Assembly: GCA_905178155.1 (NCBI GenBank)
Contig: CAJINV010000004.1
Location: forward strand, 7,563,820-7,627,819
Source of the DNA: Amoebophrya sp. A120
Taxonomy: Eukaryota; Protista; Dinoflagellata
Length of the DNA stretch: 64,000 nt
Reading direction: 5' to 3'
Shown: positions 1 to 64,000 of the stretch, in pieces
Position numbering within the stretch: the first letter of the stretch is position 1
Layout: each line of letters opens with the position of its first letter
Translations under genes and position numbers: made by a program
The notes under the pieces: model-generated
What the model was told of the DNA's origin: nothing
The model's database searches: none
The model's input: only the letters and a program-made list of their open reading frames with translations

Positions 1-2479
1 CGTCCACGTGGTAGTGTATGGTGCGGCGGAATTTCGGCGACGCCTTGCCCTTGACGAATCCTTTTGTCAACACCGTGCTGCCGACGTTACAATCTGGATT
101 CCCAATTTTCTCGTCTTTATCTTTCCTCTCCTTCATCAGTTTTGTTAAATTCGGGAACCGCCCCTCGAAAGTTCCCTTTTTCAGAAAGTCCGGGGCCGTT
201 TCCTTCGTGTTGTCCGCCTGGAAAAAATCGCCCTCGATCAGCGTGTGCTCGTGCAAAGCTCCTCCTTTCGACGTCACCCGGTAAAACGGGTTGGGGCAGC
301 CGATGTGGACAAAGGTATCCAGAAATTGCTGCATGGTGATCGGGAGTTTGCCGTTCAGAAGTTGCTTCTTGTCCTTCTGCTGCTCCGGTTGGGGCAGCGG
401 GAGCCAGAGCGGCTGGCGGGAAGCTGCTCCTGTTGTACTACCAGCAGATAAGCTAGAACTAGAACCACCGGGGTAGTTCTTGACTGCACCAGCGGCGGCT
501 GTTGGCGATGACGTAGTTGATGACGCCAGCTTCTTCTGTTTCTTCCCCAGAAGAAGTTCTTGTGCACCTACTTGCTGCAGTTCCTTTGCGGTTTGTTCTA
601 CTTCAGAAAGATTCTCCCTCCCATTACCCCCGGGAGGTGACGCGGCGGTGCTGGTCGTCGGACTGGACGTGACTTTTTTCGAGGATTTTTCCACCGCGGT
701 TTTTTCCAGCTGTTCCGATTTTTTCAAAACCTCGTTGGACATTCTCCTACTCGTAGTGCTCGTCGGGATAACCAAACCGGCGAGGATTTTTTCCTTTTTC
801 GACGGCGTACCGTCATTCGATTTGTCGTTGTCAACGGTGTAGTTGTTGTTCATATAATTTTCCTTCACGGCATGCCGTATCGCGGAAATAAATTGCACAA
901 ACGCCCTCCGGTTCTCAAACCCAGAGAACACGTAGCTGAAACAGTCCTGGTCCTGCAGACGCAACGAAGCCGTAGAAATGTTGCTCGTGTTGGAGTTGGT
1001 GCGGGGGATCATTTTTGGGGGTGGTGAAGGTTGGTCGTCGTCTACTTTCATGGCCGCCGCGTTCTTGGTCGTGTAAATGAAGCGGTCTCCACTTGATGTC
1101 GTGGCGCTTTTGTCCGATCGTGGGGAGGACGCAGTGGTGGAGGAAGTACTGCTTGCTGTGCTGGATTTTTTGTCAGCTGCAAGTGCTTCAGAAGTCTTCT
1201 TCTCACTTTCTAAGCCAGTAGAAGTTCTCCTCCTCGAGCACAGTGAAAAGACCGCAAGGAAAAGGGCGAAGAAATACGCAAAGATTGCGGCAAATCGCTG
1301 GCTGACGGTCGTTTTCAGTTTGCGTTTTTCTTCTTCCGCGTCTAGGTGGTCTTCTTTTCTGATTCTCATCTTCATCCCGGTGCCATCGCGTGGTGATTCT
1401 ACGTCGCTGTCTTCGTCAGAATCTGCTACATCTTCGTCGCGGCCTGATCTGTGCTTCCCTTGATGTCTCTGACGCATCACAGATTCTTGCTGTTGCAGCT
1501 GGTGCCCGTCAGTGCTCTCCTTATCCGCAACATCCGTTCGCCTTGATGTAGTTCTTTGCGCCGGTGCTTTCGGATTTATCTTCACGATGAGTTTGTACTG
1601 CACGCTACGGTAGGTTTTCTTGTTTTGCTTGAAGTTGTGTCGTAACTTGTCGAAAAAGGATTCCTTTTGTTCTTCACCCTGATTGATTTCGTTTTGCAAC
1701 GAAGAAGTGGTCGACGACGACCCATGCGCAGAACAAGCACCAGCTTGCGAAGAACCATCTTGGCCACCAGCAGCACCACCACTCCCTCCGCGTGAGCATT
1801 CCACCCGGCACTCTTCTACGTGCAGCCAACCGGCTAAAACCCGGGATTTCGCACTCTCGTCGATCCACCGCAAACCCTGGCTCTTCACCTCCACCTCGCC
1901 CGCAATCTTGGCTCGGCTGGTCTTCCGATCCACCGCGTCGGAGAGGAGACGTAGCTTGCAAGGAAAAATCTCTGCTGCGGAGGAATAATTGGCGGTGGTA
2001 GGTGTGCCAGCAGCAGCACCTGTGATAGCTGCACCATTTAGTAGTTCTGGAGACGACAAAGGTATAGTCTTCTTACTGGAAACCCTGCGGTTGTGCGATG
2101 TCCTTCCAGAGTGCAGTTTGCGGGTGTGAGCGACACTGTGATGGACGGCGGATTGGTGTTTCATGCCGTTTGCGGCGTGGTGCAGGTGGTGGTGGTGGTG
2201 GGAATTATGCGATGAAGTGGAACTCTGTGGGTAGTAGTGCCCACCGTTTGTTGTACCACTTTGCGGTTGCGCCTGCCCTTCCGCCGCACTTCTGCGTGGC
2301 GGCCTGGAGGTTGATGGGGAAGACGGCGTGTAGAAGTTGCTGGAGGGCATTTTATTGGATAACGACGGTAGTTCCAGATTGCGAACTGCAGCCCTGGTGT
2401 TGAAAGAACGATCGCGGCTATAATTCCGAAGGTGATCTTGTTGTTGTTTCACACTATTTTTGCCCTTCACTATGGTCAT
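1..2479 (-). CDS. Hypothetical membrane protein, 3'-truncated by the window edge (>826 aa)
   Basis: ATG at 2479 (MTIVKGKNSVKQQQ). Frame is open where spot-checked and runs off position 1 (...KASPKFRRTIHYHVD). One hydrophobic segment RFAAIFAYFFALFLAVFSLC near 1240-1300. Absent from the ORF track, probably because it has no stop in the window. Confidence 0.7.
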   Translation of the reverse strand, partial: MTIVKGKNSVKQQQDHLRNYSRDRSFNTRAAVRNLELPSLSNKMPSSNFYTPSSPSTSRPPRRSAAEGQAQPQSGTTNGGHYYPQSSTSSHNSHHHHHLHHAANGMKHQSAVHHSVAHTRKLHSGRTSHNRRVSSKKTIPLSSPELLNGAAITGAAAGTPTTANYSSAAEIFPCKLRLLSDAVDRKTSRAKIAGEVEVKSQGLRWIDESAKSRVLAGWLHVEECRVECSRGGSGGAAGGQDGSSQAGACSAHGSSSTTSSLQNEINQGEEQKESFFDKLRHNFKQNKKTYRSVQYKLIVKINPKAPAQRTTSRRTDVADKESTDGHQLQQQESVMRQRHQGKHRSGRDEDVADSDEDSDVESPRDGTGMKMRIRKEDHLDAEEEKRKLKTTVSQRFAAIFAYFFALFLAVFSLCSRRRTSTGLESEKKTSEALAADKKSSTASSTSSTTASSPRSDKSATTSSGDRFIYTTKNAAAMKVDDDQPSPPPKMIPRTNSNTSNISTASLRLQDQDCFSYVFSGFENRRAFVQFISAIRHAVKENYMNNNYTVDNDKSNDGTPSKKEKILAGLVIPTSTTSRRMSNEVLKKSEQLEKTAVEKSSKKVTSSPTTSTAASPPGGNGRENLSEVEQTAKELQQVGAQELLLGKKQKKLASSTTSSPTAAAGAVKNYPGGSSSSLSAGSTTGAASRQPLWLPLPQPEQQKDKKQLLNGKLPITMQQFLDTFVHIGCPNPFYRVTSKGGALHEHTLIEGDFFQADNTKETAPDFLKKGTFEGRFPNLTKLMKERKDKDEKIGNPDCNVGSTVLTKGFVKGKASPKFRRTIHYHVD

Positions 2480-4271
2480 GCTTGTAAGTCTGTCTGAATC
2501 AATACAAAGTCGAAGTCTACTGCCTGAGTACTTACTTAAAAACAAAGTCAAGAAAAGTATCAACTGCGATAGTACTCAAAACTAGTAGTGCTCTCGATGG
2601 TATACACTATTTTGTTAGGCTGTGGTCCTGTTTTTTTTTCCGCACTTGAGCAGCTCCAGTTGGGTTTCTTAAACAGGGGCTCTCGTCTCTCAACATCGCT
2701 CGACACTTTTGTTGCTTCTGTTGACCCACAATAGTTCGTTGTTATACCGATAAATAATGACTACGCTAGGACAACAATTATCCTCGCTTTTCTTCTGGAC
2801 CTCGGATCAGACATTTTGATTTTTCAGAGAAATTTTTTCCCGGGATGTTGATCTTCGCAACTTGATTTTCATCGTCGAGCGTACAAAATAGAAGTGTGTG
2901 GCCGCGCATGGATAATTTCCTCGTCTATTTCTCACCGATAATATTTTATCCGTAGGTGGTAGCGCGATCAGTTCCTCTCCAGCTAAATGTTCCTCTAGCT
3001 CGAGGCCCCTTTGGAGGTCCGCAAGTTCAAGTTTTCAAAGCAGGACGAACAATTACTTCCCCGGTAACTGTCCACCCCACGATCCTCCACGGTGTCGCGT
3101 GCGCGCGGGAATCCAGGAGCGAGTTTCCGCTCGCGTCCAACTTCTTCAGGGTTGTATTTTTTAATTTTCTAACACCTCGTAGTACCCAAATTCGTGGCGG
3201 AAAGGCGTGCAGAGGTGCTATGCCAGGATAGAGTTTATGGTCAAGCGTGAAAATAAGCTGGATATTACTCTTCATCTACGGGTTTTAACAACTGTAGAAA
3301 AATGTAGTTGTATCCGCTTTAATATTTCCACTCAACGCATGTTCTTGTACAGCTTTTGGGCGGGCCAAGATGGTTTTCCAAAAGTTAACTAGGGCATCGC
3401 TAAATCGTACAAAAAAAACTGATATGGCATCATCCTCGTCGTAGTTTAGTGGGTACTAACATACGAGAAAATTTTTATGAAAGAGCGGTCGCCCTGTAGG
3501 TTAAGATCGAAATAATCTTGCGAAGATGTCGTCTTGAGAAAAAAACGAATGGGCGTCTCGGAATCCGTTGATCATACATGTCTGTTGATGTAGACAGTCC
3601 CCATAATTCGCTGCTGAAAGACGACCACAGTTGTACCAGCTATTCCTTGTCTCGCTGCTTCATGTTGGGCGGTTCTTGATAGGTTACAGAGCTGTTTGTA
3701 CCAAAAGCTGCTGTGTTGACGGTCTTTGAAAACCCGGGAGATTTCTAGCGCAACTTTGATATACCAGTTGTACCTATCACAGCAGCTGCTCCTGCCTCAT
3801 ACCAAGATGTGATCTTCAATATGAGGACTTTAGTCAATTTTTCGTGCAATAGCAGGTTTTTTTTTGTGCGTCTTCAGCAAAAGTAGTATTTGTCTGGTTG
3901 CAGCTGGATGTAACTAACGAAACGTCGCCATTTACATGAGATCATACCTGATGCTATAACTGTTGAAAAGGAAAACCAAAAATCCACATAGTACAACTAA
4001 AACTTGTTGTTTCCCAGAGCTTGGAGACCATAAACTTTTTGTCCAGTTTTGCTATTGACGAAGCCAAAACTTGTTGCTCTTTTAACTGTCTATACTGAAC
4101 TAAGTCTACGGTCTTTTTGGCTACAGTGGCATTTCGTTTGAGGGAATCTATACATAGCTTTTGATTGTCTACTACTTTTGCCATGAAAAATCTAGATCCA
4201 AATTCGCGAATATCTTCGTACAGAAACTCCTCACAAGAATACTATAAAAATTTTCCACTGGTTTAATATTT

Positions 4272-4753
4272 TTACAGTGTCAGCGCAGCACCCAAGATCG
4301 CGGCTCCCGCCAAAGCGCCGACGGCCGCGCCGGCGACGGCGGCCTCTTCCTGGCGGCGGCGGTACCCGTACCCGTAGCCCCCTCCGTAGTACCGTGGAGC
4401 TCCGTAGCACCGCGGAGCATACGGGTTCCCGCAGTAGTAGGGATCATAAGCGTAAGCCGGACCGCCGTAGACCACCGGCGGAGGCGGTGGGGCGGCGTAC
4501 ACCACCTGCGGTCGCTGCTGCACGACCACCGTGGGCTGGGCCGGCTGCTGCACGATCACCTGAGGCTGCATCGGCTGCTGGATCACAACCTGTGAGGAAG
4601 GTTTTTGTTTGGTTGATACTAGCGATTTGTCATGCTGGCATTTTTGCAATTGTACCAATAGGACGAACAAATGAATTTGTCATGCATTTATTCAAAAGAA
4701 ACAAGCCTATAAAGTACCGGTGGCTGCTGGCGAACGGTGACAATTTGCGGCAT
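4272..4753 (-). CDS. Small P/Q/Y/G-rich protein (~117 aa), 2 exons
   Basis: Exons 4753-4718 and 4589-4272 join in frame (MPQIVTVRQQPP|VVIQQPMQPQ). C-terminal hydrophobic Gly/Ala zipper AAVAGAAVGALAGAAILG. Confidence 0.75.
4590..4717 (-). other. Canonical GT-AG intron with introner-type internal motifs
   Basis: CCG|gtac...cacag|GTT restores frame. ATTTGTCATGC at 4625 and 4675. Confidence 0.75.
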
Positions 4754-6150
4754 TTTGTTCGTCGCTGGGTGTCTTGTCGGGGTGGAGATGACTTTTCGGC
4801 AATAGAGACCAGTTGTAAAAAGCGTATGTGGATTTTTAGTGGCTTTTGGTTCTTAAGTTCAAACAAGCTTTAGCAATTTTGTGTTTTTTCAAAACCAAAG
4901 AAAAGCCTCCTCCTGTCGTGTGAGCACAACAGGCAAAATTATGCGAGTTGCGTCTTCACGAAGTTGGCCTTTACGAAATACTTGTGAAATAAACGTCGAG
5001 TGGTGCTTCTTAGTGAAGATGATTTTTTTGAGAACAATTTAAAGCCAGTTGCGTCTTCAATGTTTCTCTTTGTCTTGTTCAAACGGTCAAAAATTTGGTA
5101 TGATAGGAACTCCAGGCACCTGATGTGGGGAATTGCGTGGTGAGCGACAAATAAAAATGAATAGCGATAACTTAATGAGGATCGGTGCAAAAAAATTCAA
5201 GTACTAACTCTAATGAAGCTACTCTGCTAGCGCATGCGTGTCCGTGGAGCCTTCTGATCATTCTTCTACGGGATCGATTTCGGATTTAAAATTTGTTGAT
5301 CTCAATGTCAGCATCAGGAGCCCATTTCACAGTACCGACATTGTCGATCTAGCCGGAGCTCTGTACGGATCTCATGGAGCAAGAATCTCTTGATTTTTGT
5401 CGGACGATAACAATAAATTAGTATAAAACGCATAATTCCATCTTATTTCAAACGGACAGACTGACTTCTTGTTACCTTTTCGACTTCAGACCGAGGTGCT
5501 TCGGTGCAGCTACCAAAGCACCTCGTCTTATGTGTTTTGGGGAAGGACATCACCAATCGTGTTTTTCCTTGTTTCCACAGGAAAGTTGCTGTTTTTCATT
5601 ATTCATCTTTTTCTTTCTATTTCCATGTTGCCAACGGCTTCTTTACATTTGGTTCTTTCGCAAAATTTGTTGTTTACTGTTTTACTTCTTTTTCGTAGGT
5701 ACCTGTTGTTGGTCATGTGCTAGCTCTTACTTGTCGTGTGTACAATAGATAAAAAACGTTTCCCAAGTACTACAGGAAAATGTGTCGTGCCAATGCCAGT
5801 TTTCTATTCCATTGAGTTTTACTTTTTCTTCCATCAATGCGCAATGTTTTCCTTTTTGCATGGACATGGTATACTCTTAGTTTCTTGTATGTCGCTACTA
5901 TAGCTTGCTGTTGCTGTACATTTTTCTAGACTCACTTACTCATTCCTATGGTGAGAAAACACTCAAAACTTGAAACAAAAATGATGAACTCTTATCCAAA
6001 CGGCAAAGCTTTTGTTTCAAAAATCAAGATGAAGGGTCTGGTCTCAGCGTAATTCTGGCACTTCGTACTCATATTTACTTGCACTGCTTTTTTACTTTTT
6101 GAAAAAGTCTAGAGGACGAATTTTCCATCTTACCGCACCGCCCTTACTTG

Positions 6151-9100
6151 TTACAGCTCCTTCTTCATGTGCCGCTCCTTCAGAAAGATTCCGGCATCGG
6201 TGTCGAGCTTCAAGGTCACCGGACCGAGCCGGAGCACCGTTTTCCAGAAGACGACGAACAAGCGAAAAAACGGCATGTAGAAGGGCTGGAACAGCAACAC
6301 ACCCGTGAAGTACGGCGCCGATTTGCACCACGGGGACCCCGCAAACCGGAAGCCCAGAAACGACGCAAGCCAGTCGACATCCACCTCTATCAAATGCAAA
6401 AATGTCTGGGTCGGGAAGAGTCATGCTGCTTTTGCATGACGCGTAAGGTCTGGCATGGAAGCTGTAGCATCACAGATTTCGAGAAGCTTCCGCAATGCCG
6501 AATTCCGCAATGCCACATTTTGGTGACAGAAAGTGGGCAGCTTTTGCTGCCTATGCATGAGAGATTTTTATGTGTTGTGAAATGCGCATCACAAGTTCGC
6601 ATTCCTCCAGACCCAGACATATTTGCAGTTGATAACCTCGTAGCCGTCCTTGAACAGGTCGAAGTGGTAGTCCTCCAGATTCGCTGGCACGCCGCCGCAG
6701 GAAATTGTATCAAACGCAAATATGTCTGGGTCTGGAAGAATGCAAGTTTGTCATGCTTGTTTCACATGACTCTGAAATCTGTCATGTTGGGAGACTAAGG
6801 GCAGGGCGTCCCTGTTTAAAATCAAGACTACAAACTTAAGCCGCGTACTCGGTAAACTCTAAGGTACAAACTTGAACAGCGCGATTTCTATCGAGAGACA
6901 GCAACAGAAACTCCTGGGACGGCTGGGACGTGAGTTTTGTTGATATCTAGGTAGAAATAGCACTGTGCAAATTTCGTATCCTAGCACCGAGGGAACCAAA
7001 ATAAAAAGTAAAAAAGGAGTGAAGCGAAACACTATGACACAGCCCCATCTACATCAAAAAACCATCCTAGAAGCTGGTAGCTCGAATTCTAGCAAGACAG
7101 GAAAAAGTCTTGAAGAGGAGTTGCGATCGTAGCACCAACATCCAAGTCCAAGGACTAACATGCAAATGGCCAGGTAAACCTCGAGGTCGGTATGACATGC
7201 ATGACAAACTATGACGACCAGGATAATGTGCTACGAGACCAGAGGAGAGCATGACCAAACCGAGAAACCGCATGACAAGAGAGGGCCACGTTGCAACCAA
7301 TTCGAGAACCAGGATGGAAACATGAGTGCGAAAAACCCCTAGGAAAAAACTAAAGAGTAACTAGTATATAAATAAGTAGCGCGCGTAGTAAAACTAGACC
7401 GGTCAAACCACTTCTGCCTGTACCGTCTCTATTCTTTTTTCCCTTGCCACCCTAAGAAGTGGCACAACAATGCTAATCATACAAGAGCGATTTGATCATG
7501 GCGTGCAAGAACAGGCGCACGTGCCTAGTTTTCATTCCCAAAAGGCAAGAGCCTCTGCATACAAAATGCCAGAAACATCGGTCAAAATACAAACAAGATC
7601 GGACGACGCCGATGAAACCGAAGTGACTCTGAAATCTGTCATGCAAATTACCCAAGACCCCCATTTTGCTGTCATGCAGAAACGCAGTTTGTCATGCAGA
7701 ATAGGCAACACCTAGAAGCTCACAAACTTGTCATGCTGAGCCAGCACTTGTGGTCTCCTCATGATACGCCACCCAGCATCACAAGTTTCCAGACCCAGAC
7801 ATTTTTGCAGTTGATAAATTGGAATCAAGTACAAGATCGCAAGCTTGGCGGACCACATCAGAAGGCAGTGCATGGGCATCATGTAGGCATAGAGCAACCC
7901 CTTGCGGTGCGCGTCGGCGTCTTTCAGGGTCAGACCCTCGATTCGCACCGGGTAGTAGGTGCCGCGCAACTTCTTCAAAAACCGCAGGTACAGCGCCCAG
8001 CCCGCGTCGGCCCACTTGTCCGCGAGGTAACCGGTTACCGGGAAGCGGAAGTCGACCCAGTCGAAGGAGTAGTATCAAGTGCAAAAATGTCTGGGTCTGG
8101 AAATTTGTGATGCTAAAATATGAGTGGTGGGCGCACTGCAATACGCAGTCAAGCATGACAAATTTTTGAGCTGCTCTTGTGTTTCCTTTTCCGCATGGCA
8201 AACTGCGTTTCTGCATGACAGACAAGAGGCCCTTTTCCTGATCCTGCATCACAGATTTATGAGTCATGCCAGACACGCATGACAAACTTGCATTCTTCCA
8301 CTTCCAGACCCAGACATATTTGCATTTGATAAGTAGTGAATCGTTTCGATTCGGTCGGCGTGGTGCTCCTCCTTGTGCTTCTTGCGGTCCGCGAAGCCGA
8401 AGAGTTCCAGTGTCTGGTAGAACCACTTGGCGCCGACAAACCGGGCGCTCCACGGGTTCCAGGAGGTGAAGGCGAGGGTGTTGGTGTGGTACCACTCGTG
8501 CACCCGCACGTCCTATGCATTGCAAAAGTATCGCACTCGTATGCAGGCATTACAAATTTCCCCAGCATGAGAATTGAAATTTGTACTGCGGATTTACCTT
8601 AAGAAAAAGATTTGTAATGCATGACTGCAAGACGAGTACGATGCTTTTGCACAGGATACGTCCATCCACACGACGACGTTCCAGATCAGCGCGAACATCG
8701 GGTCCCAGCAGTTGATATGAAATGCAAAGATGTCTGGGTCTGGAAGAATGCAAGATTTGTCATGCATATTTCTCATGACACATGATGCCTGTAATGCATG
8801 ACCCAGCACCGCAGACTACTTTTAGAGGGCTTTCTGATGCGCCTTCCGCATGAGGAATGCCCTGTCCGCGTAGCACAAACTGGAGCCCTCTTGCTGGTCA
8901 TGCAAGAATACAAATTTCTTTAGAATCCAAAAACACCATGACAAGTTGCATCCTTCCAGACCCAGACATATTTGCAATGCATAATTGACGAAGATCAGCA
9001 TGTTCAGCGCCCACAGCATGGTCGGCTGGTGGATGACCACACGGTACACGTGCGGCGTGCGGGAGTACATGCTATGGAACAAGTGTCAGAATGGAAATTC

Positions 9101-10134
9101 TCAAAGTGGAAATAATTTGTGATGCATGAAATGCGACACCAAAAAGACTGTATTGCAGAGGACGCAATGGAGACTGACTCTTGTGCTTCTACGGGTTCAG
9201 AATTGGGCTGCTGATTAGCACGAGAGAAGGGCACACCTTTGCCCTAATTAGCATGACAGACATGTTGTTTGAGTGCCCGGGAAATCTGTCATGCGCCGAT
9301 GAGAAATGGGAATGGCGCTTCAAACAACTGGAATCGTTTTTTTGCATTAAAAATTATTTTCCCTTTGAGGATTTCCATTCTGACACTTCCATACATGCGG
9401 GGGTCCACGTAGTGGTGAAAGAAGGCCCAGGGGAACCCGATGGTGTGGTCCGCTTGCCAGGATTCGAGCATCACCATGTGCAGGTACAGGTGGACGATGA
9501 CGAACGCGAAGGGCTGCAACGCCAGCGCGAGCAGCAGGCGGGCGGCAATCACGTGAACCCAGGATTCCGCTCCGGGGTACAATGCGTTAGCTTCCCACTG
9601 GGTCACCAGGTAGACGAAAAATCCGCCGGTGAACACGTAGATGAAAAGGAAATCAAACACAACGAAGTATTTTTCCCAGCTATCGCGTTCCTGCATGAAA
9701 TTTTCGTACAGCGGGCCCCACTCCTTCATGTCGATGGCTTCTCCGACGACTCTCCCGTCCGCATCACGAGAAGCCCCGCGCGGCAGAGGTTCCTCGTCGA
9801 GTTCTTGGTTCTGTTCATTTTGCTTTGTTCCCATGGTAGTAGTTCTTGGAGATGACGCATGTTGCTGTTGATCTAGTACTCTGGTCTGCTTGCTACTAGA
9901 GGACTTGTCACCACAACGACGTTTACTGGTTGATGTGGAACAACTACTCGCCGGTGACTTGGAGCTGCTCTGCTTCTGCTTTTTCGACGTGGTGGGGGTG
10001 GTCCCGCGACTGCGCTGGATGGAGGTAGAGGTAGTTGTCGTGCTGCTCTTGGAAGACGACTTTGTAGTTGTCGTTGCTTCTTCGCCTCGATGCTCCTCGA
10101 GAAGCGTCGGCGCAGCCGGTTGCGTTACTGTCAT
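6151..10134 (-). CDS. His-box membrane lipid desaturase-like protein (TMEM189/PEDS1/FAD4-like), ~534 aa, 7 exons
   Basis: Removing 6 introners gives one ORF with TM segments and His boxes HLYLH, FFHHYVDP, HEWYH, HKEEHH, whose order resembles the Kua/TMEM189 desaturase domain. Confidence 0.6.
6388..6634. mobile_element. Introner family A (247 bp)
   Basis: TATcaaaTGCAAAAATGTCTGGG...CCCAGACATATTTGCAgttgATA; DR acctc; join DGYEV|DVDW; GT-AG register possible. Confidence 0.9.
6708..7816. mobile_element. Introner family A expanded to 1109 bp by a nested insertion
   Basis: Family A TIRs; DR aattg; join LIPI|SCGG. Confidence 0.88.
6785..7469. mobile_element. LTR-like segment nested inside an introner
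   Basis: TGTTG...CAACA termini, TATATAAATAA at 7365. The insert is bracketed by a 20-bp duplication (6767-6786 = 7624-7643). Confidence 0.45.
8073..8331. mobile_element. Introner family A (259 bp)
   Basis: TIRs; DR agtag; join TIHY|SFDW. Confidence 0.9.
8514..8658. mobile_element. Introner family B (145 bp)
   Basis: TATnnnnTGCAAAAGTATCGYACTCGT TIR; DR cgtcc; join WMD|VRVHEW. Confidence 0.9.
8716..8983. mobile_element. Introner family A (268 bp)
   Basis: TIRs; DR gttga/attga; join IFVN|CWDP. Confidence 0.88.
9073..9393. mobile_element. Introner family F (321 bp)
   Basis: TATGGA..AAGTGTCAGAATGGAAAT TIR; DR catgc; join DPRM|YSRT. Confidence 0.88.
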
Positions 10135-10837
10135 TTTTTTGTTTTCTGTTTTCACTTTCCGTCGTCAGAGGCAAAAATATTAAAAATCAACTAGAGACAA
10201 ACGAAAAGGCCGTAACTACGACTAGCGCGAGCGATCTTCTGGAACTATGCAGCAATAGAAACTATGTCACACGTCGGCGTTTCGGTCCTGGGTGGAAGAA
10301 TGTTGGACAGAAAGTGCAAGACAAATTTACACTTCCGCCACCCCCGTGGGCGATCTCCAACAAATGAAAAAGATGAGTCTCGATCAAAAACCATACTGAT
10401 ACTACTTCAACAGGCCAACATAGATGAAAAAAAAACATTCCCAAAAAAAGAAAAACGACGCGACAATAGTAGAGTCCACGAATAGGAATACGATTCGGAA
10501 ATAAATTAGAAAAAAATAGTACCGACTGAGAACAACGAGAATATCAGAAAGAACTTGTAGTACTAGGGTTCACAGAAGAAAAATCTTCTAGGGATACCGA
10601 ATAAGAGATAGACGGACACACTCATCAGAGCGAGTTCTAAAGCGATCATGAAAAAAAACTGATCCCTGAACAACACGACATAGGCACAGCGAAACTGCAA
10701 TTCCTTTTCATTACATGCACCTTGACCATGCATGATATCGACAGCGCAGATGCACCGCAAGTCGAAGTGTAGGGGCCAGGCGCCGAATTTTTGCAAAAAA
10801 ATCCCTCGGGGCGAGTGACTTTAACCCGTTTAATTAT

Positions 10838-12583
10838 TCAGCTCTGCGCAAACATGACCATTTCCGGCATTGCCTTTTCTAAAATGTCTGCCTCCTTGTG
10901 CGCGATGTTTTCATTTGGGACGTCCAGAGGGTGTTGCTCTACAAACAGCATCTTCCCGATCAAATTTCCGCCGTTGTACCGGTCCGGCGGCGCTCCCTCG
11001 TCGAAGAGCGACAACTCGTACCAGTGCGGCGGGTCCGATTTCGGCGGACAAATTTGCAAAAAATCCTGCTGCGCACCCCCAACCCGGGCTTTCGCCATCC
11101 GCCCGAGAAAAGGAATCTTTTCCGACCACTGCAAGATCGACGCGGAGGTCTTCGCCCCACCGAAAATGTCGTTTTGCAGCAAATCGAAGAATTCGCTGCT
11201 ACCCGCGACCGCTTATCAACTGCAAATATCTCTGGGTCTGGAGTGGAAGTTTGTCATGCTTGTCTCTCATGGCTCCGAACTCTGTGATGCATGAGCAGGA
11301 TGAGAGTCGCTTGTCTGTCATGCAAAAGCGCAGTTTGCCATGCAGAACTCACAACAGACAGCAGCTCAAGAACTTGTCATGCTTGGCTGCGTATTGCAAT
11401 GTGTCCACCATTCCCAAGCCAGCATCACAAGTTTCCAGACCCAGACATATCTGCAGTGGATACTGCTCCGTCCTTCGCAGTTTCGTCGTCTACTTTGTGG
11501 TATGCAGTGCAAAAGTATCGTACTAGTAGAAATCGCATTACAAATTCGGTCAGCATGACAAATGAAATTTGTCATGCGGTTTTACCTTGGTATGGAGATT
11601 TGTCATGCATGACTGCGATTACTACGAGTACGATGCTTTTGCAATGCATATGTGGAAATCGTAGACCACGTCCCAGTGCACCTTCCCGGTGGTTTTATCA
11701 ACAAACTTCGCGTGGATGTTTTCCACCTTCTTACTCAAGTCGATCCGCGGCCGTTTGTCGATGTTCCCGGTCAAAAAAGACGCGGTCGGGGGCATCGGGT
11801 GGCCGGCGGCTCTGTCGCAGATGAAGTTCTTGTTAAATTCCCCCTTGTCGTCAATGAAGTTGGTCGCGACGATATCCAAGGAAAAAACTGTGTTAGTGTA
11901 ACTATCTTTGGCTGACAGCATTACAAATTTGCAGCTCTACATGACAGAGAAAACCTCTCATGCGTGGCTTGTAAGGGAAAACACACACGAAGAGAGGACT
12001 TCATGGCTGTCTAGCATGACAGGTGTAACTCTGTTGCATGTTCAGTTCTGCATCACAGATTTACACTTACACAGTTTTTTTCTCGCATAGACGATGTTGG
12101 GGGACTGGTAGGCGACGGTGACTTTCAGATCGTGTTTGTACGCTTTGTGATAGTTGTTGGTTTGCAGGTCCAGGAGTTTCCGCCCCTCGTCGATGAAAAA
12201 CTCCTGGTATGGATTGTAAAAATGTCTGGGTCTGGAAGGTTGGAACTTGCATTGTAATGCTAGCTTTCCATACCTAGAGCTAGAAAATCTGTATTGCATA
12301 ACCAACAAAAGTCGCAGCCTCTTTTGTCATGCAAAAACGCAGTTTCTCATGCGCATTGCCTATGAGAAACCGTTTCGGGAAGTTGTCATGCCGGACTGCA
12401 ACATTCGGAAATGTTTTCATCATGCACATTTTAGCATCACAAGTTTCCAGACCCAGACATTTTTGCATTTCATACCTGGTTCTTCATCGCCGCGCTGGCG
12501 ACGTGATCCGTGATCCCCTTGACCGCGGTGTTCAGCGGGGCAGGAAACCCCGCCGCGAGAGCAGTGCCGACGGCGCCTGACAT
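10838..12583 (-). CDS. Hypothetical protein (~280 aa), 5 exons
   Basis: MSGAVGTALAAGF...; four introners removed give an 843-nt continuous ORF ending at stop 10838. Confidence 0.75.
11214..11462. mobile_element. Introner family A (249 bp)
   Basis: TIRs; DR ccgct/ctgct; join KDGA|VAGS. Confidence 0.88.
11501..11650. mobile_element. Introner family B (150 bp)
   Basis: TIRs; DR tgtgg; join YDFH|KVDD. Confidence 0.9.
11873..12089. mobile_element. Introner family E (217 bp)
   Basis: TAT..AAAAAACTGT TIR; DR gacga; join PNIV|ATNF. Confidence 0.88.
12208..12474. mobile_element. Introner family A (267 bp)
   Basis: TIRs; DR cctgg; join MKNQ|EFFI; GT-AG register possible. Confidence 0.9.
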
Positions 12584-13465
12584 ATTTACTTTATGTTTAT
12601 CGGAAGTTTTTACGACAGTAAAAATTACTTTGAGTTTGAAAGCTGTATTCAAAAAACCTGGGGAATCTACCGTCCTCACTGCTGGCGCAGCAGCCCGCAG
12701 TGAAAAATAAGCACGCGCTAGTAGTACCCCTACCTTGATGCGTCAAAGCAGTTCAGTCGAGTGGATGGCGATCGACGTAGCTGATTCCTTGCGACAAGCA
12801 GCGATAATTTTGTTCGAAACCGATCGAAGCGACACGACAACAGAAACGAAGCAAATTTCATCCTCTCATCTCAGATATAGATATTGCGAAAAACGAAGCG
12901 AAATTGAAAATCGAAGTGTACGATCACAAACGCGCGAAAAGTCTACGAAAAACGATTTTTAACACTGACTCTGCTTCTCCCACAAGCGAAGTGGCATGTT
13001 GTCGAAGTAGCATGTCAAGTCGTCTGCGATGTACTAAAGGGTTTGTCGTCGTTTCGGTAGCAAAAGCGTATATTAGATACATCATACATACATTGCCGCT
13101 GTAATCTTGTCGTGTTGTTCGTCGACTGTATATTGTTCGGGAAAATCATGGTACTTAACTGGCTTGACACTACGTACTTCTACCAGGAAGTGAATTTACA
13201 GGCACTCCTACAAGGAGTCTGAATTGCAACAAAGTCGATTATCCCGATTTTCAATTTCAGGTGGGCGTCTGCATAACAGTAAAACAGGAACAAGTATAAC
13301 ACGATCAAGATCAATCTCAGGACGCGAGTCCGACAAAAAGGTATGTCAAATTGAAATGACAAAAAAAAACAATATCGTCCAGCAAAATAAATAAGCTCGT
13401 TGAATTTCAAATAGGCCGCAAACCAAGAAACCAAATTTCATGACCACAAACCTGTCAAATAATTC

Positions 13466-15178
13466 CTACTGCCTTCCCGAAGAGCTGTTGTCCAGCAGCG
13501 GCTCACTGAGGCCCGAAGGCTCCGACCGTAGATTCAGTCCAAAAGGACCCGGAGCTGCCGTGTCGCGGTCGTGATCGAAGGAATTCCTGGCTGTATTATC
13601 TTCCCGACTAGCTGCGGCGTCACCTCCTCCTCCGGTGCTTGTCAACACACTCATGACACTATGGGCGTGCACCGCAAGCGGAGGGCCGCGCAGCTCTCCA
13701 CCTGTCGCAGAGACGAGAAACCCCGCTGCATTCCGGTCCGCGTGATCATTCCGATCTATCGGTGCGTTTGGGACGCTCTGCGTTCGTCGCCCGACTGGTT
13801 CGAGAAAAGAGGCAAATGACGGCGGAGGGGGCCCAGGTGATGGCGCCGCAGGAGCTCCGTAACTGCTTACAGGTAAGGGGTCGGACGAGTTTAGATTTGC
13901 ATATGCTCCTCTCGTCCCTGTTTGCTCGTCCAAGAATCCGCTCTGAACACCACCACTTTCACTCGGCTTGTTGCGTGGGACCACATTATTATAGCCACCT
14001 CCCGACAGCGGGGACTGCTTATAGTACTGTCCATAGGTGCCACCGGAAATAGGTGACCCTAGAAATTGATTGTTGTAGTTGTTTCCACCTCCTAAAGCTG
14101 CACCTCCGCCAGGGCCGTAGACCGTGTTGTACGCCGCAAACCTGGCTTGCCGGTTCCGCGCGAAATTGATTGTGATCGTTCGCTTGTTGAGCGTGCCCTG
14201 GTTAGATGATAACAGATGGTTTGTCAAGTCGTTATTCGTGGTGAAATTATCGTAGCTATTGTGGTTTTTGCCGGGAGAAATCAGTTCCTCCGGATACACC
14301 GAAATCCGGCTGGCGGAGGAGCCGTTGGTTCCACGACCAGCCTTATCTATTGCCGTTACGTTTTGTTCACTCCCCCTCGCTCCTGTGCCGCGCGGAGAAG
14401 TTGTAGAGGAAATCACATTAATATCAGCTCCCGCTAGCCCGGGGCCTCCCCCTCCTAAAGGTGCAACCATTTTCATCATCGTCGTGGTCCCTGTCGTCGC
14501 TAAAAACTGTTGCTGCTGCTGATTCGATGTTTGTTGAGCTCCTGTTGTTCCTACGCCGTAGTTTTTCTGCGAAATCAAGCTGACCACTTGCTCTGACTGA
14601 ATGTCCGGCGCGTCCTCTAGAACATCCACGACTAACGGCTCGGCCAACGCGGAAGCGCTGTACCAAAACAGAATCCCAATCAGACAGGCCAGATTTCCCA
14701 AATAGCTCGGGGCGTCTCGTCTTAGGCAATTTTGCCCGTTCCCCGCGACGCACAGGCTGTAATTCTGGTACCAGGCAAAGAACAGAAACGCCTCGGACAC
14801 GAGAAAACTCATGGCCGCGGCTTGATCCAGGTTGAATTCCACGACCATGGTCCAGAAAAAACTCGGTTTCTGCTTGCTTTCCCCATCCATTCCTCCTGAC
14901 AGTTCGGCGACGTCGTTCGCGATTTGCTGTCCGGTGCGGATGAGGGTGAGGAGGCCCTTTAGTAGGAAATACCAAGCCAGCATAGTGATAATAGTCCAGA
15001 CGGTCGCGAAGACGACGTGCTCCGTGACCAGGCTGTCAGTGGTCGACGTGTCGCTATCATCGACTGGGATGACCGCTTTGACGCCCACAAGGTTTTCCGT
15101 GGTCATCTCGCCCTCTGCTGGTGTCGCCGTTGTCCAGTAGGACAAGACCGGGTCTGAAAGAGGAAAACGGGAGGTCAT
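13466..15178 (-). CDS. Hypothetical multi-pass membrane protein (570 aa), intronless
   Basis: Long ATG-initiated ORF with 3 N-terminal hydrophobic segments and a low-complexity G/S/N tail. Confidence 0.75.
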   Translation of the reverse strand: MTSRFPLSDPVLSYWTTATPAEGEMTTENLVGVKAVIPVDDSDTSTTDSLVTEHVVFATVWTIITMLAWYFLLKGLLTLIRTGQQIANDVAELSGGMDGESKQKPSFFWTMVVEFNLDQAAAMSFLVSEAFLFFAWYQNYSLCVAGNGQNCLRRDAPSYLGNLACLIGILFWYSASALAEPLVVDVLEDAPDIQSEQVVSLISQKNYGVGTTGAQQTSNQQQQQFLATTGTTTMMKMVAPLGGGGPGLAGADINVISSTTSPRGTGARGSEQNVTAIDKAGRGTNGSSASRISVYPEELISPGKNHNSYDNFTTNNDLTNHLLSSNQGTLNKRTITINFARNRQARFAAYNTVYGPGGGAALGGGNNYNNQFLGSPISGGTYGQYYKQSPLSGGGYNNVVPRNKPSESGGVQSGFLDEQTGTRGAYANLNSSDPLPVSSYGAPAAPSPGPPPPSFASFLEPVGRRTQSVPNAPIDRNDHADRNAAGFLVSATGGELRGPPLAVHAHSVMSVLTSTGGGGDAAASREDNTARNSFDHDRDTAAPGPFGLNLRSEPSGLSEPLLDNSSSGRQ

Positions 15179-15850
15179 AGTGTCGACGTGAGAGTGCTCT
15201 CAAAAACGACCAGCAGCTGATAGGAGAAAAAAGGTACAAAGCTCTAGTAGCACGCTGTTTATTCGTGGCAGGCACAGGGACAAAAATGTAGAAAATTTAG
15301 TGAGAGCAGGCGGGTCCAGTAAAGACCTGGCGCGACAATCACGGCAAGTTGCTTTCTTATTTTTTCGAAAACCAGATCACCAGCCTGGTGTTTTCAATAC
15401 CGCGAGACGTCGCGGCAGTAAGTACGGAGCCGGCAGTTCAAACCGAGCAAACCTCATGCAGTCGGCAATTCAAACCGAGCAAGTGGCCTCATGCGGTCGT
15501 GGATGAAGTGGCAGACCGAACAAGTTGGGCAAATCAACCGAAAATACGTATTCCTAGCTACCAAGTCAACCGAAGTTGTACCGACATATGCACCGACAAA
15601 GCAAGTAGCGAGTTGCGCCACTTTTTAGCTGCAAACAAATCGAATAGGACTTTTGAACAATTTTTTGTCGCCTGCTAGTAAATGGCGCCGTGGGGCCGTT
15701 CCCGTTCGTTTATGTTGTGCGATCGTCATGTGTAAAAACAAGTTGCACCGCAATTTCCTCTGGGCCCAAAAAAGCGCCGGCATCTGTATTCTCATGTGGT
15801 ATGATCAAGAAATTCCGCTTTGGCGGCCCAGCATATGGATTCGCCGCTCT

Positions 15851-18800
15851 CTAAATATGCACCGGCATGCACCCTTCGCCGTAGTAGACAAATGGTACAT
15901 TGCCAATCTCCGCGGCGGTTTCCCCAAAGAAGCTGTTACTTATGATCAGTGCCGTCGCACGGGACAAGCCTATGTACTCGGTCCAGGCGCGATGGTAGCC
16001 CGCTTGAGACATCCCAGCGGTTCGGTCCACGTGCTGGATGGCTGCCGTTGATGTTGAAGACCCTGTGTTTCTAGTTGGACTCGTCGCGCTACTGCCACTA
16101 CTACTATCTGCTACTGCAACGAACTCGTTCTCCACAAAGCTGGCGACTTTCCCGGCTTGCACTAAGGCCTGGACTTCCTCGGTGACCCAGAACTGCTCGG
16201 AGTCGGCAGAAAAGTACCAGGGCGTGGATGATTCCAAAATCTCCGCCTGGACTAGTTTGTCCTCCACTTGGACGGCGCATTCCAAAAACGAGGTTATCGT
16301 CGTCAACCCGTGCCGGGGTGGGTCTTTGAAGGAGTGCAGCGTTTCGTTCCCCGCGCGGAAGTGCAAACCGAGAAAGCTTTTCTTCGCCCCGAACTTACTC
16401 AACGGGTACAGCACTTTCGCGTGCGGCTTGAACAAAATGTTCCAGACCTGCGCGACCCAGCCGGAGGTGAAGGCGAAAAAGCCGTAATTATGCACTGCAA
16501 TAGTATTGTACTCGTATAAATGCATTACAAATTTGCTCAGCAACATGAGAAATAAAATTTGTAATGCTAATTTACCTCAAGGAAAGGATTTGTAATGCAT
16601 GATTTCCATACGAGTACGATACTTTTGCACTTGATAGTAATCCTCCTGCAGCCAATCGTGGATCAAGGCGTGGTATGCGGTGCAAATATGTCTGGGTCTG
16701 GAAACTTGTGATGCAAGGAACGGAATAGTGAAAACAAAACACTGTAATGCGCTGCCCAGCATGATAAGTTTTCCCGTGGTTCAGAGTTGCGTACTCGGCA
16801 TGAGAAACTGCGTTTCTGCATGACAGGCAAGACGAGCTCTTCGCGGCCACGCAATACAGAGCTCAGAGTCATGCCAGACTAGCATGACAAATCTCGCAAT
16901 CTCCCAGACCCAGACATATTTGCAGTGCATACGTGGAAGCGGAGGTTCGTCCCGATCACGAGCACCTCGGGGGACACGCGGAGGCCGCGGAGTGTGCGGT
17001 CGACCTGGTGCTCGGAGAGGTCGACCAGTTGCACTCGGTTGTTGAGTGGTAAATCTTCTATCCGGACCCGCCAATCGAGAAAGGAGGGTAACAGCACCTC
17101 TAACAACGGCCGTGGGTGTCGGATGTCGATGAGGAATCCTCTGTGCGTCGCGACGGCGAGCAGAAACAGGGACAGGATCCCGTGCAGCCGATCTCCGTGT
17201 CCGCCGCACATGGGCAGCCCATAGCACGCGGCGACGATCGCGCCTTTCAGGTTGCTTGGCTGCCCGGACCGCCACTTTCGGTGCTGCTGGATGTAGTCCG
17301 CCATGATTTGCTTGAACAAATCGGTTATAAATTGAAAAAGTAACGTGCTCGTATAAATCCATTACAAATTTTCTCAGCATGAGAAATAAAATTTGTAATG
17401 CGGATATACCTTGAGAAAAAGATCTGTAATGCATGATTGCAATACGAGTACGATACTTTTGCACAGGATATCGGTGCTTCTTTGCCGGTGGGACAAGCCC
17501 GCGAAGAGCTTCGTCTCTTCACTCGTACTATGCATTGCAAATATGTCTCGTGGGTCTGGAAACTTGTGTTGCTGGTACTCGCATCGCAAAGTAGCCAGTT
17601 GTGCAGCGTGACAGCATCACAAGTTCTTTTCCTCCGCTGTTTGCGGATTCATTCGTACTTAAACTTAGCATTACAAACTGCCTCTTCTCAGCACGCCAAA
17701 AAAATTGGCCATCAATCCCATTTATGCATTACAGATCTTGTTGTCCTTGAAGTTCTGCATCACAAATTATCCAGCCCCAGGCACATTTGAATTGCATACG
17801 TGCGCAGCCCGATGGAAGAAACTCCCTGGTCAAAGTGTAGGTTGGGAAGATCGGACGCTTCGGGGTACCGGAGCCACCGACAAGAAACTGTAAGTAGTGA
17901 TTTTTTTGATTTTCTTTTCGTCTTCCAATGGACGCATGGCGATAGCAAAGGTAAATCAAAATCAATACACATACTCCGCTCGTCTGTGCATGAGAACAAC
18001 TTTCGCGTCAAATATCATAGTGTACTACCTGTAGTATTCGGCTTCAAATTATTGATCAAATCGTGGTCAAAAAACGTTCCACAGAGATCCGGCCCCTGCC
18101 TGGTGTACTGCTTCCGCCTCGCATATTCGATAAAAGTATGACCTGCAAAAGTATCGCACTCGTATAATTAAATGCATTACAAATTGAAATTTCCTCAGCA
18201 TGTGCATGGGAGATAAAATTTGTAATGCATGACTGCAATACGAGTACGATACTTTTGCACAAGATAAAAAGTCACTGGCTGCAACGTTTTCGCCGCCACC
18301 GCCGCGCCGGCGAACTCAGTACTGGCTGAAGCCTCCGTCTCTCCGTCTTCAGATATTAAAGCAGCACTCGCCGTTTCGTTGCTTGCGGTATCTTCTATTT
18401 CACTGTCTGCTTCCATTTCTACTGCGGGACCACGAGCTGCCGACGGCCTGGTGACTTCTATGATGGTTTCCTGCACAATTTGCGCGATCTTGTTCGGGCT
18501 CAGCTCGTCGAGCGTGGATTCCGTCGGGAAAACCACCACCCGCCCGGGAATTTCGTGCTGGGCCTCCACTTTCTCTTGCGGGGGACGGATGGCGGACAGC
18601 TCGGGGACCCTGTTTGGGATAGAAGAAAAGGGAGTATAGTACGTGCATCACATAAGCGCTATGTATTTGTGATAGAAAAGGGACAACTTCTACGTCCAAT
18701 AATAAAGTGCCTGAAGTTCATGTTCCATCACTTCAGTGCAGACCGATAGTGGTCCTGCAGTTTTTCTTCTTGTGGCAGACGCAGATCACAATAAACTATT

Positions 18801-20453
18801 CCATTCTAATACCCTTCAGCCACAACAGCCTCGAAATCGACGTCATCACCGGCATCAGCTCCTCCGTCCGAACTACCTTCTTCGCCGCTAGTTATCTCAA
18901 AACTGCTCTCGATCTGCTGCAGTTCCAGATGCAAAACGGATAGAGCGGTGGACAACTTCACCGCCTGGATTTCCACGAAATCGAGCAGGAACGTGTTGTC
19001 GTTCATTCCGTACCGTTCATAGTTCATCACGTCAGAGCTGTTCACACTTATGCACTGCAAACTAACCATCGCACTCTACGTAGTAGATTTTATCGCATGA
19101 CAAATTTTTCCAAGAGGAAAGTTGTCCTGCTGATATTCACACAAGAGTCGAGATCTGTAAAAATACAGTTCTTTTACTGAAAAAACTTCTACAAGCAGCG
19201 TACGATAGTACTTATTTGCAGTGGATAACACTCCTTGGATCTTCGTTCTTCACCTCCTCCCATATCTTGTGATTGCTCCCCCAGGTCCAATTTTTCGGTA
19301 AGGGCAGCTGGTCGATGGTTTGGATCGAGTGTAAGTTCGGTTCTAGGGGTACGGTGTAGAGAAGGTTCTGGATGGTTGGCGGGCGCGGGTTGTTTTGGCC
19401 ATCTTCGTTGTCTTCATCCCCAGAGGTGGACCCTGCATGTTGACCTCCACGACCTGCATGAACCACTTCGACTTCATTCAAGTAAATCGCTTCGTCGACC
19501 GGGCAGTTTAAGTCCTCCCTATGAACTGCAAAAGTATCGTACTCGTATAAATGCATTACAAATTTCCTCAGCATGAAAAATGAAATTTGTAATGCGGATT
19601 TGCCTTAAAAGAGAGATTTGTATTGCATGATTGCAATTACTACGAGTACGATACTTTTGCACAGGATACTCCCGCTGCCTCAGCAAGTCGCTCATTTCTT
19701 CCAGGACCTCCATATGGATTGCAAAAGGATCTTCGCTGTACTCGTTCTAGTACAAATTGCATTACAAATTTGCTCAGATGAAAATGGAGTTTGTCATGCT
19801 GGTTTACAACCTTGTTAGGAAGCAGATTTGTGATGCACATCTGCAATTACTCGTACGAGCACGTGATACAACTTTTGCATTTGATACTCCAAAAAAGGCG
19901 ACACCAGCGGCTCTTCCACCGAGCCAATCGCGTAGCAGATGTGCCGCACGATTTCGGCGACCAGTTTCTGCAGTACCTCCATACCCTTGTCGTAGGCGGA
20001 AAGTAGTGCGGGTAAAACTTCTATATCCTGTGCAAAAGTATCGTATTCGTAGTATGTAATCGCAGCCATGCATTATAAATCTCCATCCCAAGGCAAAACA
20101 GCATGACAAATTACATTTCTCACACTGACGGTGAGCAAATTTGTAATGCGATTCATACTAGTACGATGCTTTTGCATTTCATATTCTATCCTCGATCGCA
20201 AGGCGCAGGGGAACTTTTCCACGTCGTCGTCGAACCGCGTCATGAGTCTTTCTGCACGTTCCACAATGGGTTGCCGCAAGTGCACCTCGCGGTACCCAAA
20301 CGCGTTGTTCAGCGCCAGCTTCGGAAACTGCCGCTTTTCCTCGCTGCAGCACGCGAGCTCCTCCCGCCCGGCGTCTGGACCAAACGTGGGAACAAAGCAT
20401 TTTTGGTAAAACGGGATGAGAGCAACGAGGCCGGAAGCTGCGTAGGAACGCAT
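15851..20453 (-). CDS. GT-B fucosyltransferase-like protein (~866 aa), 12 exons
   Basis: 9 introners and 2 GT-AG introns removed give a 2601-nt ORF. Motifs CGGHGDRLHG..SLFLLAVATHR, LGLHFRAG, YFSADS and LSRA..IISNSFFGETAA resemble alpha-1,2/alpha-1,6/O-fucosyltransferase motifs. N-terminal hydrophobic segment. Confidence 0.65.
16489..16636. mobile_element. Introner family B (148 bp)
   Basis: TIRs; DR gtaat; join QEDY|GFFA. Confidence 0.9.
16674..16931. mobile_element. Introner family A (258 bp)
   Basis: TIRs; DR cgtgg; join LRFH|ALIH. Confidence 0.9.
17326..17470. mobile_element. Introner family B (145 bp)
   Basis: TIRs; DR tcggt; join RSTD|LFKQ. Confidence 0.88.
17529..17798. mobile_element. 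Introner family A, degenerate (270 bp)
   Basis: Eroded TIRs; DR cgtac/cgtgc; join GLRT|SEET. Confidence 0.82.
17888..18028 (-). other. Canonical GT-AG intron
   Basis: ACAG|gtagt...ttacag|TTTCT removes an in-frame stop and restores frame. Confidence 0.7.
18137..18266. mobile_element. Introner family B (130 bp)
   Basis: TIRs; DR aaaag; join PVTF|IEYA. Confidence 0.88.
18610..18812 (-). other. Canonical GT-AG intron
   Basis: GAAGG|gtatt...aaacag|GGTC with a pyrimidine tract; frame restored. Confidence 0.7.
19049..19227. mobile_element. Introner family B, degenerate (179 bp)
   Basis: TAT..TGCAAA termini; DR acact; join PRSV|NSSD. Confidence 0.82.
19520..19668. mobile_element. Introner family B (149 bp)
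   Basis: TIRs; DR ctccc; join RQRE|DLNC. Confidence 0.9.
19713..19886. mobile_element. Introner family B, degenerate (174 bp)
   Basis: TIRs; DR ctcca; join PFLE|VLEE. Confidence 0.85.
20024..20183. mobile_element. Introner family B (160 bp)
   Basis: TIRs; DR ttcta; join SRIE|VLPA. Confidence 0.88.
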
Positions 20454-21061
20454 TTTTTTTTTAAGTTTTCCTATTTTCTGAAGATGTTGTTGAGAACTGG
20501 ATGAAATCAAACGCAGCAAAAAGATTTTTCAAACAACTGAAGGTAAGACACAGAAACGCGAACAAAGCGAAAAGGAAAAGCATTACCAAAGATAAAAGTA
20601 AACAAACGCGGGAGGTGCGAGACGAAAAAAAGAGCACTTAATGGGACTGAACACGGTTATTTGCTCGTCCTGCCGCTGTGTGAAAATCTTAAAGTTTGTC
20701 TTGGATCCAAGCTGCGATCTGTGATGCTTTAGCTTTACAGGCACAATACCCCAAAAGTTGCTTGTTTCCAGATCTTACACCAAAAGTTGCCTTCTTCAAG
20801 ATCCTCGCACTCGTCCTTTACTTGCGAATCAAAAATGATTTCAACACTTGTGCATGTGCTATCAGGATAAGGTAAAAATACTTTAAGTCGTAGTTCTAAT
20901 AGTACTCACAATGCGATCATACAAACAAAACCGGCGTCGTGCTCTTGGTACTTACTTCTACGGGGCTGAAAATGTTTCGGCGTTGTATATATTGGTCGTG
21001 CTATCGGGCTGAGGCTGACGTGTCGTCTACTTCTACACAAAAAAATATTATCCACCAAGAA

Positions 21062-23389
21062 CTACGAGCATTTTTCGGCCTTCTCTGGCTCCTGCAGCTC
21101 CTCCTGTGGCTGCTTCCTCGCGCTCGCCTGTGAAGATGAATTCCCCGCCAACAAACAGCTGTTGTGCAGTATCCAAGCGTCGTTCGAGGTCGCGTGGTCT
21201 CGTTTGAACAAACGGAAAATGCGGGGAAGGAAGGTCGAACCGGTATCCAAGTCGTTCGGGGACAGGAGGGTGAGCTCGACGTAGTTTTTACTACTTTGGT
21301 GCGCCAGCTGCACGGGGGTGACGATCCTTGAAGTTGTGTCGCTTAATATTTCTTTGGCACAAGAACGATTTGTTGCCTGCTGCTGCTGCTGCGCAGGATG
21401 GACAAGTGTACTAGTTTGGAGCTCCGCGCAGCGTGTCGCTGTGATACTTTTGGACGGGTGATTCTTGTGGCTGCCCGTATAATTTTTTCCCGGTGTTGTG
21501 CTACTGGTTCTGGTGTTCCGTTTCGCGCATTTCGGAGCGCAGGAATTTCTCTCTGCTGGTACTTGCACCACAGCGTGTTCAACACCGTTTAGAACGCTCG
21601 CCGGCACCAGAAACTTCCCGGCCTGGAACGGGGCGTGGCACACCCGGGTCCCGAAAATTCTGGATAAGAGCTTGCCGGAACGGGGTACAGGGTCTTGGTT
21701 ATACACGTAGAAAAAGGAACCGGGAGGGGGACTTGTCGAAGGTGTCGGAGCTGATAGCGCTAGTACCTTCGGGGGAGAAGAAGTAGTATGATCTGTACTA
21801 CCGTTATCTCCACCACTAAAACCCCTGCTGTCAAAAGAACAGCAACTCTGCGGCCTCAACCTTTTCGCCAGAAAGGAATCACTTTTTTCGGCGAAAGATG
21901 CTTGTAGCATCGAATTCTGCAACTCCCAATGCCTTTCATCGAACTTCTTCTTCATCAAAAAACTCCGACAAGCGCGGCCGAACTGCCTTGCTTTCGACAT
22001 CCCGTGCGTGTTGAACGACAAAGGTGGTACGGAACCCAGGATGAGGCTGGTAATTTTGTCTGCAGAATTTTTGCCAATTTTTGCCGTGCCGTCAAAATCC
22101 TTCACATTTTCGCGAAACACCCCTTCCAGCGCTTGTGCCGCGTGTAGAAAATCCAGTCCGATGGTGTCGTTCTCGGCTTCCAACCGGGATTCCAAGTTCG
22201 GACCGCCGAGGAGGTGGAGGTGCTGTTGATCGACGCTAGGGGCCTTAATAATATCTGCCTTTTCGTGATGTGGCACCACGACGTCCCGCAACGACGTCAT
22301 AAGTTCCGACACGTTGCAGAATAAGTGCGCCAGCGTCGCGACGCCGCCGCCCAAACTGAAGCCCGCGATGATCACATGGTCGAATTGGGCGCCCTGTAAA
22401 TGTTCTTGCCGAAAATTGAACAGCTTTTCTCGCACGTTTTCGTTTTTCGCCCCCGACAGCATATCTCTCACCACAGCGGTGAACTTGAGCGCGAAGCCGG
22501 GCACGATGCCGAGGGTGTTTTCTTCGTCGGCAGTGGTGGTAGTTTTCTCACTGTTTGACAGAGGAATACCCTGCGGTTGCCGGTCTGTATTAGCGTCCGG
22601 AGGTGGTGAAAAAGAATCTTCAACTTCTACCGTGTTCTGGTTCTGTAGTTGCGCACAGGTGGACGTCGAAGAAAAGATTGTGCTGCAGTAGCTGCTGCTC
22701 CGGGTTTGGCATGAGAAAGGCGACGTCCTGACTTCATCTCCCGCGCTGTTCTTGTTCCCAACTGGCGTTCCCGGGGCAGAGTTGTGGTCGGAGGATGACG
22801 CGATGGTAGAGGAGTCTGACAGAACAGCGTCAACCACCAGTTCAGCTCCTTCATCACCTTGAATTTCTTTTTCAACCCCCGTCGTCGTCGAACTGGATTT
22901 TTTATTCACCTCCGACAAGAACGTCCTCCTGCTCGTCGTACCGGGATGAAGATCCTTCGTCGCACCGTCAACCTGATCCTGACCCCGACCCTCCTCGCCG
23001 ACCCGCAGAAAGCAGAAGCATTTTTTCCAGCCCATCATGTGGTCCAGCTCGTAATCCACCGGACTTGCGGACCCCCGAAAGACCACCCACAGACTTCCCG
23101 GGGCGTGTTTCGCGGAGTACCCCAGAAACCAACCGTCGCCCGCAAACTGCGGCTTGCTGTGGCGGATGGGCACATTGGAGGCGATTTCCTGGATATCTTC
23201 CCCCGGAAAGCCGGAGAACGCGCGGTCGGGACAGCCGTGTCGGGTCAAATAGGTGCTGATATTCGCGGCCAGACGGATCAGGTCGGGAGACGGGGTGGAG
23301 ACCTGGTTCGTTTTATCTTGGGTCTGGTCGTACATTTTTGTAATGTAGTTCTTCGGGTCCAGGCTTATTTTCTGAGAGGAGGAGGTCAT
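21062..23389 (-). CDS. Class 3 lipase-family alpha/beta hydrolase (775 aa), intronless
   Basis: VVFRGS motif, nucleophile elbow IIAGFSLGGGVA, DPVP motif; low-complexity inserts. Confidence 0.8.
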   Translation of the reverse strand: MTSSSQKISLDPKNYITKMYDQTQDKTNQVSTPSPDLIRLAANISTYLTRHGCPDRAFSGFPGEDIQEIASNVPIRHSKPQFAGDGWFLGYSAKHAPGSLWVVFRGSASPVDYELDHMMGWKKCFCFLRVGEEGRGQDQVDGATKDLHPGTTSRRTFLSEVNKKSSSTTTGVEKEIQGDEGAELVVDAVLSDSSTIASSSDHNSAPGTPVGNKNSAGDEVRTSPFSCQTRSSSYCSTIFSSTSTCAQLQNQNTVEVEDSFSPPPDANTDRQPQGIPLSNSEKTTTTADEENTLGIVPGFALKFTAVVRDMLSGAKNENVREKLFNFRQEHLQGAQFDHVIIAGFSLGGGVATLAHLFCNVSELMTSLRDVVVPHHEKADIIKAPSVDQQHLHLLGGPNLESRLEAENDTIGLDFLHAAQALEGVFRENVKDFDGTAKIGKNSADKITSLILGSVPPLSFNTHGMSKARQFGRACRSFLMKKKFDERHWELQNSMLQASFAEKSDSFLAKRLRPQSCCSFDSRGFSGGDNGSTDHTTSSPPKVLALSAPTPSTSPPPGSFFYVYNQDPVPRSGKLLSRIFGTRVCHAPFQAGKFLVPASVLNGVEHAVVQVPAERNSCAPKCAKRNTRTSSTTPGKNYTGSHKNHPSKSITATRCAELQTSTLVHPAQQQQQATNRSCAKEILSDTTSRIVTPVQLAHQSSKNYVELTLLSPNDLDTGSTFLPRIFRLFKRDHATSNDAWILHNSCLLAGNSSSQASARKQPQEELQEPEKAEKCS

Positions 23390-23940
23390 GGCTTATTTTT
23401 GGTTCCGGGAGAATGTTCGTGTTCCATAAATATACGTAAATACGGTGGTTGGCTGGATGATAAAAAAGTGCTGGAATACTACACTCTTTGCTGTTTTTCA
23501 TCGGTCCTTCATCATTTTTTCATGTTTTTCTTTGATTTTGTGTATAAATCACAGCGTCCTGACGCAGAACGACGACCTATGCTATTCGTGAAAAATTCAG
23601 AATTATTTCTTCACGAAAGGGAAGCGATCTCCTTCTGTTTGTTCGCAACGCGATTCATCAACATCGTAGTAGTTCGTATAGTCACAGAACGCCGCAAGAT
23701 TAGGCGTGGTGATCTTCTAGTACTTCTGAACCATTTGCATTTTCAATTTTTCAACAAATCGGGATCTTCAAGATCAAGTCGTCGACACGACATGATTGCA
23801 GCATAGTCATAGTGTTGCTCGGAGTAGTACCTCCCCGAACACTGCATCCCATGCGAACTTGAAAATGCCGTGGATGCGGCCCAAATTTTTGCAATTTTCT
23901 TGCGATGAAGATAAATGGCGGGTATTCACTGTCACTTGCG

Positions 23941-26900
23941 TCAGACCTTTGTTCGCTTCAGTGCTCGCTGTTCATCCTGTTGGTGTTGGCCAGATCCAGA
24001 TGTCCACCTTCTGTGCGCAGTTCCTTCTTTGTTTTCTCCTTCATTTCCGTCTGTCACGACGACGAGATCAGCGGATTTTCTTCTTCCCGCAGGATCTTCT
24101 ACTTTCGGGGCGGGATGGGCAGGGTCAACATCTTCCCTTTGATAATCGCGGTCCATCTTCGTTTTATTGTTCCCACCACTCGTCGTCGTGCTCTTGCTAT
24201 ATTTCGTGAACAAATACAGCGTCCGTCGCAACGCCGGAAACCGGTCTTTGTGTATCACCTGCACGTTGCCAAACCGGCCGTTCTGACAGAGCAGCTGACG
24301 GAAATTTTCCGGTCGGTGCTTCAATTCCAGCACGTTCTGCTGCATAAAATCGGACGCGTGCTTCCGCTTCCGGTGCTGAGACTTCTCATTGTATTTATTT
24401 TCCCCCGCAGCGCCGGTCGTCGTACTTCTCCCCCCCTGCTTTGGATCGGGCGTCGCGTACTCCTGCCACGGGTGGTACTCGAGAATTAAGACGCCGTTGG
24501 GTTTCAAGACTTCCCAACACCGGTCGAAGAGCAATTCTATCCCCCTGTCCCCACAATTCATGTGGATCCATTTTGTGACGGAGAAAAGCAGCACCGTATC
24601 GAACAAGTTCGTTTCCACTTTCGTGGTCGTCGTGTGGAGAGCACGTGGTGAATGAAAATGTTTCGACAAAGTAGGTCCTGATTGGTAGTTTTTTCCAGTT
24701 GGTGTAGTTGGGGGTCGTTGCAGGAGGTTCTGCGCTCCTTGCTCAGCCGGAACGCCTGCTGCGGTGCTGTTGCGGAACAAATCATTCCGTGGACCACTTC
24801 TGGGGGTGCCTGGTGTTTGTCCAGCCCGACCTTGTTGCGGCGTTCGCGGAGTTCGGTTCCCTTCAACAGGAGGTTGAACGTTCTTTACTGCACTACCACC
24901 GCCAACACTAGCCCTAGCAGGATGTTGAACTAGAGCATCAGCTGCGCCAGCACTTTGTTGATCTGCAAAGCGAGGGGAAAGTCGCTGCATGGTCGCGTTC
25001 CCACGACCGCCCACTCGTCCTTCACCCGACTGTCGCTGCGCCCGGACAACGGTCGTCCGCGTCGCCAGGGCCTGGGCAAAGACGAGACTGCGTGGGGCGA
25101 GAAAATCTTCGGTAGAAAATTGCAGGTTGTAGGGGAAGTCAAAGTCCGATTTTTTCCGAATCAGCGGGGGCTCCTCTCGCATCAAGTACGGCTTGGTGAC
25201 GTAGGGAATCACACTGCGATTCTGCACCAGAACATCTGCGAACTGGGTTGCGTCCTCCCGCGCAGAAGGCGTGTGGAAGGGAACAAGGTGCGTTGCAGTA
25301 GAAGTAAAACGGATTGTGCTATTCTTGTTTGTTTTCGGTCGCCGTCCAGTGGAAGAGGACGACGTCGCACCACCTCCAGTAGAAGAACTAGCTGCACCTC
25401 CCGCAGCACCTCCAATGGCTTGTGCAAAGGCCTCCTCTATCTGCTTCCGCGCGGCAGCGAGCTGCTGTGCCGTGGCAGCGACGGCAGACGGCTGACCCGA
25501 TGTTAGTAAATCAACATCTCCAGCGGATTTGTTGTCTGCGTTCTCCGGAGGTTCTGGTGGCACGTACCTCACCGACGCGATGGTTGGAATTTCGATTAGA
25601 GGCGGAGGCGCAGCTGGAGCTGGAGGTGATGCTGGTGCTGATACAGTGTTCTTTTGCCGCTGGTCTTCTGCATGATCATGATCAAGTGGCTCACCATCTT
25701 CATCATTAGCTCCAACTACTTCCATTTTGTTGTCCCTGACGGAAAACAAATCCACACTCTGGTTCGCCTCAGGATGGTTGAAAAACTCCACGCCGTCGGC
25801 TTTGATTTTCCGCAAGTGCTTCAGAGCGATTTTTGTGCAGTTCATGTCCACGTCCACCCCCACAACTATGGAGCTCTCAAACGTTCCATTCACAACTGTT
25901 ACACGAATTTGTCATGCAAGACTACCTGAAGACGCCAGGTGATCACGCTGCTTCGCATGACAAATCTCCGAGAGGCTAAACAGCATCGAAATCTGTGCCA
26001 AATCTGTGATGCGAAAGCAGCAAGCTTGCCCCTTTGACTGATGCTGTTCTTCCATTACAAATTCGTGTAACACTTGAGAATGTAACTGATTTGAGAACGC
26101 CATAACAACCTGCTTGGCGTTGCAGAAAGCGGACAGTGCGAACGCAACCGTCCCGGTGTTGCAGCCAATATCGAGAACTTTTTTGCCGAAAAACACGTCG
26201 CCCGTGTAATGGGTCGTTGTCGGAAGCTGGAGGTATTTCAGGAGAACTAGAATCCGCACATCGATCGTCTGGAACCGATCCCGCCGATGCTTGTAGTTCG
26301 TGTCGAAGTTGCCATAGCAAAACATCTATGCATTGCAAAAATATCGCACTCGTAGTAATCGCAGTCATGCATTACAAATTTTTTTCTCAAGGTCAAGGCC
26401 AAGGGAAATCCGCATTACAAATTTTCTTTCTGACGCTGAGGAAATTTGTAATGCATTTATACGAGTACGATACTTTTGCAGTTCATAACATCTTCTTCGT
26501 GTCGCGCGTAATCTCCTTGGTGGCCAGGGGCTTACTTTTCTTTTGCTTGTTCTGACCAGCTGCACCTGGTCGCGCACCGCGACCTGCTTTATTTTCACCA
26601 GCTCCACCAGCATATCCTGAGTAAAAACGTACCCACACCAGAGTCAGGATGGGGATTTTGCAACACAAACCTAGGAGTTTTGTGAGTCACGCATGACAAG
26701 TTTCAGTCCGTAAGGTAGTGCAAGTTAGCAAGGAAAGCCGCATCACAAATCGACCTTCTGATCCTGTTTACAGCATTACAAGCTCCCAAACACGATTGAA
26801 AATGCCTGTCATGGGGTTGCGCATCACAAATGTTCCTGTCATGGCAAATCTGCATGACAACTCTGGGGTGGGTACGTTTTTACTCAGGATACAGCACCCA

Positions 26901-27171
26901 GCATGTTCATTTCCTCCAACGCCGTCAGAGACAGCGGGCCTGCGTACTTCGCGGCATTTAGAGGAAACAACACCGCAGGATCTGTGAGTGCCAGGTCTGC
27001 GGTTCGTTTCTTCCCTTTTTTCCGCTTCCGGGCGAATGTGTTCCCAATGCCGGGGATGACGTACTTGGTTTCTGTGGTAGAATTACACCTACGACGCCCA
27101 GGTGTTTCCTCCGGCCGAAATACTTGGGCAGAACTATTATAAAACTTTTGCTTGCGGGCCGCGCGCCACAT
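23941..27171 (-). CDS. MEPCE: Bin3/MePCE-family RNA methylphosphate capping methyltransferase (~845 aa), at least 4 exons
   Basis: Spliced ORF has YGNF..Y, KKVLDIGCNTG, V|GVDVD and FSVTKWIHMNCGDRGI..LF..LKPNGVLILEYHPW..Y, typical of Bin3. The 5' end is uncertain. Confidence 0.85.
25867..26104. mobile_element. Introner family D (238 bp)
   Basis: TATGG.G(C/T)TCTCAAA TIR; DR acaac; join KQVV|GVDVD inside the SAM-binding region. Confidence 0.9.
26327..26487. mobile_element. Introner family B (161 bp)
   Basis: TIRs; DR acatc; join TKKM|FCYG. Confidence 0.9.
26613..26891. mobile_element. Introner family G (279 bp)
   Basis: 31/32-bp TIR TATCCTGAGTAAAAACGTACCCAC(A/C)CCAGAGT; DR cagca; join MLGA|GGAG. 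Confidence 0.9.
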
Positions 27172-27663
27172 GCTGGCGCCCTTCTTTTGGTTGCCCCATG
27201 CCCTGTCGCTGCCCCACCGCGCTTCCCGTTGCCCGGGTGGCGCGCTAGGTAAGAGGCTGCGCCCCCGGCGCGTTGCTGGGCGCGGCCCTTTCCAACATCA
27301 AGAAAAAAACACAGCGAGGGCGAAAGGGCGCGCGGAGTTTCGTCGCCATTTGTTGCTGTAGTAGAGGACTGCGCGGCGCGTTAAAGCAGTGGGCCCACTT
27401 GGGGCGTGGCATAGGCAGAAGGAAAAACGCTGCCAGATTGTAATGCGGCACGCATGCCGCGCCGGCGGCACTACGGCGCCCCGTGTGTCACATGCCCCCA
27501 ACTTCGCGGCGCCGTAAGCTGCTTCCGCTTCGGAGGCGGCGCTAGGAAAGATGCGGCCAGATACCCAGGCGGCACGCGCGCAGCGCCGGTGGTACTGCGG
27601 CCCCCCATGTGTCACATGCGCCGCGCCGCCTTCCAACTTCGCGGCGCCGCGAATTTGGTGCCC

Positions 27664-28295
27664 AGAATACCATGCGGCACGCGCGCAGCCCCGGGGGCAT
27701 GGCAACACACAAATGGCCAAAATTGGCCTTCTTTGTCTCTTTTTGACCCGGCCGACTGGCCGAATCCCCACGGTATGGCCCAACTTCCCGTGCCAAAGTC
27801 TGAGGTCCGGCCGCCTCGCCAAAGTCAGACGCAAGACTTTCAAAAGACTTCGAAAAGACTTTGAAAAGACTTTGGAAAAGACTTCGAAAAGACTTTGAAA
27901 AGACTTTGGAAAAGACTTTGGAAAAGACTTCGAAAAGACTTCGAAAAGACTTCGAAAAGACTTTGAAAAGACTTTGAAAAGACTTTGAAAAGACTTTGAA
28001 AAGCGCTCCTGTTTTTGCATGGCCAAAATTGGCCATACCATAGGGCGAAGCTTTCAAAAAGCGCGCACTTCCGGGCGCTTTTCCCAAAGTCTTTCCAAAG
28101 TTTTTTCAAAGTCTTTTGAGCAGGAAAACTCGCGACTTTTCTGGCCGCAGGCAGAATCGGGCCAGGGAATTGGCTGCGTTTTTAACACGTTCCCCGAGCG
28201 GATTCGGGCACTTTGGCCGTCCCGAACACCGCGCCATTTGGGCGAACCAACTCCCACCGTGCCCCCGGTGCGAGGCGCGTGCCGCATGGTATTCT
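27664..28295. repeat. Foldback/MITE-like segment with inverted arms
   Basis: Perfect 20-bp IR AGAATACCATGCGGCACGCG (27664-27683 vs 28276-28295), further CCGGGGGCA pairing inside, and TGGCCAAAATTGGCC on both sides of the minisatellite. Confidence 0.55.
27833..28003. repeat. Minisatellite, 15 x AAAAGACTT(CG/TG/TGG)
   Basis: Directly visible tandem 11-12 bp units. Confidence 0.95.
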
Positions 28296-28845
28296 CTACG
28301 CAATTTTTCCGTTTCATTCATACACGGCTTCCAAACGCAGCCACTTACAAACGGATCCCGCGGTGCCGGCCGCCCATAATGGGCGGCCGGACCCGGGGCC
28401 GGCCCCGTTTCGCGCCGTAACTGTGGCGCTTGATATTGCGAAAAGCCGCCAAGCGTAGCTGCAAAAAATTTCGCCAGACCACTGCCGCAGCCGTGCCATT
28501 TTTTTCGCCGAATTACTACCGGGCGACGCCTTTCTTTTTTTGGAAGGGGACAGGGGGACTTTGCGTGAAATGCTCCCCACCAAATGTGTGCGATTTCTGT
28601 CGCGCCCATGAAGCGCAGAGCAGTCCTTTTGCTATGAGGCCAAAGAGCAAAAAAAGAAAACCCAGACGCAGCCTCCTCCTGCTGCTTTTTTTTGGGTCTG
28701 CGCGTCGTTTCCGACTTTTTTTTTCCTGCCACATACTGCCAAGAGGCTATTTTTTTTTTTCCAAGCCGGCGGGCAACTTTCTGCATTTTTTTTTCATGTG
28801 GGCGACCAAGAAAATTTAAAATTTTCAAAGTTTTTTGAAAGTCCT

Positions 28846-30309
28846 TTAAAAGTATTGCGACGCCTGAATTTCACCCGCCGTCGTCGGGGTAATAGAAGCG
28901 ACACCAGCAACTGCTTGATGCCCGAGGACCCGGCGCTTGTTGTTGTTCCGCTGCTGCTCTACGACGACGTGTTTTTGTGTGTACTGCCAAAAGGGCGGCT
29001 TCCGCTTATTCCGCTGCTTGCGCGGGTTATTATTGTTCGCCGGCCCGGGCGATTGTGGCGGATCGGCGTTTTTATTGCCTTTAGCTCCTGGAGGTTCGGG
29101 TGGGCCTGGCTGGGCTTGTTGTCCACCGCCGTGGTGAACAGGAGCGTTTGCAGCTCCTGTCTGTGGTCGTACCAGGACCGCCGGTGTAGAAGTGGTCCCA
29201 ACTGGTCGCGCTTTGCCTTTCCCACCGCTGGCCCCTGGCGCTGGTGCTGTTATAGTTCCTGCCTTCCTTATAATTTCCTCGTTCCTAGTCGTCCCTGGAG
29301 AAACCATTGGAGGGCCAAACGAGCTCGGCGACGCACGGGGCCCGCGACGCCGGGGCGTCGGGAGTAGTTCTTGCTGCTCGTCTAGAAGTACAATTCGGTC
29401 TCCTGTACTTTCTGTTCTTTCAGGAGGAGCATCTCTAATATTGTCATCAGCCTTCCTTGCGGCAGCGACCTCGTCTACCGATCGGCCCGCCGGCGCAATA
29501 GTACGACCTGCATTTTTTGCTTCCCGGCGTCCCGTGCTTTCTTCCCGAGCTGTGGTTCCTCGCTCCGCGACTGGAATAACATATCTCGAGCTGGACGTTG
29601 AAGGTGACGGCGCGCCGGGTTGCTGATGCTGCACTGCTAGCGAAGATGATTTTTGTTGTTCCATCTTTAATATTCCCGGCCCTCTAGTAGAAGAACTAGT
29701 GCCTTTGTTCATCATCGTCTCGTCCGCCGCCGCCGCATCCGCAGCTCCTGGTCGCATGCTGTGCTGGCCGTGACGGCTTTGATGAAGTAGAACCTCCTCT
29801 CTACTAGTACTTTCCACTCTCGAAGAACCGGCTCTTCGATCCCCAACTTGAAGAAGCGACCCTCCGGTGGTCGTCCCGGGCTCCATCGAGATGGGCGTAG
29901 GAACAAGGAAGTACTTCTGCCCCCCTTGCCGAGGCGACGGCGACGGTGAAGCACCGGCAGTGACACCCGGAGGCGCTCGTGAGGAAGAAGACGCCGCCTG
30001 CCTTGTTCCACTTCTCGGTGCTGACGCCATGAAATCCGTCTGAATTGGGGAGGGCACGAGGCGCAACGCCGGTTGGTCGAACGAAGTTGTGGATACCCGT
30101 GGCGCTGCAGGTATAATTTTATTTGCGCTGCTTTTCGCCTGCTTCGCTGGAGGCTCCGGGTCGCGTGCAGCGGCATTTTCAGGGTTGTCCACATGTGGTC
30201 GTGAGGGTTTCGGCTTTGACTTATCTTGATCTTCCCCACCGGACGGGGAGGCCTTGGAAGGACCACGACCGCGGTCTTGTTCCGGAGGGTCGTCCCGACT
30301 GCGCTTCAT
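28846..30309 (-). CDS. Low-complexity hypothetical protein (~487 aa); possibly an upstream exon of the MePCE gene
   Basis: ORF from ATG 30309 (MKRSRDDPP), P/S/G/Q-rich like other genes here; possible donor GGTGAA near 28870. Confidence 0.6.
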   Translation of the reverse strand: MKRSRDDPPEQDRGRGPSKASPSGGEDQDKSKPKPSRPHVDNPENAAARDPEPPAKQAKSSANKIIPAAPRVSTTSFDQPALRLVPSPIQTDFMASAPRSGTRQAASSSSRAPPGVTAGASPSPSPRQGGQKYFLVPTPISMEPGTTTGGSLLQVGDRRAGSSRVESTSREEVLLHQSRHGQHSMRPGAADAAAADETMMNKGTSSSTRGPGILKMEQQKSSSLAVQHQQPGAPSPSTSSSRYVIPVAERGTTAREESTGRREAKNAGRTIAPAGRSVDEVAAARKADDNIRDAPPERTESTGDRIVLLDEQQELLPTPRRRGPRASPSSFGPPMVSPGTTRNEEIIRKAGTITAPAPGASGGKGKARPVGTTSTPAVLVRPQTGAANAPVHHGGGQQAQPGPPEPPGAKGNKNADPPQSPGPANNNNPRKQRNKRKPPFWQYTQKHVVVEQQRNNNKRRVLGHQAVAGVASITPTTAGEIQASQYF

Positions 30310-32144
30310 GGTTGCACTTTCAGTGATGTTTCGTGCTGCTGAAAACACTAAACCTTCTGGTGCGCAAAACAGTGACAACTTTGCTAGGAGGAGCCCGAGC
30401 TAGTACTAGTACTACATGGCCATACTATACAGCGATAGCGAACAACTCAGTCTCAATTCAAATGTCCACAAATAGTGACCGGTACGTGAAGGAGCGAAAA
30501 ATATGACTCATATTCGTTTCAAGAATCAAACAACACTAGCAACACATGAATCAGGTGAGCGGTGGAAAAACGTCCTCCGTGTTCGTACTTACTTTAAAAC
30601 GAAAGATCTGCTGTTCTTCCAACTAATCAGGAAGATCAACCGGACTTCGCTTTGCCGTTCAAAACATCCTCAAGCAGTGCCGTCCGCCGATCACAACACC
30701 CACGCGCCAAGTCAGTCAACAAATATCTTCAAAAAGGAGGCGATCAGGATCTCAAATGAAGTCGCCTTATAATTGCAACTTGAAGGAAAGTAAGGATCTT
30801 CTTTAGGCAGAGGCAGAGAGACGAAGGCACAGCAAGAAGAGCGCGCTGGCATCACTTCAAATCAGTATGGTGCTCTACAACTTGAACACAGTTTCATCAT
30901 ACAACCGACACCAGTAGGTCGGGTCGCGGTCGTTATTTTTTCCTTTGAAGCGGCGGCTCCGCATCCGCTGAATGAATACATGCCCGCGACACGGGGCTTT
31001 GCGAGGGGCGCCCCGAGGAAGCGCGCTGCCGGCCGAAGACGTGGCGCGGCGCCGGGCAAATGCACCCACACAGGCAGACACCCACGGGCGGTTGCCGGGC
31101 GAGCGGCGCGCATGGCCCGACAACCTGCCGCAGCAGCAGCAGGCGGGGTGCACATGAGATGGGACTCTCCCTGCGGGGCAAGCGTGGGGCGCCGCCCCAG
31201 GCCACGGAGGGGCCGGATCACCTGCAAACGCACTCCGGGCCGGGCGAGCTACAGGGGGCCGGCGCTGCCCACCGCGCCGGCCCGGGAGAAAGGGGGACCC
31301 GCGCGCGCCGGGGGCTCGCGGCAGGAGGCCGCCAGCCTAGCTTCGACGCCATGAAATTCCGCCGCGGTGCCGGAAGGTGGATCCCTGCCGGGCGTGCTCG
31401 ACCCGAGTTACGAGGTCCGTGGCGGGGCCTGGCCCGGGCGTGCTAGACACGAGTCCACGGCTCCCGGGGGTCGACGGAGTCCCGTTTGGGTTTCCGTCGA
31501 CGCGTTTACAGCTACCGTCGACGCGTTTACAGGTTGCCGCGCCGGGTTTGATGGCGCGCGCAGGAATACCATCTCGGGGTCGACATCGTCGGGGGTCCCT
31601 TCGAGAGACCCCCGAACGCGCGTGCACTGCTGCGGCATGACACGCCTTTCGTTCTTTCTTCGCCTGATTTGTTTGTATTTGTACTGAGTGCCGCAATATC
31701 AGTCTAGCTGTTCCGATTTTTCTCCGAAAGCAATGGCAGGCGCTCTAGGACACTGACGATCGACAAGAACCAAATCGCTGCTGACCTCTGTCTCTCTCAC
31801 TCTCTCTCTCTCTCGGGATGGCGACCGACGGTTGGTTGCCACGCTGCGTCGGCGAAGCAGAAGACGAATACGAAGTTTCAGCTTGTCTTGCTGCATTTTC
31901 TTTTCTGGCGTGTCGTTTCAGGCGGGGGCGATAACGGTTCGTGGCCCCAGCTTAAACACGCGAAAATCCTACCTTGTTGTCGACATTGCTAGAACACTAT
32001 AAAAAACAGCGGGAATTTCAGAGAACCGTGGCCGACCGTTTTCCAGCCAGCGGGCTCTCATAAAGAATTCGCGTGCGCAAGCCCACGAAACGCTGTTGCG
32101 CGCCATGTTCTTTCATACCGCTCTCGAAGATATAGTTCTTGCTA

Positions 32145-34551
32145 CTACTTGCGCGCACCTCGCGCTTCAGTTTTTTTCAAGAAGTTTTGTTCTTCTAAGT
32201 ACATTAGTCCGCTACGCTTCCCGACGTCCAACTCATCGTTTCCAGAGCGTTTCTGCTGCTCCAGAAACCTTTGCCAATCTTGCTCGCTTTGGCTAATAAT
32301 TGTCGCTAGCTGCCACTCGCCAACAGCCCGGTCGGCCTCCACGATTCTGACCAAGGCCTGAAACGCGGGCGCGGCGCTGAGCTCCCAATTATCAGCCTGT
32401 TTCGTCAATAAATCCTCTTCGTCAACATTCCGCGCAAGTTTCGCTTTTCTGTTTCGCTTGGAAGATGACGGCCTCGTCGTTTTTCGTTCTGTGCCCGCGT
32501 GGAGGTCCAGGACGTGCGCTCCCAGTGCCGGCGGGTCCGCCGCAAAAACTACACGCGCTTTGTCAAACGGAGCGCTGGCAGCTTCGAGCGCACCCGTGGT
32601 CAACATCGCAGCAGCGCTACTAACTCCCGCTACAACCCCGCCGTTCTGGTACACCTCTAAAACCCGCTCCGCGACAAGCCGCCGCAGCAGTTCTGCATTT
32701 GTCTGGCCGACACCTCGCTCGAGCTCTGCTCGCAGCCCCGAGGCGGAGGACGCCGGCCCGACCACATCTTTGAACGACATCCCGTCTACTTCGGAGCCGA
32801 GAATCCGCGCAACCCACAAGAGGAACTGAGCACCGCATGTGCGCGCCACCAGATTTACGGAAGCCGCGTCCTCGCTATCCCGCACCAGACTTCGGAGCTG
32901 CGCCACTGCTTGCGATGTAGACACATCAGAGGAGGCGTAGTCACGACTTCTACCGGCGACTGGGTCGTCCATTTCCAGCTGCGCAAACAGGTCTGTGTAG
33001 AAATTCTCGTGAAGAACAGCTGCACCCGTGCCAGTGGTCCCGCCGTTGTGCGTGCCTCCACCCGTAGTACGATCGTTCCCTGCAGGGCCTTGTGATAGTG
33101 GGTTATCCCCGGTACGTCGGCCTGCTTCCCGCGCGTCCTGCTGCGCGGCGGAGGTGGAGACGGTGTCCACCGTGGACGCAAAGGCCTTCACCGCGTCGCG
33201 ATCCGCAGCTCGGTGGTAGTGGTTCCGGTACGCAAACGCGACGTCCTCACGAATTTTCCGCACGTTCAGCTTCTGGTCGTGTTTGAACCTTTGCCTCGCC
33301 GGAATCGTCTTCTTCTTGCTGGTCGAATGTAAGTGAACTTCTGCAGACGCTGTTGCCAATAACCCTTTATTGTTCATCTGCTTCGCTACCACTCCTTCTC
33401 TCGACGGGGCAACATCAGGATGCTGTCGAACCACTTCTCCTCCGAGAAGCGCGGCTAGATCCAAAGCCGTCGTACGGCTCCTGCTAGGCGCAGCAGCTTT
33501 CATCCCAACAAAATCTTCTCCTAGCCACCCTCGCGAAGGTGCAGGTCGCTTGCTGGAAGAGGACAGCGCGCGGCCACCGCCACCAGGAACTAGTAAGCCT
33601 CGGCTCCTTCCACCAGCAGGTGCAGCCGAGAATACTAAACCACTTGTACGAAAACCGCCCGGCAGCTGCACGATCTTGGCTTCGTGTGGTGTCGCGCGCT
33701 CGCACCAGTTCCAGTCTCGAGAGCCGCAGGCTATGGAGCTCTCAAACGTTACGTCTACGTGTGTTCAGCTGTTAATACATGACTTGATGTCACGCTGCAA
33801 AATATACCACAAGCCACTGTCACTTCTCAATCAAGATGCTTCGCATGACAAATTCCCGAAGAACTAAACAGCATACGAACCTTTGATAATTTTGTGATGC
33901 GAGAGCTGCAATTTCGCATGCCCACCCTTGCATTCACTTTTGCTGTTCTTGCACTACAAATTCTCATGTAAATACAATTGTAATTGAAAATGTAGTGTTT
34001 GAGAATCTCATACAGGTCGTCGTCGACGTAACCGTCTGCGTTCTTTCTCCGTTTTCAAAATCGCAGGGCCCAGCTGCTGCAGGAAGTTCTTTTCTCGTTC
34101 TCTCCTTCACTCGCTCTGCCTCCGCTTCTGCCATCATCTCTTCAAAGATTTGCGCGGCCTGGAGTTGAAGGCGATTTTCAACACTTTTCGCAGTAGAAGT
34201 TGCTGTTCGCGCCACACCACGCAACTCCGCCTCTTTCATCCCGGCGTGGTCGCGCTGCTTATTTCGTCGTTCATTGTCTGTTCCATCTGTGCTGGCCACG
34301 CGCTGCGCATCCGTAGTAGTTGGTGGAAACTTTGATGTCCCTGAAGACGTCTTCTGTGCGCCGTCTTTCTCTTTTGCGGAAGACGGCTTTCGTTGTCCTT
34401 CTTTGAAGAGTCGTTTCCGCTCGCGTTCCTCGTTTTCGACGTCTTCGTCGTCCGGAACGAAGTCGGAATCGTCGTCTTCGTCCAGGTAGGTCTTGCCACC
34501 GATCGTCACGCCGCCTTGATGCCCGCGAGGGCGTTTGGAGGTTGAGGACAT
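32145..34551 (-). CDS. BCNT-domain protein (Swc5/CFDP1-like), ~706 aa, 2 exons
   Basis: N-terminal acidic DEDDDSDFVPDDED; C-terminal TIISQSEQDWQRF..DELDVGKRSGLMYLEEQNFLKKTEAR resembles the BCNT-C consensus. Confidence 0.75.
33732..34012. mobile_element. Introner family D (281 bp)
   Basis: TIRs; DR caggc/caggt; join TTTC|GSRDW. Confidence 0.85.
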
Positions 34552-35228
34552 GGCTTTTTGATTTCTTCGTCGAGATGAAATGGTCGTTTAAGCTTATGAA
34601 CATAAAAATTGGAGCCGCTTACATTAGAATAAATGTGTATGTGGCTCTTGGTAGAAGAGTACTACTACACATCATGATCATGTTTGGAAGTATGCGACCT
34701 GCCACCTTCGTCTTTTGACGCGGTGTCGGCAGTGGTCCTTTTTATTCATGTTTGTCTGTCGAATGCGTACCGTACTTTCTTCTCTCATACGTTCGCACCG
34801 TTTGGTGGTAGGGGTTTCGCTGGAACACTCATCCTGTACCTGTTCCAGGAAAAGAAACTTTATAAAAAGTTTGTTTCTGATTATGCTGTCGTGTAAAAAA
34901 ATGTGTTAAGCTGTGGTGAGGAACTACTTAAATGTGCGGGAGCCATGTACCAAAACAGGATTAGATGATCTGAAATCTTCTGAGGAACTTCTGATGTGGA
35001 GTTGCATCGCTATCGCAAGAAAACATCTCTATGACACTGAAAACCTTGACAACCCTGATAAAGGCAAAGTTTACCGATTGACAAAAAAGAAAAAACGCAA
35101 ATTTAAGTTTATTACTGTGCATCAAAAGCTATTGGATAAAAACCTTTTAGGAACATTTTCCCCGCACAAGAAGTACTTATACAAAAAATCGTAGAAGAAA
35201 ACCGCACGAACTAGCAAAAACATCTCGA

Positions 35229-38200
35229 TCACATTACGACGCAGTTCGTTGTCTCCTCTTCCTCTTTTGCTTTCTCCCTCGCGGCTTCCTCGCGCCTTCG
35301 CTCCATTAAATCCATCGCGAACATGCGTTTTTCCGCCTCCAACGCCCGGTTTTTTTCCTTGTTTGCTTCCCGGTACTGCGCGGCCGTGGCGAGGAATTTC
35401 AGGTCTGGCGGGTCGGTGACGAGCCCGTCCGTGCGGACCGCGCCGGCGATCACCGGGGGGAGGCTCCGCGGGGTCAGCTGCGGCGACCCGAGTTTGTTCG
35501 CCACCGACTCGTATCAATTGCAAAAGTGTCTGGGTCTGGAAGATTGCAACTTGTCATGCTAAATCTGAATCTGTGTTGCATGATTACCAAAGACTGTCCA
35601 CTTTTGACCTAATCGAGAGGCAGTTTCTCATGCAGGATAGGCATAAAGTGATAGAACTCTCACAGAGTCTGTCATGCTAGGTCCTACATACCAGACCTCA
35701 TGGGTCAAATAAAACCTGCATGACAAGTCTGGTACTCTTCCAGACCCACACACTTTTGCATTTGATAACTCGCGCCGAGAGGGCGGGAGGGTGGTGGTGA
35801 TCACGGAGAGCTTCGTGGAGGTGGGGGAAGGGGGTTGGTTCGGGTTGTAGAAATTGTTCTTGGGGGTGGTGTTATAAAGGGGGGAGTTCTGTTGATTACT
35901 GATGGCAGTGCCCGGACTGTAGGAGGAGGAGGACCTGGTCGTGTTGAAATTATCTCCGGGCGCCGTCGGGAACCTGCTTACTACGGAGGTGCTAGGAGGA
36001 CTAGGCACTCCTGTCGGTGTAGTGGAGTACGCATTTGCATGTGGTTGTTGTGCTGCGTAGTAGTTATTAACGTTGCCGTATAACGCAACACCGCCTCTCG
36101 GTGTGGTCAGCGGTGCCACTGGACCCAGCATACTCAACATCCCGGCTCCAGCCGGGGGAGCCTGCAGACTGCCTGCGTTTGAAGATCCGGCGAAGGTAAC
36201 TACATTTCCAGCTTGTGGTCTTGGCGTCAGTGACTGCACTGCGAGACCATTGACGTTCTGGCGGCCGACTGCCCCGCTATTTGTCGTGTCGTATCTGCTG
36301 CTCAGAAAATCTTTGGTACTAAACAGTTGAAGTCGCGAGGACCGTCCATTGGTGCCTCCACAACTCGCGTTGCTTGGAGCTGGCTCCGCACTCTTACTGC
36401 GTTGCTTTGTGCGGAGGAATGTTGACGTCGATGGATAATTGTTGTACACTACACCACTTGATGCAATCGGAGGACTCACTGGCGTGTGTGGGGACACCAC
36501 GGATGCCAACAAACTTGGTGGCGGGGTCAAGCTCCTCTGGGTTGCGTACTGTAGATTGTGCTTCGACGCGAAGAGAACGTCGTTGTAGTGCGCAGGAGTA
36601 GCTCTACTGTCGTACCCATTCGTCATTCCAAAGCTTTCCGCGTTGGTGACAATGGAGGGGATATCAGACACGATTTTGGACCGCTCCATGTACCGGCGGA
36701 ACTTGCGTTTCTGCTCCGCATATCAAATACAAAAGTGTCTGGGTTTGGAAGATTGCGAGATTTGTCATGCTTGTCTGGCATGACCAAAACGCTTGTGATG
36801 CGTGTCAAAGTAGAGACCCTTTTGCCTGGCATGCAAAAACGCAGTTTGTCATGCGAAAAACGCAACACAAAGAGGCGCAGATATTCATAAATATTTCTCA
36901 TGCTTGCCTGTGCATTACAGAGCATTCACTATTCCCAACGCAGCATTACAAGTTTCCAGACCCAGACATTTTTGCAGTTGATACCGCACTATAGTCCGCG
37001 GCAGAGGTGGGATCGGCGAAATTGATTTTCGCCTGGGGAAAGGGGACCTGGATGGGCGACACGATGTTCTGTCGATTCGCGGAAAAATCCTTGATCAGTG
37101 GCTGTTTCTTGTTCTTCGAGTTCATCACGATTATTCCGTTCGACGACGACGCGGCCCCGCTCAGTTGTAGTCCGAGTCCCTCAACAGAGTTGTTATTATC
37201 GAGAAAATTGTTTCTGCTGAAGAGATCAGTGTTTGCACCCGGTCCTCCCGGGGGAGATGCTACGGTGCCCGGAGAGAGGGTTCGCTTGGAGGAGTTCGCG
37301 ATGGTCTCGGTGTCGAACAAGAATTCTGTGTTGTTTGTTCCAGGAAAAGAAGATGAACCAGGACCAGGAGGATTATTGTTCACGATTTCCGCCAACTTCA
37401 AAGCCACGTCGCGATCGTGGACAGCGATATGCATTGCAAAAGTATCGTACTTCTCGTATTAATCATTTATTAATCGCAATCATGCAATACAAATTTCTTT
37501 CTCAAGCCAAATCCGCATCACAAGTTTCATTTCTCATGCTGAGCAAATTTGTCATGCGATTACTGATAGTACGATTACGATATAGTTTTACACTGCATAA
37601 GCGATGTTTTTCTGCAGCCCCTGTCGCACATTTGCGGCGGTGACACAGCCGGCTTTCAACCGTTGCACGGAGTTTTCGTTCAACGTGTCCATCACGTCCG
37701 GTTGCGGAAACATGTTGCTAATCTGCAGACTATGGATTGCAAATATGTCTGGGTCTGGAAACTTGTAATGCTAAAAGTGAATGGTTGTAGACGCACTGCA
37801 ATACGCAGCTACGCATGAGAAATTTATTGGCTCCCATGTCTTACTTACGTATTTCGCATGGCAAACTGCGTTTTTGCATGACAGACAAGAGGGCCTTTTC
37901 GTGTCTATGCAACACAGATTGTTCTCGAGTCATGCCAGACAAGTATGACAAACTTGCATTCTTCCAGACCCAGATCGATATTTGCAATCCATACAGACTG
38001 TGGGGCAGCGAGTTCGTGTCCAGAATTTCCGAAATTTTCTGGTTGTCGTACTTCGTACTGCTTGTGTGCCCCCACGTGCTCATCCCTAACCGGTGGTCCC
38101 ACGTGTTGTCGAGCAAATTCACCGGCTTTTTGTTGTAGAGGGTTGTCAATTCCGGTTGGTGGTTTTGCAACTGGGACGTGACGTAGGGGTTTTGTAGCGG

Positions 38201-41200
38201 AGAAGTCGGCGAGGTGTTTCTCAGGATGTTGCTCGAGGACGTGTTCTTGCTGTTGTCTTTTTTAATATTCTTTCCACTTCTACTAATCTCTTCTACTGCG
38301 TGATTCTGATTTTTCATCCCTGCTGCGGCATTAGTCATCTCATCGTGGTTAATTATATTCGCCGTGGTTTCCGCTATCGTGGACGGAATGCGCATGATGT
38401 TGTTCCGCTTGCTGTTCACGTCCATTTTGGACAGCAATTTGCTTCGCGCATACGTACTCGCGGTGCTGCCACTGCTTGGATTTTGCACGGACATCTCCTG
38501 CAGCTGCCGCACGGCGTGCTGAATATCGCCCAGATTTTTACTACTCTCCCGGTAATTAATATCGCGGCCGAAATTCTTACCGGGAGGACTGTTCGGCTGG
38601 GACAGGTACTGCTCCTCAGCCGAATACTCCGCTTCTTTCTGCAGATTCCTGCCGGCGTCGGTGAAAAAGTACTGCTCGCCCGCACTCGCCGAGGGCTGAA
38701 ACGGTATTTGCGCGTCGTCCGAGAGTTGGGAAATCTCCGTCAGCAACTGCCGGGTGGTGCGGGTTTCTAGTGTTTGCAGAGCCTCGCCCTCCATTTTTGT
38801 CATCCTCGTCGTGTTTGATAATAAATTGGGCACCTGTAGTTGTTGTATTCTTTCTTCTGCGGCAAGAACCGCAAAAGGAGCTGCAACAGCAGCACGGCTG
38901 CCAATCTCGGCCGCGTAGGTCGTGATGTTGCTCGATGAAAATGCATTTGATACTATCTTCCCTATAGTCGCCGCGCCGGCCACCGCCACCTCCCCCCGCG
39001 GGCCACAGTCCAACGTCTTTTGCTGCAGCTGCGCGCCCGGGGTCAGCGCTTTCTCCGCGGCCTTGTACTGGTTCCAAGTCGCGCTGGCGCCTTTCGAGTT
39101 GTTCTTGCGGGGACTGTTTTTATTTCCCTCCTCGTCATTCATCTGAAGTAGATTCGGGTACACCGAGGGCTCCAAGTTACGGCTTTATCAAATGCAAAAA
39201 TGTCTGGGTCTGGAAGGTGGCAACTTGTCATGGTAAATCTGACTGAATCATGGAAAAATCTGTGTTGCATGACTACCAAGAGCTGTCCACTTTTGACCGA
39301 GATAGGATGGAGTTTCTCATGCAGGATGGGCATGGCAGAGACCTCGCGGAGTCTGTCATGCCAAGTCCCGCATTCCAGACCCCATGGGTCATCGAAAATC
39401 TGCATGACAAGTTTACACTTTTCCAGACCCAGACATTTTTGCACTTGATAGGCTCTCCTGTGCGGATATTTCCTTTACCGGCGGCCGGGGGGAGTGGAGT
39501 AACAATTTGCGGCCCGTGTGGTCATTATCTGCACCAGCGCCTGCTGCTTCCTTGGACCGTCGCTGGAAATTATTATACTCGGGTGGTGGCGGCGTCGTTC
39601 TCCCGCGCGGGGGTGTAGCGGGGCAGCTCAGAGACCGTGGCGTGGAAAGAACTCCGGTGAGATTATTGTTGTCGAAAACCCCGCCGGGCGTGCCGAATTG
39701 GTAGGGTCGGCTGAAAAGATCCAAGCGTGCGGCTTGTGCCGGGGAAGGTTTCTTGCTCGGGAGTTTGTCGGCCGTGGGACTGTTCAACATGCTAGGTGTC
39801 CTCGAGGTCCCGGGGTTAGGAGAGTGGAGAAGTTGTGGAGTTGGCTTTATTTGTTCCGCCACCACCAGCTGCCCTTTGCTGTTCCTCGGACTGCTCGTGA
39901 TCTCTGAGGGCGGCGGTGTCGTACGCTGTCGTGGGGTCGTCGTCGTGGGGCCAGCACTGCTCGTGTAATTGTTGTTCGCCAGATCTTGTTTTAGCAAGTT
40001 CTGTCCACCGCTCAATCGCCGTGGCGTGGAGAATCCCCCAGCAGTGATAAATGCAGACGTGCTTTGCAACTTGGGCTGTTGCTGATCGAAATTTTTATCC
40101 ATCTTTAACATTTTCACTCCAGTAGAATTGTTCAAGGCTGTATTTGTTGTTGGGCTTCTTGGTGGGGCCGACGTCGCGGTGTTCTTGACTTGACTTGTGT
40201 CCAGGAAGAAGGTCTGTAAATCCTTCTCCAACGCGTTGATTTTATCCGATAGAGATTCCAAAGACGGCTGGGGTAGGGGTGGTGTCGATGTAGCTCTTGG
40301 GGCTTGATGAAATCCACTCTCCACTGCTGGAAGAGAAATAAACGCAAGCTGCGGCTGCACTTGCTCCCCCTCACTGAAAAACTTCATCGGCGGGCCCTGC
40401 TGTGCCTGATGTTTATTATGTACTACACCACTTGCGGCAGCACCTCCACCTCCTTGACTGGACGTAATTCCTCGTAGTTCGGAGACTTCTCTACTCCGCT
40501 GGCTTTTTTCCCGTGCTGCCGCAGCCGCCATCGACATGGAGGTGGCATTGGCAGCAAACGCGAAGACCGCGGCGTCGGTGACGTTCGGGTCCTGGATGTT
40601 GATGCGGGCGCGCTTCAGACTATCTGTCGACAGCGACTTCCGGGGATCATTTTCATTTTGCAGTAAAATGTCGTTCCTGCTGTACTTCGTGTTGTTGTTC
40701 TTCCCTTCAGCTCCTGCGCTATCGTCGTTCTCCTCAGTGCTGCTATCGTCACTGGCTTCTTCCGAGTCAAACAAGTGCGCCATGCTGTTTTCATTTTCAC
40801 CATTCTGCGACAGGTGGTTTCTAATCGCGGAGCCGAATAGGGAGCTGCTGTTGTTCTGCGAACTACTTCTTTCCTTGTTCTGGAGAAACACACTGGCACG
40901 GTCCACGGCGCTTTGCAACACGGCAAAAGTCTGCTCGCTTTCTTCGTCGTCTTGCTCCTGGTGGCTACCTGTGTTCACCACCAGAACATCATCATGATCC
41001 CCAGCGCTCCTGTTCTGCTTGCCCTCGGCAAAATGGTCCGACATCCTCAGAGTACTGCCCGTCATGGCGCTGCGCATATTAAAGAACGGGGAGGAGTGCA
41101 AGAACCCCGGTGTTGAAGATCCCCCTGGTGCAGCTCCTCCTGCCGGGCTGTTTGTACCCATTCCACTTAACAGCCCGGCCTGCTGCAATCGCTTCTGTTG

Positions 41201-44200
41201 CATCGCGTCTGCTGGGGAAGAGGACGACGGCGTGATCTTGTTGTTCCCCGCAGAGTTTATTACGTCCCCCCCCGCCGGCGGCGCGGCGACGGGATCGCTC
41301 TGGTCGTGCTGTCCTGGTTGCTGCAAAAGACCTGAGCCCGACTGCAGTTCTCGTCCTGTATCAAAAGAGGTATTCGACCGCAAGAGCCCATACCGGTTGT
41401 CTTCCTGCCTCATGAACCGCGGACTGGGCTCGCTCTTTTCCCGCTCGCGGAGCTTCACCAAGGTTAACGCCGCCTTCATGTCACCCGCACCCGCGGAGAT
41501 GTTGAAGATCCTTTCCAAAACGTCCGCATTTTCAAGCTGTCCCGAGACCGCGTAGTCATCGACATTTGCATTCGATGTTGTGGACTGCATCGACATGGTA
41601 CTATCACGCATCAACTGCCGCGAAGAGGAGTGCCTGTCTTGAGGTGCTAGTCCACCCTTGTTGCGAAATGCCAACAGCCCAGATGAATCACTGTGCGAAA
41701 AGCTGTTTGGGCCGTTTTTCGGAAGTAGGCCTCCCGCTGGCGTGGTCGTTCCTTTGCTGTTTGCCGGAGTAGACACGATGTCCACAACTCGCGGGGCGGC
41801 TTTGTTGCCACCACTTTCGCTTGCTCTACTTGGCAAAAGATTTTTATCTTCTTGTGCATCTCTAGCGCCTACTGCGTTTTCCACGGGCGCCGCTGAACCG
41901 GAGGAGTCCACCATGATCTCCCCCAAGTCGTTCAAACGCAGGGATCCGCGTATGGATGTGTCAGAGTTGAAATCGACAAAGTTGAGATAATTTGCCATGC
42001 ATAAAATGGATGCCAGTTGGAGCCGAGTTTCTAAGTGGCGCATGACAAATTTCGGCGGTCCCGAAATGCAGTTTGTCATGCTGTTTAGGCAAAGAAGAGT
42101 GATTTTCTTATGCTACTTTAGCAGCTCGAGCTGTAACCCCAAACAGGCTTACAATCGGCCTCACTTGCCTGCTCTGCAACACACGTGCCTCGGGTCATGC
42201 ATTTTATGCATTACAGATTATTTCAACTTTGACGATTTCAAGCCTGACGCTTCCATACCACGCTGGTGGAAAACACTACCTGTTGTTCCGGACGGAGACA
42301 CAGGAGTAATTCCAGCTGTACCAGCGATCCCGCTGCCATTGGTCAGCGATTTTCGCAGTGACGAAGAAGATGCTCCTGTTTGTTGTTGTTGTTGTTGTTC
42401 GAGCCCGCCGGACAACAAACTCGGACTGCTGCCCCCGGCGGACACCAAACTTCCGCCCGGAGCAGGTACAACTACCCCAGCACCACCGACGTCTTTCGTT
42501 TTCGTCCGGCTACTTGTAGTGCTGTCCTTTTGATTTTGCAACTTTTCCGACTCTTTTTTCTTTTCCGCGTCCTTCTCGATGGTCTGGTTCACCACTTCAT
42601 CGACCCCGCAACACGTGGCGCCGATGTTGGCGTGCTATGCATTGCAAATATGTCTGGGTCTGGAAACTTGTCATGCTAAAATGTGCATGATGGCAACACT
42701 TCCGAATGCAGACCAGCATGACAACTTTCCGGAGCACTTTCTCATAGGCAGCCCGCATGAGAAACTGCGTTTTTGCATGACAAAAATGGCTGCGGCTTTT
42801 GTCGGTTATGCAATACAGATTTCCCAGGAGTGTAAAGCTAGCATTACAAGTTATAACTTTCCAGACCCAGACATTTTTGCAGTCCATACGTCCACCTCCT
42901 CGACGATCTGGGCCGCGGCCATGGAGCTTTCCTCAGCGAGTAATGCATTTAACTCGTTCATGGGGTCTCTCGCCTGCGGGATGTTCATCACTCCCAGCTG
43001 CTCCAATCGGTACCTCACATCTGTCTCGTTCGCGTCCCCGAGCACCGACTCCCGCTCCGTCCGCAAGCAGGTCTGGCGGAAATGCTGCCGGGAATTCGGG
43101 ACGTTGGTCACTTCGTTGTTGTTGATCCTGCCGCAGATCTCCTCCGCCAGCTTCGCCACCCGGTTCTTTTGCAGATACGGCGCGAGACCCGACAACCCCA
43201 GCCACTCCAACTTCTTCTCCAACGGGAAGGACGACTGCCGCACGGAGTTCCGCGCGACCTCGCACACGTCAATCGTATCAAAAGGAAAAATCCCTCCTCG
43301 TCCCCATATCGAAAACGAAATTTGTGATGTTTACATGAGTACACAAATCGACTTGTAATGCTAGAAGGCCAAGAGACGCAGCTGTGGCCTCGTTTGCAGG
43401 CAATTGATCATGCTGTTTCCACTTCCACCAGCTGCCCCCTGTCATGGTGAAGATGCAAGGCTTCATCTCCACGCCAACCAGCACTACAGTCCGCATCTTT
43501 TCCCTTCTGGCATGACAAAGCTGATTTGTGGCCACAAATCTGCATCACAAATTTCTAGTTTGAGTATGGGGTGGGGGCATTTTTCATTTTGATAAATCGG
43601 CGACAGCCGCCAGTAGGTCCGGGCGACCGCGTACTCCTCTAACAAAGGCTCCCGCGTGTTGTGAAACATGACCGGGTCGTCGGTGGATAAGGTCACGTTC
43701 AAACCGCGTTTGAAAAAGGAGAAAAACGGGTTCTTCGCGTACTCCAGAAACAGCGCGTTGTTCGACTGCGGGGAGACGGAAATCCCGATTTGCGCCAGAT
43801 AATACACGTACTGCATCACGGGGGAGTGGTGCAGTCGGATCCCGTGGGCGATCGTATCCGCGAGCAGAAACCCCACGTCCAAATTCAGCAGGTCGCCCGC
43901 CTCCCCGCAGTGCGGCCGGTAGTGGAACTGGTTCAGACCGAGTTTCTCCCGGAGTAGATTCAACACCCGGATGTTCGCGTAGATAAAGTAGCTGTAGTAG
44001 GCGTAGGGTGGATTCGCGTTCTCGAAGCTCCAGTACCCCGGTTCCGTGACCAACCGGTTCCGCCTGTCTTCCGCGACCGCGGTCTGCAGCGCCACCGTGT
44101 CTTCCTGGGACTCGTCATCCACGGTGTCAAAGGCGCCGACGTGGGTTATGGGATTCTCAAATGTTACATTCTCAACTGTAGTTACATGATTTGTCATGCA

Positions 44201-47055
44201 GAAGCGCTATCATGCTTCGCACGCTCAAGCTTCTTCGCATGACAAGTTTTCGACTCGCTAAGTGGCATGCTATACCGTGCAATTATGCAAGGTTCCAATG
44301 CAAGACGCGCAAGGTTCCCCGTTTCACTTTTGGTGTTCTTGCATCACAAATTCATGTACCAGTTCAGAATGTAACGTTTGAGAACGCCATATGGGTCAAG
44401 AACTCCGCGAGGTCCGGATGCTTTTCGGGAAACAGGGTCGCTTCGAAGAGCGGGAGGAAAAGGTTGGAAAGCCACTGCTGGAAGTTTTTCACGATGTTCA
44501 ATTTCCGGTACAATTGGAACAGCCGCGGAAATTGGATCATCCACCGATTCTTCTCCGAAAGCAAAGGCTTCCGCTGGTCTATCAAACGCAAAAATCCCCC
44601 CTCCCCATATCGAAATGGAAATCTGTGATGCAGGATTTGAGGCACCAAATCGACTTGTCATGCTAGAAGGCCAAGAGCCGCCGTCGTGGTCTCGTTTGCA
44701 GGCAATTTGTCATGCTGTTTCCCACTCTCAGCTGCCTCCTATCATGCTGAAGATGCAAGGCTCCCCCACGCCACCCAGCACTACAGTCCGCATCTTTTCC
44801 CGTGTAGCATGACAAAGCTGATTTGTGACAACAAATCTGCATCACAGATTTCCGTTTTGATATGGGGAGGGGGGATTTTTCCTCTCAATATGGTCGGAGG
44901 GAAGGTTGAAGGACAAAGCGCGCGGAGCGTCGGTGGCGGATGGATGGGCAGTTATTGCAGTGAAAAGTGCCCCCCACCCCTGAAAGTGCAAAATTTGTGA
45001 TGCGAAGTTTCCAAATGAAAACTTTCTGTCATGCATGGAAGGAGTATGGATATTTCTGATGCAGAGTCTAGGCGTGTATCGCATCGCCTGCATGACAAGC
45101 GCCGCTCTTGCTGGGGCCTTTTGCAATACAAATTTTTGCTATTCACGATTGAAAACCTGTGATGCTGATAGATGCAAGAGCGCGAATGTTTCATTTGGAA
45201 AGGTTTGCAATACAAATGCTTTCAAGTTCGGGGGTGGGGGCATTTTTCATTGTAATAGCAGTTGTGTCGGATTTTGACGGCGCGACGGTTTGCGGACGAG
45301 CCTGTGTAGTTGCGGACGCAATGAGATTGCATATTTGGATTTCATCTCTGTAACAAATGTCTCGAACTCTTACTCTATCTGTTACGCTTACGGTTACGGA
45401 TCATTGTTGCATGACACATGTATTATCGCCGCGCTCTCAAATGAAATGGCTTGTAGTCGTTTTGTTTCATCGCATCACTACCATGTATAGTACATGTTCG
45501 TTCTCACGCACTTATTTCAACAAAACTTTCTATGCAAAGCACTGCAAATCCTACCTCTCCCCCCGCGTTTCCCCTTTGCAGCACCCATTGCGACAGCTTG
45601 GTCCACTCGTCGGGCGATTTACCGTAGATGCTCAACCGCCACTCCGTGTGGCACCATTCCCGCCTTTCCAGCCCGTTCAGCAGCTCCCTGGTCAGCTCCG
45701 CCAGGTACCGCCCGCCCATCTGGTTGTCGGTTTTCAAAAACACTTCCCGAAACGCGGATTTCCCGAGAGGCGAAAATCGGGAATTAAAAATGTCGAACCG
45801 GGACATAACCCGGTGGTCCGCCTGCATTTCGAACGCGTCCAGGTTCAGTGCGGACTCTTCCACTTCTAGTTTGTCGCAAAAGTCCTGCAAGGTCTGGCAT
45901 TCGACATTGTTATCTTGATTTTCTTCTTTACTCGCTGTGCTGCTATTCTTCTTTTTCACCGTGTAGGAAACTACGTCGTTTTTGTTGTGAATGAATTTCT
46001 TCCTAATGAACTCAAACAAATGCGAGCTGCACATCGCCGCGCTGTGGTGGATGTGGTTGTCCACCTTCACAATGTGGTTGAAATCGACCCCGTTGTTCTT
46101 GTTCTCGGTCGTTTCATCGACGTAGTGGAGCATCCTGTAGAGTTCAAACTTCTTTTCCAACAGCTTCAGCCGGCAGTGCGAATAGGACCTGGTCGGGCCG
46201 TCGGTGCGCAGATGGGCGACGCGGGACAGATCCGTGTAGAACTCCTCCAAAGTCGGGACCTGCTTGGAAAAAAGCGAATTCGGGTCCTTCCTGCTGGTGC
46301 TGCTCCGCTCGCGCTTTCGCGAAGTAGTGGTCGACGCCGTCGGGGAAGTGTGGTCGTGACTAGTATGTTCAACACCTTGAACTTGTGAGCCACTTCTTGA
46401 TTTTCTACCAGCATCACCTAAAGGTCGCGGTCCCGCCGCATTTGTTGTTGTACTAGCTGTTGGTTCTCCTATCGTGTTGTTTTCGGAGCTCGAATTGTCA
46501 CTGGCGGAGGTTCTCGCTTGCGCTTGTTTGTTGTTGTTCGACGTCCGGGTAAAAATACTACTACTTCCTGGAGATGATCCATGTTGTGCTCCATCGACGT
46601 TCCTCGGCGGTGAAGAAGTAGAGGTCAAAACGTTGTACACTGTCACCACTCCGGACTCATCCATGTAGTAGCTGAGCGGCTGCTTTTTGTTCAAGTTCCG
46701 CGCCTGCTGCTTTTCGAGGTTTTTACCCAAAAAACTCCGGCCGCATATGGCGCTCTCAAACGTTACATCCTCAACTGTTACATGAGTTTGTAATGCAAGA
46801 GTAGTAAAAGCCAAAGGAGGGAGGTTGCGCCTCTAGCATTACAAATTCCGCACAGATTTAGCTGCTGTTTAGCCCTTCGCAAATTTGTCATGCGAAGCAG
46901 CTTGATCGTGTGGATCTTGATGGTAGTTTAGCATGACAAATCCATGTAACACTTGAGAATGTAACGTTTGAGAACGCCATACCGCAGGGAGCGTACTTGG
47001 AGCGCAGCTCCAGCAGCTCGCGCAGGTTGCCGCGGACCACGGGGATTTCGTCCAT
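35229..47055 (-). CDS. AMPD: AMP deaminase with a very long low-complexity C-terminal extension (~2,770 aa; 5' end may extend further)
   Basis: KVDNHIHHSAAM, FDIFNSRFSP, EWRLSIYG, FDTVDDES, YRPHCGEAG, LSTDDPVMFH.TREPLLEEY, DVCEVARNSV. 12 introners and 1 GT-AG intron removed give an 8319-nt ORF. Confidence 0.9.
35512..35767. mobile_element. Introner family A (256 bp)
   Basis: TIRs; DR actcg; join SRRE|SVAN. Confidence 0.9.
36721..36983. mobile_element. Introner family A (263 bp)
   Basis: TIRs; DR ccgca; join DYSA|EQKR. Confidence 0.9.
37428..37599. mobile_element. Introner family B, degenerate (172 bp)
   Basis: TIRs; DR agcga; join KNIA|VHDR. Confidence 0.85.
37731..37993. mobile_element. 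Introner family A (263 bp)
   Basis: TIRs; DR cagac; join PHSL|QISN. Confidence 0.9.
39186..39450. mobile_element. Introner family A (265 bp)
   Basis: TIRs; DR ggctt/ggctc; join AQES|RNLE. Confidence 0.88.
41951..42257. mobile_element. Introner family F (307 bp)
   Basis: TATGGA.G.GTCAG TIR; DR ccgcg/ccacg; join HQRG|SLRL. Confidence 0.85.
42636..42888. mobile_element. Introner family A (253 bp)
   Basis: TIRs; DR cgtgc/cgtcc; join EEVD|ANIG. Confidence 0.87.
43276..43594. mobile_element. Introner family C (319 bp)
   Basis: TAT..AAAAAT(C/G)CCCC TIR; DR aatcg; join WRLSPI|DVCEVARNS restores a conserved AMPD motif. Confidence 0.9.
44147..44391. mobile_element. Introner family D (245 bp)
   Basis: TIRs; DR tgggt; join FLTH|VGAFDTVDDE. 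Confidence 0.9.
44580..44890. mobile_element. Introner family C (311 bp)
   Basis: AAAAATCCCCCCTCCCCATATC TIR; DR tggtc; join LPSD|QRKP. Confidence 0.9.
44953..45257. mobile_element. Introner family C variant (305 bp)
   Basis: TATT.CA.TGAAAA.TGCCCCC TIR; DR gcagt; join DTTA|HPSA. Confidence 0.87.
45302..45554 (-). other. Canonical GT-AG intron
   Basis: GAG|gtagg...cacag|GCT, phase 0; frame restored. Confidence 0.7.
46746..46981. mobile_element. Introner family D (236 bp)
   Basis: TIRs; DR ccgca; join YAPCG|RSFL. Confidence 0.9.
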
Positions 47056-48511
47056 GATGTTGATGCCGTAGTTGCTGCGACGGATGCTACCAAGTGGTTT
47101 TACCTATTATTTGCCGTGCGGGTGCAGGTCGTTTCGAATGGAGGTGGGGCACTTACTGTTCACCTGGGTACAAATGGCTGCAGCCGGGAGGAACTAAGTA
47201 AAATAAATTTCAATCTTCATGGGGAGAGAAAACTGGTGCCTCCACCGAAGTGGTGGATTATTGCTGTGCTCATAGAGGACAAATGGGTGCGAGGGAGATG
47301 AAGCAATACTACACGACGAGCTAGTAACTCGACAAAACCAATCGACAAAGCATGCGTCATGCCCATAGTCAGGATGGGTCGTCTCGTTGAGTCAAAGTTA
47401 AGGTCAGGGACAACTACAACGTGGTGGTAAGTTAGTATTCAACGATTTCTACTGGGTTTTTTCAACAGCTGCTGTTTTTGGATGGAAAATAAATTTCAAA
47501 AAAGTTCTTGTAAGAAAGTACTCATCAACCACGCCCAAGAAGAACTTAGGACGGGACGACGATCAAACCGCTTACTGCTTTGGTGCCCAACTACAGGCAA
47601 GGCTGCACGAAAAAACGACTGATGCACCGCACGAAAATGAAAAAACGACTGGTGCACGAAAAAACTCAAAAACGAGAAAAAAAACGATTTTTTTGCGCAC
47701 GAAAAAAGAGATCATGGAACGCGACGAGTTTTTTGTACGATGATACAAGTCTGATTATTTGTTCACTTATGCTTTTTTCAGTAAAGAACAAGCAGAATTT
47801 GCGAAACCACACACACTGAAGTCCTTAGATGGACCGAGTGAAAATGAAACATATTTTCGAGAGAAAGTACTGCTCTCTTGTCACGACTAGGTCACGGCTA
47901 CGACTACTTATGCGGAGATCAACGAAGATTGCGGCCACACAACTGCACACGGTCTGCAGCTGCGCCGGTCGTGGGGGCGGGAACCAACCAGAACAAAACC
48001 GCTCTGTTGACGTCGTCCCAACGACAAACAGTGGGCCCCAGAAGTGGCTGTTATTTTCCTCGCACTGCAGCGAAGTTTCTCTTCTTCTTTTCCTCGGGTT
48101 CAATCTTCCTAAAAATCCAGCGCGAAACTACGTTTGAAGCGCTTGCTCTTTATCTTTATCAAAACCGCAGAAAACCTTTTCGCGGTAATATCAAGTCCCT
48201 TTCCTTTCTCCGATTCGTTTTGGCGTCCCAAAGAACCGGTGGGAAGAGCTCGCGTAGTAGTCGATGCTGGTGCACCGTGCACCATGCACTTGCACCCATC
48301 ATGATCATACAAAAATATCCGATATTTTGTGCTAATGCACGCACAGACACTGCACACATCATCACCTTTCTTTCGTACGTAGGTACAGGTACAGCTACAG
48401 TCCTCTAGAAAATTCTTTTTATAAGTGGTGGTCAACCAAGACGAAATCTTCGATAAAGGTGAAAGAGAAAGCGATGGTGAAAAATGCAGTGTTTGTGATT
48501 AAAATAAACCT

Positions 48512-51500
48512 TTATTTCAGCAGGAGGCCAACTCCCTCGTTAGTGCCGTCCCACCTCGCTTCCTCTTTCTCAGTTCTGTTCCCCCACTTGTAGGTGTTTC
48601 CGTACTGATCGGTCGGATAGGCGTGAATCCGTACCTGCGAGAAGGTATTCGAGACAGTGTTGTAAAAAAGCCGGACGTGAAAAGACACCCTCTCCAGCGT
48701 CGCCCGTGGCGCTTTTGTGCGAAAGGGAGAAGCGTCAAAAAATGTCACTCCTTCGTCGACCGCCTCCTGCTGCAACTCGTCACTCTGCTCTCGTAGAGCC
48801 TCTATGCATTGCAAATATGTCTGGGTCTGGAAGTTTGGAACTTGTGATGCTAACTTTGGATTCTAAAAAAATCTGTATTGCATGACGAGCAAGAGGAGCC
48901 CAGTTTGTGCTACGCGGGGAGGGTATTTGTCATGACGGATAGGCATCAGGAAGGCCTCTAAAAATGCGTGATGCTAGAGCATGCATCACAGACATCATGG
49001 GTCATGCAAAATATGCATGACAAACCTTCCATTCATCCAGACCCAGACATTTTTGCATTTGATAGCCTCGCTGGGCTTGACATACCGTGTCTTCCAAATG
49101 AACTGCAGAACCAAGGTATCGTCTGTTAGTGACGACAACCTGTCGCCGTTCGTCATGACAATTCTTCGCGGAGGGTTAGCGCCGCGGCCCGGCGTTTTGT
49201 TTTCTTCCAATGCTGCTGCGCCGTAGAACGTCCGCGTGTGGTCCGGGTCTTGCAGGTCCACACTCTTCAAAAATTTCCGCAGCACGACACGGGATACCAC
49301 GTTGAAATACAGGTTTTCTCCGGCAACTAACTCTTTGTCGAGGCCATACATCTTCCCGTTGCGCAAGCTTTGCAGGTCGAAGGATTTTTCACCTGCTTCT
49401 GTGGAACTACAGGCACTTCTTCCGCTCCTTCCGCTGCCCGGGTTGAGGCAGCGTTGTAGCATTTTTCCATCCGCCGGACGTCGCGCTTCTCTCGCTTCGC
49501 GGGCTTCTATTTCTTCCTTCTTTTTTTTCTCAAATTCTTCTTTTTTTTCCTCTGCAGTTTTACACCGTGCGTCGTCGAGGTCAAAGCTTAACAAACTGAA
49601 TTTCGAAGACACCGCCCACGGCGGTATGTCTTCCCCGTGCCGCCGCAAATATCGTGCGGCCGCCGAGCCAAGGTCAAGCACGGATACTTTCGCCTGTGGT
49701 GCGTAAATTGGAACCTCCTTCCCGACGCTTTTTCTTCCACTTGATCTGCTCTCCGCCTCCTTTATCACCTCTGCGTGCAGCAGCCGCTCCGTCACCATGC
49801 CAGTGAAGTCGAACTTTTTCATCAGCTCTTGCAGATTCTTACGCAGCTTTTCCGCGCGTTCGGGGTCCGTCCGAGGTAAGGGTTTGCTCTGGTCCGTCAG
49901 AGGTGAGCGTTTGTAATAGGCGACTGTCGCATATTCCGGCGGGACATATTTGGCTTTGTCCAACAAAATTCGCTCCAGCTCTCCCGGCCCGCTCGGCGGA
50001 GCTGGAAACTTGTTTTCATCTTCGCCGGGGCTGAAAATTTTTGACAACCACCTCCTGCTGACATCAGATATATTCATATTGTATAACTCGGGATCCTATG
50101 AACTGCAAAAGTATCGTACTCGTATAAATGCACTACAAGTTTCCTCAGCATGAGAAAGAAAATTTGTAATGCTGATTTATTACCTTAAGAGAAATATTTG
50201 TAGTGCATGACTGCGATAATTACTACGAGTACGATACTTTTGCACAGGATAGATCCCTCCCCGTTCGCAGGGTTTCGATCCAGCGGGCCCAATACGACCG
50301 CTTCTTCTCTTCTATGGATTGCAAAAATGTCCGGGTCTGGAAAGAATGGGATTTGTGATGCTACCTGTCGACGATAGAAAAATCTGTATTGCATGAGCAG
50401 CAAAAGCTGCTTGAATTTGTGCCACCCGGAAAGGGCATTTCTCATGCAGAATAGGCATTACCAAGGCTTTGCGAGAACTGTGATGCTACGGCATGCATCA
50501 CAGGCATCTTGGGTCATGTACAATTGTGCATGACAAACTCCCCGAATCTTCCAGACCCAGACACTTTTGCATTTGATATCTTCTTCCTCGCTACAACTTG
50601 TTGGCCGCGCACCACGGAAAAGAGAACTGATAGTACAGCTGGATGAAATAGTATCCCACGAAAAAACTGTTTCACTGTGGTGATTTTGCAAAATCTGCAT
50701 CACAAATTTGTTACGCATGACACTGAAAATCTGTCATGCGGGGCTCCTACGGGAAAACACAGCTAGAGATCCATTGTCTTGCATGTGTAGCATGACACAC
50801 GCTTCTGCGATCCATTTTCTGCATCACAAGTTCACAGTGAAACAGTTTTTTCTTGCGATAAATAGCAGAGGACCTGCTCGTGGTCATGGCGCGGACATGA
50901 AATAAATGTATCGCAAGGAAAAATCCCCCCTCCCCATATTGAAGAGGTAGGTTTTCGAAAATTTGTGTTGCTGATTTGAGGTCACAAATCACGTCTGTGT
51001 TGCAAGAAGACAAGGGCAGCAGCTTCCGTCCCATTATGGAGGCGGTTTGTCATGCTGTTGTGCCAACATCACGGACGCTTCTCATGCTAAGCGCCTAAGT
51101 CAAAGCATCTCTGCTCAGGCTTGATATGGGTCTGCAGTCCTCTCTAGCAAGACAGATGTGATTTGTGTACTCAAATACAGCAACACAAATTCCGCTTTCC
51201 ATATGGGGAGGGGGGATTTTTCCTCCCAGTAAAATGTTGAGAATCCTCCCCCTGCCCCTGCACAGAGGACGATGTTGAGCTTCCCATTGTAATTGTATCC
51301 TTCTCCGCCGGAGGTTGAAAAAATTCTTGGTAGAAGTAGTTCTCGAACTCCTGCAGCGCTTTGGTAAAATCTTGCACTTTTTCGTACTTTATGACTTTCT
51401 TCACAGCTGGCTCCTTTCCTTGCTCTCCTGCCTGTTTGGTCGTGTTCGAAACCAGCGCGAAATTCAGACGGAGGTAAAAGTCACGAGCACGGACACTGGA

Positions 51501-53643
51501 GTATGTAGTATTGAATACTACATCGAGATCTTCGGAATAATTTTTGTAAAAATTCCGCATCTGCTGTGCCCGCAAGAGAGGCCGCAACCTCTCCCACATT
51601 TGCGCCGCCTGCTTGTTGTGTTTTTCGTCCGGGGTGGGATCGTGTTTCAGCCTCTCTAGAGCAAGTTGTGCGTGGACCACGTCTACATACTGGCCGATCG
51701 TCCTGGACAGGTGCGATGAAGAATTTGTATTCAGTGCAAATATGTTATTTAGGTCTGGAAGGATACAACTTGTGGTCGTGCTACCTTTGGACGGTACATA
51801 AAATCTGTATTGCATAGATAGCAAAAGAGGTCCAGTTTTTTATACGTCGCGGAGAGGGCATTTCTCATGCGGTATGAGCATCAGAAAGCCCACCTCGCAG
51901 AATCTGTGATGATGCTAGTACTAGGGCATGCATCACAGACATCATGGGTCAATGTCATGGAAAATATGCATGACAAATAACCTGGCATCTTTCCAGACCC
52001 AGTAGATCGATAGTTGCAACGCGTATGCCGGCTTCAGTCGTTCCTCGATTCGTTGTTCCTCGATTGTCCGATATTGAACAAAAAAAGCACGTAGGTGTAA
52101 CTTTGTCGTGATGCGCAACATGCAAGATGATTGCCTCTGTCATGCTGGACATGCATGACAGGTCCCAGCATTCAAGTGCCTTTTCACGTGCTATGATCTG
52201 CGCATGACAGGTTTATTTTGCTGTAATTATGCTGTTCCGCCAAATCCAAAGAAGTTACACCTACAACAATGTTTTTTCTTCACATATTCGACCACCGTCA
52301 CGAACCTGAAGGTCGTGCAAAGCAACGTCCTCCAGAAGAACCGTACTGAGCTTCTCATGCGGCTGAATTTTTATCACGACAGGAGGCTGCAGCTCCGGGT
52401 CTTGTTCGGGGGAGGTGCCGATAATTTTCTCCTTCGCGGGGGAAAATTTCCTCCGGGTCGACGTTTTTAGAAGTTTACGTTTTACTACTTTTACTTCCGC
52501 TCGACCACGTTTTACTACTTTCCTCCGGGTCGACGTTTTACCACTTTCCCGCTTTCCTCCGGGTCGACGTTTATTTACTGCGTCTACTTCCGCTTGCAGA
52601 TGCCAGTTCCAGGGGTCTGCTTCGAAGTTCTTAGGGAGATCTTCTCCTGCGACAACTTTCCGCCACAGCAGATGCCGTTGGTACAGCTGAAACGCATCCA
52701 TGTTCACCAGGTCCTTGAGTTTAATTAGCAGATGCGGGTACTTCCTAGCTCTCCTCGTCGTCGTCCCAAGCGGTTCTTGTGACTTTTGCCCTGTGAGCAC
52801 CTTCTTGTTTGAGGACATCTTCAACCCAGAAGGCGCAGCTGTTCTTCGTTCCCTTGTGTCCTCAATCACCACCTCCACGACGGTGTCGTTGTCCAGCGGC
52901 GCAGCGTCGCGGGCCGCCAGGGAGTTAGTAAGCGTTGACTGTTCCACTTCGGTAGTAGAGGGGTCATAACCTTCCCCGCCGCGCGGAATAGGATTAAGAT
53001 CGACTGATATAATCGGCCTTTGTGCCCTCGACGAAGATGTTGAACTCGGTTCCTCAATCCAGGGAGGACTAGGACTTCCCCGTTTTTCGTCGACGTCGTC
53101 GTGGATAGTTTTTGCGACGAGTGCACGCCCTTCATCTCCACGACCCGGAGTAGGAGAGCTCCAAAGTAGACCTCCAGACAACTGCTGGCAGGGGCCGTCT
53201 TGGTCTTCGTCATCATCGTCGCTGCTCGATGAATACGAAAAATGCGAAGGAGCCGACGACGACCCAAGCCCCGAGCCTCGACTAGTGGAGCCAACTACAC
53301 TGGAAACGAGTGGTCTACAACTTCTTCCCGAATAAGCTACATCGTCACCCCTGCTTCGTACATCAGAGGAGGAGCCCTCAGAAGCATAATCGTGAGTAAA
53401 AAACACGGTCGGTCCCCGGGCCGCCACCGCACGTCTCCAGTTCCCTTCGGTAAATTCCCAGACAACGTGCTCGGCATCGTAGGCATCTTTCACGACAGAG
53501 CGAGACCCAGCGACGCGCACAAGTCCCGCTTCGCTGAAGAGAATCACACCGGTGCAGCAACTGATGAAGATTCCTGCCGCAGCTCGCCAGCCACGCTTAG
53601 CAGGCAACGAGAATGAAAGGCGAAGGCAACGTCGGCAGAACAT
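48512..53643 (-). CDS. Hypothetical protein with N-terminal hydrophobic segment (~1,122 aa), 8 exons
   Basis: Seven introners removed give a 3369-nt continuous ORF from ATG 53643 to TAA 48512; no family recognised. Confidence 0.7.
48803..49064. mobile_element. Introner family A (262 bp)
   Basis: TIRs; DR gcctc; join PSEA|LREQ; GC-AG register possible. Confidence 0.9.
50097..50251. mobile_element. Introner family B (155 bp)
   Basis: TIRs; DR gatcc; join TGRD|PELY. Confidence 0.9.
50313..50578. mobile_element. Introner family A (266 bp)
   Basis: TIRs; DR tcttc; join SEEEE|KKRS. Confidence 0.88.
50652..50860. mobile_element. Introner family E (209 bp)
   Basis: GAAAAAACTGTTTCACTGTG TIR; DR aatag; join SSAI|SSSC. 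Confidence 0.88.
50909..51231. mobile_element. Introner family C (323 bp)
   Basis: TIRs, right end GTA; DR aaatg; join SQH|LFHV. Confidence 0.87.
51728..52025. mobile_element. Introner family A, degenerate, direct repeat lost (298 bp)
   Basis: Eroded TIRs; flanks atttg/tgccg; removing element +5 nt restores LKPA|SSSH. Confidence 0.7.
52072..52286. mobile_element. Introner family E, degenerate (215 bp)
   Basis: TAT..AAAAAA..GTAGGTGTAAC TIR; DR tccga/ttcga; join DGGR|TIEE. Confidence 0.8.
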
Positions 53644-56600
53644 TTTATTATGACGGAAGCTATGTTCTTGTTTCAGTTTGTTCTAATCGTTACAAGCAAA
53701 AGGTCGAATCGGAGGTGGCGTGCAGTGAAAGTGAAATACAAAAAAAGGCGGCAGAGGTGAAAAGGATTCAAGTAAAGTGTTGTCGAAGATGAGAAAAGTC
53801 TACGAAGAAGATCTTCTGCGACTTGGTACTATAATCCAGATGTTCAGAATGTACAAAATTAGAATGGCTGCGTTTTAGTGATAATTGTAAGGCAACATCT
53901 GTTGTTGAAGATCAACTTGAAGTTGAACTTGATCTTTGTCATTTGACTGGCATCATTGGCATCGCCACACACTGTCTCTACAAAGTCTTCTTGCAAACAT
54001 CGGCGATTTCTATTCGGTATTCAAACAAAATTCCGTAACGTATTTATAGTATGATGTAGAAGAAGTGCACCACGATTGATACCTCAGAATTTTTAATCGA
54101 GGTAGCACGGGTTGAGAAGGATCTTTCTTTCGACCCTCCGTTCTAGATTTCGACTTAGAATCGCAAGCGCGCTAGAACTCTAAGAACCGAGTTTGCGTTT
54201 GACATTGACTGACACTGAAACCAGCACGATATGGTTGCGTTGCTTCTCGGAGAACTATATCAAGGAAACACAACACTCTAAAGGCGCCTTGTCTTGTCCT
54301 ATGAGGCTGTTCGCCGAAGCACGCTGTCGACACGACAGCAGATTTGAGATTTCTGTGGCGCTTTGGTTACTGCAGATTAGATAGACCCAGCTACCGCAGC
54401 CACCGTAGCTGCTACCGCAGCCGCTGGCACGAGCCCATCGCAACGGCGGGCCGGCAGAAGCGGGACGAATAGCCGCACCCGCGCCGCCAAGGCAACTTCG
54501 TACCCTGCGGGCGGCACGGCCTTGCCGGAGCACGGCCAGCGCCGGCCGTAGCTAGCCGACGGCCAAGAAGCATGAGCGCGCGCTTACTTATGCCACAGAG
54601 CCGGAACGAGGCCCCGCAGTCATTCGATGGGCGCGCAGTGGCGGCCGCCCCTGAACTCCCCCAAGGCAGGTGCGCGGCGCAGTCGTGGCACGTTCCGGGG
54701 CCAGCCAATTCGCAGGGCGGGCCCAGATGGCGGCGGAGCCGCCCGGTCTTTGGGCCGGCCCTCTCGCGGGGCCATCCCATTCACGCCCGCACCACCTAGA
54801 CGAGGCGCCTCCTGGCCCTGCACGTGGCGCAGCGCGGCGGCCGCGAAACCGCTCAGACGGAGCCTGCCGGGGCGAAAAAATTATCGTTTCGGACGAGGTA
54901 CGAGGCGCCGGCCGCCTGGTGGCCACTCCGATCACAGATCCGACGCTGATCCTCCCGAGGCCCGCGAACGGGATGCTGCGGGTCGTGGACGCTGCCGCCG
55001 CAGGTACTCCTCCACCCTGTGACCCGGAGCAGGCGGCGCCGGGCGCGGCGAGCGTGGAGCCGCGAAGGCCAAATCCCGGGTTCGTTTGCAGCCGAACTGC
55101 CGGCGGAGAGGAGCGCTGCGGCCCGAATCCGCAGGCAGCAGAGGAGGACGTCGGACGGCCGCCCACCTGCTTTAGTAGGTAGAAGAGCTTCTCCTTCATG
55201 TCCTTCATTCGCCAGGCCGAAGCTGATGCGCGGGCAGCTCTGTCAACGTCTTCCCCTCGTCCCCGCAAGCCCGCCACCTGGTACAGTCGTCCGCTTGCCG
55301 GCCCGGCCCGGCTCGGCTTCGCCTGCCAACCATCCGCTGCGAACGCCGGTTTGGCGAGAAGCACAGACGAATCATACGCCCCGGTGGCCGGCAGCGGCGT
55401 AGTAGGCAAGCATAACCATTCATCGCTACATTCGAACTAACATGAAGAAAAGTCAGGTATCAAGAAGCTGTTGAAGTAAAATCCAAACGCATAAACTGCG
55501 GTCTTCACTCAAGACACTCTCTCTAGCCCAGCAGCCCGCCCAATTCGGGGGCCGAAGAGACACTGAGTGTCGCTCGCCCTCTCAGTTCAGTAGTTTCACA
55601 CGCACCAACCTCTCCGTCTCGCACCGGCTCTGCCACGGTGTGGTCCCGCGAGGTTTCCAAAGTCTACAGCCAACAACCCAATTTCCACAGTGAGCCGCAA
55701 CTCGGACGAGGAGAAACATACGGCTAGTACGGATCACAACCTGCTCTCAAGTCCTCCTCTTCCGCTGTGTTGCAGTTGCAGGCCATACTGAGTTAAGAAA
55801 AAACACGCGGACTGCCTCGGCGAGAGGATGCGAAGCCGGACCAGTGACTCGACTGCAGATTGCGACGTGAGTGGACTGAAGGCGCCACGACTTCTTTCGT
55901 TACCATGGCCGCCTGCGCGGGCTCATTGTTGGGGCAGCAACCACCGGCGCAGCCGGATAGCCAGACCGCCAGCGCGCCAAAACGTGGCCGCGCCAGCTGC
56001 CTGGCGCGAGCCAGCCGGCGGCGAATGAAAAAAGCCACGCCGGCGCAAAACGGGCGCGCCCTTTTGCAAGAGCCCCGCCGCGGGTGCGGCCCGAGATACG
56101 CGCAGGGGGTGCTTCTGGCCACGCCAGCGGACGCGACGCGGCGGCAGTGCATTGTGGGCCCAGCTCATTGCCTCCAACCCTGGCCCTAGCGAGCGGCGCC
56201 GCCGCTCCGCGCTAGCTTTCCGGGCTCAACATCTCGCGGCCGCGCGTAGCCCGCGCGGTGGCCGTGACTCCGGTGGCGGGCCTGCGACTCGATGCAATCA
56301 TTGCAGCACGCTAGGTGGAAGCATGGGGCACACCCGGGCCGGGCGATTTCCGCGACCGACTGCAAAAAGTCTTCATACCGAGAGGCGAGTGTCGCGCCTG
56401 CGCTCCTGGGTCCCGGGTCGGCCCCGCCGTCCCGGATCGGCTGTACGCCAAAGGCGGCTAGAATCGTCCTCCGGCGCTAACGGCCCCTTGCGTCGGCCAT
56501 TCTGCACAGAACGAGAACCAACTACAACAGATACGCATCATGGCCCCCACCTCCACACCGCGTACTATATGAAAGTATACTTACTCATGCTAAGTGTCTA

Positions 56601-57574
56601 AATTCGTTGCTCAACCTCGACAGCAGTACCTGGGCCAAAACTCAATAAAAATAAATTTGATTTACGTTTCTTAAAAGGGCACCTCATTTTGAAGAAAGTC
56701 GTGCCGCTCCACAAGTGCCACTCATCATCTCTGATCACGCTCACAAGCGTCTCCTGGAACAGGGTCCGCACGCCTCGTTGTACGCCAGCTGAGTACGGAC
56801 GCGCGTAGGCGCGCCGCCCCTCCCTGTCTTGATGTCGCGATGGTGGCGATAATGCGTGTCACCGCTGCCAGCGGCGCGGGCTTGGCAGCAACAAGTAGAG
56901 GTCCGCCCCGCTGCGCCCACAGCAAGTTAAAAAGATCTCCCCCGCGCCACCACGCTGGCCAAAGGCTGAGCGGACGCGTGACAACAGCGGGCGTGCAAGC
57001 GCTCCTGGAGCACAAGCCAACGGGCGGGAGTGCCCAGGATCTTCTCTGCTCGCAAGCCACCGAGCGGACGTGACTCTGCGGAGCAACTCGGCCAAAGAAA
57101 AGCGCGATAAAGCCCATGGCAATGCTGTAAAATTTTCTTCTTCCATTCTGAGGTTGCATTCCCAGGCCGCCACCATGCTGAAAAAAGCACGCGGACTGCC
57201 AGGGCGAGACGAGAAGCTGGAACCGCTGGTCCCGAGCAACCCCTCGCCCGACAAGCTACACGCGGTCGTCAGAGTGGTTAGCCCCTCGTGCGTGCACCCG
57301 CAGGACCCACCTACTACTTAATTCGCAGGCTACGACACGAGGCGGCTCCAGGCCCCGCTCGGTCGCCATGGGGCGCTTGCAAGATCGCAGATTCGGCAGC
57401 GTGCCGCCGCCTACCCGCGCGTTGTTACCCCTTGCGGAAAGATCTAAGGGAGGGCAGCCAGAATACGTCTGCTAAATACTGCAACTCGGGCAAAAAAAAA
57501 CGACCTGTGTTTTATTTTGTATCAAAAACAATCGAACTTTTCTGATGGTCACACAGCTATACAATCTATTTTTC

Positions 57575-57960
57575 TGGCGCACAGTGTGTTTCAGGGTGGA
57601 CACACGGCATCTCTCCCCTGCTTGCTATGGTCGGACAGCGTGTCTTGTAGTTTATTTATACTTGTAGCCAACATTTCTGGCGCATAACACGTGTCAGGGT
57701 GGACACACGGCATCTCTCCCCTGTTTTGGTCCTCGGACAGCTTTATTCATAGTATACGCTGCTTGCGCATAGTGCGTTTCAGGGTGGAGACACGGCCTCT
57801 CTTCCCTGCCACTGGTCTTACAGATTACCGTCTACTTCTTGCGCATAGTGCGTTTCAGGGTGGAGACACGGCCTCTCTTCCCTGCCAATGGTCTTACAGA
57901 TTACCGTCTACTTCTTGCGCATAGTGCGTTTCAGGGTGGAGACACGGCCTCTCTCCCCTC
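57575..57960. repeat. Tandem repeat: near-perfect 76-bp unit (~2.6 copies) plus two diverged copies
   Basis: GCGCATAGTGCGTTTCAGGGTGGAGACACGG at 57765, 57841 and 57917; related cores near 57577 and 57679. Confidence 0.9.
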
Positions 57961-58089
57961 TTCTGACGCCGGAGGGACACATTATAGTCTAACTTTCTTG
58001 CGTATGGGCAAAAAGGTAAAAAACAAAGCTACGACATGTTGCAGCACAATGGAGTAATACCTGATTATGTTCATCGCCCGACGCCCCGG

Positions 58090-61000
58090 AGCTGATTGGG
58101 TTTTTACGCTGTATGAAAGGAAAATCCTGAGCAAGGCCGAAGCTGTGACGCAGTTTTCGTTTCTCGCGCTTAGCATGACAAATTGCATTTCCAATCTGGC
58201 TCTAGACAGTGACAGGCAGCAGCAGCCTCTTTATAAGCTGCTGGGTGCTACAGCCTTTTGGAAAATCAAAACGGCCGAAATTGCTACTGCGCCACGAATT
58301 CGACGCCGGTTCAGAATTTTGAATGGGATAGACTGCTTCTACCGCCACGATACTCCAGAGGCGGTCACTTCACGTTACCCGGAACCGCTCCTGCAAGGCT
58401 CTCTGGCCGCTCCTGCAAGCCTCTTCGGTTTTTACGCTGTGTAGAAGCAAAATCCTGAGCCAGGTCCAAGTTGTGACGCAGTTTTCGTTTCGTGCACCTT
58501 CTCGCATGACAAATTTCAGTCTAAGTGTACTCATAGCACAAACATATTGAAATGACCTTCGCTAGTACTTTTGAACGGTGGCCGAAATTGCATCACGATT
58601 TTGACACTGACTCAAAATTTGCATGGCATAGACTGCTATTCCTGCAACGACGCTCCCGGGGCGATAGATATGCTTAACGTTCCCCAATGAAACCGCTCGT
58701 GCAGGCTCTATGCCAGCAAAAAAATGTCGAGTCAAATCAAAGCAAAAGAACTGTGATGCCTGATCGCCTGAGCATGACACCGAGGTCTTTCAGAACATCA
58801 TATCAAAAGCACCAAGCCTACTTCTGCACGAAACATCAGACGGCATCAGATGCATGGATCAAGTGCTACAAACTGCATCACAGATTTCTGGTTGATTTGA
58901 TTCGGGGTTTTGCTGTGATAGACTTTTTCCCGAAGTCTGGCGTACTTGTACCTCTACCTGTAGTGAGCTTTGCGCGGCGCAAAAAAATAGATACACACTA
59001 GGTAATGGCGCGCGAGCCATGAATGCGAGCCGGGCAAAAGAATGACAAAAAAATGACAAATCAAGTCGCGGCGCGCAAGCCATGATAGCAAGCCGGGCAA
59101 AAAGAAGAAAAAACGAAATACAAGCTGGGCGCGGCATGACAAAACGGGATCGAGCGGCGCGCTAGCCATGAGAGCAAGCCGGGCAAATAAAAAGATGAAA
59201 ACGAAGAACAAAAGATATTCTGTACCAGATCAATCTCCTACCTGTGTGTGGTGCGACGGTCCGGGGCTGCTTCGATTGTTACGCTGTATGGAAGCAAAGA
59301 AAGTCCTGAGTCAAGTTGAAGCTCTGACGCAATGCTGGTTAGTTTCGTGAAATTGGCATGACAAATTCAAGATTTCTAAAGTGTCAGAACAAGAGCGTAG
59401 GATAGCCGCCCTGGCTCTGAGTTGTGCTCTTTCGAAAAATTGCGGAAATTGTATCACAGCTTCGACGCTGACTCAGAATTTTCATATGATAGACTGTTTC
59501 TGCTTGGACGATGCTCCCGGGCCGGCATGCTCCCCGTTACCCAGAACCGCAACTACGGGCTCTATGACAGCAAAATCCCGAGCCAACCCAAGGCCAAACA
59601 ATGAATAGACTGTGACACCGCTACATGACAGTTCGGTCGTGTGGAACATCATATGAGAAAGGCAGCAATCATCTTCCGCCGGCGGGACACATCACGCGCC
59701 TTCACATGCGCGGGCACCGTGCCACAAACTGCATCACAGATTTCAGGTTGACTTGCCTCAGAGTTTTGCTGTGATAGAATTTCTTTTGCGCTATGGCGAA
59801 CCCACCTGGAGCGAAATGCAAGCAGAGGCAGAGAGAAATGACAACTGGGCGGGCTGGTGCGACAGCTCGGTGGGGTTGGCGGGTTTCTACGCTGTATGGA
59901 GGGACAATCCTGCGCCTGGTCAAAGCAGTGATGCAATGATGGTGTACTAGGCATAAAAAATTCGAATCTAAGATTCACAGGAAGAGCGAGCACAGAGTCT
60001 TTCTACGTGCTAGGAGTTGTATTCTTTTCCTTTGCAAAACGACCGGATTTGCATCACAGTTTTGAAGAAGCTGACCAAGAGTTTGCATTGCATAGACTGC
60101 TACTTACTCCCACAATGATCCTCCCTGAGCGGTATACTGCACGTGTTCCAGAACCGCTCTTGCAGGCTCTATGACAGCAAAATCTGGAGTCAAATCAAAG
60201 CTGACTAACCTGTGATGCCTTTATACCTGAGCATGACAGTCGGATCTTTTAGAACATCATATCAAATACCAGACGGCCTCAGATGCATGGAGAAAGTGCT
60301 CAGTACAAACCGCATCGCAGATTTCGGGATGACTTGACTCAAGGTTTTGCTGTGATAGACTTTTTCCGAAGTACGACGCACCTGTAGCGCGCGCGCAAGC
60401 AAAAAAATGACAAATCAAGTCGCGGCGCGCAAGCCATGATAGCAAGCCGGGCAAAAAGAAAAAAACGAAATGAAAGCTGGGCGCGGCATGACAAAAAGGG
60501 ATCGAGCGGCGCGCTAGCCATGAGTGCAAGCCGGGCAAATAAAAAGATATGCTGTACCAGATCAATTCACTACCTGTGTGTGGTGCGACGGTCCGGGGCT
60601 GCTTCGGTTGTTACGCTGTATGGAAGCAAAGAAAGTCCTGAGTCAAGCCGAAGCTCTGATGCAATTCTGGTTAGTTTCGTGGAATTGGCATGACAAACTC
60701 AAGATGTCCAAAGTGTCAGAATAAGAGCGTAGGACAGCCGCCCTGGCTCTGAGTTGTGCTCTTTCGAAAAATTGCGGAAATTGTATCACAGCTTCGACGC
60801 TGACTCAGAATTTTCATATGATAGACTGTTTCTGCTTCGACAATGCTCCTGGGCCGGCATGCTCTACGTTCTTACCCAGAACCGCAACTACAGGCTCTAT
60901 GACAGCAAAAACTCCAGTCAAGTCAAGACGCAAAAGACTGTGAGGTTCACCCTCCCATGCCAGCAATCAACAAAGAAAAACTCTATTCGCCTTTCATCTA

Positions 61001-61150
61001 ATCTACAGGAGGCGTTGGGCGCCACTACCACCTGCTTCTGTTGAAGCACTGACGTACATAAAATGAAACCCCTGATCTGCACTGTAAATTGATGCGTCAC
61101 AGATTCAATCAAGAAACTTGCCTTGACTCAGAGTTTTTCTGTGGTAGATA
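58090..61150. repeat. Complex higher-order repeat array
   Basis: TACGCTGT..TCCTG unit at ~58105, 58434, 59280, 59888 and 60613; ~59040-59590 nearly identical to ~60400-60930; internal inverted arms. Confidence 0.85.
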
Positions 61151-62044
61151 AATTGGAATTACCTTCGAAGTACGGCGTCGAAGTAAACTCGTATGTTCCC
61201 AGCCGGCGATCAGCGTCCGCACCAAACCCAACCGCAGCAACGTCTTCCTTGTCGCGACTGCTTTACAGCCCTTTCGTTTCGGTTTCCCGGGGGACGTGAC
61301 GCTCAGGCCCAGGTCGTGGAAGTGAAGATTATAATTGGTTACTCACTACTATATCGAAAGGACGTGGCCAGTTGTACTTCTGATGTGATCGCTGCAGTGA
61401 GGTACAGTTTGGCTCTATCCGCGCGAAGGCCCATGACTGTGCAGTGGGCCCCCGGCGAGTTATTGACCGTCCGTTGGATCGGTACACGCGGATGCCCACT
61501 GCACATCAGTGTGGAGCGAGCTTCCGGTGATTCGACGGAGGTCTCATTTGGTTTCCGCGCCATCCACAGGTGCTCCATGCTGAAAATAGTGCAGGAAGCC
61601 CCCGTTGGCGCGACGGGCCGTTTGGTTCGGTACGCGCGGGAGCTAGCTGCAGTGCGGTAAGCTCCCGGCGATTCGACGGTCCATTTTCATCCAGCGCACG
61701 CAGGTTCAGCTCACTGCACACAGAGGCGCAGCGAGCTCCCGTTCTGCGCGGCCACAAAGCGTTTCGGTTAGGAGGCCCGGAAACGTGCGTCGACTTACAT
61801 AAGTTTAAGTTATAGGCTCTTGATAATTATGGCGGTAGATAATTCTATGTCAGTGTCCAACTAACTGTGTCTCAATATCCGCTAAAAAAATGACATACGC
61901 ATCAACCATCGGTCCAAATCGGGGGTTTCTTGTACTTTGGTAGATCCCAGTCCGTTTCCCATGAAAATACTTAAACCGTAATAACGAATGGCACGCCCAC
62001 GCACTTCCTTGAAAAGGATTTCCTGGTCGTCGTCGTCCTTTTTA

Positions 62045-63632
62045 CTCTGTATGCAAGCAAAATCCAGTGCTACGACAAAACTGTGTTGCATTGAAGTCGT
62101 TATTTCACAAAGCAGAAGGGGTCTTTTCGTTTCAACAGAATGTGACGCTTCAGTAAACAGAATTACGCATGCCGCAACAAATTCTTCTTCGACGCCTCCC
62201 CAAATAAATATATGCAAAAAGTGCAACACAAATTTGGCCTGACCGCAAGCGCAAAATGTTTTTGCTGAGATAGACTCGTGCTGGCGCGGTTTTCCACTCA
62301 CACCCCGGAACATATGGTAACCCGTCTGCCCCACTGGCTGTATGGTAACAAAATTTCGCTTCAAGCTACGCCTGAAAACTGTCACGCAGCTAAGTACGCA
62401 CACTCACACAGGTCCGAAATAATGAAAATTTTCTTCGTCGCTTATTGTCGTCCGATAGGACAAATCTATGCAAGACAACATCAGCTCGAATCCGCAGTGC
62501 TTGCACACTGGAGCTGCATGACAGAATTTCCTTTTCCTCAGCTTGACTCGAGATTTTCATGCGATAGACCACTGGTCAAAAGGTCTTCGTCCTCTTCATA
62601 TCCGGGCCGGGGTAATGCAAGTCCGCAAGACACCGCAGGGGAAAACTTCAAAGTTTCTATGCAGATACGGGTAGGGGTCAATAGAAAAACTCGAAGCGTA
62701 AAAAAATGTTGGGGTCCAGGTAGTGACGGGAAAAACTTCAACTTTCGAAGAGCAACTTGGGGAAATGAAGTTTGCAATTTTCGTACCGGGTACAAAAAAA
62801 ACTCGATGAGGAAATCAAATTTTGAAGAGGGTACACACATGTATGTTCTCTGGAGCTGGGTACTGCGGGCGGGGGGAATCTTGAAGGAAATACCTGGGGA
62901 GCAAAGAGTCTAGAACTTTTCAATGGGGATCTCGGCTTCGTATTCTGGGCAAAAATTTCACGAGAGTAACTGGGGAGTTGTCGGGGTAATGCGAGGAAAA
63001 GGAAATTTTTAAAGGGGTATATCCAGAGATTGGAAGTTTTGCAACTTTCTGGGTGGAGCACGAGTGCTGCGGGGGGACTTTCAAATTTTCTGAGGGGGGG
63101 TACTGAGTTGGGGTGTGTGAAATTTTCAAAAAAAAATCCCCGTCGCCGTCATCCCGCTTTCTCCGCTGTATGCAAGCAAAACCCGGCACCACGTTCAAGC
63201 TGTGTTGCAAATTCGATCTTTTCGTTCCAGATATGCCACCCTTCAGTACTGCAAGAAATTTCGCCTCGTCTCCCCAAATATGCGAACAAGAGGAAGTGCA
63301 ACACAGATTTGGCCTGGTCGCACATTCATTTTGCTGAGATAGAGTCGTGCTGGTACGGTTGCCCACTTGCACTCCAGAGCCCGTGACCCACCGCCGGCTT
63401 CATACTTACTAACAAAATTTCGACTCAAGTTACGCCTGAAAACTGTCACGCAGCTATATGCACCGGCCGGGAATCACAAAATATTTTTCTCCTCTCGTGC
63501 CCCGATAGGACAAAAAGATGCATGACAACATCAGCTTAAATGCGGTTGCGCACTGAGCCTGCATGACAGTTTTCCCTATGATGATACTTGGCTTGACTCG
63601 AGATTTTCATTTGATAAACTAGGTACTGGTCA
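62045..63632. repeat. Diverged ~500-bp direct repeat pair (~62047-62580 and ~63165-63632)
   Basis: Shared blocks CTGTATGCAAGCAAAA, TTTTGCTGAGATAGA, TACGCCTGAAAACTGTCACGCAGCTA and CTTGACTCGAGATTTTCAT in the same order. Confidence 0.85.
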
Positions 63633-64000
63633 ATGGTGCTGGCTTCTCATGTCAGGGACCGCCAAAAAATTCAGGTGAAATTGTGAACATTTCTACGGGG
63701 CTACTTGCGACCGCGGGTCGCTGGGGAAAAAAGTTTGAACTTGATTGTAAATCTTGGGGTCTAGGCAGAGTGGGGAAATAGAAATTTCATCTCGGGGAGA
63801 GCAACTTTCGCCTATGAAATTTTCAACTTTCGTACGATGTACTAATGACTTTGGTGCAAAATCTTTCAAAAGGGTACGCAAAGCTTGGGGTCTGGGTAAT
63901 GCGGGCCCGGGCGGGGCGAACTTTCAGAAAAAATAGATGGGGGGCAGCCATTCCACTCCCAGTGCGCGACGGTCGAGCCGTCAACCACTGCCGAACCCCC

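What the first reader, a model, noticed from the sequence alone, without database searches (positions are those of the whole stretch)
6388..52286. 42 TIR elements with one boundary rule (5-bp DR + TAT...ATA) act as non-canonical introns
Seen: 42 inserts in coding exons, in 7 TIR families, share TAT...ATA ends (40 of 42; two end GTA) and a 5-nt flanking repeat (33 perfect, 8 with one mismatch, 1 lost). Removing element +5 nt restores the frame every time, including inside conserved AMPD and MePCE motifs. Sliding the boundary through the repeat allows GT-AG in only 2, GC-AG in 1 and GA-AG in 3; 36 fit none. Known: Amoebophrya introners with inverted and direct repeats have been described, and to my knowledge their excision mechanism is unresolved. 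Inference: a dedicated precise removal system (altered spliceosome or endonuclease/ligase) coexists with normal GT-AG splicing in the same genes.
Basis: partly seen in the sequence, partly recalled or inferred. Interest (0 to 1): 0.95.

Follow-up and report, generated by a model that had tools for sequence, protein, structure and literature searches.

The report
Transposon introns lacking normal splice signals
Genes of the marine parasite Amoebophrya are interrupted here by 42 short transposon-like inserts that are missing to the base from probable transcripts wherever these could be checked, although most lack GT-AG ends; the elements are already published, but their ends point to a likely fixed cut position and a likely relaxed spliceosome that can now be tested.

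Summary
Observation confirmed in every count: 42 elements, TAT...ATA ends (40), 5-bp direct repeats (33 perfect, 8 with one mismatch, 1 lost), frame restored by removing element+5. Contigs of probable RNA runs skip exactly element+5 at 24 of 42 (15 directly, 9 by length); a probable DNA run keeps them. These are the published Amoebophrya A120 introners (Farhat 2021); a database protein named A120 matches one gene exactly.

Added here:
(1) The 5-bp rule holds in a second assembly (203 of 285 perfect).
(2) Mismatched repeats allow only one fixed cut: 1 nt before TAT, 4 nt after ATA. A register that varies per intron is not excluded.
(3) End variants are polarised: U at +2 and A at -7 never vary in 177 oriented elements, while their mirror positions do (Fisher p 0.018; wider set 0.0008).
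(4) All 301 elements share an inward-pointing motif, often 31-33 bp apart, likely transposase sites.

Best reading: MITE-like inserts removed by a relaxed, hairpin-guided spliceosome with a candidate branch A at -7 (0.55); main rival, a Euglena-like non-spliceosomal route (0.28). No transposase was found, and no lariat data exist here.

The parts
6388..6634 (-). element, family A; perfect 5-bp repeat; no RNA test. For every element the inferred intron runs from end+1 down to start-4 on the minus strand
6708..7816 (-). element, family A, 1109 bp, with a nested insert of about 850 bp; perfect repeat; no RNA test
8073..8331 (-). element, family A; skipped as 264 nt in X1, X2, X4
8514..8658 (-). 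element, family B; skipped as 150 nt in X1-X4
8716..8983 (-). element, family A; mismatch at repeat position 5; joint 8711|8985 shows at most 4 nt of the upstream copy kept
   Evidence: X1, X3, X4
9073..9393 (-). element, family G; skipped as 326 nt in X1, X2, X4
11214..11462 (-). element, family A; mismatch at repeat position 4; joint 11207|11462 shows at least 4 nt of the upstream copy kept
   Evidence: X1-X4
11501..11650 (-). element, family B; skipped as 155 nt; AT-AC at the inferred cut
11873..12089 (-). element, family F; skipped as 222 nt
12208..12474 (-). element, family A; skipped as 272 nt; the only GT-AG at the inferred cut
16489..16636 (-). element, family B; skipped as 153 nt in X4
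16674..16931 (-). element, family A; skipped as 263 nt in X4
17326..17470 (-). element, family B; skipped as 150 nt in X4
17529..17798 (-). element, family A; mismatch at repeat position 2; joint shows at least 2 nt kept (X4)
18137..18266 (-). element, family B; no RNA test
19049..19227 (-). element, family B (by eye); no RNA test
19520..19668 (-). element, family B; no RNA test
19713..19886 (-). element, family B; no RNA test
20024..20183 (-). element, family B; no RNA test
25867..26104 (-). element, family C, in the Bin3/MePCE-like gene; no RNA test
26327..26487 (-). element, family B, in the Bin3/MePCE-like gene; no RNA test
26613..26891 (-). element, family E, in the Bin3/MePCE-like gene; no RNA test
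33732..34012 (-). element, family C; mismatch at repeat position 1; an X1 piece starts at 34013 (one side only); spanned whole by an X5 contig
35512..35767 (-). element, family A; X1 contig joins 35506|35768
36721..36983 (-). element, family A; removal fits X1 contig length
37428..37599 (-). element, family B; removal fits X1 contig length
37731..37993 (-). element, family A; removal fits X1 contig length
39186..39450 (-). element, family A; mismatch at repeat position 1; X1 joins 39180|39451; both repeat copies confirmed in X5
41951..42257 (-). element, family G; mismatch at repeat position 3; X1 piece ends at 41945 (read as at least 3 nt kept)
42636..42888 (-). element, family A; mismatch at repeat position 2, junction letter not shown; removal fits X1 contig length
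43276..43594 (-). element, family D, in the AMPD domain; +5 collinear with 29 of 29 homologues
44147..44391 (-). element, family C, in the AMPD domain; +5 collinear with 28 of 29 homologues
44580..44890 (-). element, family D; removal fits X1 contig length
44953..45257 (-). element, family D; removal fits X1 contig length
45302..45554 (-). canonical GT-AG intron (253 nt) in the same AMPD gene; needed to close the X1 contig length
46746..46981 (-). element, family C; the X1 contig ends before it, not bridged
48803..49064 (-). element, family A; X1 joins 48796|49064
50097..50251 (-). element, family B; removal matches database protein P0001
50313..50578 (-). element, family A; removal matches P0001
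50652..50860 (-). element, family F; removal matches P0001
50909..51231 (-). element, family D; TAC on the transcript-5' arm; removal matches P0001
51728..52025 (-). element, family A, decayed; TAC on the 5' arm; repeat lost; P0001 fits only if 4 or 5 nt of the upstream copy are kept
52072..52286 (-). element, family F; mismatch at repeat position 4 (silent); spanned whole by an X5 contig; removal matches P0001
35232..47103 (-). host gene: AMP deaminase with a long low-complexity extension, 12 elements and one GT-AG intron
23944..27050 (-). host gene: Bin3-domain (MePCE-like) protein, 3 elements; 5' limit approximate
48515..53642 (-). host gene of P0001 (1122 aa, no Pfam family), 7 elements

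Best explanation
The 42 inserts carry terminal inverted repeats and 5-bp duplications, are likely non-autonomous DNA transposons, are missing as element+5 nt from probable transcripts, and are likely spliced out by a relaxed spliceosome that the terminal hairpin would position at one fixed register. Shown: the anatomy, the frame logic, the exact skips in contigs, their presence in a probable DNA run, and removal of related copies in either orientation. Inferred, spread (about 0.8): one transposase with a 5-bp staggered cut and TA ends moves all families, binding a shared inward-pointing motif (T[GC]T[ACG][AT]TGC) set 32-34 or 40-45 bp from each end and often 31-33 bp apart. Inferred, cut site (about 0.75): the upstream exon keeps 4 nt of the first repeat copy, so the intron reads N-UAU...AUA-NNNN. 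Inferred, chemistry (about 0.55): arm positions 8-30 pair and bring the ends together, while the loosely paired outer positions stay open; U at +2 serves as the donor signal, A at -7 as the branch point, and the 3' cut is measured from the hairpin rather than read from AG.
For: The same contig also lacks a GT-AG intron. Register: 8716 gives k<=4; 11214 gives k>=4; 17529, 39186, 41951 and 33732 give k>=2, 1, 3 and 1; P0001 fits k=4 or 5 at 51728. Polarity: in 177 oriented elements, arm position 1 is T in 177 of 177 5' arms against 174 of 177 3' arms, and position 3 is T in 172 against 177 (Fisher p 0.018). In a wider set, 8 of 8 third-position variants sit on 5' arms and 5 of 5 first-position variants on 3' arms (p 0.0008, worst case 0.009). 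Wobble pairing would predict the opposite side for the third-position variants. Arm positions 4, 5 and 7 do not covary. G...G termini at k=4 number 31 against 18.8 expected in 223 elements (G...G plus A...C, p 0.021 uncorrected). Farhat 2021 reports 83 of 89 spliceosomal proteins and U2/U4/U5/U6 in A120, U1 not detected. The U2 spliceosome removes non-GT/AG introns in Fritillaria.
Against: At k=4 only 15 of 42 start with G, 3 of 42 end in AG and 1 of 42 is GT-AG. AG is barely enriched (22 against 17.1 in 223). Position +5 favours C on 5' arms (115 against 87, p 0.004 uncorrected), against the usual +5 G. No 5'/3' asymmetry at arm position 5 (-9), where U2 pairing would be expected. A branch 7 nt from the 3' cut is very short (recalled). 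The six contig constraints would fit some single register 40% of the time under random registers, and the upper bound rests on one junction whose repeat mismatch was not confirmed in a DNA run. Strands in the second assembly are inferred from a codon model; 4 of 17 variant elements could not be oriented, one of them with GAT on both arms. The RNA status of X1-X4 is the tool's guess. No transposase was found.
Confidence: 0.55

Rival explanations
1. A separate, non-spliceosomal RNA system (nuclease plus ligase, or the unknown Euglena-type machinery) recognises the hairpin and the TA ends, cuts 1 nt before and 4 nt after the stem, and joins the exons.
For: The terminal dinucleotides are nearly free. 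39 of 41 introns fold end to end (z -4.1 and -7.7). Orientation does not matter. Euglena nonconventional introns also use a stem with a short 5' and a longer 3' spacer (3 and 5-6 nt) and leave as circles. U1 was not detected in A120.
Against: The two invariant bases are U at +2 and an A near the 3' end, the ones a spliceosome would need. There is a weak G...G excess at k=4. No such enzyme is identified. The Euglena sequence code is absent here.
Confidence: 0.28
2. The spliceosome removes them but picks, intron by intron, the best available site inside the repeat; any register gives the same mRNA when the repeat is perfect.
For: Random registers fit the six constraints 40% of the time. 6388 and 48803 are canonical only at k=3.
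Against: At 17529 and 33732 an AG end at k=1, and at 41951 a GT start at k=1, were available and are excluded by the contigs. The polarised invariance implies fixed positions.
Confidence: 0.08
3. RNA polymerase skips the hairpin at the direct repeat during transcription.
For: A strong hairpin is flanked by a direct repeat.
Against: The 11214 junction has only 2 shared letters. The 51728 repeat is lost, yet the gene model removes the element in frame. This route gives no reason for strand-polarised end conservation.
Confidence: 0.04
4. The skips are reverse-transcriptase template switches, and the genes are pseudogenes or retain the inserts.
For: Hairpin plus short repeat is the classic substrate (recalled). 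All evidence here comes from assembled contigs, not direct RNA reads.
Against: All 42 would break the frame if retained. AMPD stays collinear with homologues. 11214 has only 2-nt homology. Farhat reports over 60% non-canonical introns genome-wide.
Confidence: 0.03
5. The elements are excised from DNA (as ciliate internal eliminated sequences are), and the skipped contigs are DNA.
For: TA-bounded ends; X1-X4 are only guessed to be RNA. 1212 joints were not shown.
Against: X5 contigs at flat depth 42-47 span two whole elements and run into ten others. None of the 15 listed joints is exon-to-exon. The X1 contig also lacks a GT-AG intron.
Confidence: 0.02

Closest known systems
Introner elements / non-canonical introns of Amoebophrya sp. 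A120 (Farhat et al. 2021, PMC7789003)
   Same: Same thing: inverted repeats starting TAT + 7 variable nt + A-run, 3-5 nt direct repeats, mean length 240 nt, RNA-supported, mixed with GT-AG introns. A protein named A120 is identical to one spliced gene here.
   Different: In the text I read, the border 'remains unknown', repeats are given as variable, and general transposase mobilisation is rejected. Here one 5-bp rule, one likely register, polarised end conservation and a shared spaced motif are proposed. Its Fig. 3 and S19-S25 are images I could not see.
A120 introner families in Gozashti et al. 2025 (PMC12130899, supplementary file 8)
   Same: TIR DNA elements of 100-350 bp with mostly non-canonical sites; fam38 is annotated '5-bp TSD, TA/TA Termini', Ginger.
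   Different: Automated TSD calls there range 2-5 bp, and families are assigned to several classes. The phrase '5-bp TSD' occurs once in that file. I saw about 21 of 58 A120 rows.
Euglena nonconventional introns (Nomura et al. 2025, PMC12501133)
   Same: Terminal pairing, TSD-like repeats, cuts at set distances from the stem with a longer 3' spacer, coexistence with GT-AG introns.
   Different: Code N3-CDG...CHG-N5-6|R with a purine at the exon start; here N-UAU...AUA-N4 with no purine rule (22 of 41) and a long stem.
Fritillaria borealis non-canonical introns (Soo et al. 2026, PMC13326754; Henriet 2019 only through it and a review)
   Same: MITE-derived introns with free ends, removed by the U2 spliceosome.
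   Different: U1 is kept and U2AF is duplicated there; Farhat's Table S6 lists single U2AF subunits, and U1 snRNA was not detected in A120.
GingerRoot / Ginger integrase-like DNA transposons (PMC6839031)
   Same: TA...TA termini and TIRs.
   Different: TSD of 6 bp (GingerRoot, Ginger2) or 4 bp (Ginger1), not 5; no transposase was found here.

Membership tests
Amoebophrya A120-type introner elements | terminal inverted repeats starting TAT + 7 nt + A-run | tested here: met
   T, A, T in 84, 84, 82 of 84 arms; A at positions 11-13 in 72, 71, 81 of 84
Amoebophrya A120-type introner elements | 3-5 nt direct repeat over the exon/intron border | tested here: met
   5 bp in 41 of 42
Amoebophrya A120-type introner elements | repeated, in families | tested here: met
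   41 of 42 have a 71-95% relative in the second assembly
Amoebophrya A120-type introner elements | removed from RNA at non-canonical sites | tested here: met
   24 of 42 skipped in probable-RNA contigs; 36 of 42 fit no GT/GC/GA-AG in any register
MITE / non-autonomous TIR DNA transposon | TIRs with a fixed-length target duplication | tested here: met
   second assembly: 203 of 285 perfect at 5 bp, 2 at 4 bp, 0 at 6 bp, no repeat assumed in the scan
MITE / non-autonomous TIR DNA transposon | short and non-coding | tested here: met
   130-323 bp except one; no Pfam family above its cut-off in 70 frames from long elements and unassigned window regions
MITE / non-autonomous TIR DNA transposon | cognate autonomous element with the same ends | not testable with these tools
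   no genome held; none seen in about 490 kb of loci, which were not scanned in full
MITE / non-autonomous TIR DNA transposon | empty site in a relative | tested here: inconclusive
   protein-level only: AMPD homologues are collinear at 2 sites; no orthologous DNA found
GingerRoot / Ginger | TA...TA termini | tested here: met
   42 of 42
GingerRoot / Ginger | 6-bp (GingerRoot, Ginger2) or 4-bp (Ginger1) TSD | tested here: not met
   5 bp; not filed as a member
GingerRoot / Ginger | integrase-like transposase | not testable with these tools
   no coding element found
U2 spliceosomal intron | GT (or GC) donor | tested here: not met
   GT in 15 of 42 at k=4; U at +2 in 42 of 42
U2 spliceosomal intron | AG acceptor | tested here: not met
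   3 of 42; 22 against 17.1 expected in 223
U2 spliceosomal intron | branch adenosine near the 3' end | tested here: inconclusive
   A at -7 in 177 of 177, but no U2-pairing context
U2 spliceosomal intron | lariat intermediate and snRNP dependence | not testable with these tools
   no raw RNA reads of this organism: X8 gave 71 reads, X9 none
U12 spliceosomal intron | RTATCCT donor (recalled) and a minor spliceosome | tested here: not met
   TATCC on 7 of 42 5' arms; U11/U12/U4atac/U6atac reported absent
Euglena-type nonconventional intron | end-to-end RNA pairing | tested here: met
   39 of 41 predicted folds
Euglena-type nonconventional intron | N3-CDG...CHG-N5-6|R code | tested here: not met
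   ends listed
Euglena-type nonconventional intron | release as full-length circle | not testable with these tools
   needs RNA experiments

The most novel reading that the evidence does not exclude
Amoebophrya runs a second, non-spliceosomal RNA splicing system for tens of thousands of introns. It reads the transposon's own ends (U+2, A-7, the hairpin, perhaps the shared spaced motif), measures a 1-nt/4-nt cut from the stem, and so heals any insertion of this transposon in either orientation at any exon position, convergently with Euglena.
Probability: 0.28. Interest if true: 0.92.

Novelty: already known. Interest (0 to 1): 0.55.

Why it matters
How Amoebophrya removes introns without GT-AG has been open since 2021, and even the cut position was left unknown. 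The elements themselves are not new. What this window adds is a specific, cheap prediction: intron = N-UAU...AUA-NNNN with a branch at A-7. One lariat experiment and one genome-wide recount of mismatched repeats would decide between a spliceosome that ignores both terminal dinucleotides and a new splicing chemistry. Either would explain how a transposon can fill exons at no cost. The shared spaced motif gives a handle for finding the missing transposase, and the single rule would correct gene models whose borders were placed by aligners.

Tried and rejected
No genome is held for this window. No listed holder is on record as RNA.

Element patterns found nothing in viral contigs or prokaryote genomes. 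Rfam: 0 matches. Pfam: no transposase or integrase in 70 frames. Masked window against the 152 loci: no BLAST hit.

Base bias in the 5-bp repeat: a G excess at position 4 (p 0.004 in 171) was matched by flanking positions and fell to p 0.23 with better strand calls (223); rejected. AT-drift of mismatches as a register test was uninformative. TAT was not more conserved than the family cores when arms were anchored on the core.

Farhat's Table S4: all 9 main A120 motifs have T second, which fits k=4. But 8 of 9 also have A second-last, which fits k=1, and the gene models used BLAT, which slides towards GT-AG (recalled). I do not count it as support.

An Rbfox-type RNA motif (recalled) was considered for the internal motif and dropped, because its middle base varies. 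Missing cover of the 15.9-18 kb gene in X1-X3 is not used as evidence. Earlier notes of this scan: none for this genome.

Full report
1. Observation. The 42 elements are 130-323 bp (one 1109 bp) and lie in nine minus-strand genes. Removing element+5 gives stop-free frames throughout; retention would break all 42, and the cut phases are even (14/13/15). At two conserved AMP deaminase sites only +5, not +2 or +8, keeps the protein collinear with 29 homologues (29 of the 120 listed, chosen by length or name).

2. Organism. The one protein found with a 162-aa exon is 100% identical and is named Amoebophrya sp. A120 by its source. It equals the spliced frame over 1122 residues and seven junctions. 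Farhat 2021 describes A120 introners with the same end motif. The finding is therefore a known system seen again.

3. Removal is at the RNA level (shown for contigs; RNA status is the tool's guess). In 7850-17900, contigs of X1-X4 (2 samples, 1 study) skip exactly element+5 at 12 of 12 elements. A 13th joint links two family-B copies with short sides and is read as cross-mapping. Nine joints are flagged 'between: not known', but record coordinates leave no extra letters for the seven that could be checked (one sum needs the tool's 2-nt shift). In 33500-53000 (20 elements), X1 joins 3 directly and 9 more by exact length (565 and 1585 nt), the latter only if a 253-nt GT-AG intron is also absent; 1 is seen from one side and 7 are not shown in the cut tables. 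Ten elements were in neither lay. X5, with flat depth and intergenic cover, spans two whole elements and runs into ten others.

4. The boundary rule is general. One scan of the metagenome collection gave 152 loci of another assembly with the same families. Without assuming a repeat, 203 of 285 paired ends have a perfect 5-bp duplication, against 2 at 4 bp and 0 at 6 bp; most of the 22 five-mismatch rows seen in the cut output are false starts inside the arm. Repeat letters are close to exon background. This is the signature of one staggered cut with little target preference (inference).

5. Shared internal motif. T[GC]T[ACG][AT]TGC, derived from the window, occurs in 42 of 42 elements at 16.6 per kb against 0.5 outside, and in 259 of 259 elements of the second assembly. 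It points inward from each end, with the first copy most often at offset 32-34 or 40-45. Gaps of 30-33 bp make up 37 of 98 and 246 of 654 (random placement: means 4.8 and 33.9, maxima 11 and 49). Copies within a family are related, so these counts are not independent, but the spacing recurs in six of the seven families in the second assembly (all but C). Three helical turns suggests DNA-binding sites for one transposase (inference); opposite copies can also pair in RNA. No transposase was found.

6. Cut register. Where the two repeat copies differ, the transcript shows which copy each letter came from. With k = nt of the upstream copy kept, 8716 gives k<=4 (three runs) and 11214 gives k>=4 (four runs); 17529, 41951, 39186 and 33732 give k>=2, 3, 1 and 1 (the last three are read from piece ends); and the gene model P0001 gives k>=4 at 51728. 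The only fixed register that fits is k=4: one free base, then UAU, and after AUA four free bases. The limits are real: random registers would pass the six contig constraints 40% of the time; the mismatches at 8716 and 11214 were not checked in a DNA run; and contigs drop minor forms.

7. Polarity. Related copies sit in opposite orientations and are both removed (8073/11214, 81% over 166 nt; 8716/48803, 79% over 197 nt), so the signals lie in the symmetric ends. Yet rare end variants are not symmetric. In 177 oriented elements (135 of 186 from the loci, plus 42), T1 never varies on the 5' arm and T3 never on the 3' arm, while the mirror positions vary 3 and 5 times (p 0.018). Pooling all 17 variant elements from the loci with the 2 in the window: 8 of 8 T3 variants are on 5' arms, 5 of 5 T1 variants on 3' arms, and A2 variants on both; 4 were dropped as unorientable (L012, L015, L074, L138), and counting the three with T1 changes against the rule gives p 0.009. 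The orientation thresholds were set after seeing these scores, and the strand rule was checked only on its training set (42 of 42). At k=4 the fixed bases are U+2 and A-7. Base pairing does not explain this: T3-to-C on the 3' arm would keep a G-U pair and is not seen, while on the 5' arm it breaks the pair and is seen. Arm positions 4, 5 and 7 do not covary, and the terminal three pairs form in only 25 of 41 predicted folds, while the inner stem forms in 39.

8. Mechanism. U+2 and an invariant A near the 3' end are what a spliceosome needs for a donor and a branch (established knowledge), and G...G termini are in mild excess only at k=4. A120 keeps most of the spliceosome, and Fritillaria shows that the U2 machinery can drop GT/AG. 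Against this: no G+1, no AG, C rather than G favoured at +5, no U2-pairing context, and a very short branch-to-acceptor distance. I put a relaxed, hairpin-guided spliceosome at 0.55 and a separate Euglena-like system at 0.28. No step of the chemistry is shown.

9. What is in print. PMC7789003: abstract, sections 10-12, 16, 25, 32, supplement parts 2-3 and passages; its figures, which may show the border logos, were not visible. PMC12130899: passages and rows of supplementary file 8 (about 21 of 58 A120 rows; files 13-14 not searched). PMC12501133: abstract, sections 8 and 12. PMC11282704: passages, section 6. PMC13326754: abstract, sections 4 and 30, passages. PMC6839031 and PMC12005148: passages (the latter reports mostly GT/AG introns and a U1 in another Amoebophrya). 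The Roy 2020 preprint: search listing only. Henriet 2019: not read. Searches of the open library listed no paper whose title or abstract opening points to the register, the polarity or the shared motif, and the texts I read do not give them; subscription papers are not covered. Two earlier notes of this scan describe hairpin-bounded non-canonical introns in other dinoflagellates; they are unchecked and not used as support.

10. Verdict. A real, already published system; interest 0.55 because the window turns an open question into two direct tests.

Noticed in passing
window 57900-63700: Array of about 13 sister elements with TAT + 6 nt (not 7) + A-run, the same internal motif, and constant flanks instead of 5-bp repeats. 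On the minus strand most read GT...AG with 62-112 nt spacers, so they may be a canonical-ended class in a repeated gene or non-coding RNA. No Pfam hit, no RNA test.
   Followed up: partly
window 6767-7643: Insert of about 850 bp nested in element 6708-7816, flanked by a direct repeat of about 20 bp that contains the shared motif; no coding match.
   Followed up: partly
window 4590-4717 and 45302-45554: Two GT-AG introns (the first predicted only) carry the shared motif (2 and 1 copies) and may be decayed elements.
   Followed up: partly
window 35232-47103: The AMP deaminase frame is about 2780 codons, with roughly 2000 low-complexity residues after the domain; one 8663-nt X1 contig covers most of it.
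   Followed up: partly
window 35522-35570: About 65 reads of raw RNA run X8 match this element end with two fixed differences and then diverge: a related element from another locus or organism.
   Followed up: no
window 27830-28120 and 57570-57990: An 11-12-bp tandem array with an inverted copy about 70 bp away, and a 76-bp tandem repeat, both outside the gene models.
   Followed up: no
L074:945-1211: Element with GAT on both arms and a two-mismatch repeat, in a stretch with no coding signal; a counter-example to the U+2 rule if it proves to be exonic.
   Followed up: partly
L019:505-1608, L026:632-1465, L055:3862-4492, L054:571-1051, L030:4314-4770: Long elements (457-1104 bp) with perfect 5-bp repeats and no Pfam match.
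   Followed up: partly
window 6154-53642: All nine host genes lie on the minus strand, as in the unidirectional clusters described for Amoebophrya.
   Followed up: yes

Follow-up and report, generated by a model that had tools for sequence, protein, structure and literature searches.

Introner elements of Amoebophrya A120 are described in the text of Farhat et al. 2021 (PMC7789003) as sequences of about 240 nt that begin with TAT, seven variable bases and a run of three or more A, are bounded by direct repeats of 3-5 nt and have non-canonical ends, with splice sites called variable relative to the hairpin. How tens of thousands of Amoebophrya introns are removed without GT-AG is posed there as an open question. 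The introners of Polarella glacialis and Aureococcus, as presented in the text of bioRxiv 10.1101/2020.10.14.339549, are transposons with terminal inverted repeats and target-site duplications which, like the elements studied here, form introns either way round and are removed seamlessly with the loss of one duplication. Unlike ours, they carry or recruit GT, GC or GA and AG, and one orientation predominates in their simple two-way classes, whereas here no bias was detected and any 5-mer works; our elements are introns either way round, but take no such dinucleotides from element or duplication. In Fritillaria borealis (text of PMC11282704 and bioRxiv 10.1101/2025.08.15.670264), splice sites are likewise provided by transposon inverted repeats and the non-canonical MITE introns are handled by the U2 spliceosome, but the ends are fixed as AG-AC or AG-AT, whereas here both terminal bases vary freely and the fixed positions are +2/+3 and -7/-6 only. 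The nonconventional introns of euglenids (text of PMC11282704) share with our elements the non-canonical ends, the inverted repeats and the TSD-like repeats at the junctions; they are described as being defined by pairing of their ends, with pyrimidine|purine junctions, whereas we saw no selection for pairing and the junction bases are free. Neither the A120 introner elements nor two-way introners in general are new; the way in which they are recognized is the subject of this analysis.

The window, i.e., the whole 64,000-nt stretch of DNA that was analysed, contains 42 MITE-like elements with TAT…ATA ends (5′ TAT in 40 of 42, 3′ ATA in all 42), inverted ends of 25-30 nt and a 5-bp target duplication. 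Among the 26 elements found by their ends alone, this flanking duplication was exact in 21 and matched at 4 of 5 bases in 5, a constancy that argues against inverted-end elements having been found by chance. Other duplication lengths were rejected, as exact duplications of 3, 4 or 6-9 bp flanked 0 of 41 elements (a set partly found with a 5-bp filter). The elements measure 130-323 nt and form repeated families, and they are short, non-coding and constant in duplication length, as expected of MITEs. As DNA transposons they are non-autonomous and insert in either orientation; in related loci no open frame of the long copies exceeds 142 aa, and no transposase-coding autonomous partner was found in the 64 kb of the window and a further 415 kb. 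The related loci held 333 elements, 214 with a confident strand call of their own and 271 with the strand of the locus, and positions 11-13 of the element were A in 190-203 of the 214. An assignment to Transib, which has a 5-bp duplication and CAC termini, was rejected because the termini here are TAT. No Rfam family was found in the window and no repeat match was found in viral contigs. Folding gave a stem with paired ends (about 24 of 30 nt) for 41 of 41 elements on either strand, with similar energies on both (p = 0.66). An internal TGTCATGC-like motif is present in all families at about 3.2 copies per element (absent from 6 of 254 elements). Its density is 12.6 per kb inside elements, compared with 8 matches in 43 kb of sequence outside them; copies close to the 5′ end are in forward orientation and those close to the 3′ end are reversed. 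With their TAT and A run, direct repeat, repeated families and non-canonical removal, features also given in the text of PMC7789003, the window elements are the published introner elements of A120, and P0001 and P0002, the public proteins matching window genes, carry the A120 label.

The first-pass annotation placed all host genes on the minus strand, and reading frames, Pfam matches and a codon model agree. Deleting each element plus 5 nt restored long minus-strand frames, e.g., 2385 aa across 11 elements; AMP_deaminase, Bin3 and BCNT matched minus-strand exons (4 of 14 Pfam queries), and a leave-one-gene-out codon model called minus at 41 of 42 junctions. The AMP deaminase gene (35232..47103, minus, 2772 aa), recognized by Pfam and with a model equal to P0002, contains a canonical intron (45302-45554) and 12 elements in both orientations, at 35512, 36721, 37428, 37731, 39186, 41951, 42636, 43276, 44147, 44580, 44953 and 46746. 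A minus-strand gene of 1122 aa (48515..53682), the one whose model corresponds to P0001, contains seven (48803, 50097, 50313, 50652, 50909, 51728 and 52072). Within 6154..26891, elements lie in minus-strand host genes at 6154-10164, 10841-12742, 15854-18647, 18809-20528 and 23944-27297, the last with the Bin3 domain; those at 6388, 19049, 19713, 25867 and 26613 add to the ones located individually below.

The same annotation had named three element pairs as reverse complements and had proposed that one element serves as an intron in either orientation; both claims hold. Global alignment gave 79-83% identity for the reverse complement: 83% versus 57% on the same strand for 12208/42636 (81/48 for the interiors without the inverted ends), 79% versus 58% for 8073/11214 (75/48) and 81% versus 65% for 19520/26327 (74/54), and a 28-mer at 12325 recurs as an exact reverse complement at 42755. 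Both orientations of the long and the short family are removed in the joints described next. In 151 related loci, no orientation bias was significant (long family 49:58, short family 13:21, leaving out 48 long-sized and 10 short-sized elements not assigned to a family). When pooled, the short family stood at 16:28 (p = 0.10) and may lean one way.

Joints lacking exactly one element plus 5 nt were present in contigs that are probably RNA for at least 15 of the 20 elements of 6640-26600, in both orientations. These contigs, X1-X4, are unstranded, stem from one study and are only guessed to be RNA. For 14 of the 20 the exact joint is among the 15 joints listed of 21, and 16674 rests on contig pieces; 19049, 19520, 19713, 20024 and 25867 have no joint among the matches listed. 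In long family A, the joint of the '-' element at 6708..7816, which carries a nested 837-bp insert, skips 1114 nt (1109+5) in X1-X3, and that of the '+' element (as written on the + strand) at 8073..8331, with the duplication AGTAG, skips 264 nt in X1, X3 and X4. Five joints share the same depth, which places these two, and hence both orientations, in a single contig, X3 record 11. Another '-' element of family A, at 12208..12474, gave a joint skipping 272 nt, and around the '+' element at 16674..16931 pieces of X4 record 5 leave 32 nt for a 37-nt exon. Short-family '+' elements at 8514..8658, 11501..11650, 16489..16636 and 17326..17470 are skipped by 150, 155, 153 and 150 nt, the '-' element at 26327..26487 by 166 nt in X1-X3, and a short-family-like element at 18137..18266 by 135 nt. 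Two elements of other families, 9073..9393 (like 41951) and 11873..12089, are skipped by 326 and 222 nt. At the short-family elements 19520..19668 ('+') and 20024..20183 ('-') deletion restores the frame, and an X4 contig piece begins at 20184. As a control for spliced RNA, the canonical GT-AG intron at 17888..18028 (minus strand) is skipped by a joint of 141 nt in X4. P0001 and P0002, which are annotations and not reads, equal our spliced models exactly over 19 elements; the end/duplication search together with P0002 supports the family A elements 36721..36983 ('-') and 37731..37993 ('+') and the short-family element 37428..37599 ('-'). The DNA-like run X6 continues through element 19049 and into others and covers all bins. 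The raw reads of X9 and X10 gave partial matches inside elements only (439 and 9 reads), as these runs represent either another strain or few parasite reads. The removed introns lack U2-type GT…AG ends: GT-AG was found in 8 of 254 elements, a G occupied +1 in 91 of 254 (p = 0.08 versus flanks) and AG in 22 of 254, with 19 expected, and only T at +2 is fixed. Elements are thus removed exactly in both orientations, without need of GT/AG and with no significant orientation bias.

Mismatched duplications gave the register of the cut, which in the transcript reads N|TAT…ATA-NNNN|. The number of upstream duplication nucleotides retained is at most 4 at the long family B '+' element 8716..8983 (mismatch at transcript N5; joint 8711/8985 keeps the downstream N5), the single site that sets the upper bound. 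It is at least 4 at the family A '-' element 11214..11462 (mismatch at N4; joint 11207/11462 keeps the upstream N4) and at 51728..52025, an old long '-' element with a 5′ TAC and a decayed duplication (1 of 5 matching) from which P0001 lacks the element plus 5 nt. It is at least 2 at 17529..17798, a diverged, weakly '+' long element (mismatch at N2; joint skips 275 nt), and at the family A '+' element 42636..42888 (mismatch at N2), where the residue in P0002 is the one encoded by the upstream copy. Together these bounds exclude a cut that mirrors with the element, and P0001 equals the model only with a register of 4 or 5 nt. The cuts are placed asymmetrically, 1 nt ahead of the 5′ end and 4 nt past the 3′ end, and track transcription, not element orientation: as shown at these few sites and generalised here, the intron begins at the final base of the upstream duplication and runs to 4 nt beyond the terminal AUA. 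A flexible register, with coding use of both duplication copies, was also considered and is not needed, since 17 of the 37 single mismatches alter a residue. At 12208 the transcript duplication CCAGG gives a chance GT-AG at the 4-nt register.

The ends tolerate different changes as well. The third base of the 5′ end varied 9 times and the last base of the 3′ end 6 times, with 0 and 0 in the reverse classes (p = 0.0002); a strict set gave 7 and 4 (p = 0.003). This count left out the false pairings L013:1429, L029:3468 and L032:2493 and the strandless variant L127, and added L027 and L036 from the core survey. The earlier inference on recognition stands in part: the interior is indifferent to strand, GT/AG is not needed and the signals must lie in features that read both ways, but recognition itself is polar, not symmetric. 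That strand-specific signals are unlikely could not be upheld, given the asymmetric cut, the ends tolerating different changes and the lack of wobble-type selection described below. Because an inverted repeat gives the transcript identical 5′ and 3′ sequence either way round, ordinary polar signals can reside in it. We consider it probable that the elements, excised both ways with one duplication copy, are handled by an ordinary U2 spliceosome that reads signals in the inverted repeat.

A different possibility is that the terminal hairpin defines the intron, the repeats pairing and the spliceosome, or an endonuclease and ligase, cutting at a set distance from the base of the stem. The text of Farhat et al. 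(PMC7789003) leans this way, as did the first-pass annotation, and such a mode would be euglenid-like. The paired ends of all 41 folded elements, the undisturbed removal of the element with the 837-bp insert and the geometric possibility of a fixed 1/4 offset from the stem are consistent with it, and 5 of 6 last-base variants change A to G, keeping a U·G pair. However, wobble G·U pairs are not in excess of A·C mismatches in the transcript sense (151:149) and 426 transversion mismatches between the repeats are tolerated. The third stem pair is broken 9 times from the 5′ side, by UAC and UAG variants, and never changed from the 3′ side, where even the pair-keeping change of A-7 to G does not occur. 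No selection for an RNA hairpin was seen, including pairing selection of the euglenid type, and we regard this explanation as unlikely. Somewhat less probable again is an RNA-binding protein that sits on the repeat core or the TGTCATGC-like motif and places the spliceosome, the terminal bases being sites of chemistry only. The presence of the motif in all families, its density inside elements and the failure to detect U1 snRNA in A120 would suit it, but families with different repeat cores obey the same element + 5 nt rule. DNA transposase binding sites yield a mirrored layout at element ends, so the mirrored motifs are what such sites would give. It is highly improbable that the joined forms are DNA without elements (empty alleles or programmed excision). 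The RNA nature of X1-X4 is itself a guess, and an empty site would look the same as the loss of an element with one duplication. However, a canonical GT-AG intron is also skipped in X4, whole bins are uncovered in X1-X3, X6 spans all bins and reads through elements, and bases from the two duplication copies are combined at the junctions in transcript polarity.

Because each element end carries the same repeat, the intron in the transcript always opens with N|UAU(G/C)… and closes with …UUUUGC-NNNN-AUA-NNNN|. Under the preferred reading, recognition by the U2 spliceosome of signals in the inverted repeat, the donor core would be U+2 and A+3 of the repeat and the 3′ signal A-7 and U-6, with A-7 possibly the branch adenosine; a branch site whose distance is fixed, whichever way the element sits, seems most likely. 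Distance would define the acceptor, the requirements for G+1 and for the final AG would have been relaxed together, and the hairpin would not be the code, though it may assist in drawing the two ends together. In a more specific form the proposal is tentative: the A120 U2 spliceosome would ignore G+1 and the 3′ AG altogether, use a U+2/A+3 donor, form the branch on an adenosine lying 7 nt before the intron end and place the cut by distance. The repeat would then be donor plus branch signal and every insertion, in either orientation and at any target, a perfect intron. U1 proteins, SF1, SF3b, U2AF and PRP8 are listed for A120; the failure to detect U1 snRNA in A120 speaks against the preferred reading. 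Candidate canonical donors read GTA in 20 of 29 and GTAT in 10 of 29, so that native donors of the cell resemble G|GUAU; these 29 were kept from 99 de novo predicted rows of a noisy predictor, whose 3′ end was wrong for both known introns. Two canonical introns end in ACTAC…ACAG without the fixed AT at -7/-6, and the element 3′ end is therefore no copy of a native acceptor. Among the non-canonical pairs of Table S4 in PMC7789003, T is at +2 in 9 of 9 leading A120 and 9 of 9 leading A25 pairs, as far as that table goes; the pairs may reflect aligner preferences.

Relative to the text of PMC7789003, the fixed polar register, the neutrality of orientation and the polar end constraints are additions, and its figures (logos, S19-S25) may show part of the register; element orientation and branch points are not treated in its searched text. 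Our literature search, which included the texts of PMC7789003, PMC9860276 and PMC12130899 and had subscription journals, figures and most supplements outside its scope, found no treatment of orientation or register in A120; the organism name is absent from Dataset S2 of PMC12130899, and the texts of PMC12621601 and PMC12005148 added nothing on orientation. If the repeat supplies both signals, any insertion would be a seamless intron, and orientation and target sequence would cost nothing, which would explain the intron invasion. Such a cutting rule would make the unexplained splicing of A120 introns testable: the fixed register and two polar dinucleotides predict a lariat branch at A-7, a donor at U+2/A+3 and no dependence on the stem. 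The same +2/+3 rule would also suit A25, in which repeats begin with TTA and every leading donor is TT. Departures from the end rule in the related loci are a 5′ TGT (L017:2262), a 3′ ACA (L057:2321) and L068, which has GAT at both ends and no duplication.

The window, eukaryotic DNA with a GC content near 50%, carries its genes on the minus strand; a terminal-motif scan for paired ends, followed by wider scans, gave 42 MITE-like introner elements between 6388 and 52286, which we name by their start coordinates. They begin with TAT (40/42) and end with ATA (42/42), have inverted ends of 25-30 nt, measure 130-323 nt, with one copy carrying a nested insert, and belong to a long family with subgroups A and B, to a short family or to one of several smaller groups. 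The 5-bp duplication at their flanks was exact in 21 of the 26 elements found without a duplication filter.

Contigs from four probable-RNA runs of one study, aligned to 6640-26600, skip exactly the element plus 5 nt at no fewer than 14 of 21 joints (14 among the 15 listed, the remaining one being a canonical GT-AG intron). Joints support the long elements 8073 (A+, orientation as written on the plus strand), 6708, 11214 and 12208 (A-) and 8716 (B+), and the short elements 8514, 11501, 16489 and 17326 (+) and 26327 (-); element 16674 (A+) is bridged by contig pieces. With the joints listed and these contig pieces taken together, removal was seen for at least 15 of the 20 elements in this interval, and in a DNA-like run the elements are read through. 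An 837-bp insertion with a 20-bp duplication around it (6767-7643) lies within element 6708-7816, whose removal is still exact.

Minus-strand frames become long once each element and 5 nt are deleted, for example 2385 aa across 11 elements in both orientations. Exons matched AMP deaminase, Bin3 and BCNT, and two exon searches returned one protein each, P0001 and P0002, both labelled Amoebophrya sp. A120. P0001 equals a 1122-aa gene model with 7 elements removed, and P0002 a 2772-aa AMP deaminase model (35232-47103, minus) with 12 elements and one canonical intron removed. The AMP deaminase has a C-terminal low-complexity extension of ~1900 residues. The canonical introns 17888-18028 and 45302-45554 (minus) both start with GTAG and carry ACTAC, possibly a branch motif very near the acceptor, shortly upstream of the final ACAG.

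The first-pass annotation had proposed that the same element serves as an intron either way round, and this holds: joints cover A+ and A- as well as short + and - copies, with frames restored, and its three opposed pairs (12208/42636, 8073/11214, 19520/26327) are reverse complements, with interiors 74-81% identical vs 48-54% on the same strand. In the window, the orientations split 7 vs 9 in the long and 7 vs 3 in the short family. A pattern scan of another assembly turned up 151 loci, 415 kb in all, that carry these families (identity up to 94%) and from which 333 elements with flanks were taken; restored frames suggest that these too would be introns. Orientation was scored against transcription with a codon model of strand, validated at 41/42 window junctions and concordant in 177/177 cases within loci. 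No family in the 151 loci showed a significant bias, nor did the pooled counts, which were 49:58 for the long (p=0.44) and 13:21 for the short family (p=0.23). Four copies, 481-972 nt long, whose ends and duplications are intact but which have no long open frame (L024:632-1465, L075:4024-4995, L053:3862-4492 and L052:571-1051) are probably nested insertions.

Since every cut position (register) inside a perfect duplication yields one mRNA, only mismatched duplications tell the register. With the duplicated bases numbered N1-N5 in transcript order, the mRNA keeps the last base of the downstream copy at 8716, and the fourth and second bases of the upstream copy at 11214 and 17529, respectively; P0001 fits only if 51728 retains 4 or 5 upstream bases, and P0002 only if 42636 retains at least 2. 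At these few sites, a single register is compatible with all, the excised intron consisting of N5, the element and N1-N4. Upstream bases are retained to a minimum of 4 in '-' copies and of 2 in '+' copies, which rules out a cut position that would flip with the orientation of the element. Donors of the 42 elements then read GT 15, TT 13, AT 8 and CT 6, and acceptors are arbitrary; across 254 elements, G+1 is hardly enriched, AG is at chance level and GT-AG occurs 8 times. For both A120 and A25, every leading splice pair listed in PMC7789003 has T at +2, possibly an aligner preference. Under the 4-nt register, 109 of 225 junctions (window and L001-L151) are in phase 0, against 51 in phase 1 and 65 in phase 2 (p=5e-6).

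Insertion is thus two-way and removal seamless, with no GT/AG; recognition, however, is polar. The 5′ end varies in its third base (7 TAC, 2 TAG) and the 3′ end in its last (5 ATG, 1 ATC), the reverse classes being zero at both ends (p=0.0002); a 5′ TGT, a 3′ ACA and a single decayed copy are the exceptions to the end rule. Two-way insertion combined with polar end variants points to selection at the RNA level, on U+2 and A+3 for the donor and, close to the acceptor, on A-7 and U-6. Among candidate canonical donors from noisy predictions, GTA prevails, with GTAT modal, and on this noisy set the inverted repeat may mimic a native GTAT-type donor.

We suggest that the U2 spliceosome would read one repeat end as donor and the other as 3′ signal. 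During exon ligation G+1 pairs with the last G of the intron, so that joint relaxation of both is coherent. Some lineages have a short, fixed branch-to-acceptor distance, and A-7 would be the candidate branch point, the least certain step of this proposal. As far as PMC7789003 is accessible, it lists U1, U2 and U5 proteins of the U2 spliceosome for A120 and detects no U1 snRNA. Alternatively, a protein could bind the repeat or the internal motif common to the elements, which is mirrored inside them and almost absent outside. The hairpin could also be a ruler for cutting, but as a code it should favour G·U-yielding over A·C-yielding transitions in the transcript, and 214 elements gave 151 and 149. 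Of the first-pass interpretation, use in both orientations and independence from GT/AG stand; symmetric recognition gives way to the polar end variants, the polar register and the 151:149 ratio.

The system is already known, as the window elements agree with the A120 introners of PMC7789003 in each feature compared, and the part seen of bioRxiv 10.1101/2020.10.14.339549 reports two-way introners in Polarella and Aureococcus. These introners use GT/GC/GA with AG and are orientation-biased, whereas the A120 elements need no such ends and show no significant bias. In the literature searched, no report was found for A120 of neutral orientation, of a fixed polar register or of polar constraints on the ends, although the figures of PMC7789003 may hold part of this; what is added is a fresh, testable reading of a so far unexplained splicing mode.

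An array at 58112-63616 comprises at least 12 TAT…ATA units of 173-251 nt that contain the elements' internal motif; where target duplications are expected, the flanks are constant and of two types, CGCTG/GACTG and GGCTC/GACTT. The array has no Rfam match and may be either old elements duplicated in tandem or a composite repeat. Further tandem arrays lie at 27808-28033 and 57571-57986, with units of 11-12 nt and 76 nt, respectively.

Follow-up and report, generated by a model that had tools for sequence, protein, structure and literature searches.

Introners in the window

The window, by which we mean the whole 64-kb stretch of DNA analysed, contains 28 elements of two families between positions 6388 and 52025 (16 of family A and 12 of family B), confirming an earlier sequence-only reading. 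They are inserted in coding genes and exons, carry TAT...ATA inverted repeats, and are flanked by 5-bp target duplications that are exact in 22/28 elements, show one mismatch in 5/28, and are absent in 1/28 (51728, where 4/5 bases are mismatched). TA...TA termini are found at 56/56 ends, and the elements satisfy the terminal motif of A120-type introners (TAT, seven less-conserved bases, and three A). They are published Amoebophrya-type (A120-type) introners, an intron kind already described. The features are listed below with their tips, that is, positions 4-7 of the left/right ends; no strand is assigned to the elements.

6388..6634, family A introner, tips CAAA/CAAC, 5-bp duplication; missing from a probable-RNA contig, X3 record 9 (length arithmetic)
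6708..7816, family A introner of 1109 bp with an internal insert, tips CAAA/CAAC; missing from X3 record 9
8073..8331, family A, tips CAAG/CAAA
8514..8658, family B, tips GCAT/CCTG
8716..8983, family A, tips GAAA/GCAT; duplication with one mismatch
11214..11462, family A, tips CAAC/CCAC; duplication with one mismatch; missing from X3 record 13
11501..11650, family B, tips GCAG/GCAT; missing from X3 record 13
12208..12474, family A, tips GGAT/GAAA; missing from X3 record 13
16489..16636, family B, tips GCAC/CAAG; Y end with an A-type tip
16674..16931, family A, tips GCGG/GCAC
17326..17470, family B, tips AAAT/CCTG
17529..17798, family A, decayed, tips GCAT/GCAA; duplication with one mismatch
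18137..18266, family B with an internal deletion, tips GACC/CTTG
19049..19227, family B-like, divergent, tips GCAC/CCAC
19520..19668, family B, tips GAAC/CCTG
19713..19886, family B-like, tips GGAT/CAAA, A-type at both ends
20024..20183, family B, reverse orientation, tips CCTG/GAAA
26327..26487, family B, reverse orientation, tips GCAT/GAAC
35232..45400, minus strand, host frame of 2385 codons including an AMP deaminase segment, restored by removing 11 elements and 5 nt with each
35512..35767, family A, tips CAAT/CAAA
36721..36983, family A, tips CAAA/CAAC; X4 record 9 skips the element and 5 nt
37428..37599, family B, reverse orientation, tips GCAT/GCAG; X4 record 9 skips the element and 5 nt
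37731..37993, family A, fully paired, tips GGAT/GGAT; X4 record 9 skips 268 nt (263 + 5); full terminal stem predicted
37734..37737, plus strand, example of tip positions 4-7; copies vary at positions 4, 5, 7, 10, 14, and 15, and the core (16-28) is conserved
39186..39450, family A, tips CAAA/CAAG; duplication with one mismatch; X4 record 9 skips the element and 5 nt
42636..42888, family A, tips GCAT/GGAC; duplication with one mismatch
48803..49064, family A, tips GCAT/CAAA
50097..50251, family B, tips GAAC/CCTG
50313..50578, family A, tips GGAT/CAAA
51728..52025, family A, decayed, tips TCAG/GCGT; right end TAC; no matching duplication

Both families are repeated, with 160 A and 29 B copies among 240 elements at 161 loci; the added copies come from contigs of one accession series only and were picked by the family-A end pattern. 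The elements display MITE traits, being short, with terminal inverted repeats, a fixed-length duplication, and insertions in both orientations (relative to the gene, 65 versus 51 in one count and 11 versus 18 in another). The fixed tip length of four bases read from the letters holds for the window elements, while the larger set was filtered for a 5-bp duplication and its tetramer length is partly fixed by the search pattern. The elements are non-coding; no transposase or autonomous copy was found among those compared, and the 1.1-kb copy at 6708 has no frame above 105 codons. Viral contigs gave 0 matches.

Removal of the elements from probable transcripts

Nine of the 28 elements, as well as one of another family, are missing together with 5 nt from contigs whose RNA nature is a guess, none of the runs being on record as RNA. 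Absence was established by exact joints for four elements and by length arithmetic for the rest of the nine. Raw RNA reads (X9) all fit only partly (748/748) and yielded no junction counts. Host reading frames are restored once the elements are removed. GT-AG boundaries are possible in any register in only 2/28 elements, so that non-standard recognition of some kind is needed; even when GT-AG, GC-AG, and AT-AC are all allowed, 4/28 elements qualify, making the boundaries non-canonical.

Left-right pairing at the tips

As claimed from the letters, positions 4-7 are identical at both ends in 37731 only (1/28) and are set within conserved flanks: the per-position comparison gave mismatches at 59/112 bases for positions 4-7 versus 10/252 for positions 1-3 and 8-13. 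The statement that tips are almost never fully paired is overstated, since 11/28 window elements differ by one base only and 30/156 family-A copies from other loci match fully. Random re-pairing of the 28 window elements gives what is observed, with 1.9 full matches expected versus one seen (P 0.42) and 61.7 mismatches versus 59. Within subfamilies, pairing at positions 4-7 likewise matched permutation (27 seen versus 31.1 expected, with singleton and two-member clusters set aside and 153/170 copies kept). The recurrence of a small set of tetramers at either end and in both families stood only in part, since in the window CCTG and GAAC occur in B only and CAAC in A only.

Composition differs along the tip: in the window, position 4 is C or G in 54/56 ends, position 6 is A in 47/56, and position 7 is uniform (0.01 bit). 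Position 14 is concordant between ends (102 versus 75.9 expected). An apparent left-right concordance at position 4 (13/16, window) was not replicated (76 versus 74.2). Neighbouring elements showed no excess tip sharing in 36 pairs.

Substrates of the tRNA endonuclease and IRE1 have a fixed loop or bulge geometry at their cut sites, and the earlier reading had raised the possibility of a loosely comparable internal loop here. That selection maintains an unpaired loop by the junction as an RNA signal, read by a non-spliceosomal nuclease, is in our view very improbable. The need for non-standard recognition would suit such a signal, as would the stem predicted to pair from position 8 inward, the position 7 pairing that lies under expectation in most tests, and the slightly lower number of matches than random in pooled family A. 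This apparent avoidance of pairing, however, disappears within clusters, once subfamily and orientation are fixed. Mismatch counts from 0 to 4 all occur, and predicted folding ranges by class from a full stem to an open end, with pairing of positions 1-3 varying from 0.35 to 0.93; this does not fit a fixed geometry. There is also no significant bias of tips toward the intron 5′ or 3′ end (P 0.087), no sense-strand excess of G-U pairs (20 versus 32 A-C), and no link to the duplicated bases (of 30 tests against flanking or duplicated bases, two reached P<0.05, none inside the duplication). Full matches in 30/156 copies, and the exact absence of the fully paired 37731 from a probable-RNA contig, leave the idea of a required internal loop unsupported. 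The left-right mismatch is likely a by-product rather than a required splicing signal. For splicing, this removes one candidate signal and shifts the focus to the stem from position 8 inward and to the duplication.

Tips are largely unlinked from interiors in family A

Trees built from interiors only were used to follow the tips, with the tree and pair tests excluding the duplicate locus L090 and copies of at least 400 bp (including 6708). In a cluster of 78, tetramer changes numbered 44 versus 45.9 after shuffling at one end and 34 versus 34.2 at the other; in a cluster of 29, the values were 18 versus 17.4 and 19 versus 20.7. Held-out interior sites carried tree signal in 62/62 and 52/58 cases, whereas positions 4, 5, 7, 14, and 15 carried almost none. 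Tetramers of family A thus largely fail to follow the interior phylogeny. At positions 29-45, counted from the ends, linkage to the interior mostly holds, which places its loss between positions 15 and 29; rare variants in the core (16-28) are too few for a finer boundary.

Close relatives provided a second view of the same decoupling. In 30 disjoint pairs with an interior divergence of 7.6%, position 4 differs in 21/60 ends, position 5 in 23/60, and position 7 in 30/60, which is 5-6x the interior rate. At least three of the four tetramer bases differ in 16/60 ends (P 9e-10 even at 3x the interior rate), while decay since insertion amounts to only ~2-4% per site. Moreover, 278/340 ends carry one of five discrete variants linked across positions 4, 5, 7, and 14, and intermediates are depleted (CAAT 3 versus 37.7 expected; GAAT 3 versus 20.5). 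Neither end was switched in 17 pairs, one end in 10, and both in 3, as would be the case for independent ends, and left and right tetramers are independent (947 coincidences versus 916, P 0.28). Decoupling is nonetheless incomplete, given the residual similarity of close pairs (21 identical ends versus 15.9 expected), a weak signal in the large cluster at positions 4 (P 0.057) and 5 (P 0.033) of the left end, and some linkage of position 10 to the interior.

Left-right swapping within an element is not the main route in family A, since cross-end identity was 14 versus 21 for the same end and the unordered pair was kept in 5/30 pairs. Both tips staying together at a site was rejected as the sole route because tetramer pairs are random. 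By inspection, a local palindrome accounts for the GCAT variant only, leaving GGAT and CCTG unexplained.

Mis-joining or polishing of tips and interiors from other copies during assembly appears a poor explanation, and we regard it as quite improbable. Copy number is very high, and independent contigs mostly end inside the core, so that the phase of tip to interior is rarely confirmed (at few ends only). Against this, the uninformative core spans only ~13 nt, no two interiors are the same (97.9% alike at most, one duplicate excepted), duplications match across elements, and the pattern is the same in window copies and in those of other contigs. Single-copy contigs also reach 57 nt into 11214 and 65 nt into 37428 with no differences.

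Family B and tips shared across families

In family B, CCTG occupies the family's own Y end in 26/41 copies versus 2/41 at the X end, and the left-right mismatch is inherited asymmetry. The Y end keeps CCTG even though the core is common to both B ends. Two B copies have their tips reversed, two ends of family A carry the B-type tip CCTG, and several B ends carry tips of A type. Shuffling of ends between elements, one of the options first proposed, is supported for family A and, with less power, for the X end of family B, and not for the inherited Y end, where tips do follow ancestry.

These observations bear on whether positions 4-7 are an unread spacer, drifting by point mutation and otherwise inherited with the subfamily. 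The inherited Y end speaks for it, as do the fixed TAT-to-AAA spacing, the uniform position 7, and the recurring tip pairs of smaller families; positions 4-10 are already called less conserved in the published motif, as far as its accessible text goes (PMC7789003). Fast three-base jumps between close relatives, together with discrete linked variants that lack tree signal, contradict the spacer as a complete account of family A, and we judge this reading improbable overall.

A proposed one-sided exchange of tips

We modestly favour the view that the outer ~15 bases are a few discrete variants, largely unlinked to the interior, that are exchanged one end at a time via the core. Tips and interiors are decoupled; gap repair or gene conversion is the likely mechanism, as judged from sequence comparison. 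A putative transposase would cut at or near the element ends, and another member of the family would serve as template for refilling the break, through pairing at core 16-28; rarely, the other family would do so through positions 8-14. Survivors would be exact refills, since a scar would shift the reading frame. Loose reading of positions 4, 5, and 7 by the transposase would keep all variants functional. The mismatch in family A would then reflect two tips drawn from a mixed pool, and that in family B a founder with unequal ends. Positions 4-7 escaping contact with the transposase is a plausible reason for variants being tolerated; non-contact alone is insufficient, because relaxed sites cannot far outpace neutral ones or jump three bases at once.

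Several observations stand against such an exchange. The sequences compared contain no transposase, cut site, or repair intermediate, the Y end of family B retains its tip despite the common core, and 97 identical element pairs have been published (PMC7789003, accessible text). Among 280 elements, none had the same flanks with a different interior, and the sole shared site is a 99.5% identical duplicate.

Alternatively, the terminal ~15 bases of each new copy could come from a different molecule during mobilisation, for example through strand transfer while the excised intron is reverse-transcribed, or through exchange where the two ends of a circular intermediate are joined. We hold it unlikely that tips are a separately inherited module of this sort, although the decoupling data fit equally well. 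Copies with longer interior branches tend to have more mismatches at conserved tip positions (rho 0.22, P 0.015), as though the two parts had aged together since insertion, and the accessible text of PMC12130899 describes one introner family of this organism group with integrase-like coding sequence inside its terminal inverted repeats. The concordance of position 14, which one-sided exchange leaves unexplained, could reflect both ends being supplied jointly. Joint supply, however, predicts linked tetramers, and these are independent; the reported identical pairs also argue against it (PMC7789003, accessible text). An X8 contig has the first 127 nt of 37428 unchanged from the first base, weakly suggesting a tip-keeping sibling, and no intermediate was seen in the sequences compared. 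If true, introners would spread neither by plain cut-and-paste nor by a known retrotransposition pathway, and tips would record the intermediate.

Under either reading, unlinked tips offer a handle, from sequence alone, on how introners spread, which published work, in its accessible parts, leaves open. Comparing the same sites across strains would separate refilling after excision from ends supplied in copying. According to the accessible description, published clustering defined families by exact terminal-repeat identity and reported 1,954 of them. Because tips switch within lineages, this definition would split single lineages, and the count may be inflated accordingly. No account of tips decoupled from interiors in these introners turned up in the accessible literature, which covers few of the subscription journals.

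Comparison with known systems

Ends of insertion sequences have two domains, with terminal bases for cleavage and an inner block for binding. Here too, an invariant terminal triplet is followed by a fixed-length variable spacer and a conserved inner block. Such an arrangement would account for why variants are tolerated, and not for how they move from one lineage to another. P elements, which make an 8-bp target duplication, suggest a route for that movement. In the accessible parts of the sources, they are cut with a 17-nt stagger (PMC7776569), close to the boundary at 15-28 in the present elements. Gap repair, in the same accessible scope, can replace a P element or convert one of its ends into the other (PMC3887531), which offers a way for tips and interior to come from different copies. 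They differ in their termini, and the events described are laboratory ones rather than family-wide shuffling (PMC7776569, PMC3887531).

IS3EU/GingerRoot elements share the TA...TA termini and, as far as the accessible text describes them, make a short duplication without strong base preference, usually of 6 bp versus 5 bp here (PMC10045372, PMC6839031). A 6-bp duplication was found in 0/28 window elements, the larger set having been preselected for 5 bp.

Further parallels are found among introners of A120 itself. The accessible text of Gozashti et al. 2025 (PMC12130899) describes A120 families of two sizes, ~150 bp and 250-260 bp, whose terminal repeats measure ~25-70 bp and which are classed as non-autonomous TIR DNA elements of unknown superfamily; the likeness is one of size and repeat description only, and terminal variation is unanalysed in that text. 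As described in the accessible text of Farhat et al. 2021 (PMC7789003), introners have TAT, seven less-conserved bases, and three A, a 3-5-nt direct repeat, non-canonical boundaries, a length of ~240 nt, and repeated families in co-oriented genes; only two putative transposases are given, both in the other strain. The elements of the window resemble them in motif, direct repeat, boundaries, size, and repeated families in co-oriented genes. That text calls positions 4-10 merely less conserved, and what is new here relative to it is the discrete tips, the independence of the two ends, and their unlinking from the interior.

The window elements belong to a described class of introners

At least 39 elements with a TAT start and a complementary end lie in the window (TAC at two ends), nearly all with a 5-bp duplication, and a search for such ends returned 39 candidates versus 0-3 hits in shuffled controls. 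Families A and B account for 28 elements (16 A and 12 B). In PMC7789003, A120-type Amoebophrya introner ends consist of TAT, seven less-conserved bases and three A. This is the end motif of the window elements; the class is therefore already known, and the A and B elements are members of it.

Long minus-strand frames were regained once each element plus 5 nt was taken out, including one of 2385 codons that spans 11 elements and contains an AMP deaminase segment. A single contig of sequencing run X4 showed exact joints across 36721, 37428, 37731 and 39186 (elements are named by start coordinate), with the element and 5 nt gone each time, and two contigs of run X3 were shorter by lengths fitting 6388, 6708, 11214, 11501, 11873 and 12208; that both runs are RNA is our guess. 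Contigs of run X1, unlike those of X3 and X4, extend into elements. GT-AG boundaries are possible in only 2 of the 28 elements. The recognised host genes of window positions 1-53700, among them AMP deaminase and a Bin3-domain gene, form a co-oriented cluster, all on the minus strand. Further features of the window are as follows.

6708-7816: 1.1-kb element with ~850 bp of extra sequence (6767-7643), bordered at both sides by an exact 20-nt direct repeat and resembling a nested insertion; the entire element is absent from a probable-RNA contig despite the insert. A comparable insert, there with a 13-nt repeat, sits in a long element on another contig (73% alike over 297 nt).
9073-9393: element flanked by a 5-bp duplication; left tip 3 nt longer than the right, breaking the fixed spacing.
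25867-26104 and 52070-52280: repeated elements missed by the end search, recovered by similarity to other loci.
58050-61150: tandem units, each with two TAT-type elements of another family; the flanks are constant and are not duplicated target sites, and no long frame was regained here.
11873, 26613, 33732, 41951, 43276, 44147, 44580, 44953, 46746, 50652 and 50909: eleven further TAT-end elements with 5-bp duplications, from at least five other families, with the variable window at positions 4-10; the tips of 26613 are identical.

Positions 4-7 pair as independent ends would

The sequence-only reading held that the tetramer at tip positions 4-7 is almost never fully paired between ends, with mismatch concentrated there. 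Both observations stand in the window: only one of the 28 elements has the same tetramer at its left and right ends, and 59 of 112 tetramer bases are mismatched, versus 10 of 252 at positions 1-3 and 8-13. Ends that vary independently would, however, produce this level (1.9 full matches expected, P 0.42). The four positions are unlike, position 6 being mostly A, position 4 C or G, and position 7 free. A pattern scan of metagenome contigs yielded 161 loci and 240 distinct elements (160 A, 29 B), and tips were fully paired in 30 of 156 short family A copies, 27 of these with CAAA at both ends. Never-paired positions are thus not supported as a signal. In family B, none of 29 copies was fully paired versus 5.7 expected, because CCTG sits mainly on one intrinsic end (26 of 41 copies oriented by interior, versus 2 of 41 on the opposite end). 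Two B copies (L019:2316 and L092:102) carry CCTG on the opposite end, as though the interior were inverted between the tips.

A required RNA loop is unlikely

The proposal that the mismatched bases form an internal loop acting as a structural signal fared poorly. With subfamily and orientation fixed, 27 of 153 family A elements have the same bases at 4-7 on either side, versus 31.1 expected (P 0.17). Gene strand was inferred for 116 A and 29 B elements by a method that was correct for 38 of the 39 in the window; in these, tips on the 5′ side of the intron did not differ significantly from those on the 3′ side, and mismatches able to form G-U in RNA were not favoured. Tips bore no relation to the duplicated bases. 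Folding predicted a stem from position 8 inward, with the end outside it anywhere from closed to open and no single loop geometry, and the fully paired element 37731 was excised exactly in the probable-RNA X4 contig. A required loop at 4-7 is therefore unlikely, a verdict that does not extend to a small effect on splicing efficiency.

Family A tips are largely uncoupled from interior ancestry

Family A interiors (elements minus 30 nt per end) were grouped into clusters of consistent orientation, trees were made from interior columns alone, and tetramer changes were counted per end. The 78-copy cluster required 44 and 34 changes at its two ends versus 45.9 and 34.2 when shuffled, and the 29-copy cluster 18 and 19 versus 17.4 and 20.7, while significant tree signal was present at 62 of 62 and 52 of 58 held-out interior sites. 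Subfamily ancestry hence does not explain the family A tetramers, and the suggestion that ends are shuffled between elements is supported, which is the valuable result. Positions 14 and 15 act like the tetramer, position 10 does so in part, and positions 29-45 mostly track the interior.

Across 30 disjoint family A pairs with 7.6% interior divergence, three to four of the four tetramer bases differ at 16 of 60 homologous ends; in one close pair, 4 of 191 interior bases differ, yet one end reads CAAA versus GGAT. Five tetramers dominate the 340 family A ends (CAAA 141, GCAT 47, GGAT 34, CAAG 29 and CAAC 27), and single-step intermediates between them are rare. Left and right tips switch independently of each other; CCTG of family B was found on two A ends, and A-type tips on several B ends. 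The family B X end showed no tree signal (28 changes versus 27.5 shuffled), with control sites significant in only 11 of 20. Decay since insertion, ~2-4% per site in duplications, core and conserved tip bases, is far less than the tip differences. Point mutation at relaxed sites could not give this pattern, which, on the sequences compared, indicates that tips move between copies. Assembly error, which might join foreign tips and interiors, gains from how seldom independent contigs span the core (positions 16-28); we regard it as very improbable.

Family A interiors also carry an 8-nt motif, GCAT-N-A/G-CA, about four times per copy and in both orientations, which the GCAT tip resembles and which is a candidate transposase binding site. 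One A copy (L094:301-796) owes its extra length to an A-rich 11-nt unit repeated in tandem.

A proposed gap-repair model and its precedent

The exchange boundary lies within the conserved core. Tips are exchanged one end at a time, usually with a like end (G-type tips on 38 of 78 left versus 13 of 78 right ends of the large cluster) and rarely across families. As the most likely explanation we infer a model of cut, enzyme and repair step in which transposase-made breaks would be repaired from other copies, exact refilling being favoured because element sites lie in coding exons. Several observations count against it: position 14 carries the same base, A or T, on both sides of 102 of 153 family A elements versus 75.9 expected, although this position barely tracks the interior tree; the family B Y end is stable; close pairs retain slight tip similarity; and the elements compared included none at a site whose interior had been replaced. 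The main rival, ends supplied during copying, appears to us rather unlikely.

The part of the literature covered contained no description of tips decoupled from interiors in these introners. IS3EU/GingerRoot elements (PMC10045372, PMC6839031) have TA termini like those of the window elements but usually a 6-bp duplication; the window duplication is 5 bp, and the elements are therefore not assigned to that group. P elements, described as making long staggered cuts (PMC7776569) and undergoing replacement or end conversion through gap repair (PMC3887531), offer a precedent for the staggered-cut and gap-repair route proposed here for the tips.

Follow-up and report, generated by a model that had tools for sequence, protein, structure and literature searches.

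Introners in the window

The window (the whole 64-kb stretch of DNA analysed here) contains 42 elements that begin with TAT, end with ATA and carry terminal inverted repeats (6388..52286). All of them sit inside minus-strand reading frames, with insertions in both orientations. The 5-bp direct repeat flanking each element is perfect in 33 cases and differs at a single base in eight; at one element the flanks match at only 1 of 5 bases. Duplications of 4 or 6 bp were ruled out as they do not fit the window elements, and the fitted size is 5 bp. The direct repeats are far above chance, since the flanks of different elements match at 5/5 bases in only 46 of 20000 random pairs. The elements fall into repeated families, and joined forms are present in contigs presumed to be RNA. 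With their terminal inverted repeats, target duplication, both orientations and lack of coding capacity, they have the features of MITEs, or non-autonomous TIR transposons; the genome paper reports no transposase in A120 (PMC7789003). Element orientation, tried as a strand indicator, gave no strand, and a search of viral contigs returned 0 matches. Coding calls were made with a second-order model, correct in 38/38 cases in cross-validation, which replaced a fourth-order model that was correct in only 25/34.

These 42 elements are the already published introners of the marine parasite Amoebophrya sp. A120 (Farhat et al. 2021, PMC7789003), since an 830-aa exon in the window is 100% identical to a protein of this organism and the anatomy matches that described there. 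In both cases the arms open with TAT, continue through about 7 variable positions and reach a run of A, direct repeats in the range of 3-5 nt lie over the borders, the length is about 240 nt, the ends form a hairpin, and the elements are mixed with GT-AG introns within one gene. The AMP deaminase gene (35232..47055, minus strand; 2772 aa) is an example, holding three of the marker sites discussed below together with further introners and, near 45301-45554, one GT-AG intron.

Mismatched repeats as markers of the cut

Identical flanking repeats conceal the cut from read aligners, an ambiguity that mismatched repeats lift. The original prediction had listed eight single-mismatch repeats as natural markers of the cut position, and all eight proved real: in every case terminal inverted repeats bound a TAT…ATA element, and the two 5-bp repeat copies disagree at a single base. 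The genes at these sites are all on the minus strand, and 7/8 of the mismatches are transitions. Its codon calls were likewise all correct, six of the eight mismatches being synonymous. The markers also work as proposed, in that the spliced contigs (presumed RNA) could be read at five of the junctions and showed a single allele at each.

Two of these junctions were read in several runs. At the introner 11214-11462 (11209..11467, minus strand), a synonymous mismatch at position 4 of the repeat (GCA/GCG; positions here and below in transcript order) shows that the upstream copy, GCA, is kept in the spliced form, giving an intron at 11210-11463; the joint, 11207 to 11462 with 2 letters that fit either side, was the same in 4/4 runs. 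When the ends of this element fold together, 1 base stays unpaired on the 5' side and 4 on the 3' side (z -5.4). At the introner 8716-8983 (8711..8988, minus strand; repeat copies 8711-8715 and 8984-8988; intron 8712-8984), the mismatch is at position 5 (AAC/AAT, synonymous) and it is the downstream copy, AAC, that is kept. Here too the allele was the same in 4/4 runs, as shown by a joint of 8711 to 8985 in X2, X3 and X4 and by the ends of the pieces in X1. Among the joints listed for the four runs, neither site had a second joint or another letter.

The three other junctions were read in run X1, and all keep the upstream copy. The introner 33732-34012 (33727..34017, minus strand; intron 33728-34013) has a non-synonymous mismatch at position 1 (ACC/GCC), and the spliced form carries Thr, the pieces 33001-33726 and 34013-34597 being contiguous in one record with zero differences. 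The gene that holds this introner has a weak BCNT domain match (Pfam). At the introner 39186-39450 (39181..39455, minus strand; intron 39182-39451), the mismatch is again at position 1 (GAG/GAA, synonymous) and GAG is kept, with pieces 37994-39180 and 39451-41945 contiguous. At the introner 41951-42257 (41946..42262, minus strand; intron 41947-42258), with a synonymous mismatch at position 3 (CGT/CGC), CGT is kept; the piece ends at 41945, after which 241 letters remain, and the joint is listed on this side alone.

For the introner 42636-42888 (42631..42893, minus strand; intron 42632-42889), the non-synonymous mismatch at position 2 (GAC/CAC) is read from annotation rather than from reads: the annotated A120 protein P0001 has Asp, the upstream copy. 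The same rule predicts introns at 17525-17799 for the introner 17529-17798 (17524..17803, minus strand; position 2, CGC/CGT, synonymous) and at 52068-52287 for the introner 52072-52286 (52067..52291, minus strand; position 4, CGA/CGG, synonymous).

Assembly error at these sites is unlikely, since the kept alleles match the contigs without differences and run X5 spans the 33732 element, also without differences. It is also conceivable, if extremely improbable, that the elements are excised from DNA in some life stage and that the joined contigs are DNA. The RNA status of runs X1-X4 is a guess, which would allow this; against it, X5 has the 33732 element within one contig, the depth of X1-X4 varies by gene and falls to zero in an intergenic spacer, and the genome paper validated these introns by RNA-seq (PMC7789003).

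One cut position fits all five junctions

The upstream copy is kept at repeat positions 1, 1 and 3 (run X1) and 4 (4/4 runs), and the downstream copy at position 5. All five junctions read in spliced contigs thus fit one cut position, in which the exon takes repeat bases 1-4 of the upstream copy followed by base 5 of the downstream one, and the intron has the form N-TAT…ATA-NNNN (register 4). By arithmetic alone, 5/32 patterns at five sites would fit some single cut. The annotated A120 protein agrees with this register at position 2 (42636). In a related genome, the site L012 is mismatched at both positions 4 and 5, and there register 4 gives Glu-Glu, the same as the A120 ortholog, as opposed to Glu-Gly with register 5 and Glu-Lys with register 3 or less; this ortholog test concerns one site in a low-complexity protein that is about 67% identical.

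The markers supply a cut position where the genome paper gave none. According to the legend of its Fig. 3, the splice sites vary in their position with respect to the hairpin and the border is unknown, whereas the markers here show one register, partly foreshadowed by that paper's remark on four bases upstream and by its N-T splice pairs. On this evidence we consider it probable that introners are removed at a fixed offset from the element ends and not by a sliding junction, the synonymous bias of the mismatches being due chiefly to selection that acts on the exonic copy, plus a small sample. The proposal that both copies are used through sliding is not supported as the main mode, given five junctions with one allele each that fit a single register, consistently in 4/4 runs at 11214 and 8716; cuts divided about half and half are very unlikely.

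Minor sliding may nonetheless be compatible with the contig data, as contigs lose minority alleles and the runs, of guessed RNA status, come from 2 samples of 1 study, with three sites read in one run. Reading the alleles at the marker junctions, as had been suggested, thus gave one register at the five sites read, at the level of the alleles that contigs retain. The raw RNA runs yielded 82 reads (X9) and 2 reads (X10) on the window, nearly all of them partial matches to element fragments only.

Synonymous share of the mismatches

The original prediction took the excess of synonymous mismatches to mean that the intronic copy is not free to drift. Its implied null, about 27% synonymous, omits mismatches that arise in the exonic copy. 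A null with a fixed junction and a free intronic copy already expects about 42%, because half of the mismatches arise in the exonic copy, so that the excess as first stated is mostly expected. Against this proper null, the window's 6/8 synonymous mismatches compare with 3.3-3.5 expected, a borderline excess: P(≥6) is 0.048-0.063 at omega 0-0.1 and 0.018 at omega 0.5, and becomes 0.09-0.12 when stratified by position too.

In the confident, independent set from the related genome, 23/47 mismatches are synonymous, near the 18.6-20.6 expected under the null at omega 0-0.2 (P 0.12-0.28). A model in which both copies are used expects 30.7-36.9 of the same 47 at omega 0.1-0.2 (P 0.014 or less). The null result depends on omega, for which the single strain pair at hand gives 0.50; at that value, the fixed junction with a free copy is rejected (P 0.027) and use of both copies fits (P 0.81). 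With all frame calls kept, 33/61 are synonymous in the related genome (P 0.066 at omega 0, 0.014 at omega 0.2) and 39/69 in the pool (P 0.019 at omega 0). The pooled ratio of non-degenerate to fourfold mismatches is 0.32 (CI 0.18-0.58), where the null gives 0.5 or more. There is hence a modest deficit of amino-acid-changing mismatches relative to a wholly free intronic copy, and to that extent the idea of a constrained copy may survive. Amino-acid severity does not discriminate, with a mean BLOSUM of -0.27 for the 26 changes observed, -0.22 for random mutation and -0.16 for the 38 changes accepted in the strain pair.

The deficit would be accounted for if register 4 were dominant and a minority of transcripts were cut elsewhere in the repeat, so that both copies were partly translated and amino-acid-changing mismatches partly purged. 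In keeping with such leakage, a weak form of the sliding first proposed, the related genome gives a fit of 0.81 (0.45-1.45) for intronic-copy freedom plus omega, the pool gives 0.68 (0.40-1.17), and with all calls the value is 0.58 (0.36-0.94); the fitted value is lower at positions 4-5 (0.51) than at positions 1-3 (0.81), with overlapping intervals; and the 69 alternative alleles include no stop, against an expectation of one or two. We nevertheless judge it unlikely: each site shows one joint and one allele, identical in all 4 runs at two sites, the trend with position is not significant, and neither, by itself, is the independent confident set at omega 0.2 or less.

Repeat identity and elements without a repeat

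A different reading of the synonymous bias was that repeat identity is needed for removal. Such a need would be expected to produce no synonymous excess, since synonymous and non-synonymous mismatches would be penalised alike. Moreover, elements without a repeat stay in frame, and identity is therefore likely not needed. One of these, absent from the earlier set, is the degenerate introner 51728-52025 (51723..52030, minus strand), whose 5' end is TAC and whose flanks match at 1/5 bases. Removing the element plus 5 bases gives one 1122-aa frame; as frame evidence fixes the removal length modulo 3 only, plus 2 or plus 8 keep the frame too. Removal of the element plus 5 bases preserves the frame in 5/5 repeat-less cases that have coding signal on either side, and one of these elements separates a Cyclin_N half from a Cyclin_C half. 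For two elements without a repeat, a search for orthologs came back empty, which is weak evidence.

A requirement for matching copies, for instance through pairing of exon end and intron end to one guide, could draw on the fact that about 80% of repeats are perfect (33/42 in the window, 212/280 in the related genome) and that mismatch rises only weakly with inverted-repeat decay (rho 0.14, p 0.02). It seems quite improbable to us, as splicing is exact at mismatches right beside the cut, at positions 4 and 5, elements with 2/5 or fewer matching bases remain in frame, and fourfold sites mismatch at 8.8% (19/216), near the 12.5% median divergence of nearest-neighbour elements, itself an upper bound.

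Intron ends and the removing machinery

Among 268 oriented elements, T at intron +2 has 0 variants as compared with 5 at its 3' mirror (only C variants being detectable), and a T-to-C change of the third base is seen in 5 cases at the 5' end and in none at the mirror. This strand asymmetry (Fisher p 0.008) is a post hoc observation based on 10 events. The 3' end showed no enrichment of AG (21/261 elements). At register 4, GT-AG ends occur in 8/261; the elements thus as a rule lack the GT/GC start and AG end of a U2-type intron and share its held U at +2. T is the second base of every one of the nine main splice pairs given for A120 in Table S4, and U1 was not found in A120, where U2, U4, U5 and U6 are present (PMC7789003). 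Because T at intron +2 is the sole end base that never varied, we lean slightly towards the spliceosome as the remover. Speculatively, the branch nucleotide may be the near-invariant A located 7 bases from the 3' end.

The same fixed register would follow if the enzyme alone differed, with a hairpin-measuring nuclease and a ligase acting as proposed for the nonconventional introns of Euglena. Folding of the element ends onto each other leaves 1 and 4 bases free, neither a G+1 nor an AG rule applies, U1 was not found in A120, and the Euglena spacers are 3 and 5 bases (PMC12501133). Selection on RNA pairing has left no sign (G-U 228 vs A-C 220), however, and folding does not differ between sense and antisense (p 0.59, n=262). 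In the largest family (n=113) the variable arm positions 4, 5 and 7 lack covariation, with position 14 covarying. The U held at +2, as in spliceosomal introns, and the presence of the other four snRNAs also speak against this option, which we regard as possible but doubtful.

For removal at a fixed register, the events may be ordered as follows. Insertion would produce the repeat as a target-site duplication, and later point mutations in either copy would give rise to the mismatches. The machinery would then take its distances from the terminal TAT and ATA, 1 base on the 5' side and 4 on the 3' side, with no requirement for G at +1, a 3' AG or repeat identity.

Comparison with known systems and implications

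Euglena nonconventional introns (PMC12501133) resemble the window introners in that inverted repeats join the ends, cuts fall at set spacers from a paired motif, the 3' spacer is the longer one and GT-AG is absent. They differ in their CAG/CTG motif, spacers of 3 and 5-6 bases and purine at the exon start, as shown by knock-in, whereas the window introners have TAT/ATA with 1 and 4 bases and a held U at +2, as deduced from natural variants alone. The Euglena-type pattern N3-CDG / CH'G-N5-6 followed by a purine does not describe them; they work alike without being members of that class. Introners of Micromonas, Symbiodinium and Florenciella (PMC9860276, PMC11282704) are likewise non-autonomous TIR elements that take one or both splice sites from the target duplication and leave mRNA length unchanged, but they recruit a GY or AG present in the target, whereas the A120 elements accept any target in both orientations. 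In Yarrowia, Trichomonas and Giardia (PMC2483917), the 3' cut follows an upstream motif at a fixed, short spacing, a range that includes the held A of A120, 7 bases from the end; these species retain AG and a strong branch motif of the ACTAAC type, while the A120 elements have neither and branching in A120 is putative.

More than 60% of A120 introns are spliced without GT-AG and without detectable U1. A single register turns what were described as variable splice sites into one rule with exact 5' and 3' positions, and would explain how exons are invaded at any site and in either orientation. A bolder reading, which we consider less likely than not, is that in A120 and its relatives a U1-less spliceosome cuts 1 base before UAU and 4 after AUA and branches at A-7, needing no G+1, AG or repeat identity. 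If this were true, tens of thousands of transposon-born introns would be removed in this manner, and any insertion, in either orientation, would immediately be a clean intron.

Introners and genes in the window

The window holds 42 elements that run from TAT to ATA (or a form differing by one base) and have terminal inverted repeats. A 5-bp direct repeat flanks each of them (33 perfect, eight with one mismatch and one matching at 1 of 5 bases). They share this anatomy with the introners described in the accessible text of PMC7789003. Copies of kindred elements occur in both orientations relative to transcription. Most of the 42 measure 130-323 nt; the single element of 1109 nt (6708-7816) has a perfect repeat, ordinary ends and only short open frames inside. 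Taking out each element together with 5 bases restores long minus-strand frames, and the AMP deaminase model built in this way equals the database protein across 2307 residues. One exon of this gene (830 aa, 39455-41944, minus strand) matches, at 100% identity, a protein of 2772 aa that carries the label Amoebophrya sp. A120, and the gene also contains a GT-AG intron at 45301-45554, placed from the annotated protein.

Between genes, TAT…ATA units are clustered at 58000-63650. Their flanks are shared but lack the 5-bp repeat, and the units, laid out as degenerate 500-550 nt duplications, are likely parts of some larger repeat. A tandem array of 15 copies of 11 bp, with an inverted copy nearby, occupies the intergenic interval 27833-28117.

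A single register fitting six mismatched repeats

The eight single-mismatch repeats and their codon pairs are all as the original prediction gave them. Sites are named here by element start and repeat bases numbered in transcript order. Among the sequence runs compared with the window, X1-X4 are contigs without the elements and X5 carries them. In X1, pieces 33001-33726 and 34013-34597 (site 33732) and pieces 37994-39180 and 39451-41945 (site 39186) are contiguous in the record with no differences, so the upstream copy is kept at both sites, each mismatched at position 1. The X1 piece end at 41945 implies the same for 41951 (position 3), with one side of the joint listed. At 11214 (position 4) the joint runs from 11207 to 11462 and 4/4 runs carry the upstream allele; at 8716 (position 5) it runs from 8711 to 8985 and three runs carry the downstream allele, in agreement with the X1 pieces. 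The contig evidence comes from two samples of one study, contigs drop rare forms, and the raw-read runs matched element fragments rather than exons; within the contigs, no second joint and no other letters were listed at 11214 and 8716. At 42636 (position 2), the annotated A120 protein has the upstream allele.

One register fits these six of the eight sites, five by contigs and one by protein: the exon keeps four upstream-copy bases and one downstream-copy base (register 4), leaving an intron N-TAT…ATA-NNNN. Five sites would fit some single cut in 5/32 random patterns. The proposal that mismatches serve as natural cut markers is confirmed and proved productive, and the kept alleles do not support a sliding junction as the main mode. 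As far as the accessible introner and intron literature goes (including PMC12130899, PMC11282704, PMC9860276, PMC11453091, PMC2483917 and PMC12501133), we found no publication that establishes the register in A120 or draws on mismatches between repeats, and the word 'mismatch' is absent from the supplement text of PMC7789003; the register may already be visible in the pictures of its Fig. 3 and S19-S25, in the datasets of two introner surveys or in Roy et al. 2023.

Synonymous share of the mismatches

How often a random change is synonymous (0.24-0.28) is not the right null for these sites. With a fixed junction, every repeat base is present once in the exon and once in the intron, which gives synonymous mismatches two ways of arising and an expected share of 2s/(2s+(1+omega)(1-s)). 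Conditioned on mutation type, this null expects 3.3-3.5 synonymous sites of 8, and the window sites give P 0.048-0.063 for omega between 0 and 0.1, falling to 0.018 for omega 0.5.

An independent set came from the related genome JACKZZ01, another strain or species than A120 (one protein shares 67% identity with the A120 ortholog), where one pattern scan yielded at least 153 loci (266 kb) and element ends were called blind to the repeats. The loci listed hold 280 elements, with 212 perfect, 46 single-mismatch and 8 double-mismatch repeats and 14 matching at two or fewer bases. Removing one duplicate, the 14 poorly matching elements (set aside) and two without a flank left 263, of which 220 had a frame margin of at least 5 under a frame model that scored 38/38 in cross-validation. 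Among these 220, in the loci listed, 23 of 47 mismatches are synonymous (19/37 of the single ones). A fixed junction with a freely mutating intronic copy predicts 20.6, 19.5, 18.6 and 16.2 at omega 0, 0.1, 0.2 and 0.5 (P 0.28, 0.18, 0.12 and 0.027), and use of both copies 36.9, 30.7 and 20.6 at omega 0.1, 0.2 and 0.5 (P <0.0001, 0.014 and 0.81). The sole measured omega, 0.50, comes from one fast-evolving strain pair. Including the 43 low-margin elements gives 33/61 (P 0.066 at omega 0; 0.014 at 0.2). With window and JACKZZ01 pooled, mismatches occur at 19/216 fourfold and 23/819 non-degenerate positions, a ratio of 0.32 (0.18-0.58), where the null is 0.5 or more.

These counts and the pooled ratio place the synonymous share nearer 50-55% than 75%. 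The predominance of synonymous mismatches originally reported is therefore mostly expected (23/47 against 18.6-20.6 at omega 0-0.2), and a residual deficit of amino-acid-changing mismatches is possible. The JACKZZ01 analysis presupposes register 4, which one site there tests: L012, mismatched at positions 4 and 5, encodes Glu-Glu at register 4 only, and the A120 ortholog also has Glu-Glu. In this one element (L012 607-850), intron position +1 carries a G, likely the derived base, giving a GT start.

Removal where repeats are poor

Three of the 14 set-aside JACKZZ01 elements (loci listed) have mis-set ends and five have coding signal on one flank at most. The five with coding signal on both flanks all keep the frame when the element plus 5 bases is removed, for which chance gives one third to the fifth, or 0.004; this evidence fixes removal length modulo 3 only, and assembly can collapse repeats. 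A sixth, near the coding threshold, agrees. L035 lies between matches to Cyclin_N and Cyclin_C (the latter under the Pfam cut-off), and a chimeric join is hard to reconcile with this position between two cyclin halves. In L073, a stop would result if the downstream copy were kept entire. In the window, an old introner at 51728-52025, 41 bases from the 52072 element, has nearly lost its direct repeat, and element-plus-5 removal keeps the frame. The suggestion that removal needs repeat identity is thus not borne out by the five repeat-poor elements.

L023 and L033 have exons about 95% alike and an identical element with near flanks, reflecting either a recent shared copy or assembly collapse. 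At L039 975-1302, L005 1910-2128 and L069 1595-1874 the repeat is shifted by exactly 3 bases, as a ruler would tolerate; one resembles an 8-bp duplication, and at L069 alone do both sides show coding signal, close to the threshold.

Probable reading of the element ends

Across the window and L001-L153, insertions are unevenly spread over the codon phases: the repeat starts at the third codon base in 118/261 cases (p 0.0002). C is preferred at target position 2 and G at position 4.

At register 4 the first intron base can be any base (G 84, A 66, T 56, C 55; n=261), and AG is not preferred as the final pair (21/261). In 268 oriented elements, T at +2 never varies, against five variants at the mirror position, and +4 is C in five, against none of that type and one other at its mirror (A at -7). 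This asymmetry (Fisher p 0.008, post hoc) was seen with a detector that accepted only ends starting TA, TGT or CAT, equally on both strands. A transposase or a plain hairpin would constrain both ends equally, so the asymmetry points to reading in RNA. The element ends fold together; no strand-specific selection on arm pairing was seen (G-U 228 vs A-C 220).

A U held at intron +2 is a spliceosomal rule. Because this U is held, the asymmetry points to RNA and arm pairing shows no strand-specific selection, a Euglena-like removal route ranks lower and appears rather unlikely, and we lean slightly towards removal of the introners by a spliceosome guided by their end motifs.
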